From Octopus vulgaris (Eukaryota): DNA of 64,000 bases. Shown piece by piece: positions 1-64,000 of this stretch. The position numbers and the translations under genes were made by a program. Positions within the stretch are counted from its first letter, which is position 1. Each line of letters begins with the position of its first letter. The notes under the pieces were generated by a model. The model was not told the origin of the DNA and made no database searches. It saw only the letters and a list, made by a program, of their open reading frames with translations. The stretch lies in assembly GCA_951406725.2 (NCBI GenBank), contig OX597833.1:20150001-20214000 (forward strand), in the 5' to 3' direction.

Positions 1-30
1 ATCGGTTGTCAAGCAATATTGGGGGGACAA

Positions 31-63
<33 letters not shown>

Positions 64-214
64 CGACAGGCTTCTTTCAGTTTCTGTCTACCAAATCCAC
101 TCACAAGGCTTTGGTCAGCCCAAGACACTTGCCCAAGGTGCCATGCAGTGGGACTGAACCCGGAACCATGTGGTTGGTAGGCAAGCTACTTACCACACAG
201 CTGCTCCTGCGCCT
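1..214 (-). mobile_element. Family A tRNA-derived CORE-like SINE, 5' half, truncated by window edge
   Basis: Reverse complement of the 2270-2690 copy (GGCGCAGGAG head, TTGGGCAAGTGTCTT core-like motif, internal (TA)n). Confidence 0.85.
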
Positions 215-254
215 ATAATAATAATAATAATAATAATAACAATAATAATAATAA

Positions 255-905
255 TCGACACCAGCACACAACTGGTACTTATTTTATCAACACCGAAAGG
301 ACAAAAGGTAAAGTCGACCTCAGTGGAATTTGAAATTAGAACATTGCAACAGACAAAATGTTGCTAAGCATTATGCCCAGTGCAATAACGATTCTACCAG
401 CTCGTTGCCTTAGTAATAATAAAAACAATAGTTATTAATAATGGCTGCCAGAAGGGCATGTGTCAATCACAACAACAACAACAACAGCAGCAGCAGCAGC
501 AATAATAGTGGTCTCAAATTTTGGCACAAGGCCAGTAACGTCCAGTGACAGCATAAGTTGATTACACTGACCCCAGTGCTCAACAGAGACTTATTTTATT
601 GACCCCAAAAGGATGAAAGGCAAAGTCAGCCTTGATAGACTTTGAACTCAGAATGTAAAGCCAAACAAAATACTGCTAAGCATTTTGTCCAGCATGGTAA
701 CTGTTCTACCAGCTTGTTCTTGCTGCTGTTGTTGTTGTTGGTGGTGGTGGTGGTGATGAAACTGAATTTCTAATTTAGGTATAGGACCAGCAGATTTGAA
801 GGGGAGGTTAATCTGTGCTATTAACCCAGTATTTGACTGGTATTCTATCTTGTTGACACTTGAAGCATGAAAAGTAAAGTTGACCCCAGTGAGATCTGGA
901 CTCTA
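255..905 (-). mobile_element. Cluster of three degraded family B SINE copies
   Basis: Repeated GAAAGG..AAAGTC(G)ACC..GAACTCAGAA..GCTAAGCAT motifs, reverse complement of the 31196-31793 element. Confidence 0.7.
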
Positions 906-1282
906 AAGACAAAAAGCTACTGATCAACATCCTACAATGTACTATCCTTTCCTTTGGAAAACATTGATGTTTTTTTGTTCAAGAAACCATACCAAATCAG
1001 ATTGGAACCTCAGTGTACCATTTTCAGTCAAACCATCCAACCCATGCCAGCATGGAAAACAGACATTAAATGATGATGATGATGATGATGATGATGACAA
1101 CGATGACAACATCACAACTGCTTCATCTTTTTATCTTTTTCTAACCAAATTTCACTGCTAGAAAGAATAACTGAAGGAAAATGAAGGGTGTGTAAAAAAT
1201 CAAATCACAAAAATGTTTCACTTCTGAAATAATGAAGGTAGCTAAATTTACAAGGAGATGGAATTTTTTGTAAAATGTGCAG

Positions 1283-1640
1283 GCGATTAAGTGGATGTGC
1301 GATTAAGAAACTTGCTTCTCTCCCACATGGCCTTGGGTTCAGTCCCACAGCATGGCAACTTGGGCAAGTGTCTTCTACTATAGCTTCAGGCAAACCAAAG
1401 CCTTGTGAGTGGATTTGGTTGCCGGAAACTGAAATGTGTATGTGTGTGTGTGTGTGTGTGCCTGCTTGAGTTTGTCCTTCACCGCAACTTGACAATTGGT
1501 GCTGGTTTGTTTACGTCCCCATAACTTAGCAGTTTGGTAAAAAAAAAAAAGATTGATAGAGAAAGTACCAGTACTAGGGTTTATTTTTTTTTCAACTAAA
1601 CCCTTTAAGGTAATCCAATAACTAATACAAGTAAAAAGAT
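1283..1640 (+). mobile_element. Diverged family A SINE
   Basis: GGGTTCAGTCCCAC B-box-like motif, TTGGGCAAGTGTCTTCTACTATAG core, (TG)n middle. Confidence 0.8.
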
Positions 1641-2269
1641 TTCAAAACAATGAACTTCTCTATACAGCTGGCTGACTTCTTTTTTTTTTTTTTTTTTTTA
1701 TCTAACAAGATTCAGTTGTATGAACATGATAGGTAGACTGCATCTTAGTATCTTAGTAGCACAATACAATGACTGCACATGGAAGCTTTAGAGTTTTACT
1801 TATCTTTTGTCATCTTTTCATTTCATTATTGAGGAAGATACAAAGAAGATTAAGATATAAGCTAAGGATCAGCATTACATCAGCATAATCGCTCAGCTTT
1901 CGCATCTAAGACTGAAGAAGAAAGTAAAACTGTTTATTGAACAATAGACATTCTGGTAATGATGTCAAAATGAATAAATAATTATAATGCAAGGCCACAT
2001 AGAGTACACATGATCCTGTGGTTGGTTAAAACTGGTGTAGATTAAGTAAAATGGCCACATTCCAACTATTTAATCCATATCCAAGAAGTGGGAAGATCAG
2101 AAACTATCAGAGAAGAAATAAAGAACCAAAGCAAATCGGAATATATTCTTACTAGGAATTAAAAATGGAAGCATAAATGCTAGATATAATTTTTTACCAA
2201 TAACAATCTGTTATATATCAGTTTGTGAAAAAGAAAAAAAGTTCTTTTAAATTAAAAAAAAAATATATA

Positions 2270-2690
2270 GGCGCAGGAGTGGCTGTGTGGTAAGTAGCTT
2301 GCTAACCAACCACATGGTTCCGGGTTCAGTCCCACTGCGTGGCATCTTGGGCAAGTGTCTTCTGCTATAGCCCCGGACCGACCAATGCCATGTGAGTGGA
2401 TTTGGTAGACGGAAACTGAAAGAAGCCCATCGTATATATGTATATATATATATATAAGTGTGTGTGTATATGTTTGTGTGTCTGTGTTTGTCCCCCTAGC
2501 ATTGCTTGACAACCGATGCTGGTGTGTTTACGTCCCCGTCACTTAGCGGTTCGGCAAAAGAGACCGATAGAATAAGTACTGGGCTTACAAAGAATAAGTC
2601 CCGGGGTCGATTTGCTCGACTAAAGGCGGTGCTCCAGTATGGCCGCAGTCAAATGACTGAAACAAGTAAAAGAGTAAAAGAGAGTAAAGA
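2270..2690 (+). mobile_element. Full-length family A tRNA-derived CORE-like SINE (reference copy)
   Basis: A-box-like TGGCTGTGTGGT, B-box-like GGTTCAGTCCC, core-like TTGGGCAAGTGTCTT, internal (TA)n/(TG)n, 3' (GTAAAAGA)n tail; more than 20 related copies in the window. Confidence 0.9.
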
Positions 2691-3679
2691 GAGATATAAT
2701 TTTAAGCTTGCTAGTAATAGACACAATTGCATTGAAAAGGTTTGAAGCATGTTTTAATTCTAGTTGGAATAAAGTCAAAAACACTAGAAATGTCAACTGC
2801 AAGTTTGTAAGGATTAACAAAGCAAACTAAACAAAAGCATTATATCTGAAATCAAATAGGCCTGCATCTACTACATTTAATTAAAACTTCTTCATTTACA
2901 GGCGTCTTTATTTTCCCCAAGTCCTTTGAGTTTTAGATTTTTTTTTTTTTGTTTAGTAAACTATTGATGATTTAGAAGTACAGTCTGTTTAATCTGATGT
3001 CAATTGAGAAATGGTAGCTTGGAGCAAATTGGACAAACAAAAAAACAAAAGAAAACGAAATTCATTTCTTTTTCTATAGATTATGTAAACACTCTATTGA
3101 AGTGTTAAATGCAAACAGTTTTGTGCAACAACTGCATTTGTGAGAAAATAAATCAATACAATAGCTGTATAAGTTTAGAAATATACTTGAAATACTAAAA
3201 TTCAAAATAAAATGCCTTTTTAAAAAATCCCACTACAAAGAAACTCTCACATTACACAGACACACAGCAGGAGAGAGACAAAGAGAGAGAGAGAGATAGA
3301 CAAATAAACACATGCATTATATTACAAAATGTATTAACATAGCTGTGACAGCATTAAAGAAAAAAAGTGATGATGATAATGTCACTGTTTACAAATTAAA
3401 GCAAATGGAAACTTTTTTGAGCTTCTTGTCTTTGCAGATATCATGGAGGATATTGCACCATTATAAACAAATGTAACATATTTCTTTGTATTTTTTTTAT
3501 TTTATAACATTTGTTAGACAACAATGTGGCAGTTTCGTATAGACAAATCACTGGTTCACCATATCTTTAATGTGTGTGTATAAACATGTCAAAATATATA
3601 CTTTTTTACTCTTTTACTTGTTTCAGTCATTTTGACTGTGGCCATGCTGGAGCACTGCCTTTAGTCAAGCAAATCGACC

Positions 3680-3958
3680 CAGCTTCCACCATAGCCTCAA
3701 GACTGCGCTGGAAACTAGTGCATGCATTCCTCAGTGTACCTGGTAAGATATTCAAATACCTCCTGAATCTTGGCCACCAGCTCAGCCTTGGTGTTGCAGG
3801 CAGAGTGATTAGTGTCTTTCTCAACCACACCCCAGACATGGTAATCCATGGGGAATTAGGAGGCCAGAAATTAGGGATGATGAAGTCATAGAAATTATCT
3901 AACAACCACTTCTGGCTTTTTCCAGAGGTATGGCAAGGAGTGAATCCTGCTGCCACAC
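3680..3958 (-). mobile_element. Tc1/mariner (maT-like) transposase fragment
   Basis: Translation PCHTSGKSQKWLLDNFYDFIIPNFWPPNSP matches the D..H / WPPNSPD region and resembles the 14.1-14.5 kb relic. Confidence 0.8.
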
Positions 3959-3961
3959 ATA

Positions 3962-4618
3962 CAAGGTCTGATCAAAAAATGTCAGGACTGGTGTTATCAA
4001 AAGAAAACCACAACGCATATCAGTTCAGCATTTATGCTCCTTTGAAGCAGGCTCCTTCTGAAGCTGCACACTTTATCCAGCATCGTTTCCATTGATGGAA
4101 GCAATTCTGGACCTCCTTTTTGGGGATAGTGAACAGCTGTATTGTTGCATTCTCTTGGATTTCCTTGATGTCTTGAAATCTTGTACAGTGTCTTCCACTG
4201 TGAAGACTAAGCCTTAGTTTTGGGGTCATAGCCATAGAGCCACAATTCATCACCTGCTTATGACCATTTTCAAAAAGTTTTCATCTTCCTTGACACAAAC
4301 AAGGAGATCCTGCACAGACAAAACCCAATCTTTTTGAGACAACCACACTCTACACACTTTAACTCCAATCACTGCTATAAGCAATTTGAAAGCAAATCAC
4401 AGACTTCCTGCATTAGATTAGTTTAGTCTGATATTCCCAATATATTCACTGTATGAGGTTTAATTCATTATCCTTAGAAAGTACACACACAACAGATTAA
4501 CAATTAAACTCCCAGAAACTAGAAGATATTATGTGAATTCAGTTTCTACTTGCTGTCTTCGTTTTAGCAATGCTCTTTGGGAGAGCATGGGAATCTTGTC
4601 TCATGTTTTGATCACACA
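3962..4618 (-). mobile_element. Internally deleted mariner element
   Basis: C-terminal mariner-like peptide RFQDIKEIQENAT..FHQWKRCWIKCAASEGACF; degraded TIRs (GGTCTGATCAAAA / TTTTGATCACAC) with TA flanks. Confidence 0.7.
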
Positions 4619-4620
4619 TA

Positions 4621-4837
4621 TGATGGGGTACTGAAAAGTTCCTGGCTTTGGGTAAAAAAAAATACAGGAGGATTAGTTGATTATGGTTTTATTCAACATA
4701 TTCCCCTCTCAGATTCACACACTTATTGCAGCAGTCCTTCAGTTTTTCTAAGCCCTGTAAAAGAACTCAGAAGGTTGGGTTGTCAGCCAATCCTTTCGTG
4801 ATACCCTTGAAGCCAGAAAATTTTCAGCACCCACTCA
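4621..4837. mobile_element. Tc1/mariner-type MITE
   Basis: TIRs TGATGGGGTACTGAAAAGTTCCTGGCTT / AAGCCAGAAAATTTTCAGCACCCACTCA, TA on both sides. Confidence 0.75.
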
Positions 4838-5232
4838 TATGCAGAGAAAGTAATAGAAAACATTGTTGTACTGACCCCAAGAGATAAATATGACAGTCAT
4901 AGCCAGCTGTGAATGGAAATTGGTTTGCTTTCAAGATGAAGATCTTTAGAAAAATGAAAAACTAATTCATAGTTTATATGATCCCAACTGTGGTTCTTTG
5001 ATTACCAAGTTACTCATAAATTATGCATTCTGTCATTTATAAATCATGAAATTAGATAAAAGAAATTATTAGCATTTTGGATGAAGCAAACAATTGCTTT
5101 TCTATGTACTTATGAGTAAATCTGTGTACAGAGTTCATTATAAGTGTGTATGTGTGTGTGTGGTTGTGTGAGTATTTTGTATTTCTCTTATCTTCATGTG
5201 TAATTACAAAGTTGTAAACAATGCCATCAATG

Positions 5233-5236
<4 letters not shown>

Positions 5237-5291
<55 letters not shown>

Positions 5292-6020
5292 CACACACAA
5301 GCACACACTTGCACACAGATACACACATATATACCTATGTATATGTGTGCACATGTATACTCTACTGACATGCCAAAGACCAACATGGAGGCATACTGGG
5401 TCAACTTGACATTTGCATTTTATCCAAGCACCCGAAGGACCTAACACTCAGACATATACAAGAGTATATTCTCATAAATGAAATATCCCCAGTACTAAAT
5501 AGGAAATATACATAGGTAGTCATACCCCAATATCCACAGTTTATATATACACAGGTAGGCTTGTTAGCAGACTGTTATGTAGATGTAGATGTATGTGTGT
5601 GTGTAGATAAATGGATATGTAAGTAAACACATAGATAAACAGATAGATAGGTACATAGGTAATACAAACAGACAAGCACACACGCACAGATACATACACA
5701 AATGAAAACTGAAACACATGACCATATACACACACGCACACTTCACACACACACAAACACATACACACACACACACACAAGGACACATATGAAGACACAC
5801 ATCCATACATAACAGACGCATGTACAGTCACACAAACCCATACACATAGACACACATACACACACACACACATACAAACACAGACATGAATACACAAAAT
5901 ACATACAAATGTACACACATGAATACATATATATATGCATACACATACATGCATACACAAATATACATACATACATATGTGTATACATACACACACTGAC
6001 ACACACACATGTACACAAAC
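5237..6020. repeat. (TC)n tract followed by compound (CA)/(TA) low-complexity region
   Basis: Read directly from sequence. Confidence 0.9.
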
Positions 6021-7308
6021 AAACTAACAAAAAGAACGCAGCTCTGATAATAGACAGAGTCAATGACTATTGAAAAGGTTGCAAGAGGCAACAAAAATTT
6101 TAGAAAAAATAAATAAGTAAATGAGTTGAAAACAAACTGGTGAATGTGTTAACTAAGAAGGCACTAAAAGAGAATGACTCTCCCCATACATAATATAATA
6201 CACTTTTATTAAAACTGCTAAATCATCACAAAACTGTTACTCAGAAATTCCCATTCCCATACATTGGACAGTTGTCAGTTGTGATGAATACTCAATTAAA
6301 ATCATGATTTTAATTCATTATTCATCACAGCTTGTTTATAGCAGTGCTTGGAATTAAAGTGTGTAGAGTATAGTCATCTCAAAAAGCAGATTGAGTTTCA
6401 ACAGTGCAGGATCTCCTTGATTGTGTCGAGCAAGATGAAAATTATATTTAGATAAAGCAGTTTACCTCACATGGGATTAGTTGGAGGCTAAACAACAATA
6501 TCAACATCTCAATAATAATTATTTAATGACTAGGATAGTCTTTCAGAGTATCTCCACTAAAGTATTGTAAACACAAACCACTACATTGTATTTACTCATG
6601 TATAGATCACACTATTTCATGATTGATTTTAATTGAAAAATCATAGGTGCAACATACACTGATCAGAAACTAAATATGAAGGAGGAAAATTTTGTAGCAA
6701 GATTTAACCCTAAATATACACAAGTAAATATGGTAGATTCCCTTCTGTTTTGTCGCTGTTTTTATCATATATAACATTTTTATGTCTGTTTACTGGATAT
6801 ATATCTATAGAAACTAGTGCAGTATAGACTGGAAAAGAAGGATTTGGAAACTTAAGGTTCCTTTAAATGATCAGAGATTTAGGGACACCCCAAGTGAGAA
6901 ATTTAACAAGGAGAAAGAGGGACTAGAGATTTGTAACATAGAGGGCATCTGGGAGTTCCTGTGTGGTTGTCCTTGCATTCAGGCTACCCCCTGCATCCCT
7001 TTCCAGCTGAGCATTTCTAACCTTGTGGATTCATGGGTGCTGGTGCCACATAAGAAGCACCCATACTGGTGCCACATAAACACACCCTTGCTGGTGCTGC
7101 ATAAAATCACCCCATACACCCTGTAAAGCGATTGGTGTTAGGAAAGGCATCCAGTCATAGAAACCATACCAAAACAGACATGGATCCTGGCCAGCTCCTG
7201 TTAAACCATCAAACCCATACTAGCATGGAAAACGGATGTTAAATGATGATGATGGAAATGAAAAAGTGGAAAGGTGAGAGAAAAGAAAACTGGTAGGAGA
7301 AATGATTA

Positions 7309-7311
<3 letters not shown>

Positions 7312-7367
<56 letters not shown>

Positions 7368-7370
7368 TAG
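7312..7370. repeat. (GA)n microsatellite
   Basis: Read directly from sequence. Confidence 0.95.
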
Positions 7371-8594
7371 ATTAATTGGAGCATACAATGCTATGAAGGA
7401 GAAAGAAGAGACAGACTCTGCTACTCAAGGGACAGAGAGATACACTGAGAAAAATATACTGAAAGAAATGACCAAATAAAAAGAATAAACAACACAGCGT
7501 TTGACCAGGAGACAAGAGACAAAAATATGCTGTTACTTGTGTGTTGTTGAGTTTCTGCGTTTTGTTAAGTCATTGCTATAACTTCATTCTGCATATTTAA
7601 GGAATTTATTAGCAAAGAAAATAGCATCTATTGCCTTCTACTTGTTTCAATCATTGGACTGTGACCATGTTGGGGCACTGCCTTGAAGAATTTAGTCAAA
7701 CAAATCAACTGCAGTATTCATCTGGAGATAATATGTCTTATGAGATATCTCCAGACAAGTACCACAGTAAATTTGCCTTTTTGCTATGTATTTGCATTAA
7801 GTATGATACACAGATGGCTACTTTAATCTAATACCATTGCTTATATTGGATATGTTTTAGAATTGTCTGAACTTCTTACTCATAGAGGACATGACTTGCT
7901 CATTACAAAAATTACATTGTTACAGTAAAGAAAAATCAAGAAAAATGGTTATTGAAGTCTGATATTGAAGTCTGATATAAAACAAATTCCACTTCCTGTT
8001 TTATTATGATTCAAAAGTAATCATTGATAAAAGAATCTAATCGTAGAATGTCCCACAGTTATGCAATTATCCTAATTTTCACAACCATGGTGTTCAGGGA
8101 AACAAACAAATGTTAATAAATAGTGGTATTGGTCATAACGAATAGAAATAAGCTCAGTAAGTCCAATCATTGTTTTAGTAAAGTGCTGTATTTTCCTAAG
8201 GCAAGCTACTATATCTGCTGGCATAAAAGATGCACTGGCTTATTAGATACATCCCAATTTCAACAGCACATATTCCAGGAAACAATTTTTGAAGCATTAA
8301 AGCATATAATATAGGCTCAACTTTGCATATAAAATGCAGGGTAATTGTTTGAGATAACATTTTGGTAAAAAAAAAGATTTGAACTCAGAACTAAGAAATG
8401 TCACTAAGCATTTTGTTTGACATGCTAACGATTCTACCAGCTCACCCACTTTTATTAGGTACCATTCAAGTAGTGAGATTAATTAGATTGATTATATCAC
8501 CTCCTTCAAGTCTGTAGCTTGGACCGAAAGTTGGAAATCATTAAAAGAAAAAAATAAACATGTAGTTTAGACTTTGCATTTCTGCCTATGACTC

Positions 8595-8981
8595 TTCTAC
8601 TCTTTTATTTGTTTCAGTCATTTGACTGTGGCCATGCTGGAGCACCACCTTTAGTCGAGCAAATCGACCCCAGGACTTATTCTTTGTAAGCCTAGTACTT
8701 ATTCTATCGGTCTCTCTTTTGCCGAACCGCTAAGTTACGGGGACACAAACACACCACCATCGGTTGTCAAGCGATATTGGGGGGGACAAACACACATACA
8801 CACACACAAACATATATGAAGGGCTTCTTTCAGTTTCTGTCTACCAAATCCACTCACAAGGCTTTGGTTGGCCTGAGGCTATAGTAGAAGACACTTGCCC
8901 AAGGTACCAAGCAGGAGGAATTAACCCGGAACCATGTGGTTGGTAAGCAAGCTACTTACCACACAGCCACTCCTGCGCCTA
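8595..8981 (-). mobile_element. Full-length family A SINE
   Basis: Reverse complement of 2270-2690. Confidence 0.9.
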
Positions 8982-9010
8982 TTGTCAATAAAATAAATAC
9001 CAGTAATACA

Positions 9011-9390
9011 GGCATAGGCATGGTTAAGAAGCTCGCTTTGAAACCACATAGTTTCAGGTTCAGTTCAACAGTGCACCACCTTGAGAAGTATCTTTTACTA
9101 TAGGCCCTGGTTTGACCAATGCTTTATGAGTGAATTTGTAGATGGAAACTGTGGAAGCACATCATGTGCATATGCATATATGCACATGTCGTTGCATTTG
9201 TGACAGTCTTACACCACTGCTTGACAACCAGTGTTGGTTTGTTTACATTCCTGTAACTTAGCAGTTCAGCAAAAGAGACTGATAGAATAAGTACCAGACT
9301 TGAAAATAAGTACTGAGGTCAACTTGTTCAACTTAACCATTCAAGAGTGTCCTAGCATGGCCACAGTCCAATGACTAAAGCAAATAAAAT
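9011..9390 (+). mobile_element. Diverged family A SINE, head-to-head with the previous copy
   Basis: Same domain order as 2270-2690. Confidence 0.8.
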
Positions 9391-10494
9391 ATAATATACT
9401 TGAGTATATTCCTAATAACCCTGCAACTTTGCGATCAAAACAAAGAGATTATTATTAAGAATTCTAGTCCATGATTAGAGCATAAAAATTCCTGGTAGCT
9501 ATAGTCTACTGCTGCTTTTCCATAGATAACTGTGAGAGGAAGGTTATCAGTGCATTCCTGGACTGGTATAAAACCATTCCAGAGCAGTAGTTTATCCTTA
9601 CATTCTTTCTGAGCTACAGTTATTTTTAGTTGAAACAGAGCACCTGGGTCCCTACTAGGGTGTAGGAAAATTTCTAAGTGGCACTAAGATTCATGAAGTG
9701 CTGTCTTTCTACCAAAAATCTAAATTTTAGTTATACAACCATGCTTAAATTACGCAAATCAATTTCTCAAGATCATTCTTTATATTTGTACAAGCAATGA
9801 GAAAGCTATGTTATCAATGATATAACAGTTCCTTTCTTAACTTGAATAAAGGAAGTACTATAGAATTATTATAGTACCTCGCACCAAGAATAGCATTACT
9901 TAGAATTTATTCTGTTAGTTCACCACTGCCACCACCTTTATTTGGTATCAGTACGTTAACTTAGCAATTTTACAGTTCCAGTTTCAAATCTCAGTACATT
10001 TTGGGTGGTTTCACCTACAATACAGGATAACAGGCATAGCCTGTAGCTTACAATGAAGAACAGAAAATATAACTCAATACTTTGAATGTCAACATATCTA
10101 TAAGGAAATTAGATGATAAGATTGCATAAGAGGATATATAAAAAGACAATATGATATGATGTGATCATTTTCTTTCCACTTAGAAGAACTTGTACAGGCA
10201 TTAGCTACATGAAGCCAGCATCTATAGTTCCACGAGATGCCTTCAGCTAACTTTAACTCTGTTGCTTGCTATAAGCCAAAAATCTTTTAACATGTATTTG
10301 ATCTATTCATCGTCTTTGATTCTTTTCAGACTGTCAGATCATATCAGTCTACTTGCACTGTTTTGTAAAGAACACTTGATACCGTCATTGTCTAGTTTCA
10401 TGCTAACAGCTCTGACATGTCAAGGCAGTACGAAGAGAGTTTATCTTTGATGCATTTCTATAGATTGTTTAAAGATATACAAATGAATAAAGCA

Positions 10495-10527
<33 letters not shown>

Positions 10528-10837
10528 CTACACTTTGCTTCATAAACAGTGGTTATTAATGAAATCAGTTACGTTTAAACAATGATGTTTATGTTTGCTT
10601 TGATGCCTTTTAATAATTAATAATACATTTCTATCTGTCTAATCTTTTAACAGTCTCTATAAACAGGAATTGAATAATAATACGTATGTATTATTATAGC
10701 AAGTTTACACACGTATTGACACACCAAGTTTCTCACAAAAATATTTATTGGAAAAAGAATTGAAATAAATGACTTGCTCTACAATATTAAGCGCATAACA
10801 ATTCATTATCAGCAGCAATATTTCAACATTTATTAAA

Positions 10838-11036
10838 GCGGTAAACTGACAGTATCATTAGCATGCCAGGCAATGCTTAGTGGCATTTTGCTCTGAGTTC
10901 AAATACTGCCAAGGTCAGCTTTGCCTTTCATCTTTTCAGGGTTGATAAAATAAGTACCAGTTGAGCACTAGGGGTGATGTAATTGACTAACCCTCTCCAC
11001 CAAGATTACTGACCTTCTGCCAAAACTTGAAACCAA
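10838..11036 (+). mobile_element. Family B SINE
   Basis: CTGAGTTCAAAT..CTTTGCCTTTCATC..GATAAAATAAGTACCAG. Confidence 0.8.
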
Positions 11037-11059
11037 TATTTCACCCTTTATTTTTCTAT

Positions 11060-11312
11060 ACTAGCCGGTGGCACGTAAAAAGCACCAACTGACTGTGGCC
11101 ATTGCCAGCCTCCCCTGGCACTTGTGCCGGTGGAATGTAAAAAGCACCCACTACACTCACAGAGTGGTTGGCATTAAGAAGGGCATCCAGCTGTAGAAAC
11201 ACTGCCAGATCTACTGGGGCCTGGTGCAGCCTCCTGGCTTCCCAGAGCCCGGTCGAACCGTCCAACCCATGCTAGCATGGAAAACGGACGTTAAACAATG
11301 ATAATGATGATG
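11060..11312 (+). mobile_element. Family C SINE 3' part with (GAT)n tail
   Basis: GGTTGGCATTAAGAAGGGCATCCAGCTGTAGAAAC..CCAACCCATGCTAGCATGG..GTTAAAC + (GAT)n; further copies near 7020, 11748, 26998, 36527, 42196, 46442, 50625, 54424, 55335, 57750, 59400. Confidence 0.85.
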
Positions 11313-11483
11313 TAATAAGTTCCACAAGCCTCAACTATAATAATGCATATCGCCAAGTATCTTGATCCTTATCACTTCATCTTATATGAAAGAACAAACA
11401 TTCTGGGGTACTAACATTTACTACCAACTGATTATTTCTTAATCACTAGTATAACAACTTTCCCCTTCCCTATAATGCATATA

Positions 11484-11745
11484 TGGAGGCGCATGGCTTA
11501 GTGGTTAGGATGTCAGCATCATGATCATAAAATTGTGGTTTAGATTCCTAGACCGGGCGAAGCATTGTGCTCTTGAGCAAAACACTTCATTTCACGTTGC
11601 TCCAGTCCACTCAGCTGGCAAAAATGGGTAACGCTGCAATGGATTGGCGTCCCGTCCAGCTGGGGAACACATACGCCATAGAAACCGAGAAACAAGGCCC
11701 ATGAGCCTGGCTAGGCTTTAAAAGGGCACATTTGTTTTATTTATT
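11484..11745 (+). mobile_element. Family D tRNA-derived SINE variant
   Basis: GGAGGCGCATGGCTTAGTGGTTAG head, CTTGAGCAAAACACTT core-like motif. Confidence 0.75.
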
Positions 11746-12384
11746 TAGGCGTTAGGAAGGGCATCCAGCTGTAGAAACATTGCCAGATTAGACTGGAGCC
11801 TGGTGCAGCCTTCTGGCTTCCCAGAACCCCGGTCGAACCGTCCAACCCATGCTAGCATGGAGAACGGACGTTAAACGATGATGATGATGATGATGATGAT
11901 GACATATAAATTTTTTTCCTTTATCCAGGATGGCCATCGATAATATTATACACTCTATATAAACATAGGTTGCGCTTTCTGCTTACATCTACCTATGTCT
12001 TTTATGATGGTTGCTTTCTCAATTCCCTTATACTCAACTGTCCTCACACATTCAACAGGCCACACTTGGCCCGTTGCTTAGGATAAAAATCCTTCCTGAG
12101 TCGGTTGGTTTCCTGGTTTCCATGATGCATGTATTCCCCTTTGATTGGGATGCTGGTACATCATAGGTTTACTCATTTTTGCCAGCTAAGTGAACTGGAG
12201 CAATTTGAAATAAAGTGCCTTGCTCAAGAAGACAACACATCACTCAGTTCAGGAACTGAAACCTCAATCTTGCAATCATGAACCCAACATCCTAACCACT
12301 AAGCCACCTGCCAACTACTGCAGGTCTTCTGCATGCTTTGCCTATATTTTATATCTTTAGACCATCACACATTATCAGTAGGAT

Positions 12385-12725
12385 CTGAGACCCCCTTCGG
12401 TCATGACTGACCATGGGATTGCACCTAGAAAGTGACCCTCCCAGGTACAAGTCCAGGCTAGGTTGTTTATGGAAGACCAGAAGTCACCCATGCATACTGG
12501 TCTCCCTTCTCCATGCCACAAGTATTATTCAAGGGAAAGGCAAGGGCCGATACAGCTTGGCACCTGTGACATTGCAACTCATTTCTACTACAACTGAGTG
12601 AACTGGAGCAACATGAAATAAAGTGTCTTGCTCAAGAACACAACATACAGCCCAGTCCGGGATTCGAGCTTACAACATCATGATCGTAAGCTCGATGCTC
12701 TAGCCACTGAGCCATGCGCCTTCAC
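12385..12725 (-). mobile_element. Full-length family D SINE
   Basis: Reverse complement of 38697-39035. Confidence 0.85.
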
Positions 12726-13810
12726 GCAGTAGGCAGGCTTATATAATGTAAACAATATCTGAACATTTTTTTATGTCTACTTTAATATTCACCACTATTC
12801 CCTCACAATAGACTGCATGGATGACATGGTGCTATAAATTTCTATTGGTTATTGAAACAGGTGTTTTACAGTTCAATGCCTTTTAGAATGCTAACCATTC
12901 AAACCATGGAATTAGTGTTGTTGTGTAAACCTCATGTCAGTTCTAATCAATAGTTGTCCTGATCACCAAGCAGGTGATTGAATGACTAACTGCAACCCCA
13001 TATATCTGTTTTTCCGGTTATACTTGCTTCTATCAAGCTGATGGCTATATTGCACACTCTGAGAAGTAGTGAGCTGTGCAAATTGATAGCCTGGACACAT
13101 TATACTTTTTCCATATTTATGGCTAGTCTATTTCTGTATATCTTTCAGCTCTGGTGGTGATGGTCTCAGCTGAGGTAGATATGGTGGAGTCAATCAAAGC
13201 ATACCAGTAGTCAAACTGCTGAGGGAACATCCATGAGATAACGAAGTCAGTCCTGCAAACATAGCTGTCAAATCTCTTTCAAATGGCACTCTGTCAGTTA
13301 CAGCAATAAAGGTTCCAGTTTATCTGATCAAAAGAACAGCTTCCTCATAAAATTAATGAGCAAGTAGCTGAGCACGCCACAGACACACATACTTTTAACA
13401 TAGTTCTCAGAGAGATCCAGCATGATACAGAATGTGACAAGGCTAGCCCTTTGAAATACAACTCATTTTTGCCAGCTGAGTGAACTGGAGCAACATGAAA
13501 TAAAGAGTCTTGCTCAACATACCGTCAGGAATAAATACATATATACAATGAGCTTCTTTCAGTTTCCCTCTACCAAATCCACTCACAAGGCTCTGGTCAG
13601 CCTGAGGCTATAGTAGAATACATTTGCTCAAGGTGCCATACAGTGGGACTGAACCTGGAACCATGTGTTTGGTAAGCAAGCTACTTCCCACACAGCCACT
13701 CCTTTGCCTATATATACACATATATATATAAACATACATACATAAACACACCACATACATACATAAATACACACATACATTTATCATATTCATAGATATG
13801 TACATACATA

Positions 13811-14666
13811 CAGGGTGCGGTGAATAAATTGTCATTTAAATTATGTGAAAATGAAAATAACACTGACATCTCATTTTAATAGATATTTTTACCAAAATTA
13901 CATAAAAAATTCTTGAAATACTAAAGAGTAAATTTATTCAATAAAATCACTATTGGCTTCAACCACAGACTCCACATGACTTCAGAATCTTCTGCAACTC
14001 TTCTGGATGGTCTCCATGTTTAATTTGATTTTTGCCATAGCCCTTGCCTTCAGTTCATCTTTGGTATTACAAGGAGTTTTTTGGGTCTCTCACACAACTG
14101 CTCCCCACACATAATAATCAAGGGGGTTGCGGTCAGGGGCATTATATGGCCAGATGTTAGGGGTGATGTGGTAGCAGAAATTGTCCGACAACCATGACTG
14201 GGTCTTCCTGCTTATGTGGCATGGTGCAGAATCCTGTTGCCAGACATAGGGTCTTCCAGCAGCTACTCTCTTGAACCAGGGCAGCACTACCTCCTCCAGG
14301 CACTTGATGTAGGCCTCCGTTTTGAGTGTATGGCCATGTGGGAAGATGATTCGAGGCATAACATCGTCATCACTAGTGATCACTCCAAACTCCATGATAT
14401 TGACTTGATGTTTGATTTTTATCTCTCTCTTGGTACATGTCCTCAGATTGACACCCAAACACACTGAAATGTTCGTAATGGAGCTTCCAACATGAATGCC
14501 AAGCAGTACATGTTTCCAAATTTCTGGTAGAGTGAATGGCATCATGGTGCTGTTTTTCTCACAGGTGTCCAACTGACCCTACTATACTGTGTAGTCGACA
14601 AAATCAAAAACAAACAATGCTCATGCATGAAATAAAAAATATAAAATATTGACAATTTACCCATTG
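13811..14666 (-). mobile_element. Degenerate DD37D (maT) Tc1/mariner element inserted in a (TA)-rich microsatellite
   Basis: ORF 14090-14572 gives WQQDSAPCH..WPYNAPDRNPLDYYVWG with 37 residues between the 2nd and 3rd catalytic Asp; TA-CAGGGTG left end, TAAATTGTCA inverted at both ends. Confidence 0.85.
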
Positions 14667-14667
14667 T

Positions 14668-15120
14668 ACACACATATATATGCCACATACATACAGACAC
14701 ACATATATATGCCACATACATACACAGACACACACACACATATATATGCCACATACATACACAGACACACATATATATATGCCACATACATACACAGACA
14801 CACATATATATATGCCACATACATACACAGACACACATATATATATGCCACATACATACACAGACACATATATATATATGCCACATACATACACAGACAC
14901 ACATATATATATATGCCACATACATACAGACACACATATATATGCCACATACATACACAGACACACATATATATATGCCACATACATACACAGACACACA
15001 TATATATATGCCACATACATACACAGACACACATATATATGCCACATACATACACAGACACACATATATATGCTACATCCATACGTACATACACACACAC
15101 ACACATACATACATACATGC
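14668..15120. repeat. Minisatellite, ~30-34 bp unit (TA)nTGCCACATACATACACAGACACACA, about 13 copies
   Basis: Read directly from sequence. Confidence 0.95.
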
Positions 15121-15638
15121 ATACATGATGGGCATATTTTAGTTTCCATCTACTAAATCCACTCATGAGGCCTTGTTGGCCCAGGGCTGTAGTAGAAGAC
15201 ACTTGCCCAGGGTATAGCACAGTGAGACCAAGCTTGAAACCATATGGGTTATGTGGTTGGGAAGCAAATCTCTTATCACACAGCCATACCTGTGCCTATA
15301 CAGCCATTGTTGCACCTTCAGCATTCTGTGTTTAAATTCCACTTGCCAAAATCAGCTGACTTCATGACTGGAAATGAGGCTTAATAGACCTCTAGACATA
15401 ACATCTCTGTTGCATCAATACAAGAACAAACAGATCCTACACAAATCAAGACAAATGCTTGAAAAGAACAAATAGATATATAAATAGTATATTTTAAAAT
15501 TGATTTTTATTTTTCTTAATATTATAAATAAATACTGTCAGAAATAACAAGATCTTTGAAATACACACTACATAAACTTGTACGTATATTGTTTATTACA
15601 TAAGAAGCTTAGTAATCAATAACAGAGGTAAATCTTAC

Positions 15639-15693
15639 TTTCATTCTGCTAAAGAATACTTAAATGTTTTGATGTAACGCCCACCTATGTCAC
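15639..15693 (-). other. Candidate 55-nt exon of an unidentified minus-strand host gene
   Basis: Acceptor cttgtgttttcattcag|GTGACA, donor GAATGAAA|gtaaga, in unique sequence; either 5'UTR plus ATG-AAA (A at -3) or terminal coding GDIGGRYIKTFKYSLAE*. Confidence 0.5.
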
Positions 15694-16334
15694 CTGAATG
15701 AAAACACAAGATGGTATATGAACACATGTTTGTCTGTTAATGTATTTAGTTTTTCTTTTTTTTTTTTTGTATTTTCTTTTTTTCCTTTCTGAAATGTATA
15801 TGACGTCAATACAGAAAGTTAACCTAATTCAAGCTTAAGTTTGTTAAGTAGCAAAAATCAGTAAATTTATTGAGCTAAACATTAAAGTAAACCATTAACA
15901 AAAAAAAAGTTTCCTTTCAGCAAATCCAGTATTTTTTTGTTGTTTTTTTTTTGTTTTTTTTTAAGCGTGCTTAATTTCCCAGACACAAAACTATCACTTC
16001 TGTTTTATTTCATAGCAATTATTTCTAATCTTGCCAAATAGGAGTAAACAGCAGGATTTGTTTTGGATAAATAGTACAATATAATTTCATTAAAACTGCT
16101 TCAAGTTAAAAATCTTGCCAATAAAATTGGTTGTAAGAATAATTGTTTCTAACATTATATAATTGCATTTAACATGTTTATTGTAAGAATAATGCCTTGC
16201 TTGACATTTTAAACCTGAAGACATGACAGATTTTATTGACTTTTATTACTTTGTTAAAACACCTCCACTACCAGGTCCGCTTATGATTAAAGGCAATCCA
16301 GTAATGACTATCCCATTTATATTTTCAGAGGTTC

Positions 16335-18180
16335 ACTATGCAACCACATAGTTTCTTTGGGGTTCAGTTCACTGTGCAGAACTTTGGTTAAGTGTCTTCT
16401 ACTATAACTTTGGGCCAACCAATGCTTTGTAAGTGAATTTTGTAGATGGAAACTGTATGGATACCCACACGTGTGTGTGTGTGTGTGTGCATTTGCCTTT
16501 GTGTTTGTCTCCCACTGCTTGATGACCAGTGTCAGTTTGTTTACATCCCTGTATCTTAAAAGTTCAGCAAAAGCATCCAACAGAATAAGTACTAGACTTA
16601 AAAGTAAGTACCAGGGTGGATTTGCTTAACTAAATCCTTTCAGGTGGCGCTCCAGTCCAATGACTGAGACAAGTAAAAAAATAAAAAGGTAAGACGATAT
16701 TCATAGTAGAATTTATCGTAAATATTTTCAATATTCATTCTGCTGAATAATGAGCACATTTGTTTAAAATATGTGCAAGCAACCCACTCCAAATAATGAT
16801 GTTTTGAAACTTTTGTTTTTTTTCAATTTACAAGCACATTACAGGCATTTTCATTATGCCTGAATCCTCTAAACCAGGGATGGGAAAACCCCTGTGAGTC
16901 CATTTTATTGTGCCCGCAGGTTGATATACTCATATGTACAAAATATTGTAAATTTTTCAATCAAAATTTATGGCTGTGAGGTAAGTAGCTTGCTTACGAA
17001 TCACATGGTTCTGGGTTCAGTCCCACTGCGTGGCACATTGGGCAAGTGTATTCTACTATAGCCTTGGGCTGACCAAAGCCTCATGAGTGGATTTGGGAGA
17101 CAGAAACTGTAAGAAGCTCATCGTATATATGTATACATGTGTGTGTATGTGTGTGTGTATATGTTTGTGTGTCTGTGTTTGTTCCCTCAACATCACTTGA
17201 CAACCGATGCTGGTGTATTTATGTCCCTGTAACTTAGCAGTTCAGCAAAAGAGACCAATAGAATAAGTACTAGGCTTACAAAGAATAAGTCCTGGGCTCG
17301 ATTTGCTCGACTAAAGGCGGTGCTCCAGCATGGCCACAGTCAAATGACTGAAACAAGTAAAAGAGTATATCTATTTGTGACATAGGTTGCATTTCCACTA
17401 CGACTTAAAATGGTCAGAAATCGTCCAGTAATTGCCATTTGGATAGAAATTTTGTTTTTTCACTATAAGACACATATTGCTAGGTTTATACCACCCCCTT
17501 GAGACCCAACTACACTTTAGCTGAAAAAAATAGAATACTTCATAAGTAATACAATCATCCTAAATTTAGTGGTGGTGTTAATTTAATGTGTTTAACTTAT
17601 CTTTATTGGTGTATATCAAATTAGACATAGATATATACAAGATTTACACAGATATAAGAATTAAAGCTCTAAAAAGCTTCCCCATTGTATTGCAGTTATC
17701 ATCTGTAAATACCTTTCTCAGAAAGTTCATTTTCTTCCAGAAGTTTCAGTACATAATTATAGGTGAAGGCATGGCTGTGTGGTAAAAAAAAAGTTTGCCT
17801 CCCATAGACATGGCTCCAGGTTCAGTCTCACTGTTGGCACCTTGGGCTAGTGTCTTCTGTTATAGACCCAGGCTGACCAAAACCTTTTGAGTGGATGTGG
17901 TAGACAGAAACTGAAAGAAGCCTATCAGTCATTCATCTCTGCATGCATGCATGTATGTATGTACCTGTGTGTTTGTGTTTGTCCCCTTACCACTGCTTGA
18001 CAGTGTTCCCATTTATGTCCCCATAACTCAGCAGTTTAGCAAAAGGGACTGATAAAATAAGTACCAGGCTTTAAAAAATATAATTACTGGAGTTAATTCA
18101 TTCAAAATTCATTCAACTAAAGCCCTTCAAGGTGGTGCTTCAGCATGGCCACAGTCCAATGAATGAAAGAAGTGAAAGAT
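16335..18180 (+). mobile_element. Three family A SINE copies (16335-16690, 16970-17366, 17761-18180)
   Basis: Homology to 2270-2690. Confidence 0.85.
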
Positions 18181-19291
18181 AAAAAATAATCAGCAATAGT
18201 AGCTGTTTGCTCATCAGGTGTTTCTAGTTTCGACTAGAAACCATAATTCTTCTGGTCAAATTACAAGAAATCACTTTATTCAATTGCAATTATTTCTCTC
18301 TGCAGCAGTTCTACCATAGATGCCTCATTTTTTAAAAAAGCATTAATAGAATGTGTTGCAAGTACAGAATTAACAATTACTTCTATTTAAGTTCAAGCAC
18401 TGGAAAATTTCTTTGCTACTTCAGAATCAGAGAAAGAGTTCTTTTAACCACGATAAACAGTTCATGGATGTTAAGGTATAGTGATGTTTAACAATGAATT
18501 GCACATCTGTAGCAATGACAATTTCTCACATTTTACTACCTGGAGGAGACAAAAGCATGTAACAGGTTATGTTAAGGCTCCAGTTTTTATTTGCATGTAG
18601 GTTCAGTATACAAGACCATAGTAGTAGTCAGCAGTTTAGTGAGATAATTAAAAATGAAGCTTGCACCCTTAGATGTGTGTCTGTAGGAAAAACTGCTTGC
18701 TAGAAAGCAAAAGATGTACAGCATGAAGAATAAAAAAATATATATTGACCAATAATGTTCATCTGAAAGTTCCTATTTATACCTATGGGAAAAGCTGAAC
18801 AAAAAAGGTATACGTCTTATCCATGATAACCTTTAAATGACCAAAGAATTCTGACCGAAACAAAGGAAAGTGTATGTCTTATCTATGACACCACCAAATA
18901 ACCCAAGAATTCTAATTCATACAAAGGAACCAAGATAAGTTTGACAGGTGACCTCATAAATTTCCCTAGTACTAATGCTGAATATAAAGGAAAGGATCTG
19001 ATAGGAAAATCTCAGCTAAGATTTTGATTCTTGGCTAAGAATCCAAGAAACGATTTCTTACACATGTGTTTGTTTCATTGATTTGCCTTTTCTTTGAAAT
19101 GGTTTCTTGTGTTTCCAAGTTCACAGACATGTGTGAAAATCATTAATGTTTTTATTAACCACAGAAATGAATATTCATAGTTTGCACACCAAACACTGCA
19201 CGTCTTATTCATCTTTGTCTTCTTCAAAATGTAGGAGTGTACTTTACTGCTCTAAAGTGATTTTACACTTGTTTATGGTGTGGCTGAGATG

Positions 19292-19810
19292 CTGGCATGG
19301 CAGCGTGGGAAAGAAGTTCACATCCCAACCACATGGTTTTGGGGTTCAATTTCACTGTGTGGCACCTTGGGCAAATGTCTTCTACAAGAGCCCTGAGCCA
19401 ACCAATGTTTTGTGAGAGAATTTGGTAAACAGAAACTCAGAGTGTGTGTGTGTGTGCGTGCACGCGCATGCACGTTCCCACACATGCATGCATGCTTGTG
19501 CGTGTGCACGCACATGTGCACACACGTGCATGCATACTTTGTGTATGTATGAGTGAATGTATGTGTGTGAGTGTATGTATGTGTATGTTTATGATTATAT
19601 GTGTGTGTGTCTTTGCGTCAGCATTTGTTCCTCCACCACCACTTAACAAATGCTGTTGGTTTGTTTACATCCTTATAACCTAGCAGTTCGGTTGAAGAGG
19701 CTGATAGAATAAGTAACAGGCATTAAAAAAATAAGTACTTTGTTGATTTGTTCGGCTAAACCTTTCATGGCAATACTCCAGTACAATCACAGTCCAATGA
19801 CTGAAACAAA
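19292..19810 (+). mobile_element. Diverged family A SINE with expanded (TG)/(GCAT) middle
   Basis: Homology to 2270-2690. Confidence 0.8.
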
Positions 19811-20243
19811 ATTTTAAAAATCTCTAAAGACAAAGTTAATAGTTTGAAAAATTAAATGTTACCAAAGGACATAATTTATTGTTTATGCAGAAAGGATACT
19901 GTACAACTGGCCAATATGTTGTTGATGTACTGCCATGGTTCTCAATCATTTTTTGCCTGTCAAACCCTTTGGTTCCTATTTTACTCAGGTACAAATGAAT
20001 AAGTCTGTGATGGACTGGTGTCATGCTCAGGGAGGATATTGTGATCTTGGTCATTTGTATGCCATGGAAACCAGGTAACTGACCCCACAATCCCTGGGAC
20101 TCAAGACAGTAATGTTTAGGGGATGGTGATGATAATGATGACTTTAGATGCCTTCTACCATACCTTGAAGTCAACCACTACCTTGTGAAAGTAATTTGGT
20201 AGATGTAAACTGTACAAAGGCCCATCATATATATATATATATT

Positions 20244-20791
20244 TATAAAGAAGGATAAGATTGATATCTAAATATCGATCTTATCAAGTGGCCAGCATGG
20301 GAATAAAAACCTTACAAAGGTAATAATTATTTAAAATTATAAATTAGGATATCTGAGAGATACCACCATGCTGAAATAGCAGTCAAAACCTGCCCCTAAA
20401 GCCACATTAAATGTTCATATAGCACTAGGAGAGTAGACAGAGAGACAAAATAAACTAGCAAAAAAATTTTACTGGATAATTCCAGATCCTGGATTTCTGG
20501 CTTTGCATAAGAGATGCTCTGCCTTCTTCAGTGGAATATACTCAGCACATAAATACAAATATATATATATATATATACAACATATGATATACTTACATAT
20601 ACGAACGTCGATACATACATATATATGCACGTATGTACACGACCAGCTTAAATTGCCCGCCTAACAGCTCCTCACGCGATATGGTCAGAATAAACACGGC
20701 AGTGAATATAATGATGAAATATATAAATTTATAAATAAGGATAAGATCAATATTTAAATATCGACCTTATCAAGTGGCCAGCATGGGAATA
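20244..20791 (-). mobile_element. Penelope-like/retrozyme-like non-autonomous element with ~60-bp terminal direct repeats, in (TA)n
   Basis: Direct repeats 20244-20305 and 20729-20791 (486-bp period), internal hammerhead, (TA)n on both sides. Confidence 0.7.
20479..20537 (-). ncRNA. Minimal type I hammerhead ribozyme motif
   Basis: AUUCCA-CUGAAGA-A-GGC..GCC-A-GAAA-UCCAGGA-UC-UGGAAU: 6-bp stem I, canonical core, quasi-palindromic stem III. Confidence 0.75.
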
Positions 20792-22535
20792 TATATATAT
20801 ATATATATATATATATCTTTTGCCAAAAGTGCAGGTGACAACCTCAAATATGTTTCATTTTGTTTAGGACCGCCTCAACAAAACAGAGCTTTCTCTGTAC
20901 TTGCCAAAATTAGTGATAAAAGAATTACTATATTGATATATAATAACCTACATGATATTATTCATGCTGATAGAACAAAAAAACCCTAGGTAGTTTTCCC
21001 CCACTCATTATTCCTGAAACCAGCACATACACATTTTGTAAATCAATATAACGATTCTCTTATCACTAAACTGGCATATATGAAGAAGGGTGTTTCGCCA
21101 AGGAGGTTTAATAAGACCAAAACATGCCTAGAATTGTCTGTTGTACTTGCCAGGATTACATTAAATAAAAATTAGTCATTAAGCAAATTTTTTCTTTTCT
21201 TGTACCATAAGTGTGATGGCCTTAATTTGACTCTTGTTAACTTTGCCATTTGCAATTACAAAGTAATATTCTGAAATAATGAATGACCAAATTTACTAAA
21301 ACTTATATTTCCTTAAGGCATAATTTAATGTAATCATTGAATGGGCTGCAATAGAATTATGTTGTTAGTAATTACATAAAAATCTTTTATTTTGCATTAG
21401 CATTTAGAAAGGGAAGAAATAAAAAAGAAAATTCTACTTGAATTACTTAAAAGATAATTAGGAGATGATAAGATAGATATCTATTTCTGCCAAATTTTCC
21501 TGACAGTGTACATTAGGAAACTTGCCAAACACTGCTATCTGTTGTAATTTTCAGGCGGTTGCATTCAAAGTACTTTAGCAATTGGTGCTAAAGGAAAATC
21601 AAAATGCTTTACAAAATTTGAGTTTTTGAGAAACAAACAAAACCTCAAAAGAGAGGAGACACGCTAACCAAAACTGTAGCTGATGTAAGCCTAAAGCAAT
21701 CATCTTCATTTAACTGCCATGCTTTCCATGCTGGCATGGGTTGGAAAGTTCAACAAGAGGTAGCAAGCCAGAGAGCTACACTAGGCTCCAATTGTCTGCT
21801 TTGGTATGGTTTCTATGATTGGATGCCCTTCCTAATGCCGATAAAACAAAAAGCATTTGAGCAGACATAAAATTGCAGACATGGCTGAGTGTTTAAGGAG
21901 TTCCCTTCCCAACCATATGGTTTTGGATTCAGTCTCACAGCACTGCACCTTGGGTAAGTGTCTTCTGTTATAGACCTGGGCCTACTAAAGCCTAATAAAG
22001 AAATAAATAATAGCTATCAGGCTAAAGCCATTGTGCAAACATACAACTATTCTAGAAGACCAATCTACTTAAAATCTTAACCTTTGAGCTAAGAAGATAA
22101 GTGGTTGTCAGTCTATCTTTCAAATATTGCATGCTTACCAAGATTTGAATAATGAGTGTGTTCTACTATGAATATAACAGCAGGAGCTAGTAGCTGTTTA
22201 ATCTCAAATCAGCTTTGATCCAGCAGAATTATGTCTTACAGCCATGACCATCCTGCCATTTTATCAGTTTTGTATCTAGGAATATCTATTATGTTGTTCC
22301 TTTTTCTTTAAGACAGTAGAGTGTGATTTGAGAATAGATTTGTGTGAGAAATTTGGCTGCTATTTCCTGCAGATCAAAAGACCTTACAGAGGCTTATTGT
22401 CACATGATTGAACTGAATCTTAAATGGCTAAACACTAATACTTCTTTTTTTTTTAAATAGCACTCAAAATTATTACAATGCCATCCCATAATTATATTAC
22501 TCTGTCACTCATTCTTGACATCCATCACTCACTCA

Positions 22536-22566
<31 letters not shown>

Positions 22567-23665
22567 CCATTTGCTGACCATATCATTTCTATTGGATCTC
22601 CTCACCAACAATCATGATATCATCATGTAAATGCCTATCACACATTCACTCTTACTCTTATTTTCCTCACTATCACCCTCCCACTCTTGTCACTCTGGTC
22701 CTTTTCCATAATGCTCTCCTCCAATCACCTTGCTTTGGTCCTCTTTCATCGCTGGCTCCTACCTGTTGGAGATGAGGCAATCTTACATGCTGTTGAACAA
22801 ATGAACAGAGATAATATAGGATAAGAAGATTCATTAACCTTGCCAAAGGCAAGACAACCTTTATGGTGTTAAGGTTAGTCTCACTATACTCTTAGTATAC
22901 TTAGTGGTTGGTGAATGAAAAGAAACAATGTATGACAGAGAGGTTACTTTTAGGCTTGCTGGAGTTAAGACAACCTCTCTAGTGCTAGTGCCATAATAAG
23001 CACTCAGTCTACTCTTTAAGGTTGTTGATGAATTGAGATAGAACATATCATCTCTAGTACTGTTGATAATCAAGTATGGAATGTAGTAGTAGTAGTAGTA
23101 GTGTTGGTGGTCCACTTAAGGACATACTTTGAAAATACAATATAACCAAGAAAATAAAATCGGTTGACAACAAGAAAGTTATGCATCTTCAAATAAACAA
23201 ACACACATGCTAAAAATGGAACCAACAAGACATGGCTACTAATCCATCTAGGAGGGCAGTAACTCTGAATAAGGATTAAGTTCATAACTTATCCAATCCA
23301 TGCCAGCATGGAAAAGCAGGTATAAAAATGAAGATGATTATAATCAAGAGGAATGTATTCTGAGTACTGTTGCTTTGATGTGTTTATTATCAATTTAATA
23401 AATGATTCAATGAAATAAGAGTCAAATAATTTTATGCATAAAACAAAGCTTTAACAATTTATTTTTCAATCCAAAGTCAATCTTTACAGAACAGACATGT
23501 ACTCAGAGTTATCCCAGCCATAACTATCTTATCTGGGTTTTTTGTTTGTTTGTTCATTTTATTGTATTTTTTTTTTGCTTCTTTTTTTTTCTTCAGGCAG
23601 TCCTTTTCCTAACACAAAAGATTGTGGTTTGTGGGAGATTAGTCTGCTAACTTAAGCAAATTGTG

Positions 23666-23990
23666 TGAAGGCACATGGCTTAGTGGTTTGGGTATCTGGC
23701 TCAGGATCATAAGATCATGAGTTCAATTCCCAATGGTGTGTTATGTCCTTGAGCAAGACACTTTATTTCATGTTATTCTAGTCCACTCGGCTAGCAAAAA
23801 TGAGTAGTACTTGTATTTCAATGGGCAAGCCCTGTCACACTTTGTGTCATGCTGAATCTCCCTGAGAACTATGTTATGGGTACACATGTCTGTGGAATAC
23901 TCAGCCACTTGCATGTTACTTTCCTGAGAAGGCTGTCCCATTGATCAGGTCAAATAGAACACATTGTTGTAATCAAAAGAGTGCCAGCTA
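23666..23990 (+). mobile_element. Family D SINE, long-tail variant
   Basis: GAAGGCACATGGCTTAGTGG head; similar copies at 44118-44445 (+), 13285-13520, 31028-31935 and 53710-53980 (-). Confidence 0.8.
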
Positions 23991-24064
23991 GTTATCTTTA
24001 GCAAAATTAAGCAACCATTTACAGACATCCTAACTGAATTTCCTTATGACTTGGTATAACAAAG

Positions 24065-24356
24065 AGAGTGTTTTCCCACATATTTCAATCCTGTGATTGC
24101 TTATTTCACCTATATGCCTCTATTAGGTAGAGGAATTATTAATACATCTGTCTTGGCATTAGGAAGCGCATCCAGCTGTAGAAACCAAGCCAAAACAAAC
24201 TAAGGAACCCAGAGTGTTTTCTCACATATTTCGATCCTATGATTGCTTAATTCACCTATATGCCTCTGTTAGGTAGAGGAATTATTAATACATCTGTCTT
24301 GACATTAGGAAGCGCATCCAGCTATAGAAATCAAGCCAAAACAAACTAAGGAACCC
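24065..24356. repeat. Tandem duplication, 2 x 146 bp
   Basis: 24065-24210 and 24211-24356 are near identical and span unique sequence plus a SINE start. Confidence 0.95.
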
Positions 24357-25562
24357 AGGGCGTCCCCTGGCATTGCTAGTTCCTGTCAAACCATCCAACT
24401 CATGCCATCACAGAAAACAGGCATTAAATGTTGTTGATAATGATGATGATGTCCTCATTTATCATAGGCATTTGTTGGAAAAAGAAAAACAGTGTTAAAC
24501 AAATCAGTGATAAATGAATAATAGAACATATGTAAAAAATAGATTTCGTTCCAAGACCCCATGTTGTCCTGAGTCTTATGGATGGTCGCTGGGGCCTGCT
24601 TTCACAGTCAAAGCAGAATTGTTGACTGATCGCCAATCCATGTTGGCACAGATGAATTCATGATAAGTCTAACATGGTTCACAATGAGTGTATTGCATTA
24701 TCCCAGATCAGTGAATGAATGAATAAATAATAAATCAGAATAGATGTACTGCTAGACTAAAATTGTTTGGACAACAAACTTCACTTTCTCTGTTTAGTAA
24801 AATCAACAAGTTTTGAACATTTTGTTCATTATCCAGTACAATATTTGTACACATTCAGAAAGGATCGGAGCTTTTGAATTTTTTATTATGCATGATCCTA
24901 ATGCTATTAACCTCTAGTCCATGGCTCAAAACTGTGGAACATAAATAAACATGATAAACGAGACATTAGGTATATGAACTGTTTAAAACAGTCTTTTACA
25001 AAAATATGAAAAGGTGAGCTGAGCTTAAATTTACTTTTGATTTGGTTATTTCCTGCCACTTGCTCTGCTTCTAACACATTAATCTTCCACCTCTAAATCA
25101 CTGCATGATGTATTTTCACATTTCACAGTCCAATTTTTCAAACAATGAATTCAATGATAAATCACTAAATTAAATTTACTGACTCCCTTCCATTTAGCCT
25201 TGCAAATCCAATAAACCAAGTAATTCTCTCTGATATTCTCTCTGATCGCTGCATCATCATCATCATCATCATCATCCTCATATCACCACCACCACCATCA
25301 TCATCATCAACAACTGAGCAAATGTTTCACTAGTATATAGTACTCTCACCATTATTTACATGTGTGTGTGTATCTATCCTGTTTATATTGCATACAGCCA
25401 GCTTTTGATACAAACAGCAATTTGATTCATTAAAGGTACCTTTATGTAGTTGTCAAAAAGTAGTTGGAACATCTTTGGTCTTACAGAACATCTTTGCCCA
25501 GTCAAAAGTAACCTGAGGTTAAACAATAAGTTGCAGTTTCTTGAAAGATTTTTTCAGCCAAC

Positions 25563-26359
25563 TTAACCTTTTAGCATTCAGATTACTTAAGATTAATATA
25601 CTTATCTATTCACATTCATCATCATCATTGTTTAACATTTGCCTTCCAGGCTGGCATGGGCTGGACAGTTTGTCAGGAGCCAAGCCAGGTAGAAGACTAC
25701 ACCAGGCTACTGTATCTGTTTTGGCGTGGTTTTTATGATTGGATGCCCTTCCTAATACCAACCACTCAGCAGAGTGGACTGAGTGCTTTTTACATGGTAC
25801 CAGCACAGGTGAAGACAAGGTTTTTACAGCTAGCTGTCCTTCCAAATGCTAACCACTTTACAATGTGGACTGGATGCTTTTTATGTGGGGCACCAGTATT
25901 GTTTTGAATCAATCATGCATTATCTCGTAGCTTCGAGATCTCAATGATGTGAATTTTTAGTCGTAGAATGACACTGTAGGGGTATATGTGAAAGGATCTG
26001 GATGGGTTAAACATAAACAGGTAGGATTTTTTCTTTTTTTTTTTTATGACCAGGTACCAACCTAGGCTGCAACAACAAGGTCCATCTGCCACACTTTTAA
26101 GTCCTACATCACTCTCAGAGATCCTTGATACATTCCAGGCCAGTGTCTGCAATGAAGTTGTTGATGTAAGTAGGTTCTAACAAGACTAATTTGGAGGCCT
26201 CCAGCTCAGGGTGGTGCTTGCAGTGATCAGATGGTAAAGCACCCATGTCTGATGAAACAGATCAAACACAACAACTGCCAGAATTGGACAGCACACAAAT
26301 GTCAAGAACAGATAGGGTATTTGAGCTGGATATGGTCAGTTTAAATGCTAAAGGGTTAA
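25563..26359. mobile_element. TTAA-flanked piggyBac-type MITE interrupted by a family C SINE and an RTE fragment
   Basis: TTAACCTTTTAGCATT ... AATGCTAAAGGGTTAA; uninterrupted copy at 50398-50624. Confidence 0.75.
26027..26308 (-). mobile_element. 5'-truncated RTE-like LINE 3' end with poly(A)
   Basis: Minus-strand PTYINNFIADTGLECIKDL resembles the RTE ORF C-terminus; poly(A) tail; degraded TSD ACAGGTAGG/ACAGATAGG. Confidence 0.55.
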
Positions 26360-26994
26360 ACTTTTAGATTCTAATCAATATGCAATCACTAGCTCAATCC
26401 GTCACTAATTACATTATCTATTACAACCAGTGATAAGAACAAGTAAACATGTTTATATAGTTATAAATGTAGTGCAATGTGTGTGTGTGTGTGTGTAGAC
26501 TGATTACTCATTACATTAGAAAATTACAATAAGGACCAAAAGTACTGAACACGTGCCTTATCGGTAAAAACAAACACACAAATAAACTAAATAACTCATA
26601 TTAGCTAATTGAACCTGATTACTGTTGCTGATCTAATATATGTTCAAACTCTTAAAGCTTGCAATTGTACTTTTATTTATTCATTTATTTATTTATTTAT
26701 TTAATTCCTCTCTAATCAGATGATTCCTTTTCTTCAATTCACTCAAGCAGATTATTAGAATTAAGTCATCCAGTGAGCATAATGAGGGAGGCCACATCAG
26801 CCAAAGTTATTCAATCAATACTGAACTGATTAAATGAACATAGGAATGTGAAGTAACATAGTAAGATTTTCCTTTTTAAATCTTTTTTTCCAATTGTTTC
26901 AGACACTTTGAAAAAATAAATATATTTTTTGGAAGTTTTTTTCTCTCTCTAATCATAATTATTTTTTAATATCTATTTTTTAATTTTTTAATAT

Positions 26995-27244
26995 CCTCGC
27001 CTGGCCTCCGTGCTGGTGGCACGTAAAAAGCACCATCCGAGCGTGGCCGTTCGCCAGCCTCGTCTGGCACCTGTGTCGGTGGCACGTAAAAAGCACCCAC
27101 TACACTCACGGAGTGGTTGGCGTTAGGAAGGGCATCCAGCTGTAGAAACACTGCCAGATCTGACTGGCCTGGTGCAGCCTTCTGGTTTCCCAGACCCCAG
27201 TTGAACCGTCCAACCCATGCTAGCATGGAAAGCGGACGTTAAAC

Positions 27245-27273
<29 letters not shown>
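26995..27273 (+). mobile_element. Young family C SINE
   Basis: CpG-rich, long (GAT)n tail, possible TTAATAT TSD. Confidence 0.85.
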
Positions 27274-27275
<2 letters not shown>

Positions 27276-27759
27276 AATATTTTTTTAAAGACTACTACAT
27301 TATCCAATGTGTAATTTTTTGAAGATAGTAGTATGTGATTAGGAAGAAACTTAGCTGTTATTTTTGGCAGGCAAAGTGACCATGTGGAAGCTATTTTATT
27401 CATTCTAAATACATCAATTCTGTATTTGAAGTATACACTCTGGGCCATTTCCATTTCACATTTTCTACACTTATTTATAAAACCCTGTATATTGTTGTCC
27501 TTTCAAAATATGTTTACTTCTTAAAAGTGATCAAATTCTTGTTTGCATAAAGCCTTCAACAACAGCTGTTTTACATAATTATGATAAGCCACTGCATTTC
27601 TGCAACATTCAGAGGAAATAAGAACATGCCAAACACAAAAGAGAGTAATCTATAGTCCGTTTTCTTACTCAATGCTGAGTATAAATTAAAAGTGACAATA
27701 TAAACCTGATGACAGATCCAATGTCATTTCAGTATATATATTTAAATATATACATATAT

Positions 27760-28300
27760 AGGTACAGGCATGGCTGTGTGGTAAGAAGTTTGCTTCCCAA
27801 CCACATGGTTCCGGGTTCAGTCCCACTGTGTACTACTACATCCTCAGGCCGATCAAAGCCTCTTGTGAGTAGATTTGGTAGACGGAAACTGAAAGAAGCC
27901 CATCATATATATATATATATATATTTGTGTGTACTGTATTTGTCGCCCCACCACCACCATTGCTTGACAACTGATGTTGGTGTGTTTACATCCCTGTAAC
28001 TTAGCAGTTCAGCAAAAAAAGAGAGATAGAATATGTACTAGGCTTACAAAGAATAAGTCCTGAGGTCAATTTGTTTGACTGAAGGCGGTGCTCCAGCATG
28101 GCCACAGTCAACAAATAACTGAAACAAGTAAATATATATATATATATATATATATAAATATATTATATTTATTATTCTTATCTTAAATAAGAATGTTTGT
28201 TGACAGTGACTTCAAAGTTTTGGACAGCTACAAAAGTATAGAGTAACCAATCAGATTTAATGTAAAATAGGTTTTGCTATAGGTGAACATAAAAACAAAC

Positions 28301-28354
<54 letters not shown>

Positions 28355-28804
28355 TATATATATGTATATATATATATATAAATATACATTTTTTTTCATA
28401 TATGTATATTCTTTTTCTTTTCTTTTATTCTTTTACTTGTTTCAGTCATTTGAATGTGGCCATGTTGGAGCACCGCCTTTTTAGTCGAACAAATCAACCC
28501 CAGGACTAATTCTTTGTAAGCCTAGTACTTATTCTATTGGCCTTTTTTGCTGAACTGCTAAGTTACGGGGACATAAACACACCAACATCAGTTGTCAAAC
28601 GATGGTGGGGGGACAAACACAGACACACAAACATACACACACACACATACAACAGGCTTCTTTCAATTTCTGTTTACCATATCTACTCACAAGCTTTTGT
28701 CGGCCCAAGTCTATAGTAGAAGACAGTTGCCCAAGGTGCCACACAGTGGGACTGAACCTGGAACCAAGTAGTTGGTAAGCAAGCTACTTACCACACAGCC
28801 ACTC
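27760..28804. mobile_element. Inverted pair of family A SINEs (27760-28132 +, 28415-28804 -)
   Basis: Homology to 2270-2690 in opposite orientations. Confidence 0.85.
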
Positions 28805-28894
28805 ATATATATATATATATATATATGCATACATGTATATCATCAGTAAATCATAAATCTGAAACAGAAGCACAATCTAAGTTTATATGTACGT

Positions 28895-29111
28895 ACATAC
28901 ATACATACATTACATACATACCTACATACATTACATACATAACATACATACATACATTACATACATACATTACATTACATACATACCTTACATACATAAC
29001 ATACATACATACATACATTACATACATACATTACATACGTATATTACATACATACATACATTACATTACATACATTACATTACATACATTACATTACATA
29101 CATTACATACA

Positions 29112-29142
<31 letters not shown>

Positions 29143-29402
29143 CATTACATACATTACATACATACATTACATACATACATTACATACATACATTACATAC
29201 ATACATTACATACATACATTACATACATTACATACATTACATACATACATACATTACATACATAACATACATACATTACATTACATACATACATTACATA
29301 CATTACATACATACATTACATACATACATTACATACATACATTACATACATACATTACATACATACATTACATACATTACATACATACATACATACATAC
29401 AT
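28895..29402. repeat. Compound (TACA)n/(TTACA)n microsatellite
   Basis: Read directly from sequence. Confidence 0.95.
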
Positions 29403-31195
29403 CAGTAATCTTGGTAATTAACTCAGTAGCACTCTGGTGTGTATTTGGCTAACAGGGTACTGAGGAAGAATACCTGTGTTCATCATTATCTAAAAACCAG
29501 TCAACAGAACAAGCAACACAACATTAACTAGTTAGATGCTATTAAGCACTGCATAAATTCAGTGTATATAGCAACAAACGTTGCACATATAAAGCTGTGT
29601 AAAATGCAATGGAAGACTATGAAAGGAGCTGAAATTTTGTTCAAATTAAACAGCATCTCCATGCTATTCATATTCTTAGACACACACAAAGACACACACA
29701 CACTTTCAGCAGAAGTGCTGGAAGCCTCCTGTAGTTTATCTGTAATTTATTTATTCAATATACCCATGATGGTAAAATCAAGAACGTTGAGTATCCTGAG
29801 GTGCCAACATGACAATGTTCAGAATTCTCAAGGTTACAATGATGAGAACAAAACTAACATCATATAAAGCCAGGGCTCACCACTCTTAATATCATTTCCT
29901 TATCACAGCATATATTGCAATTCCAATATTTGGATGCATGTATTTCCTATGGGCATGCTGGTTTCCATACATTATATAAATGATCTTATTTCCAAGTGTA
30001 GTTTACCTTCTGATACTTAGGGGTCCTACTCATTTTACAAAATATTTTTTAAGAATTAAAGTATTTCAAAAATAAGAAATAATATATTATGGTTAAAAAT
30101 ATTTTTGAATGAAATAAAACTGCATTCACATTTGCATAATTCCCATATTCATATTCAATGTTTGAATTAGTTACATGTCATTTACACAACTTAAAAAAAA
30201 ATACAAGGTGCATTCCAGAAGTTTTGAGAAATTTTTAGGAGAGGCAGTTATGACTGTCCTAGATTATTGTGAGTTTAGTATATCATTACTATCTATACAT
30301 CTAATAAGCTGACCTGCCAACTGAGGTGGTGGGGGAGCAATGACAAAGTGGGATCCACCCCATGTGAAACTTTTACGGGGAGTGCGGCACTTTTAGGTCT
30401 GCTATATAAAGCTTATATAGGATGTATTGGTGCAGGGCTGGTGGCAAACACAAGGGCTACCCTGAGCAGCCCACACTCTAGCAACGCTACTGGATAACAG
30501 AACAAAAACATTATATATCTAAGATGCTGTTTTCATTACAAACAACAATAATATTCCTATCAACCACACCTTACAATTGATGTCATATTCTCTGTTCCTA
30601 ATTACAAGTGAAGAAAATAAATAAATAAATAAATAAATAAATAAAATTAGTAAAAACACCAGTGAGAAAGCTAAACATTCATGTATACACAGATATATAT
30701 AACCATGTACAGTTCTTCATCCTCATTACAGCAAATAAACTTTACCAATTTTCTGAACCTAATATTAAAATATAAAAAAAAAATTAGGGACTAAAAAAAG
30801 TAACTTTCACTTCAAAACAGTTTATAGAGGCCACAAAATTCCAAGTGTAGGTGGATAAGTCTTTTGATTCCATAGCACCATAAACTTCATAATTTTTTCC
30901 CCAGTAAAATGTTAATAGATTCTCTTTTCAAAAGAAACTTTAATAACTAGATTATGTGAACTGGGTTTAGTTCACTGCTGCATATATATACATATATATG
31001 AACACACATTAAAAAAAAGAAAAAACACCACTCTGTCAGTTATAAACACAAGTGTTGCAGCTGATCTGATCAAGGGAACAAGCTGCTCATAAAATTAACA
31101 TGCAAATGGCTGAACACTCCACAGATGAGTAATTTTAACATAGTTCTCAAGACGATTCAACATGACACAGAATCTGACAAGACTGGCTCGTTGAA

Positions 31196-31793
31196 GGCAG
31201 TGAGCTGGCAGAATCGTTGGCATGCCGGGCGTAATGCTTAGCGGTATTTTGCCCGTCACTACGTTCTGAGTTCAAATTCCGCCAAGGTCGACTTTGCCTT
31301 TCATCCTTTCAGGGTTGATAAATTAAGTACCAGTTACGCACTGGGGTTGATATAATCGACTTAATCCATTTGTCAGTCTTTGTTTTTCCCCTCTGTGTTT
31401 AGCCCCTTGTGGGTAGTAAAGAAATAGGTATTTCATCTGCCACTATGTTCTGAGTTCAAATTCTGCCAAGGTCGACTTTGCCTTTCATCCTTTCGGGATC
31501 GATTAAATAAGTACCAGTTACGCACTGGGGTCGATGTAATTGACTTAATCCATTTGTCTGTCCTTCATTGTCCCCTCTGTGTTTAGCCCCTTGTGGGTAG
31601 TAAAGAAATAGGTATTTCATCTGCCGCTACGTTCTGAGTTCAAATTCTGCCACGGTCGACTTTGCCTTTCATCTTTTCGGGGTCAATTAAATAGGTACCA
31701 GTTATGCACCGGGGTCGATGTAATCGACTTAATCCATTTGTCTGTCCTTGTTTGTCCCCTCTATATTTAGCTCTTTGTGGGCAGTAAAGAAAT
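31196..31793 (+). mobile_element. Family B SINE with triplicated ~184-bp body, nested in a family D SINE
   Basis: 17-bp TSD AAGACT(G/A)GCTCGTTGAA at 31179-31195 and 31794-31810; three units each with GTCGACTTTGCCTTTCATC. Confidence 0.9.
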
Positions 31794-32254
31794 AAGACTA
31801 GCTCGTTGAAATACAGGTACTACTCATTTTTGCCAGCTGAGTGGACTGGAGCAACGTGAAATAAAATAAGGGACACAGCATACCACTGGATATTGAACTC
31901 ACAACCTTATGATCATGAGCTGAAAACCCTAACCACTAGCCATGGGCCTTCACGCAGCACACACATGTGGCCCAGTGGTTATGGCGTTCCACTTTCAGTT
32001 GCAAGATTCTGGTTTCAGTTCTCAGACCAGGCAGTACATTGTGTTCTTGAGCAAAACACCTCATATCAATAATTAAAACACACCCACACACATATACATT
32101 TATTTACATACAATATACATAAGAAGTTTGCATCCCAACAACATGGTATCAGGGGTCACTCCCTCTGCAAGGCACTTTGGGCAAGTGTCTTCTACTATAG
32201 CTTCAACCCAACCAAAGCCTTGTGAGTGGATTTGGTACAGAGAAACTGAAAAGC

Positions 32255-32287
<33 letters not shown>

Positions 32288-32292
<5 letters not shown>

Positions 32293-32490
32293 ATCCAAAT
32301 ATGAAAACACAAAGAGAAAACACAACAACGCGAGGACATGGAGCAAGTATAGTGTTATTGGATAATCAGGAAAAGAAAGGAGGATTTAACGTTTCGAGAG
32401 GAGCTCTTCGTCAGAAGCATAGAAAAAGGAAAGGTCCAAGGAAGGGAAGACGGAGAAAGAAAATCGCCAACGATACACACGTGGTCACAT
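32288..32490 (-). mobile_element. ~200-bp hammerhead-bearing mini-element in the (TA)n of a family A SINE
   Basis: Homologous end to end with 55909-56104; TA repeats on both sides. Confidence 0.8.
32384..32418 (-). ncRNA. Minimal hammerhead motif, partly degraded
   Basis: GCUU-CUGACGA-A-GAG-cuccu-CUC-GAAACGUU-AAAU. Confidence 0.6.
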
Positions 32491-32719
32491 ATATATGTGT
32501 GTGTGTGTGTGGTGTTTGTCACTGATCACCATCGCTTGACAACCAGTGTTGGTGTGTTTATGTCCCCATAACTTAGCAGTTTAGCTGTAAAAAAGACCAG
32601 GCTTTAAAAGAAAATAAGATTTGGGGTTGATTCATTCCATTAAAATTTTTTTAAGGAGATGCCCCAGTATGGCCACAGTCTAATATCTGAAACAAAAGAA
32701 AACGATAAAAAATATGCAT

Positions 32720-33115
32720 AGGCACAGGAGTGGCTGTGTTGTAAGTAGCTTGCTTACCAACCACATGGTTCCGGGTTCAGTCCTACTGTGTGGCACATTG
32801 GGCAAGTGTCTTCTACTATAGCCTCGGGCCAACCAAAGCCTTGTGAGTGGATTTGGTAGACAGAAACTGAAAGAAGCCTGTCGTATATATATTTAAGTAT
32901 ATATCTGTGTGTCTGTGTTTGTCCCCCCCACCCGCAACATCGCTTAACAACCGATGTTGGTGTGTTTACATCCCCATAACATAGCTGTTCAGCAAAAGAG
33001 ACCAATAGAATATGTACAAGGCTTCCAAAGAATAAGTCCTGGGGTCGATTTGCTCGACTAAAAAGCGGTGCTCCAGCATGGCCGCAGTCAAATGACTGAA
33101 ACAAGTAAAGAGAGA
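32720..33115 (+). mobile_element. Full-length family A SINE
   Basis: Homology to 2270-2690. Confidence 0.9.
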
Positions 33116-33138
33116 GTATACCCACAAACATGCATATA

Positions 33139-33188
<50 letters not shown>

Positions 33189-33699
33189 TGCATAGACATG
33201 CTTATACACATGTATACTTACATACATGCATACATATGTACACACACACACACATACTGACCACTAATGTTGCTGCTATAAATTTATATTACTGTTCTAC
33301 AATGATCGGCCTGGTTGGTTGGTTGGTTGGGTTGGTTGGTTTTTGGTGAAAATACAGAGTTGATGATGAATTACATTTAACACAACATTGGCAGTCCCAG
33401 CTTCAATTAATCTCTCATTCAGTGGATGTTGCTGGGCTGTTGGCCTGTTATTGCTGTTACTGTTGTTGTTATTGTTTAGATAACAAAACATATAAGCTAT
33501 AGATTTACTGAAGAAGAATTATTCAGTCTAACGTAAATACAATTTCTTTCCCTTCTCTCACACTCTCTTCCCTGAGGAATTCAATAATTTTAGTAAACAC
33601 TAAAATAGATTTTTGTTTTTTATTCAACAACAGTAATTAATATATTGTTTGTTGTATTCAATATATCAAATGAATTTCCAGAGTAACCATGTAACTATA

Positions 33700-34340
33700 A
33701 GTGCAGGCATGGGGTGTGTGGTTCAGAAGCTTGATTTCCAGTTGTGAGAACTTGGGTTCAGTCCCACTGTGTGGTACCTTGAGCAAGTATCTTCTGCTAT
33801 AGCCCCCAGGGCTGACCAAAGCCTTCAGAGCAGATGTGATAGATAGAACTGAAAAAAAACCCTTCATATGTATGCATTCATATATGTGTGTATGTGTATG
33901 TATGTATGTATGTATGTATGTATGTATGTATGTGTGTATGTGTGTATGTGTGTATGTATGCATGCATGTATGTATGTGTGTGTGTATGTGTGTGTGTATA
34001 TGTGTGTGTATGTATGTGTGTGTATGAATGTGTGTATGAATGTGTGTGTATGAATGTGTGTGTGTATGAATGTGTGTGTGTATGAATGTGTGTGTGTATG
34101 AATGTGTGTGTGTATGAATGTGTGTGTGTGTGTGTATGTATGTGTGTGTGTATGTGTGTGTGTGTCTTTGTGTTGTCCTCAACAACCACTTGACAACTGG
34201 TGTTGGTTTGTTTCTATCTCTGTAACTTAGCGGTTCGGCAAAAGTGACTGTTAGAATAAGTACCAGAGTTTTTTTTTAAATGTCGTGGGGTGGAGTTAAT
34301 TTATTTCCCTAAACCCTTTAAGGCAGTGGCCCAACATGTC
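33700..34340 (+). mobile_element. Family A SINE with ~280-bp expanded (TATG)/(TG) middle
   Basis: SINE 5' and 3' halves flank the microsatellite at 33885-34165. Confidence 0.8.
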
Positions 34341-36270
34341 TGAAACTAGTAAAATATAAAAGATATTTTTATAGTTCAATGTTAGGTCAACTCTGATTGA
34401 CCAGACCTATGATCAAAAAGCATTTCAATCATAATCGTCCTGTCTTTGTAGAGGTATTTTATCTAATTTATCCATCTACATTTAAGATGAGAGAATGTAA
34501 TTTAAAGAAGATTAGCATTCAGACTACACTGTCAAATTTGGTGCTTATTTATTCACATTATTTGGAGTTAATCATGCATTATTTCATAGCTTCAAGATTT
34601 CGATGATGTGATTGTTTAGTTTTAGAATAACATTGTAGGGTGGGTGTGAGAAGCAGGATCTGACCAGTTTGAACATAAAACAGGTAGAATATCTGGGCTG
34701 AATATGGCTGGTTTAAATGCTAAAGGGTTAAGCTGCTCTTTCTAGACAGTTGAGTGACAGCATGGTAGGTCACTCAGTGGCTTGAAAAACCTATGTATGG
34801 AGGAATGCAAAGAATGTGAAGAATGCAAAGATATTTTTAATAATAATATTATTGTCATTAAACCAGTCTTTCACTGAACACTCAGAAAGCTCCTTCAAAG
34901 AATATACAATGTTATCGATTTGTTGTCATTGTTTTTAATGACCTCTTTTCTATGCTCACATGGGTTGGACAGAATTCATTGTGGCAGATTTTTCAGGGCC
35001 AGATACTGCTCCTGATGCCAGCCCTCACCAGTTTCCAAGTAGGGTAATATTTCCCCCTTGCCCATACAAGTTATTGTGAGAGGTTGGAAATGAAGGACAC
35101 TTCTTGCATGAGTAACACTTGTTTACAAATATTACATAAAGTCAAGGCAAGGAGACAGTAACATACACACACTACACACACTGGGTTTCTTCGTTTCCAT
35201 CTACCAAATCCACTCACAGGGCTACAGTAGAAGTCAATTGCCCAAGGTATCACACAGTGGGACTGAAACTGAAACTTTGTGGTTCGGAGGCAAACTTCTT
35301 ACCATACAGTTATGCCTATGCCTAACCAATATAAAAACATTCCTATCTTTAAAAAGGCACGCAACTTTTTACCATATAGTAAATTAGTATCACCTGTAAC
35401 TTACTGAATTCTTTGACTAGGTTACAACTGAAGTTATTCAATGGAGAATACACTTAGGTATCTCCTCCTGTCCCAAAGAAGGAAAAGAATATTTGTTTAG
35501 TATACAGTGCTAATATTATCATTGTGGTCAACTTTGACCAATGGTCAAAGATATTCCAGTTATGATTATGGTATAGCTTTTTACCTTTTTTTTAATCATT
35601 TTACTTGTTGCTGTCATTGGACTTCAGCCATACTAGGGAGCCATCTCAAAGTGTTTAGTTGAGCAAATCAACACAAGTACTTATTTTTAAGTTTGGTACT
35701 TACTCTATCAGTCTCTTTTGTCAAACCACAATGTTATGGGGACATACACAAACCAATGGTGATGTGTGGCTTAGTGGTTAGGATGTTGGACTCATAACTG
35801 TATGATTAAGGTTTTGATTCCTGGACTAGGCAATGTGTTGTATTCTTGAGTAAAACTCTTCATTTCACATTGTTCCCGTCCATTCAGCAGGCAAAATGAG
35901 TATTTCTGCGACAGACTGGTGTCCCATCCAGTGGGGAGTATATATGCTAAGGAATCCTGGAAACTGGCCCTATCAAGAAGTGGTGAGGTTCAAATATGAG
36001 CACACAAAGACAGACACACTTGCACTATACACAGTTTCCATCGACCAAATTCACTTGTAAGACATTGGTTGGTCCAGGGCTATAGTAGAAGATACTTGCC
36101 CAAGGTACCATGCAGTGGGACTGAACTGGAAACAACGTGGTTGCGAAATGAGCTTTTTAACTATACAACCATGCTTGTGCTCATATATATAAAACACTAT
36201 TTAATGTTACGGAGATGTACTTGCATAGCAAGTGACCTGATCTGAGATCATGTGCTCAAACGAAAACAAA

Positions 36271-36492
36271 TGCAGCATGGAAGGGGTTTATAAGCCATTT
36301 AAGAAACACACAAAATCCGTTAGGTTCACTTCAACATTTAAATTTAATTTGTCGAAATATTTTCGTCGTCAGTGAACAAGTTGCGGTCTCAAAGCAACGA
36401 AAATATTTTGACAAAATAAATTTAAATGTTGAAGCGAATCTAACGGATTTTGTGTGTTTCTTAAATGGCTTATAAACACCTTCCACGCTGCA
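36271..36492. repeat. 96-bp-arm inverted repeat (foldback) of a Penelope-like terminal region
   Basis: 36271-36366 vs reverse complement of 36397-36492: 90/96 identical by manual alignment, 30-nt spacer. Confidence 0.95.
36368..36412 (+). ncRNA. Minimal type I hammerhead motif with G3-C8 swapped core
   Basis: GUCA-GUGAACA-A-GUUGC-loop-GCAAC-GAAA-AUAU-UU-UGAC, followed by AAUAAA. Confidence 0.65.
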
Positions 36493-37481
36493 ATTATTTA
36501 ACGTAATCTTTCTTTACAATGGTAAGCATCATCATCATCATCAGATAACATCCGTTTTCCATGCTGGCATAGTTTGGACAGTTTGACAGGAGCTGGCAAG
36601 CCAGAAGACTGCACCAGGCTTCACTGTCTGTTTTGGCAGGGTTTTTACAGCTGGAGGCCCTTCCTAATGCCAACCACCTTACAGAGTGAAGTGAATGCTT
36701 TTCACATGACACCAGCACTGGTGAGGGGTGTGAATTGTGGGAGATTTAGTTGCTATTTCTAGCTGTTTGAAATACCAATAGAGGCTCCCACAATGAGTTA
36801 GTATAGTTTACAATGTTGAACTGTACTTCCCCACAATATCTATAATATTGTTGGGTAAACTGCTATTGTTAAAAATATCATCTTTTTGATTAGTAGCTTG
36901 GTACCCTAAACAACCTGACCAGTTCTGACTCTTCTCTATTTTCTAACAGCATTAATTTAATCCACACCATCACCACCACTAATGTAATATAAACTTGCGA
37001 AAGTATAGAATCTAAAACCATAAAGAATCCAAGCTATTCTCTTGCATCATATCACAATTTCAAGAAAAAACTATTATTATGCAACTCTCCATCTTTAATT
37101 AGATATTAAATATTCTCTAGTACAATGTAAATGGGGAATTATTCAGTGTGTTAAAAATATACAGTTCAGAAAGATCATTTTATATTTGACAAAAAGATAA
37201 AGATGTACGTCTCTGTAGCATGTAGCTTTGATCTTGTATTAAGCTAATGAGTCTCCCCGAGGACAGAACAGGAAGGAGATAACTCTATTCATGCTAACAA
37301 TCCACAAATATCTTACATGTTACAGTTATTGTTGCATAACTTTAGATTAACAATTAACTCTGATCAAGAAGACCTATGATCAAAGACTACAGCTGCATGT
37401 TTAAGAAGTTGACTTCTCAACAATGTGGTTTCAGGTTCTATCCCACTGCGTGGCATCTTGGGAAAGTTGTTTTCTATTATA

Positions 37482-37712
37482 TATTTCTTTACTACCCACA
37501 AGGGGCTAAACACAGAGGGGACAAACAAGAACAGACAAACGAATTGAGTCGATTACATCGACCCCAGTGTGTAACTGGTACTTAATTTATCGACCCCGAA
37601 AGGATGAAAGGTAAAGTCAACCTAGGCGGAATTTGAACTCAGAACGCAGCAGCAGACGAAATACCACAAAGCATTTCGCCCAGCGTGCTAACATTTCTGC
37701 CAGCTTGCCGCC
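37482..37712 (-). mobile_element. Young family B SINE nested in a family A SINE
   Basis: 16-bp TSD GTTGTTTTCTATTATA at 37466-37481 and 37713-37728. Confidence 0.9.
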
Positions 37713-38696
37713 GTTGTTTTCTATTATAGCCCCAGACTGACCAAAGCCTTGTGATGGAAATTTGATAGATGGAAACTGTGTGAAAGCATATTATGAAGAA
37801 CCATTACTGTTCATGGGTGGTAGACTTAATCAGTCAACTGATTTCCTATTACGTTTGGTACCCTGGTATCCATTCCACTGCAAGCTTTTGGTCCTGATCT
37901 CAAGTCTGAGGATAATTCCCTACTTTTTTCCCATAAGTCTGAGCCCCTACAAAAAAGGTAGGAGTCCTACCAATTGTTCCTCATTCCTCTGACTGATCCA
38001 TTAAAAAAATGGTGTTCCAACCATGACTACCCTGTCAGTTTACATTTCTAACATTAAAAGAAGTCATGAGAATCACACTCTCATTTCTCCTAACCTATAT
38101 ATTTGAAAGATTGTGCATATGTAAGGAGTCATTATAGTATAACATTGGGTTACAAATCGATCATATTTTAGCTTTATGGATTCAATAAAGCAAGTCCTAC
38201 AAGTCCTTCAAAAGTGTTGCTACATGGCCACAGAACTTATCTGAAAGTAACTGCCAAATTTCCCTCAAATCCCATGTAAATCTCTTTCAAAAGGAAGAAC
38301 ACACTAGATAATGTCACCTTAACCCGAAAAAAAACAAAAGAAAAAAGGTAGGACAGACACAAAGTAGGAAACCTTTGATCTAAGGTCTGTTCAATGAAGG
38401 TTCACTTAGGGTTAAACAACAACACAAAATAAATACCCCTAATATACAAATACTGATTTGATTCCCTGTACCCATCTGTTGCTAAACTTGGCCAAGTGCC
38501 AAGCATCAATACTATTTGTTATATTTATAATCAATTTATTATAACTGATAACATGTTGGTCAATGTATTCCATCTGGAATTTCAGCAATGAGCTGAATAT
38601 TTTAACATGGATTTCAAGTATTTAATAATGCTTTGACTTTTTTTGTTTTTTATGTGAATTACTAAGGCTATAGAATGTAACACAAATGTAGAATAT

Positions 38697-39035
38697 GAAG
38701 GCGCATGGCTCAGTGTTTAGAGCATAGAGCTTACGACTGTGAATTTGTGAGTTCGATTCCCAGACTGGGCTGTGTGTTGTGTTCTTGAGCAAGACACTTT
38801 ATTTCACGTTACACCAGTTAACTCAGCTGTAGAAATTAGTTGCGACATCACTGGTGCCAAGCTGTATTGGCCCCTTTGCCCTTTCCCTTGGATAACATCA
38901 GCGGTGTGGAAAGGGGAGGCTGGTATGTATGGGTGACTGCTGGCCTTCCGTAAACAACCTTGCCCAGACTTGTGCCTCGGAGGGTAACTTTCTAGGTGCA
39001 ATCCCATGGTCATTCATGACCAAAGGGGGTCTCCT
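38697..39035 (+). mobile_element. Full-length family D tRNA-derived SINE
   Basis: TGGCTCAGTG A-box, GAGTTCGATTCC B-box, CTTGAGCAAGACACTT core-like motif. Confidence 0.9.
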
Positions 39036-39784
39036 CTTGAATGTAATACAAATCTATAGTGTTTGGAATTGAACCCTTATTTCCAAGACAGCTAAATTAA
39101 TACATCTATTCTTGTTTATCAAGAATAGATGTAATAGTTAAATGAAAGTGGAACACTGTGTTAAATGAATCAGTGCTAAATGGATAAGAGAACATATGGG
39201 AAAAATTGATTTCTTTCTGAGGCCATATGGCCTCATATATATGGCTCACTCATATGATAGTTTCCTTACTAGCTCAAAGACTATTTCCTTAAGTACCTAG
39301 GTCATATCTGCCTGGCAGAGTCAATTTTTTACACAGGATTTTAACACAGCACTGCAATCTAACAAAACAATTGCTAACTATATAGGGTTCCCGTTGCTTT
39401 CAGCTACTAGCTATAGTAATTACGTAAGCTTAGGTGGACTAAAATAGCTCAAAGCTAAGTTTCTTGACCACCAGATGGCTGGAGTGCAGTCAACTCTACT
39501 AGCTAAAGCTTTATATTTACAAGTTAGTTTCAACAAAGCAGTTACAAATGCCAGAGTAGAAAGGACGTTGGTTTATAGCTTCAGGACTAAAAGTTTATAT
39601 ACCATCACTTATTCTTTATGTCACTAGTAAAGTATATTTAACTTTCAAAATGTACAGTTTAAGAGAATTCAAGTCAGAGTTACTTCACGGCTTTAAGAGG
39701 ACTAAATAATTGAAAAGGGTTCACTTAAAATGTTACCATATTCCTGTTGAGATGCTGTGTGTTTCTTTCAATTAATTTTTTTAA

Positions 39785-40323
39785 AAGCGTGGGGCATAAA
39801 GATCTCCCACATTTGGAGGAGACACCATGTGGACGTAAGTAGAAGTAGAGAGGCGGGACAAGTTTCATTTGGAAGGCTAAGATTTACCATTTTTGTATTC
39901 ATTACTAATTACTCAAAAACTTCTTTTTTTTTTAAGGTTCAACCATTTTCGTATTCATCATTACTTACTCAAAAACTTTAAGGGGAGACATAGGGTAGTC
40001 AGCAAAATCACCAGATTTAAGCCCTCGTGACTTTTTCCTTTAAGGAATAAGTTTTCTGACATCATCCTCGAACTCTTGAGGATTTGAAAGAAAGAATTCA
40101 TGAAGAAATCAATGCAATACCACCTGAGATGACACAGAGAGTCATGGAGAACTTCTGGAACGACTGCATCAATGTATTGCCAACAACTGTCACCATTTGC
40201 CTAATAAAGTTTTTAAACTGTTTTTTTATGTATTTTTCAGAAACATGATAAAATTTTTCCCAGATGGTTGTGCTCTCTTTTTATATTCATTCACAACATG
40301 GGGGATCTTTATGCCCCGCCCTT
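39785..40323 (+). mobile_element. Deleted Tc1/mariner element nested in a TTAA-type MITE (~39726-40492)
   Basis: TIR GGGGCATAAAGATC(T/C)CCCA; internal relic SPDLSPRDFFL..PRTLEDLKERIHEEINAIPPEMTQRVMENF. Confidence 0.8.
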
Positions 40324-40860
40324 TATAACAAAAGAATTTAATAAAATAACTTAGTTATCATTAAGCTAGTGTTGGGAACATAAATTGTAATTATGGTTTG
40401 GTGGAAGATTTTAATTCAGAGCTTTTGAAAACAAAACATTTGTACTACAGAACCAGGGGCGATTTCAGGTGGGTTGGTATCAAAAGGGTTAAGATGCAAT
40501 ATTCATCATCATCATCATTATTTTAACATCCTCTTTTGCGTGACTCAGACAGAATTTACCGAGGCAAAGTTTCTATAGGTGACCAGATGCCCTTCCTGTC
40601 ACAAACCCTTACCTGTTTCCAAGTAAGGTAATATTTCTTATGACCAGATATGTTTTCACAGAATGTTGAAAATGAAAGGCACTGCTTGCATGACAGTGGC
40701 AATCGCTTACAACTATCATGTGATGTCAAGGCAAAGAGACAGAAACACACACATGTATGTGCATGCACACACACACATATATAACAGGCTTCTTTCAGTT
40801 TCCACGTACTAAATCTACTCACAAGGCTTTGGTCAGCCCAGGACTACAGCAGAAGACACT

Positions 40861-41063
40861 GCTGTTCAAGAATTTGGACCTGGAGATCTCCATTTCCAGC
40901 GACTTCGAGGGCCCCCTCCCAGTGGTATCAGGCATCAACAAAGAGCCCTTGACTACAAGATGACCAAAGTTTTTTTTTTTTTTCCAAGGTCTGGGGTCTC
41001 CCGCCCCTAAGCCCTAGACCATCACCTAATCACCCTTACCAGTCTTGTTGCTTAACAACAACA
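40861..41063 (+). mobile_element. 5'-truncated non-LTR retroelement 3' end with (AAC)n tail, inserted in a family A SINE
   Basis: Perfect 15-bp TSD ACAGCAGAAGACACT at 40846-40860 and 41064-41078. Confidence 0.8.
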
Positions 41064-43391
41064 ACAGCAGAAGACACTTGCCTAAGGTGCCATGTAGTGA
41101 GACTGAATTCAACACTGTGGGTTTGGCAAACAAGCTTCTTACCACACAGTTATGCCTGGGTTTAAATAATCATATGATCAGAACAAAAGTCAAGATAATT
41201 GTGTCTTGTCCAGAAAGAGATAAATATCTCTGGACTATTTAATACTTTGAGGTGGTGGCAGTGTTGGTGGTTGTTTAACCTTGTGTCAGCCCTAATCAAG
41301 CAAACCTACGATCAAAAGGTTTAAAGCTTTAACTATTTTCATCATTCTTTCCTAGACATAGTAACTCAAGGCCTACATTTTACAAGGTCCCTTTTTCCTT
41401 TATTTAAGTTGGTAAAGTCTGGTATAATAACAAGAAACAAAATAAGTAGCCAGCACTTTTCTGATTCCGTACTTTAATAAAAGTATATAGCATAGCTTTC
41501 AGATTTATCTTTTATAATCAGCGAAGATTTTTAGGCATTCCACCTGAAAAACTAAACAAACAGATTACTTCCCAAGAGAACGCAATCCATCAGAAAGAAT
41601 CCACGGCCCAAATGAATCAGATGCCTCCACATTAATGTATATAATCCTACCTTACAAGATGCAAACAGACAGGTTTAGTCCAAGTAAAGAAACATCAACA
41701 TCAAACTTCTTCAACAAGGCTACACAATCATGAAAGAGTAGCACTTTTAAAATAAATCAATACTTGACATGATTTGCACATTCCAAGTTGGCTGAAAATA
41801 TTAATGTTTATGGCTAGAGATAATTAGCACATGAGGGAGAGAAATTTAGTTAGATCATTAACTTAAGAACCATCTACATTTTGATGATGATGATGATGAT
41901 GGGGCGGTGGTAGTGGAGGTGGTGATGGTGGTGGTTTCATGTATATTTTCGTAGCATAAACTTTCATGGTTTTTCACTATTTGGCTGCAACCATACTGCA
42001 GCACCTCAATTTTTTCTTTGTTTCTGCTTTTCAAGTTTGAACTTTGACACATCATTGAGGTACTTTTATAGCTATGTGCCTTTACCAACACCTCAAAGTG
42101 TGGAATCTATTGTCGGACAACCTGACCGAAGTATAGATTTAATTTCTGACTAGCAGTCAAATACCTTCACCACAAAGTACTATCCCTAAACAATATCATC
42201 ATCATCAACATTTAACATCCATTTTCCAAGCTGGCATGGGTTGGATGGTTTGACAGGAATTGGCAAGGCCAGGGTCCACACCAGGTGCCATAGTCTGTTT
42301 TGGCTTGGTTTCTGGAGCTGGATGCCTTTCCTAATGCAAACCACTCTACAGAGTGTACTGGGTGCTTTTTATGTGGCACCATCACCAATGCTTTTTAAGC
42401 AACACCTTAAGTAAGCCCCCCATACACCCACACCTGATGCTAATAAAAGTCCCTAAACAGACTCCTTTCTGATATCTCAAGCTTTCTTCCTGGTACTTCA
42501 GAGAATTCATAAAGGCTAGTTAGCTCCAAATTTTTTTTTTTTCTATGAAGTTGAGTGAATGAGAAATAAATTTCTCACTGATTAGAATTCCAGTCTTTTA
42601 CAAAATAACATTACCAAAAGATTAACTAGATAAACAAAGATGTATAGAAAATTTACAACCAAGATAGACAACAAAATGCTTGTAATGGATTTGATCTCAA
42701 GACCTACGAGCTGCCAAGCTAATTAAATTGCTTACTTTACATTAATTTTATGGATATATTAAATTAATGGATATAAATAATGCATGAAGGACATTTAGCC
42801 AGAGAATATTAAAACAACTTTCTGAAGTTTTCAGATAAAAAAAAATATTAAAAAGAAGTAAAACTCCAAATGGTTTTTGCTAACTCAATTTATATGAAGA
42901 GGGCAAAGACTATGGTAATGAAAGAATTATTGATTTCTCACAAGCTTATAAATTGTAGAGGGCAGTTCCAATCAATTGTTACCCTGATACCAACTCATTA
43001 TTCATGGTAATCATAAGCAATTACTAGTATGAGTTGCTATGATAACACAATAATCCTTTTTTAGTTTGAGAGTAGAAAATGTGGAACGCATCTTTTTGTT
43101 TGTTATCAGTGGAGATTTTAATTACAACTGAAGGACTTTGGAAATAGCAGGGTATAGAACCCCAGACAACATAGATAAAAGTGGGGGTTGTTTTGGGGGT
43201 GGGGTACCCTATATTTTCTGCTATTGCATAGCACTTTTAATAGAGAACAAAAAACTTTTCTGGTAACAAATCATATGACAATTTTACCCTCAAATTAAGA
43301 AAGGATTATTCTAACAGTAACTTAAACAAGCAATTACTTAAAATTACCATAAATAATCCACCACAATGTTCCAGTCCTTGTAGTGATTTAG

Positions 43392-43702
43392 TGGCTTGTG
43401 TACTTCAATGACCCTGAGAGCTATGCCAGTGGAGCACAAGCGCCAGGATAGGGCCTCCCATGCATGAACAGGTCAGAGAGTAGAGACCAGACTAATGTGG
43501 ACTAACCTCACCTCCCGAGGTAAAAATGGGTTTATGTAGAGCCAACACCCCTATCTTAGAAAAAAGCAAAGTTACTGAAGCATCAATGACAATTCAAAAC
43601 CAAACCAACAAGACCTGACAGAAGAAGAAAGCCCAGAGTGAAGAACAGTGAAGAAAAGTTATCCATGGCCTACATTTCATAGGGAGTGAACAGTGTAAGT
43701 AA
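43392..43702 (+). mobile_element. Bipartite RTE-derived element (5'UTR-like head joined to RTE-like 3' tail)
   Basis: Head GGCTTGTGTACTTCAATGACCCTGAGAGCTATGCC..GACCAGACTAA and tail TGGCCTACATTTCATAGGGAGTGAA..TAAGTAA resemble RTE termini (from recall). Confidence 0.55.
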
Positions 43703-43711
43703 ACGATAAAT

Positions 43712-44077
43712 AAAAAGAGCACTCAGAGAGGGCAAACCTCTGCCAAGGCAACACCAACATCCTCTCAACGATTAGCCAGAGATGATTTTGAAAGTGAGAA
43801 TATCTGAAAAAACACAACTGCTCTCAAAAACAAGAATACTAAAAATGAAACCAACTGCTCTAAAAAATTAAGCAAAAGAACCGGAAAAAATAATCCAGAA
43901 TCCTTGTCCAGTACCAGATTGATCTCAAAATCTAATCATTTCATGCCAGTCATGAGGCCAAACATCCCTGAAAGTTTCATCCGAATCCATCCAATGGTTC
44001 TTGAGATATCTTGTCCATGGACAAACAAACAAACACAGCTAAAAACAATACCTCTGCCTTCACTAAAGGGGAGGTAA
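43712..44077. mobile_element. Helentron-associated non-autonomous element (HINE/DINE-like)
   Basis: ACCTCTGCC near both ends, terminal hairpin ACCTCTGCCTT-CACT-AAAGGGGAGGT, (AAAC)n microsatellite, A-rich flanks, no TSD. Confidence 0.65.
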
Positions 44078-44471
44078 TAAATTAGTAACGTGATTTTTAC
44101 TTCAATTAGTACCATGTGTGAAGGCACATGGATTAGTGTTTAGAGTGTTCCACTCATGATCGTAAGGTCATGAGCTTGATTTCTGGCAGTGCATTGTTTC
44201 CATGGACATGACATTTTATTTCCAGTTGCTCTAGTTCATTCAGCTGGCAAAAATGAGTAATATCTGTGTTTCAATGAACCAACCTTGTGACATTCTGTGT
44301 CATGCTGAATCTCCCTGGGAACTACATTAAGGGTTTGCATATTTGTAGAGTGCTCAGCCATTTGCACGTTAATTTTATGAGCAGGCTTGTTCCATTGATC
44401 GGATCAACTGGAACCCTCGTTGCCCTAACTAACAAAGTGCCAGTAGTATCATAAGAGTAGCAATTGACAAG

Positions 44472-44846
44472 TGTTGTTCATAAACCATTGGAGCGGCACA
44501 AGCAGTCAGCGCTATATTGGATGAGATTTCGCGGCAGCAATTGCCATCTCCGAGACTAGAGCGAGACCTCACCTACATCCATTTGCCATGCGCGAGATCA
44601 CAACGAGGCTTGCGATGGAAACTATATAAAGGGAAAACCCTCTTCAAATCTCACTCTTTTTTGGCACCACCTTTCAGCAGCGCTTGCAGAACACACTACT
44701 GACTGGAGGCAATTTGCACCCATACTACTGGAGCTTCAGATGGTAGCTGAGAGCAGCACACTTCACCTCTCCTGTAAATAAACCAGTTGTAAATAGCCTT
44801 TGTGCTTGAAGTCTTTTCTCTTCACCTGCCGGAAGCCTGAACTACA
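44472..44846 (+). mobile_element. Solo LTR
   Basis: TGTTGTTCA..TGAACTACA termini (8/9 inverted match), TATATAAA at ~44623, AATAAA at ~44777, CpG-rich; TSD not clearly preserved. Confidence 0.7.
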
Positions 44847-45052
44847 TAAAGAACAAGAAGTTGATGGAAGAAGACGATATTCCTTTGATATCGTAAACCT
44901 TGCTTTCCATTATTAAACCATCATCAGCCTTGTGTTGTGTCTGTAGCAATGACATTCAAATCTTAAAAGACCCAGTCCATCTAAAGAACTTTTCTTATAG
45001 GGGTATTTCTATGCTAATCTCATGAATACAAAACAAACAGATTTAGTGAAAC

Positions 45053-45785
45053 ATCTAAAAACTGACCTGAAATTTTAAGAAAAATGATTTTACTGATTCA
45101 AGTATTTTTACTAATGGAGACATATCGCATATACATTCCCAAAAGAATGATGCTGTTACTGTTATTGAATATATACTACGTGGACTGACAAGAGAGTGAT
45201 CAAAAAACTGCTTCTGTTGCTTCTACTCTTCATTATATTATTCCTTTATTAGCTTATCTAACCATCTTTGTTAGCTCTTGAGGCAAGCCTGGACTGCATC
45301 TCAGTTTTGAATTCCTATTGAAGTCATACATTTTTTTCACTCACATTGTTTATTTGTGGAGGCACAATGGCCCAGTGGTTAGGGCAGCAGACTCGCAGTT
45401 GTAGGATCGCAGTTTTGATTCCCAGACCAGGCATTGTGAGTGTTTATTGAGTGAAAACACCTAAAGCTCCACGAGGCTCTGGCATGGGGTGGTGGCGAAC
45501 CCTGCTGTACTCTTTCGCCACAACTTTTTCTCACTCTTTCTTTTGTTGGCCTGCTCGCTTAGCCAGCGGGGTGGTGTCATTTGAAGGCTAAAATAATGCG
45601 AAGCACATTGTGACCAGCGATGTGTAGCAACATCTGATAGCCTGGTCGGTCATGGTGATCACATTGTTTATTTAGGTCTTTAAATAAAAAGAAAGAAAGA
45701 AATTCTTGGTCTACCTCTTCTTAAATAATTATGTCAGTATCTCTTTGTTTTTTCTTAATAATTAAACTTACTTTCTGCAAATGCA
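45053..45785. repeat. Copy 1 of a ~410-bp local duplication, carrying a SINE insertion
   Basis: Aligns to 48788-49201 once 45356-45673 is removed. Confidence 0.9.
45356..45658 (+). mobile_element. Full-length tRNA-derived SINE (family E)
   Basis: TGGCCCAGTGGTTAGG A-box; 15-bp TSD TCACATTGTTTATTT at 45341-45355 and 45659-45673; empty site in the paralog. Confidence 0.9.
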
Positions 45786-46194
45786 TTTACATGTTTAGGC
45801 CCCGGCAGTGATTCAAGTAGATAATCTCATCCAACTGGACATGTTTATTTCTTAGTTAATAAGATACAGCAACTTACTGTGTTGTACTAAGAAGCAATAT
45901 TATTGTTTAGTGCTCCTCCAATATGCATGTCACAAGGCAACAGTGAGAAACACTGAGTGAAAGAGAAACAGAGAGAGAGAGGGGGGAGGGAGAACACTGG
46001 ATTGGATACTTTATTATATTTAGTTCAATACTTTGTGAGGGAAAATCCTGCCACAGACAATATTGCTTCCTTTGGTCTAAATGCATTGCGGTATAAAATT
46101 TTATGTCTGCCAATTTTACAAAGCTCAAACCATTTTGCTATAAAATCTGACTTTTGCCTGTTCAGAGTCAATTAAATAAGTACCAGTTATACAC

Positions 46195-46368
46195 AAGGAA
46201 GCTATACAATGGGTACCACTGGAGGGACAAAAGAAAAGAGGGAGACCCCAGGAGAGATGGTGTGCCACCTTCAATAAAGATCTGAAGTAACTTAGCATCA
46301 CTTGGGAAGATGCAGGTGACTAGGCTCAAAACTGCCCAAGGTACAAGAACTGTATGGAAGGAACTAAG
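46195..46368 (+). mobile_element. RTE LINE 3' fragment
   Basis: KEAIQWVPLEGQKKRGRPQERW..DLK*LSITWEDA matches the RTE C-terminal W.P..G.R.RGRP..W motif. Confidence 0.75.
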
Positions 46369-46380
46369 ACACACACACAT

Positions 46381-46443
<63 letters not shown>

Positions 46444-47565
46444 CATCATCATCATTTAATGTCCGCTTTCCTTGCTAGCGTGGGTTGGATGATTTGACTG
46501 AGGACTGGCGAACCTGATGGCTGCACCAGGCTCCAATCTGATCTCACAGTTTCTACAGCTCGATGCCCTTCCTAACGCCAACCACTCCGAGAGTATAGTG
46601 GGTGCTTTTACGTGCCACTGGCACGAGGGGCAATCAGCTGCTCTGAGAATGATCATGCTCAGATGGTGCTCTTAGTGCTCCACTAGTATGGATGCCAGTC
46701 ATCGAATTTGATTTTGATTTCACTTGCCTCAACAGGTCTTCACAAGCAGAGGTTAGTGTCCAATGAAGGAAAGGTATGTATAAGTGGGCTGGTTACACCC
46801 CTGGCATAGACCACAAGGTTATGGTCACACTTGGCTTGCTGGGTCTTCTCAAGCACAGCATATTTCCAAAGGTTTCGGTCACTAGTCAATGCTTCACCAC
46901 CTCATCTGCAGGGATTGATTCAGTCAAATACTCTCCTCCCCTTCTTCCAGAATTTATCCTTGAGTTAAAAAAGAAATCAATGTGCTACAGTAACCCATTC
47001 CTCTTTCCATAATTTGAACAAAGATAGACAAAGAAACCAAGCTAAATATTATAACAGACTTAGTCTGAAACTTTACTGTCACAGTTCAGCAAAACACAAA
47101 GCACATGGAGAGACAGTTATTGAAAATACATTAAAATCAGTTACAGGCTAGCAGTGAAAAAAAGAAATATGGTTTGCTGTTGATAAAAGAATTTCCAAAA
47201 TAACAAATTGACATCTCTGCTGAGTCTTTTTTTTCTTCTTCCAATGACAATAAAAGATAAATTCACTTTGCATAAAAAAGCAAACACAGTCAAGCTTAAA
47301 GAAATATGAAAACAGGTTTTCAACAAAATATACAGTAGATATAAAAATTATGATAGCAGATCTAAACTTAATAGCAGGTGCAGGCCACAGAAAACCAGGG
47401 TAAAACACTAAGCTAAATATAACTGCTTAACAGGAATAATTTCCCAAACCCCAAAGACTTCTGGAGCCAGTTTATTATTTAGGTTTCTTAGTACTCTTAC
47501 TTAGCTTTAGATCAGCCCTGATTAATCAGACCTGTGTTTAAAAGCATTTCATTATCTAATGTGTC

Positions 47566-48004
47566 TGTAGGAAGTGAGGTTGGCACTGGATGGGTGCCTC
47601 ACAATTCCTTACATAGTTGTGGAAAGGAAAATAGCGGGAACAAGAATCTCCAAACAAATAACAATAATAATTTATTTCTCCTGAATAAACATTTCATCTC
47701 TGGACATCGGTTGCCTGGACACCTTGGTGTGCAAGAAGCAGCAGGGTTGGTAGTTAGACACAAAAACATGAAGGCATTTTCACAGACCCGCAACATTGCT
47801 CGCTGTCAGATTTCCAGCTCCACGGAGCTGGTCTAAGTTGCGTCCTGTCTGGTCAGAAGCCGGGGCTGAAGAGAGAGAATAGCGGTCGAGCCTAGCTGCT
47901 GCTGATGACTGCACATGCACGTAAGGGGCTTCCGGAAGGCTCTAATCCTTGCGCATGCATGGATGAAAATCCCAAAATGGCATCTGGAACCAGGCGTCAC
48001 TACA
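47566..48004. mobile_element. Solo LTR, Ty3/Gypsy-type TSD
   Basis: TGTAG..CTACA termini, 4-bp TSD TGTC at 47562-47565 and 48005-48008; interrupts an older repeat. Confidence 0.85.
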
Positions 48005-48787
48005 TGTCCTTCCTATTTTAAGACAATGTAGTGTAATCTGAATGGAAATTTGACTGCTATTTCTAAAAAGTTGAGCAACAGTATAGAGGTAACTTTAGTG
48101 GCTTGAAGTTTTAGGTATAATGTAAACAGAAAACTGTTTTCTGAGGAGACTAGAGTACCAATCAATACAATGCCTGACTCCAAATGCAAATTCACAACAA
48201 CCAAGTCTTGAAATTTTTTTCCATTGTAGCCTCAAAGATGATAAACATTAACAAACTTAAAAAAGCTACTGCATGACATTTTTTCAAGATTAGTTTGCCA
48301 AAGAGTTTGAAAATTTGAAAATTGTATAAAGAGAAAGCATCAAGCAAAAACAAAAATAATTTCTTTGATTGAAAGAGAAAGATTTAAATAAAACAAAAAT
48401 TGGTGAAAAATTACTTAAAAAAAAAAATAAGAAGAAGAAATTTTATTATTGTAGAAAACACACCAGCACAAATGGTAAAGCAGTGGAGTGAATTATTGGC
48501 AGTATTTAATTTTGTCACTCAACACTCAGAGTTCTAACCCTGTTCAGTTTGATAAAACAGGAAACAAGTGTGTACTGTGGCCAATTGAGTCATCTACATC
48601 CTTTCTTTTACAAAAGTTGAAACTTTGAACAAATATAAAAAAAATGTCCTAAATATTGGAGATGTTTTGTTTTTTATTACTTGGCCAATATTATTTTTAA
48701 ATGAAAAATATTGAGATTATATTTCCCCAGAGAAATGAAAGCTAAAGTCAACCAATGTAAAATTAGAATTCTAAACTAAGACCACTA

Positions 48788-49201
48788 TCTAAAAACTGAC
48801 CTGAAATTTTAAGAAGAATTATTTTATTGGTTCAAGTATTTTACAAATGGAGACATATCGCATATACATTCCCAAAAGAATTCTGTTACTGTTATTGTAT
48901 ATCAACTACGTGAACTGACAAGAGAGTGATCAAAAAACTGCTTCTGCTTCTGTTGCTTCTACTCTTCATTATATTATTCCGTTATTAGCTTATCTAACCA
49001 TCTTTGTTAGCTCTTGAGGCAAGCCTGGACTGCATCTCAGTTTTGAATTCCTATTGAAGCCATATATATTTTCTACTCACATTGTTTATTTATGTCTTTA
49101 AAAAAAAGAAAAAGAAAGAAATTCTTGGTTTACCTCTTAAATAATTATGTCAGTATTTCTTAGTTCTTTCTTAATAATTAAACTTACTTCCTGCAAATGC
49201 A
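48788..49201. repeat. Copy 2 of the local duplication (empty SINE site)
   Basis: Single TCACATTGTTTATTT at ~49077-49091. Confidence 0.9.
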
Positions 49202-49596
49202 ACTTACTACCTCATTCAAGCCCCATAATGAAATATAATCCAGGACAAATTCTCCAACAAGCTTGAGACCAAAAGGTAACCCAGATTTCATGATTCTACT
49301 AATATTTAACAGATACAATTAATACACTTTTAAAGCAGATCATGTTTAATCATTAACAATCCACTTGAAGTAAAGAGCAAAATGATTTAATGCAGCATAT
49401 GCAAATTAACCAACTTCAAAAACAGGGTTCATTTACTCAATGCAGGTATGGTATAATGCATAATGATGCACAATATTCCCAGATTTCTAGAAGCCAGACA
49501 AGAGTCCTATGTATGAAGTCATTTATGTTAGAACAAATAACTAACAAAATGGCTTCATACAAATCTTAGAGAGGCTCTTTCTTTTATATATATATA

Positions 49597-49966
49597 CTAG
49601 CACTATGACCCAGCAACACCGGGTCATAGTGCTAGTGCATGCATATACAGCTGTGTGCATGTGCATGCGCACATACGTGCGAGTACTGTCTAAATCTCTG
49701 ACCAATCACATACAGCTAGCTGGCATTCAATTGGCGTATCAAGTTTCGGGCATTATGGTGGGGTTTTGGATATAAAATTCACAAAAAAGTCATTTATATT
49801 GATTTTTTAATGGCTTTGCGGGGTGACTGGGGAAATGTAAATATGTGCACGACCCCCCTTGGACGGTTTTGAATGACCATAGAAAGTGCGAGCCCTCTAA
49901 CTGAAAAATTGTGGATTTGTATAAAGGAAACACATGCAGACATTTTGCTGTTTATATATAGAGAGA
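49597..49966 (-). mobile_element. Non-autonomous Helitron
   Basis: Minus strand A|TCTCTCTATATATAAA...CTAG|T, no TSD, perfect 16-bp terminal hairpin 49596-49611/49621-49636. Confidence 0.8.
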
Positions 49967-50397
49967 TAAACAATGATTACAAGTACAAAGATAAAACAAA
50001 CCAACATGAGAGATAGAGTTTGCTCAAATTATACCAACCTTCCTAAAAAAGGAAGGATACATCAGACATTATAGTTTCTACTAAACCAAATAACAAGATG
50101 GTCACAGCTGGAATACCTTTCATTATAGACCTGGAACTAAACAACAACAAAAATAATTCAAAAGCTATTTGCAAAACTTAGCTTGCTTTTATGTTTTGGG
50201 TTTCATTTGAAAGTTGTAATTTAGAATGATATGACATATCACAATCTGTTACAACATCAAAAGGTCCAACCACACTTCCAATAACCAAAGTTTCATGGCT
50301 GCTTCAACTGAAAAAGGATTCCAGCTTTGACTCAGTGATTTGAACTCTTCTACACTGGTTTGTCACAAAACAATCAAATACCATCATCATCATCATT

Positions 50398-50624
50398 TAA
50401 CTCTTTAGTATTTAAACTGGCCGTATCCGACCCAAATATCCTACTTACTTTATGTTCAAACCAGCCAGATCCAGCCTCTCACACCTACCTTACAATGTAA
50501 TTCTAAAACTATGCAATCACATCATTGAAATCTCAAAGCTATGAGATAATGAATGATTAATCCAAAACAATATCAATAAAAAAGCATTATATTTGATACA
50601 GAAATCTGAATGCTAAAGGGTTAA
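50398..50624. mobile_element. TTAA-flanked piggyBac-type MITE
   Basis: TTAA-CTCTTTAGTATT ... AATGCTAAAGGG-TTAA; other copies at 34512-34731 and 59375-59959. Confidence 0.8.
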
Positions 50625-51872
50625 TGTCTCTTTTCCCATGTTGGTATGGGTTGGATGGTTCAACATGAAATGAGGGCTGCATTGATCTCCAAAATCTGCT
50701 TTAGCATGGTTTCTATAGCTGGATGCCCTGTCTAATGCTAACCACTTAACAAAGTGTACTGGGTGCTTTTTGTGCATATTCACCAGAGTATAAGGCACAT
50801 CCCTACTTTACATGGCCGATGCCAGTATCGCATAACTGGCACCTGTGCTGGTGGCACGTAAAAAGCACCCTTCGAACTTTGGACTTCACAGAGGCAGTGA
50901 CAAGTGGCTGAGACCTTTGACAATATGCCATGCTTGAGAAGACTTGTCAAGCCAGGTGAAATCATAGTTGTGGCTGATGCTGGTGTTTCGCAACTGGCAC
51001 CCATACCAGTGGCATGTAAAAAGCACTCCCTACACTCTTGAAGTGTTTAGTGTTAGGAAGGGTATCCAGCTGTAGAAACCATGCCAGATTAGACTGGAAC
51101 TTAGTACAGTTCCCCAGCTTACAAGTTTACAGTCAAACCGCCCAACCCATTCCAGCATGGAAAATGGACTTTAAATGATGATGATGATAATGATGTTGAT
51201 GATTTTGTGGGAAATAAATTATATTTCATCATATGCTTGTTCAAAAATATTGTAAAGTGTTTTTGTAAAGGGGAAAATGTATGATTCTACACATTTAAAT
51301 ATAATGCTGTAACAGTATGTTGCAATAAAGCATAAAACCATAATTTTTTTTCATAAATAAACTGCATTACAAGAGTACTGTATTTTCTTTCATATCAACT
51401 CTATAGTTGTTTATATTTTGGTCAAGTGAATTGCCATACAATATGTGAAGCTCATCTTTTTGGCTATGATGTTTTGTGTTATCATAAGCAGCTACCTGGG
51501 TTGGTTAACCATTGCTATGGTTTTGCTGTCCTCCACTCATTGAAAATGGTTAGCAGGCAGGCAGATGAAAATTTAACATTCATCCTTCTAAGAGAAGTTT
51601 TCATTTAGATCAGAGTTCCTCAACCAAATTTTACTGATGGAACCCTTTGATTCTTGTCTGTGACTGTCCCTCACCACTATGACAACCAGTGTTGGTTTAT
51701 TTACATCCATGTAACTTAGCAGTTCAGCAAAAGGCTTACAAAAATACCTATGGACCCCCTTTGATTCCTTTTTACTCAGGTGAACCCTCTTAGCCATTCA
51801 ATTTTTTTTAAATCCCATTATATTTTCATAATAGAATATTAGGAACTGTATAAAAAAAAATTGTTAGAATAA

Positions 51873-52032
51873 GTACAGGAGTGGCTGTGTGGTAAGTAGT
51901 TTTGCTTATCAACCACATGGTATCAGTTTCATTCCCACGAAGTGGCAGCTTGGGCAAGTGTCTTCTACTATAACCTCTGGCTGACCAAAGCCTTGTGAAT
52001 GAATTTGGTAGAAGGAAACTGAAAGAAGCCCG

Positions 52033-52105
<73 letters not shown>

Positions 52106-53118
52106 AATGTGTATATGTTTGTGTGTCTGTTCCCCCAACATCACTTGACAACCGATAGTGGTGTATTTACGTCCCCATAACTTATCAGTTCAGCAAAAAG
52201 AGACCGATAGAATAAGTACTAGGCTTACAAAGAATAAGTCCTGGGGTTGATTTGCTCGACTAAAAGGCGGTGCTCCAGCATGGCCGCAATCAAATGACTG
52301 AAATGAGTAAAAGAGTAAAGAGAGTATATTTTGTGTATTGCAGACAAATCATAACAAAATCTTATATAGATCTCTAAGGGCTGTATGAACCCCAGCCGAG
52401 GACTGATTTAGATAATTAGAAAAATGCTTTTTAAATGTAACAGAGTCTTTAAATGATGTAAGGCCTATATTGAAGGAAGGGTTGGGTATGCTGAGAAAGA
52501 GGGTACAGTGATACCTCCCCCACATAACGACCAACATACCATATGCAACTTTTCATAAGTTTGTGCCAACAGCCTGTAATATTTTGGCTTGGCAAGTTTT
52601 CTCCATTTTATTATTAGTAACAATTTTTGTGCCTTATGGACTTAAGCTCATTTGGTACACTAGCCTGCAACACTCAGTCTCCTATCTGAGAATGAATTTA
52701 TTAAACAATGAAACTACTAATTTCTAAAACATATACTCTTTTACACTTTTACTTGTTTCAGTCATATGACTGCAGCCATGCTGGAGCACCGCCTTTAGTC
52801 AAGCAAATCAACCCCAGGATTTATTTTTTGTAAGCCTAGTACTTACTGTACTCTTCTGCCGAACCGCTAAGTTACAGGGACGTAAACACACCACCATCAG
52901 TTGTCAAGCGATGTTGGGGGCAACAAACACACACATATATATATACATATATACGACGCGCTTCTTTCAGTTTCCGCCTACCAAATCCACTCACAAGGCT
53001 TTGGTCAGCCTAAGGCTATGGTAGAAGACACTTGCCCAAGATGCCATGCAGTGGGACTGAACCTGGAACTATGTGGTTGGTAAGCAAGCTACTTACCACA
53101 CAGCCACTCCTGCGCCTA
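51873..53118. mobile_element. Inverted pair of full-length family A SINEs (51873-52325 +, 52735-53118 -)
   Basis: Homology to 2270-2690. Confidence 0.9.
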
Positions 53119-54015
53119 TCTTCAAAATTAGAATGTTTTTTCAAATACAATGGAAGATGAAACAATTTCTTTTATTGTTTCACATTTAGATTTGTATACA
53201 CTCACATCAAAACTAAAGTACACTACCAATATTGGTAATGCTATCAGGAAACATATATTACATAAAACATGATCCTTTCTACTGTAGGCACAAGGGCTGA
53301 AATTTGATGGAAGGAGCTGGTTGAGTACATCAACCTCAGTGCTAAACTAGTTCTTATTTCATTGACCGTGAAAAGATAAAAGGCAAAGTCGACCTTGGTG
53401 GTATTTGAACTCAGAATGTAGAGCTAGAAGAAATGCCACTAAGCATTTTGTCCAGCGTAGTAATGATTCTGCCAGCTCACCACCTTATATATGTATGTAC
53501 TCGGATGATGTAATTATTAAACCTCTTCATTTAAAATAACACATATTTGAAAAAGTATGTACACAATTTCAAATACCATGAAAGATAGAAAATTATTTCT
53601 TTCTATGTTTAATGCTTAAATTTGTTTATACATCTACAATATTCAGGTGTGATGCTCTTTGAATTAGACTAATTTTATATTTGAAATATATGCAAATACA
53701 ATCCTTTAATTACGACAATAAGGGTTCTGGTTGATGTGAGCAAGAGAATAGCCTGCTCGGGAAATTAATGTAAGTGGCCAAGCACTCCACAGACACAGGT
53801 ACCCTTAACATAGTTCTCAAAGAAATTCAGCATGATACAGAACCTGACATGGTTGGTCCTTTGAAATACAGGTACTACTCATTTTTGCCAGATGAGTAGA
53901 CTAGAGTAATGGGAAATAAAGTGTCTTGCTCAAGGACACAATGAGCTGCTGGGAATCGATTTCATGAGCTTACAGTCATGAACCAAATATATATATATAT
54001 ACACATAAATATATA

Positions 54016-54813
54016 CTCTTTACTCTTTAACTTGTTTCAGTCATTTGACTGTGGCCATGCTGGAGCACTGCCTTTAGTCAAGCACATCAACCCCAGGACT
54101 TATTCTTTGTAAGCCTAGTACTTATTCTATCAGTCTCTTTTGCTGAAGCGCTAAGTTACGGGGATGTAAACACACCAGCATCGGTTGTCAAGTGATGTTG
54201 GGGGGACAAATACAGACACAAACATATACACACATACATACATATACATATATACGACAGGCTTCTTTCAGCTTTCATCTGCCAAATCCACTCACAAGGC
54301 TTTGGTTGGTCCAAGGCTATAGTAGAAGACACTTGTCCAGGGTGACACACAGTGGGACTGAACCTGGAACCATGTAGTTAGTAAGCAAGCTACTTACCAC
54401 ACAGCCACTCCTATGCCTATATATCATCATCATCATCATTTAGCGTCCGTTTTCCATGCTAGCATGGGTTGGACGGTTCTACTGGGGTCTGTGAAGCTAG
54501 AAGGCTTCATCAGGCCCAGTCAAATCTGGCAGTGTTTCTACAGCTGGATGCCCTTCCTAACGCCAACCACTCCGTGAGTGTAGTGGGTGCTTTTTACGTG
54601 CCACCCGCACTGGTGCCAGACAGAGCTGGCAAACGGCCACGAACGGATGGTGCTTTTTATGTGCCACCGGCACGAGGGCCAGGCGAGGCTGGCAACGGAC
54701 ACGAAACGGGGCGGTGCTGGCAACGGTCGCGAAACGGAAAGTTCTCTTACATGCCACCGGCACTGGTAACACATCTGCAATTTCCATTGATCGATTTCCA
54801 TTGATCGATTTCG

Positions 54814-54815
<2 letters not shown>
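54016..54815 (-). mobile_element. Adjacent family A (54016-54419) and young family C (54424-54815) SINEs
   Basis: Homology to the reference copies. Confidence 0.85.
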
Positions 54816-54866
<51 letters not shown>

Positions 54867-54913
54867 TTGAATAATGAGAGAGGTGGAAGATGGAAGATAT
54901 AAGAATGTTTATT

Positions 54914-55021
54914 AATCACTACAACTGTTTCAACCCATCTAGTGTCGATCCTTCATGGGTGGCATACTTATCAACTGGTTCAGGAGTATCTGATGGAGTT
55001 GATGTGTCTCTTCGGGTGATT
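54914..55021 (-). ncRNA. Type I hammerhead motif with long stem II insert, core CCGAAGA
   Basis: AAUCAC-CCGAAGA-GACaCAUC..GAUGgGUU-GAAA-CAGUUG-UA-GUGAUU-AAUAAA. Confidence 0.65.
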
Positions 55022-55908
55022 ACAAGATGTATCTCATCAAAATAACAACTGTTCCACAAAATATCTTCTCAGTTTGTTTATACGAAAACAGCAAATTAAA
55101 AGATACAGTTTCATTTTTATATAGGATCAATAATAAATAACAGATGCAAAAAGTAAGAAATACACAATGCAGCAAAAAAAGTATTAAACATAACCATTAA
55201 CAGATATGGATATTTAAAAGCCTTCGCTTACGTTGTATGGCGCACATACATTCGATCATACAAACATCCAAGAATATATAAGCACACACACACATGGTTT
55301 GGTGTACATATGCTCACACGTTGAATTAAATATATCATCATCATCATCGTTTAACATCCGTTTTCCATTCTAGCATGGGTTGGATGGTTCGACAGGGGTC
55401 TGGGAAGCCAGAAGGCTGCACCAGGCTCCACTGTGATCTGGCAGTGTTTCTACAGCTGGATGCCCTTCCTAACGCCAACCACTCCTTGAGTGTAGTGGGT
55501 GCTTTTTACGTGCCAGGCGAGGCTGGCAATGGCCACAATTGGTTGGTGCTTTTTACGTGCCACCAGCACAGGGATCACAACTGCAATTTCCATTGATTTT
55601 TGGTGTTGATGTACTTGACTCAATAGGTCTCCTCAAGCACAGGGTCAAAACGGTGTTTCTTTACTTGCCACCTGCACAGGAGTCAGTCCAGCGACACTGG
55701 CAACTGCCAGGTGCCAGTCATAGGATTGGTTCAATTTAGACATTGGTTTGCTTGCCTAGCCAGAGGGGTGGCATCATTCAAAATTTCAAACGATGCAAAG
55801 TGCATTGTGACTAGCAATGTATAATATCTGATGGTTTAATTGATCGTGTGATATATACATACATACCCAATGCACGTGTGCACATGCTTTTATATATATA
55901 TATATAAC

Positions 55909-56104
55909 ATGTGACCTCGTGAGCACCGCCAGCAATTTTTTTTCCTCTGTCTTCCCTTCTCAGGATCTTTCATTCTCCTTTGTTTCTGATGAAGAGCTCC
56001 GCTTGAAACGTTAAACCCTCCTTCCCTGAGCGTCCAATAATACTTTATTTGTTCCACGTCCTCGCGTTGCTGTGTTTTTTTGTGTTTTCTTGTTTGGATT
56101 AACT
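55909..56104 (+). mobile_element. ~200-bp hammerhead-bearing mini-element in (TA)n
   Basis: Homologous to 32288-32490; TA repeats on both sides. Confidence 0.8.
55982..56016 (+). ncRNA. Minimal type I hammerhead motif
   Basis: GUUU-CUGAUGA-A-GAGC-ucc-GCUU-GAAACGU-U-AAAC with palindromic ACGU stem III. Confidence 0.7.
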
Positions 56105-56676
56105 ATATATATATATATGCAGATGGTGGTGATGATGATGATGAGATATACACACCAATATGGATAAAGGCTTGGATAACGTAGGCAGATTTAATGATAA
56201 AGAACAGACATGTATGACCTTTCACGGATTTAATACATTATTTGGTAGTCTACAATAAAACTATTTTTAACAGACAGATAATAAAGATAAAAAAATGGAA
56301 TGCCAATCCAAATGCCATTTGTTTTTCTTTGTTTTAGTTGGAGATACATCTATATAAATAATATTATATAATCTAGACACAAGTGCTTGATTCATCTCTC
56401 TGGGATTATTAAAACTAGTTCAGGTCATAAATAGAGCACAAACAACACAAACCTCTTAAATGCATTGAGATTGAGGTCAAATTATTCCTCCTACACAGTT
56501 TCGTCTAATCTTTTGAGGTAACTGAAACTAGCACAGGTCATCATTCTGACGAAATAAGCTTGTTGCCTTTAGAAAGAAATCAGTATTGCATTCACATAAT
56601 TTTATCAGGATTCTTGTTTTTTATGCTTTGGTCCACAAACAATATACATTGGGTGGAAACCATACAAACTATCAAG

Positions 56677-56679
<3 letters not shown>

Positions 56680-56720
<41 letters not shown>

Positions 56721-56769
56721 GATACATACATACATACACACATACATATATACACACATATATACATAC

Positions 56770-56806
<37 letters not shown>

Positions 56807-57192
56807 CACATACATATATATATACACATATATATATATATACACATATATACATACATATATACACATATATACACATATATATATACATACACATATA
56901 TATATACATACACATATATATACATACACATATATATACATACACATATATATACATACACATATATATACATACACATATATATACATACATATATATA
57001 CATACACATATATACATACACATATATACATACACATATATACATACACATATATACATACACATATATACATACACATATATACATACATATATATATA
57101 TATACATACATATATATATACATACATATATATATACATACATATATATATACATACATATATATATACATACATATATATATACATACATA

Positions 57193-57232
<40 letters not shown>

Positions 57233-57329
57233 CATACATATATATATACATAAATATATATACATACATATATATATATACATATATATATACACATACA
57301 TATATATATACACATACATATATATATAC

Positions 57330-57360
<31 letters not shown>

Positions 57361-57361
57361 C

Positions 57362-57392
<31 letters not shown>

Positions 57393-57399
57393 CACATAC

Positions 57400-57438
<39 letters not shown>

Positions 57439-57439
57439 C

Positions 57440-57470
<31 letters not shown>

Positions 57471-57477
57471 CACATAC

Positions 57478-57516
<39 letters not shown>

Positions 57517-57522
57517 CATACA

Positions 57523-57554
<32 letters not shown>

Positions 57555-57658
57555 CATATATACACATACATATATACACATACATATATATATATATATA
57601 CACATACATACATATATATATATATACACATACATACATATATATATATATATACACA

Positions 57659-57694
<36 letters not shown>

Positions 57695-57706
57695 TATATA
57701 TACACA
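56680..57706. repeat. ~1-kb compound (TA)n/(TACA)n/(CA) microsatellite
   Basis: Read directly from sequence; source of the 350-386 aa spurious ORFs. Confidence 0.97.
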
Positions 57707-59265
57707 CATCATCATCATTATTATTATTATCATGTATATAGCATGATCTTCAAACTTTGGGCCTCACGGAGGCAATAACAAGTGACCAAGATCTTTGGCG
57801 ATATGCCATGCTTGAGAAGACCCGTCAGGCCAAGTAAAATCATAGTCATGGCCAATGCTTGTGTCTCATAACTGGCACAAAAAAAGCACCCTTTGAACGT
57901 TGGATGATATGCTGTGCTTGAGAAAACCCATCAAGCCAAGTAAGATCATAGTTGTGGCCAATGCCAGTTTTACATACCTGGTGCCCATGATGGTGGCACA
58001 TAAAAAGCACCCACTACACTCTTGGAGTGGTTGGCATTAGGAAGGGCATCCAGCGGAAGAAACCATACCAAATTAGGTTGGAACCTGGTGCAGCTCTCCA
58101 GTTTACCAAACCATCCAGCCCATGCTGGCATGGAAAACAGACATTAAATAACGATGATGATCATCATCATCATCACTTAATGTCCATCTTCCATGCCTGT
58201 AGGATACAGTAGGCAGGGCAGTGAGGGTAAGAAAGGGGATGTAGAAAAACTATCTTAGCCTACTGTATCTGTTTTGGCAAGGATTTTGTAGCTGGATGCC
58301 CTTCCTAACACCAACCACTCTGCAGAGTGAACTCAGTGCTTTTTACATAGCACTAGCACAGGTGAGGTTAGTTTTGGTATGAAATTTTTTACAGCTGGAT
58401 GCCCTTCTAAATGCCAACCATGTTAGTGTGGACTGGATGCTTTTAACATGGCACCAGCACTGGCAGGGTAACCAAGTAACTTGCAAGACAAGGAATTATG
58501 AGAGAGGCAGGGGCATGTGAGAAAGAGAACTTGTGTCAGAGGATGAAAGATTAGAGTGTGACAAAGAGACAGAGAGACAGAAGTAGGTGTTTGCTACAAC
58601 AGAGGAGGCATTAGAGGAGGTAACCTAATATCAGATGATGAAAGGTTAGAATTTAACAGAGAAATAGAGAGGCAGAAATAGGTGTCTTGCTATAGTGGGG
58701 AAGGGGTACATGGTTCCCTAGTGTGATAGAGAGAGAGAGAGACAAGAGATAGAGAGTGAGAGAGAGGTACAAGAAAGAGGCCAGAAACAAGTGTGCTGAT
58801 GTAAAGGAAATACTTGGTTATCTAGTCAGAGGAAAAACAAGGAGGGAAAGAGAGAGAGAGAGAGAGAGAGTACGAAACAGTAAAAGTATAAGTGAGAGCA
58901 GAAGAAAGTTGGTGTAGTGCTAGGGTTTACTCACAAGTAACAAGAATGTGAGCATAGAACCTGGGTAGAAAAATAGGGTGTGGGTAGGGGTGGAGGAAGC
59001 AGCGATACAGTGAGCAGGGCAGTGAGAGTAAGAAAGGGGATTGGAAAGCACTTATAGTTTATGAAGAAGAAATGTGAGGAAGAGAAAGATGCAGTTTAGA
59101 AGAGGAGTTGTAGTTCAGTTTCTTAGGGTAGAGTGGGTGGAAAGTGTGTTGTTACATGTGGGTGGGACACAACTCTTCTAGCACTCAGTTTCATGGACGG
59201 GTCTTCTCTAGAACCTCATATAACCAAACATCTCAGTCCATTGTCATTTCCTCTGAGAGCCCCAA

Positions 59266-59363
59266 CATCCTCAGAACTTATTGATAATACAGAAGATGCA
59301 CCCAATAACTACACTTACACCGGGGGTTACTATTCTGCTAAGAAAGAAATCATAGATCTGATT
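59266..59363 (+). pseudogene. Short degraded alpha-tubulin-like fragment
   Basis: HP..LI..EDAPNNYTYTGGYYSAKKEIIDLI vs conserved alpha-tubulin [31 protein letters not shown]. Confidence 0.55.
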
Positions 59364-60173
59364 AATGAAAATATTAACCCATCAGCATTTAAACCAGCTA
59401 TCATCATCATCATCATCATCATCATCATCGTTTAACATCCGTTTTCCGTGCTAGCATGGGTTGGACGGTTCAACTTGGGTCTGGGAAGCCTGAAGGCTAC
59501 ACCAGGCCCAGTCTGATCTGGCAGTGTTTCTACAGCTGGATGCCCTTCCTAACGCCAACCACTCCGTGAGTGTAGTGGGTGCTTTTTACGTACCACCAGC
59601 ACGGGTGCCAGACGAGGCTGGCAAACGGCCACAATCGTATGGTACTTTTTACATGCCACCGGCACGGAGACCAGACGAGGCTGGCAATGGCCACAATTGG
59701 ATGGTGGTTTTTATGTGCCACCAGCACAGAGGCCAGTCAGGGCGGTGCTGGCTACGGCCACGTGCTGGCTATAGTCTACCTGTTTTATGTTAAAACCAAT
59801 CAGATCTGGTTTCTCATGCTTAGCCTACAATGTAATTCTAAAAAATAATAATTACATCATCAAAACCTCAAAGTTATGAGATGATGCATGATAAATTCAA
59901 AACAATATGATTAAATAAGCATTAAATTTGACTGAGTAATCTGAATGTTAAAGGGTTAATGAAGTAACAAAGCAATGCATTGGTTTCTTGTGAGGTTTCT
60001 TGATTTGATTTCCAACTATTTCAGAGTGGGAACACTGTTTCTGAGTTCACATCCCTATTGGATTAACTATTTTAGTGTTGATTATACAAAAACTAAACTA
60101 GGCTTTGGTTTAGTTTTCACTTCATCTTTCAACTCACTTCCCTCTTTAGGGCCAGAAAATACTGTAGATGATG

Positions 60174-60563
60174 ACTCTTTTACTTGTTTCAGTCATTTGA
60201 CTGTGGCCATGCTGGAGCACACCTTTAGTTGAGCAAACCCCAGGACTTATTCTATCAGTTGCTTTGCAAAACCGCTAAGTTACGGGGACGTAAACACACC
60301 AGCATCGGTTGTCAAGTGATGTTATGGGAAAAAACACAGACACACAAACATATACACACACACATACATACATACATATATATATATATATATGTGTGTG
60401 TGTGTATACATACATATATATGATGGGCTTCTTTTAGTTTCCGTCTACCAAATCTACTCACAAGGCTTTGGCTTACAAAGAATAAGTCCTGGGGTCGATT
60501 TGTTTGACTAAAGGCGGTGTTCCAGCATGGCCACAGTCAAATGACTGAAACAAGTAAAAGAGT
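60174..60563. mobile_element. Fused inverted family A SINE (minus copy joined to a plus-strand 3' end)
   Basis: Orientation switch at AAGGCTTTG|GCTTACAAAG (~60470). Confidence 0.85.
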
Positions 60564-60655
60564 ATACATAACATTGTAATTGTATTTTTTCAAAATTCTT
60601 ACTAATCTAATAAGAAAACCATATAATAATTAAAATAAGCACGTAAATCACCCAC

Positions 60656-60695
60656 CAAAGTAAATTTGTTCACATAGATCATCCGGAGAGCAGGA
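60656..60695 (-). other. Candidate 40-nt exon (or 3' end of a longer exon starting at 61133)
   Basis: Acceptor tttactttgtgttag|TCCTG, donor ACTTTG|gtgggt. Confidence 0.3.
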
Positions 60696-61006
60696 CTAAC
60701 ACAAAGTAAACTAAAATCTGACCTAAAAGTAATTTCCTTTAAATTGTAGATCACACGGCAAAGTGGTACGTTTCTTTTTCTTAAGAAATGAGGTGAATTT
60801 AGTGCTGGTTTCTTGTAAAAATGCAACTGCTTACTGGTTTCTAGTAAAAGGTCAACTACCTTCAGCTCATTGTTGATCAAATTGTAAAAATCTTTAGCCA
60901 ACATCTTAAGGGATTTTAGAAATTGAAAACAAAACTAAAAGTAACTTAAAGTAATCTTCCTTGGAGATCACACACCAAAAGAGCACCAATCTATCTATCT
61001 ACTAAC

Positions 61007-61133
61007 CGTCTTTCTTCCCAAAGTCTTCTTTCCTCAGAGTACCAGCCCTCTGGTATTCCCTTCCATTTTATGCAAGTAACTTTCTGTTATCCGATATGAA
61101 TATCAGTTTATGATCTCATCAGTCTCAGAAGAA
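61007..61133 (-). other. Candidate non-coding (5'UTR) exon
   Basis: Long polypyrimidine tract then ttactgatttaattcag|TTCTT, donor GACG|gttagt, purine-rich body, stops in all frames. Confidence 0.4.
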
Positions 61134-61525
61134 CTGAATTAAATCAGTAAAAAAAAAAAAAGAAAGAAAAATCGAAGATTTAAAAACAAAAATTATGTAT
61201 GCATTTGGTGCCCACATATATATGGTGCAATATCATCAGATCAATAATTATAAGTAATGGAAAATTTCATCAGCATTCTATTGGCAATCACTGGCACTTT
61301 TCCGTTTTGTTTCATACATGATAGATAATTTTCTGAATATTACAAATGAAAAAAAAAACATGTTTTTTTAATTCCCTTCACGTATTTAAAATAAATATAT
61401 GGCAAGAGAAAGGAAAAAAAAGTACATTTTCCTTCTCTTTCTTCTTGATTGGATAATGTTTGGATATAAATCTATAAAAGAACAGCTTATACACACACAC
61501 ACACACACACAAACACATAAATACA

Positions 61526-61929
61526 TTCTTTTTTATTCTTTTATTCTTTTACTTGTTTCAGTCATTTGACTGTGGCCATGCTGGAGCACTGCCTTTAGTG
61601 GAGCAAATCGACCCCGGGACTTATTCTTTGTAAGCCCAGTACTTATTCTATCGGTCTCTTTTGCCGAACCGCTAAGTGACGGGGACATAAACACACCAGC
61701 ATCGGTTGTCAAGCAATGCTAGGGGGACAAACACACACACACACACACATATATACATATATACGACAGGCTTCTTTCAGTTTCCGTCTACCAAATCCAC
61801 TCACAAGGCATTGGTCGGCCCGGGGCTATAGCAGAAGACACTTGCCCAAGATGCCACGCAGTGGGACTGAACCCGGAACCATGTGGTTGGTTAGCAAGCT
61901 ACTTACCACACAGCCACTCCTGCGCCTAT
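61526..61929 (-). mobile_element. Young full-length family A SINE
   Basis: Near-identical reverse complement of 2270-2690. Confidence 0.9.
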
Positions 61930-61964
61930 ATATACATATACACACACATGTGCATAAGTATGTG

Positions 61965-62010
<46 letters not shown>

Positions 62011-62425
62011 CATGCATATACATTAAAACATACATACATGCATACGCTTCTTTCATGGACAGATTAAGCGTAATTTTTCTAAAGTTTTATTTTATGTTTC
62101 TTTTAAAGAAGTTTTGCAGCTACTGAGAGAATAAATAAATGAATAATTAAATATTTGAATTAGTTAATATATTAACAATCAAAATGAGATGAAAGTGACA
62201 AACAAAATCAACAAATAATCAAGCAAACTTTTTGAAATCAAATACATTCGCATCAAATTAAATAATGAATATTGAATTTTTGTTTTCTATTAACCACACC
62301 CAGCAACTGCATGTGTCATCATTATCATCATCATCATGAAATATGTAGGCATAGATACATCTGTGTGCAGATGTGTAAATATATACATGTATATGTTTGT
62401 ATAAATGTATATATATTATATATAT

Positions 62426-62462
<37 letters not shown>

Positions 62463-62625
62463 CTGTATTTATATATACATATTTAGATATACATATATAT
62501 ATGTTTGAGCACTATGCACAATAATTTCATTATATATATATATAAATTATGTTTGTATATATTATGAATGTTTATATATATATATATATAACGTATGTTT
62601 ATATATATACACACACGTATGTATG

Positions 62626-62661
<36 letters not shown>

Positions 62662-62747
62662 TATATATATATAATAATAAATAATAAATGTATTGGCTTA
62701 AGTTTTTCATTGTATGATTTGCCTAATAGTGGTTTCATCTCTCTAAT

Positions 62748-62796
<49 letters not shown>

Positions 62797-63364
62797 GTGT
62801 ATATATACATATATAAATAGTATGTTTTACTTTCACAATTAGCGCTGCAAATTGAACCAACATTAAAGAGGTACTGGTTCAGGGTGGTTATCTGACCTGA
62901 ATTCAGTTCTCATTGATACTTCGGTTCTCAGAAATTGATTGATTTTACTATTTGCACAAAGGAAGGAAGGAAGAAAGGAAAGGAGGAAGAAAGAGAGGAC
63001 AGAATAAAGCACTTGATGGTAGATAGTAGCCAGAGATAGAAAGAATAATAGGTTGAGAATAATCCCAGATGTAAAGCAATTAAGAATCGTTTTATAAGAG
63101 ATGATATGAAATAAAACTCACAAAGAAAAATTACTGAAAAATATTTGTTTAGTCTCGGTACAACTTTGATCAAGCTGACCTCCGTTCAAAGATATTCCAG
63201 CTGTGACCATGCCGTCAAACACAGTATATTTACAACTACGTTATTCAATGTTTATTGGGGGTTCCCTCTTCTTTCTTTCTTTCTTTTTTCCTGTTTTTTT
63301 TTTTTTTTAATGTAGTAGGATATGATTTGAGAGAAATTCGGTTGATATTTCTGGTAGATCTAAC

Positions 63365-63775
63365 GGATCTTTTCGGTTTGAACGGCAGTTTTTAAAAATA
63401 ATTTCCACGTAACTAAACACTTTTAAACTTCGTATACTGGTAGAATGTGTTTATAAAACATCTTTTTCTCTCGGCTTTATTGAGAAAATTCTATGGTTTG
63501 TAAGATATATGTTGTTGTTTTTTTCTTCAATTTCTACAATTTCAACCAATCACTGACTTCTATTGAGGTGAAAACATTCTGTGCCGTATGAATATGTTCC
63601 TAGTTTAAGAAACAGATTGGGTTTATTTACATTTCTCAAGAAAAAAAGATACCCTTAACCAACCCTAACCCTAAATCAAATTGAAATGCAATAGATCGAT
63701 ACTAGGGTCATAATTATGGGTGACAATTTCATATAACACCGCTAGAAAAAACTGCCGTTCAAACCGAAAAGATCC
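63365..63775. mobile_element. MITE with 29-bp TIRs and 8-bp TSD (Merlin-like GG..CC termini)
   Basis: TIR GGATCTTTTCGGTTTGAACGGCAGTTTTT at both ends; TSD GATCTAAC at 63357-63364 and 63776-63783. Confidence 0.9.
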
Positions 63776-63929
63776 GATCTAACAACTACCGCCTGTCAGT
63801 AAACAGATATCCTAATGAAAAAGATTGTGTTAGGAATTCACGTAATGGCTAATTTACCAGTATTCTCTGTAGTTTGTAATTGAATTATATTCAATTATAT
63901 CACCTGTATTGGGTACTACTTAAGAAGAG

Positions 63930-64000
63930 TGGTCCCGGTGCGCGCACTCGCGCATCTGCACTAGCTAGTCATGACTAGTCGATCCTACAACGACTACCTG
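63930..64000. promoter_or_regulatory. CpG-enriched edge, possibly promoter- or first-exon-proximal
   Basis: Abrupt CpG cluster (CCCGGTGCGCGCACTCGCGCA) in a CpG-poor window; truncated by the window end. Confidence 0.25.

What the first reader, a model, noticed from the sequence alone, without database searches (positions are those of the whole stretch)
20479..56016. Four unrelated hammerhead mini-element families within 36 kb, sharing an extra A after A9
Seen: five motifs (20479-, 32384-, 36368+, 54914-, 55982+) with unrelated stems except the 32384/55982 pair. All have a self-complementary stem III (AUCC-A-GGAU, ACGU, AAUAUU, ACAGUUGU), four have an unpaired A between A9 and stem II, and four lie in or beside (TA)n. 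Inference: this genome may hold a large, diverse, little-annotated set of dimer-dependent ribozyme retroelements favouring TA microsatellites. The three copies on the putative host-sense (minus) strand all carry core or stem lesions, which hints at selection against pre-mRNA cleavage, but n is too small to conclude.
Basis: partly seen in the sequence, partly recalled or inferred. Interest (0 to 1): 0.7.

Follow-up and report, generated by a model that had tools for sequence, protein, structure and literature searches.

The report
Ordinary Penelope-type hammerheads, octopus-like genome
The five motifs are real copies of four very common repeats carrying a predicted self-cutting RNA (hammerhead) of a kind already described from Penelope-like jumping genes; inside genes such copies point either way about equally often, so they likely do little harm to host transcripts.

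Summary
The five motifs are real type I hammerhead folds from four high-copy families, but of a published kind. One (54914) was misread: its core lies about 60 nt further upstream, around a long stem II, and the family is the 3' end of a decayed Hydra-clade Penelope-like element (PLE). The 20479 family is a 486-nt circularly permuted non-coding unit (retrozyme-like). The 36368 family shows the PLE inversion-plus-tail scar in 19 of 19 inverted pairs. The 32384/55982 family is a fixed-end 200-nt element in (TA)n. The 'shared extra A' is not one trait: a true 9a base in two families (mostly G in one), half of a stem II mismatch in one, absent in one. The 9a base, palindromic stem III and (TA)n targeting are all in print. 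The strand idea failed: in 1.0 Mb inside genes, 36 sense versus 33 antisense copies, intact 13 of 32 versus 11 of 31. Two of the three minus-strand copies are not lesioned. Mildly new: family-wide C4 and G3-C8 cores and long stem II inserts. The scan has reported this kind many times on other DNA of this genome.

The parts
20243..20788 (-). Family C: more-than-unit copy of a 486-nt non-coding, circularly permuted unit, with a terminal direct repeat of about 60 nt; (TA)n on both sides and one (TA)n inside
20479..20537 (-). Family C hammerhead: 6-bp stem I, C3-G8 core, A opposite A at the base of stem II, odd palindromic stem III with one central base, predicted cut after AUC; matches the family majority
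32289..32492 (-). Family A, second subfamily: fixed-end element of about 200 nt, (TA)n at both ends
32384..32418 (-). Family A minimal hammerhead; core intact, 9a = A, one stem I pair broken (the only real lesion among the three minus-strand copies)
36207..36367 (-). Family B inverted, 5'-truncated arm that carries the optional 3' tail of about 60 nt
36368..36495 (+). Family B forward arm without the tail; hammerhead at 36368-36412 with G3-C8 core, 9a = A here (G in most copies), 5-bp stem II, AAUAUU stem III
54863..55331 (-). Family D: 5'-truncated 3' end (3' UTR/pLTR) of an old Hydra-type PLE; 3' end beside a TA-rich tract
54913..55022 (-). Family D hammerhead as correctly parsed: 7-bp stem I, core at 55009-55015 (C4 in this copy), no 9a base, long stem II insert with inner hairpins, 8-nt stem III, predicted cut after GUA
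55907..56103 (+). Family A, first subfamily: fixed-end element of about 200 nt between (TA)n tracts
55982..56016 (+). Family A minimal hammerhead; canonical-looking core that differs from the family majority (C4, C7) by two C-to-T changes at CpG sites
   Evidence: CpG decay is inferred
6224..6276 (-).

Best explanation
The five motifs are type I hammerhead folds in copies of four repeat families that were likely spread by Penelope-like element (PLE) reverse transcriptase and GIY-YIG endonuclease into (TA)n tracts. Family D (54914) is the truncated 3' end of a decayed Hydra-type PLE (shown by endonuclease remnants upstream in longer copies). Families A, B and C encode nothing and likely borrow PLE proteins in trans: C is a 486-nt circularly permuted unit, probably copied from a circular or tandem RNA; B shows the PLE inversion-and-tail scar; A has fixed ends. 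In the parent elements the ribozyme would cut tandem or read-through transcripts, working as a dimer through the palindromic stem III or with help from the PLE protein (inferred from published work, not tested here). A lone copy inside an intron would therefore be nearly silent, which fits the absence of strand bias; after insertion the copies decay neutrally, mainly at CpG sites.
For: Shown: intact PLE ORFs with hammerheads behind them in this genome; a 778-aa ORF between two direct hammerhead copies 2863 nt apart in L208 and L210; hammerheads at a fixed distance behind ORF ends in four other families (41 of 62, 20 of 26, 4 of 5, 6 of 28 hits; loci were picked by endonuclease queries, so these shares are enriched by design). 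Pfam RVT_1 plus GIY-YIG in 2 of 4 ORFs tested; the other two carry Hydra motifs. Family D: endonuclease C-terminal remnants 384-421 nt upstream on the same strand in 3 of 37 hits (L114, L116, L117; E 6e-17 to 2e-6), with CxCX5C, CxxC and CxH in L116, and 1.1-1.3 kb of colinear DNA homology among the longest copies. Family B: 19 of 19 inverted pairs have the tail on exactly one arm (p = 2e-6), as described for PLE insertions (PMC8557442; PMC11167929). Family C: 5 loci read 240-460 nt through the unit junction and most of the 20 junction-crossing rows end at one fixed point; longest stop-free frame 75 aa; its hammerhead layout matches Hydra hammerheads with a mismatch at the base of stem II. Family A: 30 of 30 top copies are followed by (TA)n; 40 of 41 matches to a long query start at one point. 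No strand bias. A variable stem II pair of family B occurs in all four combinations (12, 7, 7, 6), as independent CpG decay predicts. A PLE hammerhead was reported to need the PLE protein to cleave (PMC11167929).
Against: No ORF was linked to families A, B or C: 1 of 50, 1 of 67 and 2 of 41 hits lay behind an endonuclease, each time behind another family's 3' end across a (TA)n tract, and a promising link for A in L028 failed. Which PLE moves them is unknown. No cleavage, expression or circular RNA was shown. The monomer folds are no more stable than shuffles (z from -1.4 to +0.1), and the predicted minimum-energy fold of the 54914 copy does not form the hammerhead stem II. C4 cores were reported to lower activity in vitro (PMC3088659). 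The strand test (43 unpaired copies, sense share 0.38-0.69) excludes only a strong bias.
Confidence: 0.85

Rival explanations
1. All four families are 5'-truncated ends (solo pLTRs) of autonomous PLEs whose long copies were simply not sampled; none is a separate non-autonomous element.
For: True for D. Genome searches score only the best 40 of thousands of candidates. Two family A copies share about 30 nt beyond the usual 5' end.
Against: A has a sharp 5' end; B starts within about 30 nt upstream of stem I in the copies that are not inverted; C runs through its own junction with no coding frame. Random truncation, as in D (extents 300-1290 nt), is not seen.
Confidence: 0.15
2. Sense-strand copies cleave host pre-mRNA and are purged or inactivated by selection.
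For: A preprint reports depletion of retrozymes from Xenopus introns relative to intergenic DNA (10.64898/2026.07.22.740005; orientation not tested in the parts read). The sample here cannot exclude a mild bias.
Against: Sense 36 versus antisense 33 (p = 0.81); unpaired copies 23 versus 20 (p = 0.76); strict intact folds 12 versus 11; intact 13 of 32 versus 11 of 31 (p = 0.80; 6 partial copies set aside). Two of the three window copies are not lesioned, and the host strand of the window is unproven.
Confidence: 0.07
3. The motifs are chance matches to a short consensus in AT-rich DNA.
For: Monomer folding energies are unremarkable; Rfam shows no hammerhead match.
Against: 0 hits in 1.0 Mb of shuffled DNA against 24 real; family majorities keep all core bases and stems; a 3-8 pair is kept as C-G, U-A or G-C across 32 clusters (the descriptor demands this pair, so only the non-canonical forms being family-wide counts as evidence); fixed position behind PLE ORFs.
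Confidence: 0.01

Closest known systems
[quoted passage not shown]
   Same: Unpaired base between 9 and 10.1, palindromic helix III, short helix I, many heterogeneous families, mostly solo copies, pairs on opposite strands 100-700 bp apart. Family A has the same layout as the listed mollusc motifs (9a, CG palindrome, U17).
   Different: Family-wide C4 (A) and G3-C8 (B) cores were not in the parts read (U3-A8 was). Density here extrapolates to about 190,000 motif-bearing and 67,000 intact copies against thousands reported there.
Hydra-clade PLEs, including Hydra-1_Obim (Craig et al. 2021, PMC8557442; read: passages, section 11, supplement part 2 and search hits)
   Same: (TA)n insertion, C-terminal GIY-YIG endonuclease with CxCX5C, CxxC and CxH, hammerhead in the 3' end with long palindromic stem III, often a mismatch at the base of stem II, inverted truncated copies and a one-sided tail.
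   Different: Listed Hydra hammerheads have short loop 2 (3-10 nt) and a U4 core; family D and the 778-aa family have stem II spans of 55-75 nt, the latter mostly with C4. Family C's mismatch is A with A, not U with U.
Non-LTR (animal) retrozymes (Cervera and de la Pena 2020, PMC7229834, passages read; Li et al. 2026 preprint 10.64898/2026.07.22.740005, parts 1-3 of 5 read; its supplements are closed)
   Same: Family C: non-coding unit of a few hundred bases with one type I hammerhead, in more-than-unit and tandem copies, alongside active PLEs.
   Different: Circular RNA not shown here. Families A and B show fixed ends without permutation, more like SINE-type or solo-pLTR derivatives.
PAc (Poseidon) element of Anolis (Frangieh et al. 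2024, PMC11167929; parts 1-2 of 4 read)
   Same: Two reverse-transcription start sites giving an optional tail; both strands cut and extended; AT-rich targets; engineered G3-C8 core partly active.
   Different: PAc is autonomous and tested in vitro; family B is non-coding, has a natural G3-C8 core and is untested.

Membership tests
PLE minimal type I hammerhead | Conserved core with a 3-8 pair, G5, A6, A9, G12, A13, A14, A15.1-U16.1 and non-G at 17 | tested here: met
   All five window copies; position 4 is C in the 54914 copy and in the family A majority
PLE minimal type I hammerhead | Unpaired base between 9 and 10.1 | tested here: inconclusive
   Met in A and B; in C it faces a second A (mismatch); absent in D
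PLE minimal type I hammerhead | Palindromic helix III allowing a dimer | tested here: met
   Sequence of all four families; cofolding pairs stem III between two copies only for C
PLE minimal type I hammerhead | Position in a pLTR behind an RT/GIY-YIG ORF | tested here: inconclusive
   Met for D and four other families; not found for A, B, C
PLE minimal type I hammerhead | Self-cleavage (weak, as dimer or protein-assisted) | not testable with these tools
   Needs in vitro assay
Hydra-clade PLE (family D) | C-terminal endonuclease with CxCX5C linker, CxxC and CxH | tested here: met
   L116, partly L117 and L114
Hydra-clade PLE (family D) | RWK and DKT motifs and RT domain | tested here: inconclusive
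   No family D copy reaching the RT was held; the motifs are present in the 727-aa ORF that found the remnants
Hydra-clade PLE (family D) | Insertion in (TA)n | tested here: inconclusive
   6 of 16 parsed 3' ends followed by TA repeats; old family, 80-87% identity
PLE-mobilised insertion (family B) | Inverted 5'-truncated copy and a tail at only one end | tested here: met
   19 of 19 inverted pairs
Non-LTR retrozyme (family C) | Non-coding unit with one type I hammerhead in tandem or more-than-unit copies | tested here: met
   486-nt unit, junction read-through in 5 loci
Non-LTR retrozyme (family C) | Expressed as circular RNA | not testable with these tools
   No reads could be laid
Non-LTR retrozyme (families A and B) | Head-to-tail tandem or permuted units | tested here: not met
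   Fixed ends; neighbouring copies are separated by (TA)n (L028, L042)

The most novel reading that the evidence does not exclude
Octopus-type PLEs and their parasites use a class of conditional hammerheads: cores weakened on purpose (C4, G3-C8, a mismatch at the base of stem II) and long branched stem II inserts that act as a docking site for the PLE protein, so that cutting happens only inside the transposition complex. That would explain why some 10^5 copies sit in introns in either orientation unpunished, and why standard CUGANGA searches undercount them.
Probability: 0.2. Interest if true: 0.55.

Novelty: new member of a known kind. Interest (0 to 1): 0.22.

Why it matters
Mostly it does not change what is known: hammerheads in PLE ends and in small non-coding hitch-hikers are described. 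Three things are useful. The intron strand test, for which I found no paper or earlier scan note, says that these ribozymes are largely harmless as single copies in pre-mRNA. Young PLE families with intact ORFs carry C4 cores, so CUGANGA descriptors miss the masters and catch mainly CpG-decayed copies. And the genome offers many natural core variants (32 clusters in 2 Mb) for cleavage assays.

Tried and rejected
Rfam scan: no hammerhead family among the matches shown. Link of family A to a Hydra ORF through the upstream DNA of L028: rejected; no other copy carries that upstream part, and 3 of its 29 diverged relatives were fetched and none leads into a family A hammerhead or has an endonuclease match. 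Links of A, B, C to ORFs in 2 Mb of loci: only chance nestings. Host gene of the window: no convincing Pfam match in 12 + 73 candidate frames, no clear multi-exon model, no homologue for a candidate last exon at 47783-48010(-), atlas search not answered; no RNA holder listed and no reads could be laid, so host strand and expression stay open. Covariation within family B: none, all four combinations occur. Folding energy as evidence: uninformative. Lunse et al. 2017 (RNA Biol 14:1499, about small PLE hammerhead variants cleaving as dimers) is not held; I saw only its citation, and it may already cover the C4, G3-C8 and mismatch variants. Searches for those variants in print: (U4C known from a viroid; G3-C8 only as engineered or in one unread paper, PMC3884650, listing only). 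Octopus hammerhead searches. One masking script timed out and one crashed; both were rerun.
Full report
Setting. The window is G000:C20:20150001-20214000 of a 2.8-Gb animal genome in 227 contigs, 36% GC and rich in microsatellites. I take it to be octopus-like; that rests on recalled repeat sequences and genome size, on the likeness of its PLEs to a published Octopus family, and on earlier scan notes, not on a direct test.

Observation. All five motifs are in the sequence. A strict type I descriptor finds 2 in the window and none in 40 shuffles. A second one, allowing C4, long stem II and a base on either side of stem II, finds 2 against 0.05 in 20 shuffles, and 24 in 1.0 Mb of other DNA against 0 in one shuffle. 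Profiles recover all five and a sixth, decayed copy at 6224-6276. Each motif belongs to a family with thousands of candidates (only the best 40 are scored and 30 fetched, so these sets lean towards the window's copy). The window's 7 profile hits compare with 4.4 expected from the sample (P = 0.16): the cluster is the genome's normal background, which extrapolates to about 190,000 motif-bearing and 67,000 intact copies.

What each family is. Family A (55982, 32384) is a 200-nt element with sharp ends: 30 of 30 top copies are followed by (TA)n, and 40 of 41 matches to a 931-nt query begin at one point. Its majority core has C at position 4 (25 of 30); the canonical look of the 55982 copy comes from two C-to-T changes at CpG sites (inferred). 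Family B (36368) has a G3-C8 core in 32 of 32 parsed copies and G, not A, as the extra base in 29. It often occurs as an inverted pair, and in 19 of 19 pairs exactly one arm has a tail of about 60 nt (p = 2e-6). Inverted truncated copies with a one-sided tail are the described PLE scar (PMC8557442), traced to two start sites of reverse transcription (PMC11167929). Family C (20479) is a 486-nt non-coding unit; the window copy is more than one unit long, 5 loci read 240-460 nt through the junction, and most junction-crossing copies end at one point, as expected of copying from a circular or tandem RNA (inferred). Its second A, before GAAA, is in 27 of 27 parsed copies; the two As form a mismatch at the base of stem II, as U-U does in many Hydra hammerheads, which also share the odd palindromic stem III. 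Family D (54914) was misread: the majority shows a 7-bp stem I and a core at 55009-55015, joined to GAAA by a long stem II with inner hairpins and no extra base. Its copies are 5'-truncated at many points, the longest sharing 1.1-1.3 kb, and 3 of 37 hits have Hydra-type endonuclease remnants 384-421 nt upstream.

The machinery exists. GIY-YIG has 6136 first-look candidates, many in open frames of 781 aa; two Hydra-type families have 17665 and 10365 candidates with open frames of 778 and 727 aa, the second at 99% identity. Two of four ORFs tested match Pfam RVT_1 and GIY-YIG; the other two have no Pfam match but carry Hydra motifs (RWK or a close variant, DKT, CxxC, CxH). In L208 and L210 a 778-aa ORF lies between two direct hammerhead copies 2863 nt apart, with C4 and a long stem II. 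Clustering descriptor hits in 2 Mb gave 32 clusters: positions 3-4 are CU in 17, CC in 8, UU in 6, GU in 1; a true 9a base in 5, a base on both sides in 9 (A-A 4, U-U 5), none in 18; stem II spans over 40 nt in 10 (17 clusters are single sequences). So the extra A is not a shared hallmark. No ORF was linked to A, B or C, and one candidate link failed.

Strand test. I took 100 stretches of 10 kb from genes of known strand: 80 between or next to colinear myosin or kinase exons and 20 centred on internal kinase exons, assumed to be intragenic. Strict intact folds: 12 sense, 11 antisense. All family copies at E under 1e-5: 36 and 33, p = 0.81. Without the 26 copies in inverted pairs: 23 and 20, p = 0.76, 95% interval of the sense share 0.38-0.69; in the 80 safer stretches 18 and 19. 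Intact among full-length copies: 13 of 32 and 11 of 31, p = 0.80, 6 partial copies set aside; singleton families are intact by construction, on both strands alike. A strong purge of sense copies is excluded, a mild one is not. In the window only 32384 has a lesion among the three minus-strand copies, and the host strand is unproven.

How it likely works. Shown: the folds, the families, the PLE link of D, the PLE scar of B, the permutation of C, TA targeting, no strand bias. Inferred: insertion by PLE target-primed reverse transcription at (TA)n; use of PLE proteins in trans by A, B and C; cutting of precursor RNA by dimeric or protein-assisted hammerheads, as published for related motifs (weak dimer activity, PMC4209133; no cleavage without protein, PMC11167929). 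Single intronic copies would be nearly inert and then decay; a variable stem II pair in B shows no covariation. Against: monomer folds are not stable beyond shuffles and the predicted fold of the 54914 copy differs from the hammerhead; nothing was assayed.

Known or new. The 9a base, palindromic helix III, heterogeneity and abundance are stated in PMC4209133, with mollusc examples laid out like family A. (TA)n insertion and hammerheads of Hydra PLEs, with an Octopus family, are in PMC8557442. Retrozymes as PLE dependants are in PMC7229834 and a 2026 preprint. I did not find family-wide C4 or natural G3-C8 cores or long stem II inserts of PLE hammerheads in the texts read, but Lunse et al. 2017, figures, one supplement file of PMC4209133 and the preprint's supplements were out of reach and may hold them. 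Earlier scan notes report the same kind repeatedly in this genome (unchecked, not counted as support). Verdict: real, a new member of a known kind, with the one distinctive hypothesis refuted at the power available.

Noticed in passing
window 47780-48012 (-): A GC-rich, single-copy stretch after a possible splice acceptor: 22 codons, an in-frame TAG, then 53 more open codons. It could be a last exon with two acceptors or with stop read-through. No homologue found; if it is a last exon, the motifs at 20479-36412 lie beyond that gene.
   Followed up: partly
L208:3668-6531, L210:4458-7321: Young Hydra-type PLE (778-aa ORF) whose hammerhead has a C4 core in 38 of 47 clustered copies and a stem II span of about 55 nt.
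   Followed up: partly
L201-L203: A 727-aa Hydra-type PLE with many 99%-identical copies, often in tandem at about 3355 nt spacing; probably recently active.
   Followed up: partly
L195: Five identical hammerheads with a C4 core in one 10-kb stretch about 40 kb beyond the window, probably a tandem retrozyme array.
   Followed up: no
L038:1100-1500: Local tandem array of short pieces of family B, each with a full G3-C8 hammerhead, which could form dimers in cis.
   Followed up: no
L281:7899-8030, L285:3741-3878, L147: Three further unrelated hammerhead clusters with A opposite A at the base of stem II, as in family C.
   Followed up: no
window 54960-55090 (-): The family D majority repeats a stem-III-like word three times at spacings of about 60 nt, perhaps traces of an old internal duplication; this is what misled the first parse.
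   Followed up: no
window 3571-4280, 14090-14578, 39964-40280: Broken frames that look like Tc1/mariner transposase pieces (by eye; no Pfam match).
   Followed up: no
L193 about 127,550-150,200 in extended window coordinates (-): Candidate exons of a C2H2 zinc-finger gene on the minus strand 60-90 kb beyond the window's end, in loci L197-L199.
   Followed up: no

Follow-up and report, generated by a model that had tools for sequence, protein, structure and literature searches.

In hammerhead ribozymes, the nucleotide at position 8 bears the general acid. The hammerheads described in metazoan Penelope-like elements (PLEs) are minimal type I motifs located in the pseudo-LTR (pLTR), and they cleave slowly, as dimers formed through a palindromic stem III (Cervera and de la Pena 2014, PMC4209133). 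According to the supplement of that paper, the core pair is C3–G8 in all of 56 published PLE hammerheads except two with U3–A8 and one with U3–G8, and the extra nucleotide that separates position 9 from 10.1 follows the consensus H, being G in 1 of the 56. Natural U3–A8 cores are thus already in print (PMC3088659; PMC4209133). In PAc, an element of the Poseidon clade from Anolis carolinensis that has a canonical core and an ORF starting in stem II, the hammerhead depends on the protein of the element; C3G or G8C alone abolishes activity, and combining the two changes partly rescues it (Frangieh et al. 2024, PMC11167929), in agreement with the claim, made in an initial annotation of the DNA studied here, that the double swap partly restores activity. 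Hammerhead mutants of PAc, the one PLE tested, did not block insertion in vitro (PMC11167929). Elsewhere, a G3–C8 variant was reported to have higher activity when position 17 was G rather than C (PMC3884650, data not shown there), and in a viroid hammerhead an extra G had a strongly detrimental effect (PMC3705267).

Here we describe a hammerhead motif with a G3–C8 core in a 64,000-nucleotide stretch of Octopus vulgaris DNA (the window), together with the PLE family that carries it (family A) and a second PLE family (family B). In a literature search of incomplete coverage, which does not establish absence from print, we found no natural G3–C8 hammerhead and no octopus PLE hammerhead, and G3–C8 appeared as an engineered mutant alone.

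Results

A hammerhead motif with a swapped 3–8 pair in an inverted pLTR insertion

Sequence inspection of the window located all parts of a hammerhead at 36368–36412 on the + strand, where the three-way junction of the minimal type I topology is built from stem I, stem II, and a stem III that is short and palindromic. The 5′ strand of stem I (GUCA, 36368–36371; 4 nt remaining of 7–8) is followed by the core G3-U4-G5-A6-A7-C8-A9 (GUGAACA, 36372–36378) with its swapped 3–8 pair, an extra nucleotide between A9 and G10.1 (36379; A in the window copy, G in the family), a 5-bp stem II closed by a 9-nt loop II (36380–36398; GUUGC at 36380–36384 and GCAAC at 36394–36398), G12-A13-A14 (36399–36401), the stem III palindrome AAUAUU (36402–36407), U17 (36408), and the 3′ strand of stem I (UGAC, 36409–36412). 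By homology, cleavage is predicted between 36408 and 36409. The initial annotation had placed the motif, stem I, the GUGAACA core, GAAA, AAUAUU, and U17 correctly and had omitted one nucleotide, A36379. Its "perfect" stem II does have 5 bp, but that form is private to the window copy; the family has GUCGC/GCGAC, and two CpG-type transitions keep the pair. The AAUAAA at 36415–36420 (+ strand), which it had also noted, was created by a T>A change private to the window copy (54 of 55 copies have T) and is therefore no family signal; a reading as a poly(A) signal was rejected on this ground. Relative to the family majority, the window copy is altered at the extra nucleotide, in each partner of a single stem II pair, and at the nucleotide responsible for AATAAA.

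A descriptor permitting any Watson–Crick 3–8 pair matched the window at this site only and gave 0 matches in 100 dinucleotide-type shuffles of the window. An Rfam scan of the 64-kb window returned no hammerhead family at E ≤ 1, only microsatellite-driven miRNA matches, as expected if the motif is invisible to standard searches. Folded in isolation, the window motif gave a weak predicted structure (z −1.4), and fold predictions put G3 opposite U17, an inactive register.

The entire insertion spans 36207–36494 and is bounded by two 9-nt near-repeats resembling a target-site duplication, the likely left copy of which (TATTTAAYG, 36198–36206, + strand) matches the right copy at 8 of 9 positions. 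An inverted, 5′-truncated pLTR copy (36207–36368, − strand; 89.5% identical by blastn to the natural copy L175) ends at the long ("tail") 3′ end, and a direct copy (36368–36494, + strand) ends at the short 3′ end and includes what are likely the opening 10 codons of the RT/EN open reading frame, start codon included (36465–36494, + strand). The inverted arm lacks the 5′ half of the core because its start falls inside stem II, and the motif sits centrally in a 103-bp inverted repeat. The window copy is a 5′-truncated inverted/direct insertion of the end repeat of a Penelope-type element. Stem I is 7–8 bp in intact family A copies and 4 bp here, which upholds the earlier suggestion that the inversion truncated it, and a transcript over both arms is predicted to form one long hairpin in which GAAA and stems I and III are buried. 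Given the shortened stem I and this hairpin, we predict that the window copy has no ribozyme activity.

Elsewhere in the window, 5357–5527 holds an EN fragment of another Neptune-type PLE (47% to L165), followed by a microsatellite spacer and, at ~6065–6110, a decayed hammerhead-like stretch with U3–A8. Tandem repeats of 146 bp (24065–24358, 2 copies) and 184 bp (31257–31794, 2.9 copies) are also present, the latter built from a common SINE-like repeat.

The motif belongs to the pLTR of a recently active PLE

A whole-genome search with the family A pattern, in which positions 3 and 8 were left open, gave 5,243 matches, and the reversed control gave 0. These matches and the linkage of the motif to an RT/EN frame bear out the initial proposal of a Penelope-like family with a non-canonical core. 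One locus, L109, contains RT, EN, a microsatellite spacer, and the hammerhead; L151 has two direct pLTRs ~3.9 kb apart flanking RT; and at L165, an intact G3–C8 motif follows a stop-free frame of 839 aa. At L172, L175, and L181, the pLTR with its hammerhead continues into the beginning of the ORF, whose likely start codon lies 56 nt past the predicted cleavage site, and copies that extend upstream traverse ~1 kb rich in microsatellites before reaching the end of an ORF.

The L165 frame is a single ORF with a PLE-type RT and, at its C terminus, a GIY-YIG-type EN, between which lies a C-x3-C-x2-C linker that fits the CX2-5CxxC pattern; we take its GAIG and YVDD motifs to mark the PLE-type RT and VY..C..YIGET to mark the GIY-YIG-type EN. 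A Pfam search of the element ORF gave no match. Searched against database proteins, the L165 frame found 256 at E ≤ 1e-50, the best being an RT protein of Octopus vulgaris (57% identical). ORF identity is 98% among young copies and 87% and ~80% for older lineages, and family A is a recently active PLE. A young GIY-YIG family with 781-aa frames was considered as the partner of the motif and rejected, as its 30 loci have no common pLTR with it save for one unrelated insertion.

For comparison we took 60 loci, corresponding to the first 63 listed places of contig C1 with one omitted and each of two inverted pairs counted once; ~7 of the 60 share flanks and are not independent. Two 3′ ends ~58 nt apart account for 29 and 26 of the 60 copies, the other 5 being shorter, and an inverted partner lies immediately upstream in 34; this is the insertion pattern described for PLEs (PMC8557442; PMC11167929). 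Partial-tandem pLTRs, inverted 5′-truncated copies, and an optional tail are likewise present, as in PLE structure. In L213, L216, L242, L243, L246, L247, and L249, the inversion junction is identical and the flanks are common, indicating that one composite insertion was re-amplified as a unit. Short direct tandem units of the non-LTR retrozyme type were not found among the 100 places listed or in the window.

Leaders could be aligned for 36 copies; 31 of these start at −3 to +5 relative to a fixed 5′ point, and 3 reach at least 20 nt further upstream. A branch-point-like ACTAAC, a pyrimidine tract, and AG directly precede this point and were also seen in L061–L090; no splice donor for this site was identified. 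Either an intron acceptor lies at the fixed point, as it does in D. virilis Penelope, or transcription begins there. Short copies, the window copy among them, likely arise by reverse transcription that is initiated at one of two internal ORF sites and ends close to this point.

Like the Neptune/Nematis PLEs (Craig et al. 2021, PMC8557442), family A has a C-terminal GIY-YIG-type EN, a CX2-5CxxC linker, (TA)n-rich insertion sites, and tandem and inverted structures; it differs in the ~1 kb of microsatellite-rich sequence that separates the stop codon from the hammerhead. Family A is likely of the Neptune/Nematis type on the evidence of its linker, which is common to both, the homologues in our tree being unnamed so that the tree does not fix the clade.

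Positions 3 and 8 vary independently within family A

The family consensus has the fixed G3–C8 and longer stem I (7–8 bp) that the initial annotation anticipated. The literal CUGANGA core is replaced by GUGAACA in ~89% of the 5,243 matches, or ~4,655 G3–C8 copies (by subtraction, assuming ~25 doubles). C8 is combined with a nucleotide other than G at position 3 in 202 copies (by hand count, 58 A, 32 T, and 10 C among 100 matches listed), G3 with A or T at position 8 in 155 (72 T and 28 A among 100 matches listed), and 206 copies are mismatched G3–G8. A slightly looser pattern found 38 double variants, 18 non-complementary doubles being set aside in the follow-up.

We found no covariation of positions 3 and 8 inside family A, where complementary doubles occur at roughly the frequency expected if the two positions change independently: A3–U8 was expected 2.8 times and seen 4 times with the full pattern and 6 times with the loose one, U3–A8 was expected 0.6 times and seen once, and C3–G8 was expected 0.9 times and seen 0 times. 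The initial annotation had named independent variation of these positions as evidence against its reading. Such variation does, formally, occur inside family A, as is expected of dead copies; the comparison that informs on covariation is the one between families. Ten apparent C3–G8 "revertants" of family A were rejected because they belong to other families, nine being family-B-like and one of another kind.

The G3–G8 class is ~5-fold larger than the A8 and ~10-fold larger than the C3 transversion class. Among the 100 matches listed, three inverted pairs carry it in each arm, and L151 has it in both pLTRs, indicating that mismatched G3–G8 sources transposed and, therefore, that cleavage is not strictly required. 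Part of the G3–G8 excess may come from local duplication. A dense cluster of long family A copies lies on contig C16 (G000:C16) at ~1.5–7.1 Mb and may itself represent local duplication that inflates the G3–G8 count. The idea that G3–G8 is an older intermediate derived from C3–G8 was not supported: G8 copies are no more diverged (p = 0.35, 26 versus 52 copies), and C8 is already present on the deepest sampled branch, L109/L121 (midpoint root only).

Of the 60 sampled loci, 55 align over the motif. In these, G12 is conserved in 52, A13 in 50, A14 in 55, A15.1 in 54, U16.1 in 55, and U17 in 55; U4-A9 and G10.1 were preset by the search pattern in this set and were found also in matches by DNA similarity. 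The extra nucleotide between A9 and G10.1 is G in most family A copies, and a subfamily change in stem I produces a U–G wobble in 16 of 55. Loop II varies by subfamily, and inspection by eye for a loop I–loop II contact showed no covarying partner. G3–C8 is present in five of six labelled young-clade copies, the remaining one being A3–U8, and is kept in the older L161 and L109 (87% and ~80% ORF DNA identity), while loop II has changed. Contigs from public runs of four organisms contain the repeat, and loose-end consensus lines in three read G3–C8; as contigs, they are silent on expression and cleavage.

Hammerhead candidates with other 3–8 pairs also occur in this genome. A young PLE family with many 781-aa frames has a U3–A8 candidate with an ACAUGU palindrome (L038, L040, L041, L044, L049, and L055). 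An A3–U8 candidate with a stem II of just 2–3 bp lies twice beside a GIY-YIG fragment (L051:2050, + strand, and L051:2891, − strand); if it is real, then all four Watson–Crick 3–8 pairs are present in this genome. Two U3–A8 candidates of other families (L170:741, + strand, and L170:2142, − strand) lie beside or within a family A copy.

A second PLE family carries C3–G8 on the same scaffold

Family B is a second PLE family with 3,309 first-look candidates and EN fragments upstream, to which nine of ten C3–G8 matches belong. Its 3–8 pair is C3–G8 in 25 of 29 copies (the query being left out), and position 17 is C in 28 of 29, whereas family A has U17 in 55 of 55; a Watson–Crick 3–8 pair is therefore the rule in both families, as G–C in A and C–G in B. 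Family B also carries the extra G between A9 and G10.1. In a tree with 39 database homologues, from which the coverage filter excluded P0001, families A and B form a clade with 96/87 support.

The end repeats of the two families align over the hammerhead alone (59 nt, 73%). Core differences are confined to positions 3, 8, and 17, the changes at 3 and 8 being complementary, and G5, A6, G12, A13, and A14 are retained in both families. In an alignment of six copies of each family, 98% of cells pair, compared to 21–49% in slid controls, and 5 of 14 pairs are changed on both sides, including 3–8 and one pair each in stems II and III; the rows were picked by hand, and the alignment represents one contrast between two lineages rather than twelve, so that we attach no p-value. 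Because the sister family has C3–G8 on the same scaffold and the changes in stems II and III are compensatory, the G3–C8 swap, judged from these alignments, is a real compensatory change between families A and B. The flip from C3–G8 to G3–C8 most likely occurred on the line to family A, since family B and 53 of the 56 published PLE hammerheads are C3–G8.

Discussion

Our preferred reading, to which we assign a probability of roughly 0.6, is that family A carries a minimal type I hammerhead in a Neptune/Nematis-type pLTR, that its 3–8 pair has flipped from C–G to G–C, and that intact elements likely self-cleave slowly, as dimers, and probably with the aid of their own protein. The flip would keep the tertiary Watson–Crick pair by which the general acid, the 2′-OH of residue 8, is positioned; a pair of RNA copies would join via the palindromic stem III; U17 instead of C17 would avoid a G3–C17 misfold; and cleavage would trim element RNA out of longer transcripts while being dispensable for individual insertions. 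U17 in family A versus C17 in family B fits, we infer, with selection on catalysis, because G3–C17 pairing could trap the fold and the G3–C8 variant works better with G17 than with C17. Against strong activity stand the G3–U17 pairing in predicted folds, the extra G, and the mobilised G3–G8 sources. A bolder version, in which the natural G3–C8 core works fully because position 17 co-evolved from C to U and thereby abolished the G3–C17 misfold, would be consistent with the sequences, and we regard it as possible though doubtful.

The rival that survives best, which we nonetheless consider unlikely, is that the motif descends from a hammerhead and has no useful cleavage rate; the swap would then be a relic, and the sequence would survive only because the pLTR is duplicated at each insertion. 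The transposition of G3–G8 sources, the lack of covariation inside family A, the extra G with possible G3–U17 pairing, the dispensability of hammerhead cleavage in vitro for the Anolis PLE (PMC11167929), and the only partial rescue by engineered G3–C8 are all consistent with a relic. Decay of this kind is harder to reconcile with A/B core differences limited to positions 3, 8, and 17, with complementary 3–8 changes, or with a core and stems that stay constant over lineages 13–20% apart in ORF DNA while loop II has changed.

Quite improbable, in our judgment, is that the motif serves in binding, whether of protein or in a splicing or translation context. Its position would suit such a role, as it lies 16 nt past the ACTAAC, pyrimidine tract, and AG at which the majority of copies start, the likely start codon is 56 nt downstream of its predicted cleavage site, and the D. 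virilis Penelope intron ends at helix I (PMC4209133). Binding has no obvious need, however, for G5, A6, G12, A13, and A14 together with a complementary 3–8 pair, all of which are kept in both families, and the contig data contain no splice joint. A chance match within a palindromic MITE-like DNA repeat, as the 103-bp inverted repeat around the window copy and its weak isolated fold (z −1.4) might suggest, is scarcely credible and is refuted by the physical linkage to the RT/EN frame and by sister family B with its canonical core, with 0 descriptor matches in 100 shuffles and inversion break points that vary between copies also opposing it.

Read as a hammerhead of reversed 3–8 pair, the family A motif has the type I topology and pLTR location of the metazoan PLE hammerheads and, like them, a 5-bp stem II starting G10.1-C11.1, an additional nucleotide separating 9 from 10.1, a short stem III that is palindromic, and thousands of dispersed truncated copies with head-to-head pairs (PMC4209133); it differs by the G3–C8 core and by G as the extra nucleotide. 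The U3–A8 variants of S. mansoni Cercyon PLEs (PMC4209133) and of Perreault et al. (2011, PMC3088659) are likewise natural compensatory changes at the same pair, on the scale of a PLE family. U3–A8 arises, however, by two transitions that keep a pyrimidine at 3 and a purine at 8, whereas G3–C8 requires two transversions and reverses this arrangement, placing a pyrimidine at the general-acid position. PAc resembles family A in its hammerhead at the pLTR/ORF start, AT-rich targets, and two internal 3′ ends that give a "tail", and its engineered C3G/G8C mutant has the natural family A core (PMC11167929). In contrast to PAc, family A has a Neptune/Nematis linker, an ORF that likely starts 56 nt past the cleavage site, and a tail of ~58 nt.

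The family A hammerhead is neither a new mechanism nor a new class of element. It would be a natural, family-wide example of a core otherwise found, in the literature searched, only as a laboratory rescue mutant. The sister families, C3–G8/C17 and G3–C8/U17 on a common scaffold, constitute a natural experiment on core tolerance and bear on whether the hammerheads of PLEs are under selection for catalysis. Search descriptors for these motifs should permit any Watson–Crick 3–8 pair. If the bolder version and the further candidates hold, one animal genome would run PLE ribozymes with all four Watson–Crick 3–8 pairs, searches based on CUGANGA would have missed high-copy ribozyme families, and some PLE clades considered "hammerhead-less" may not be.
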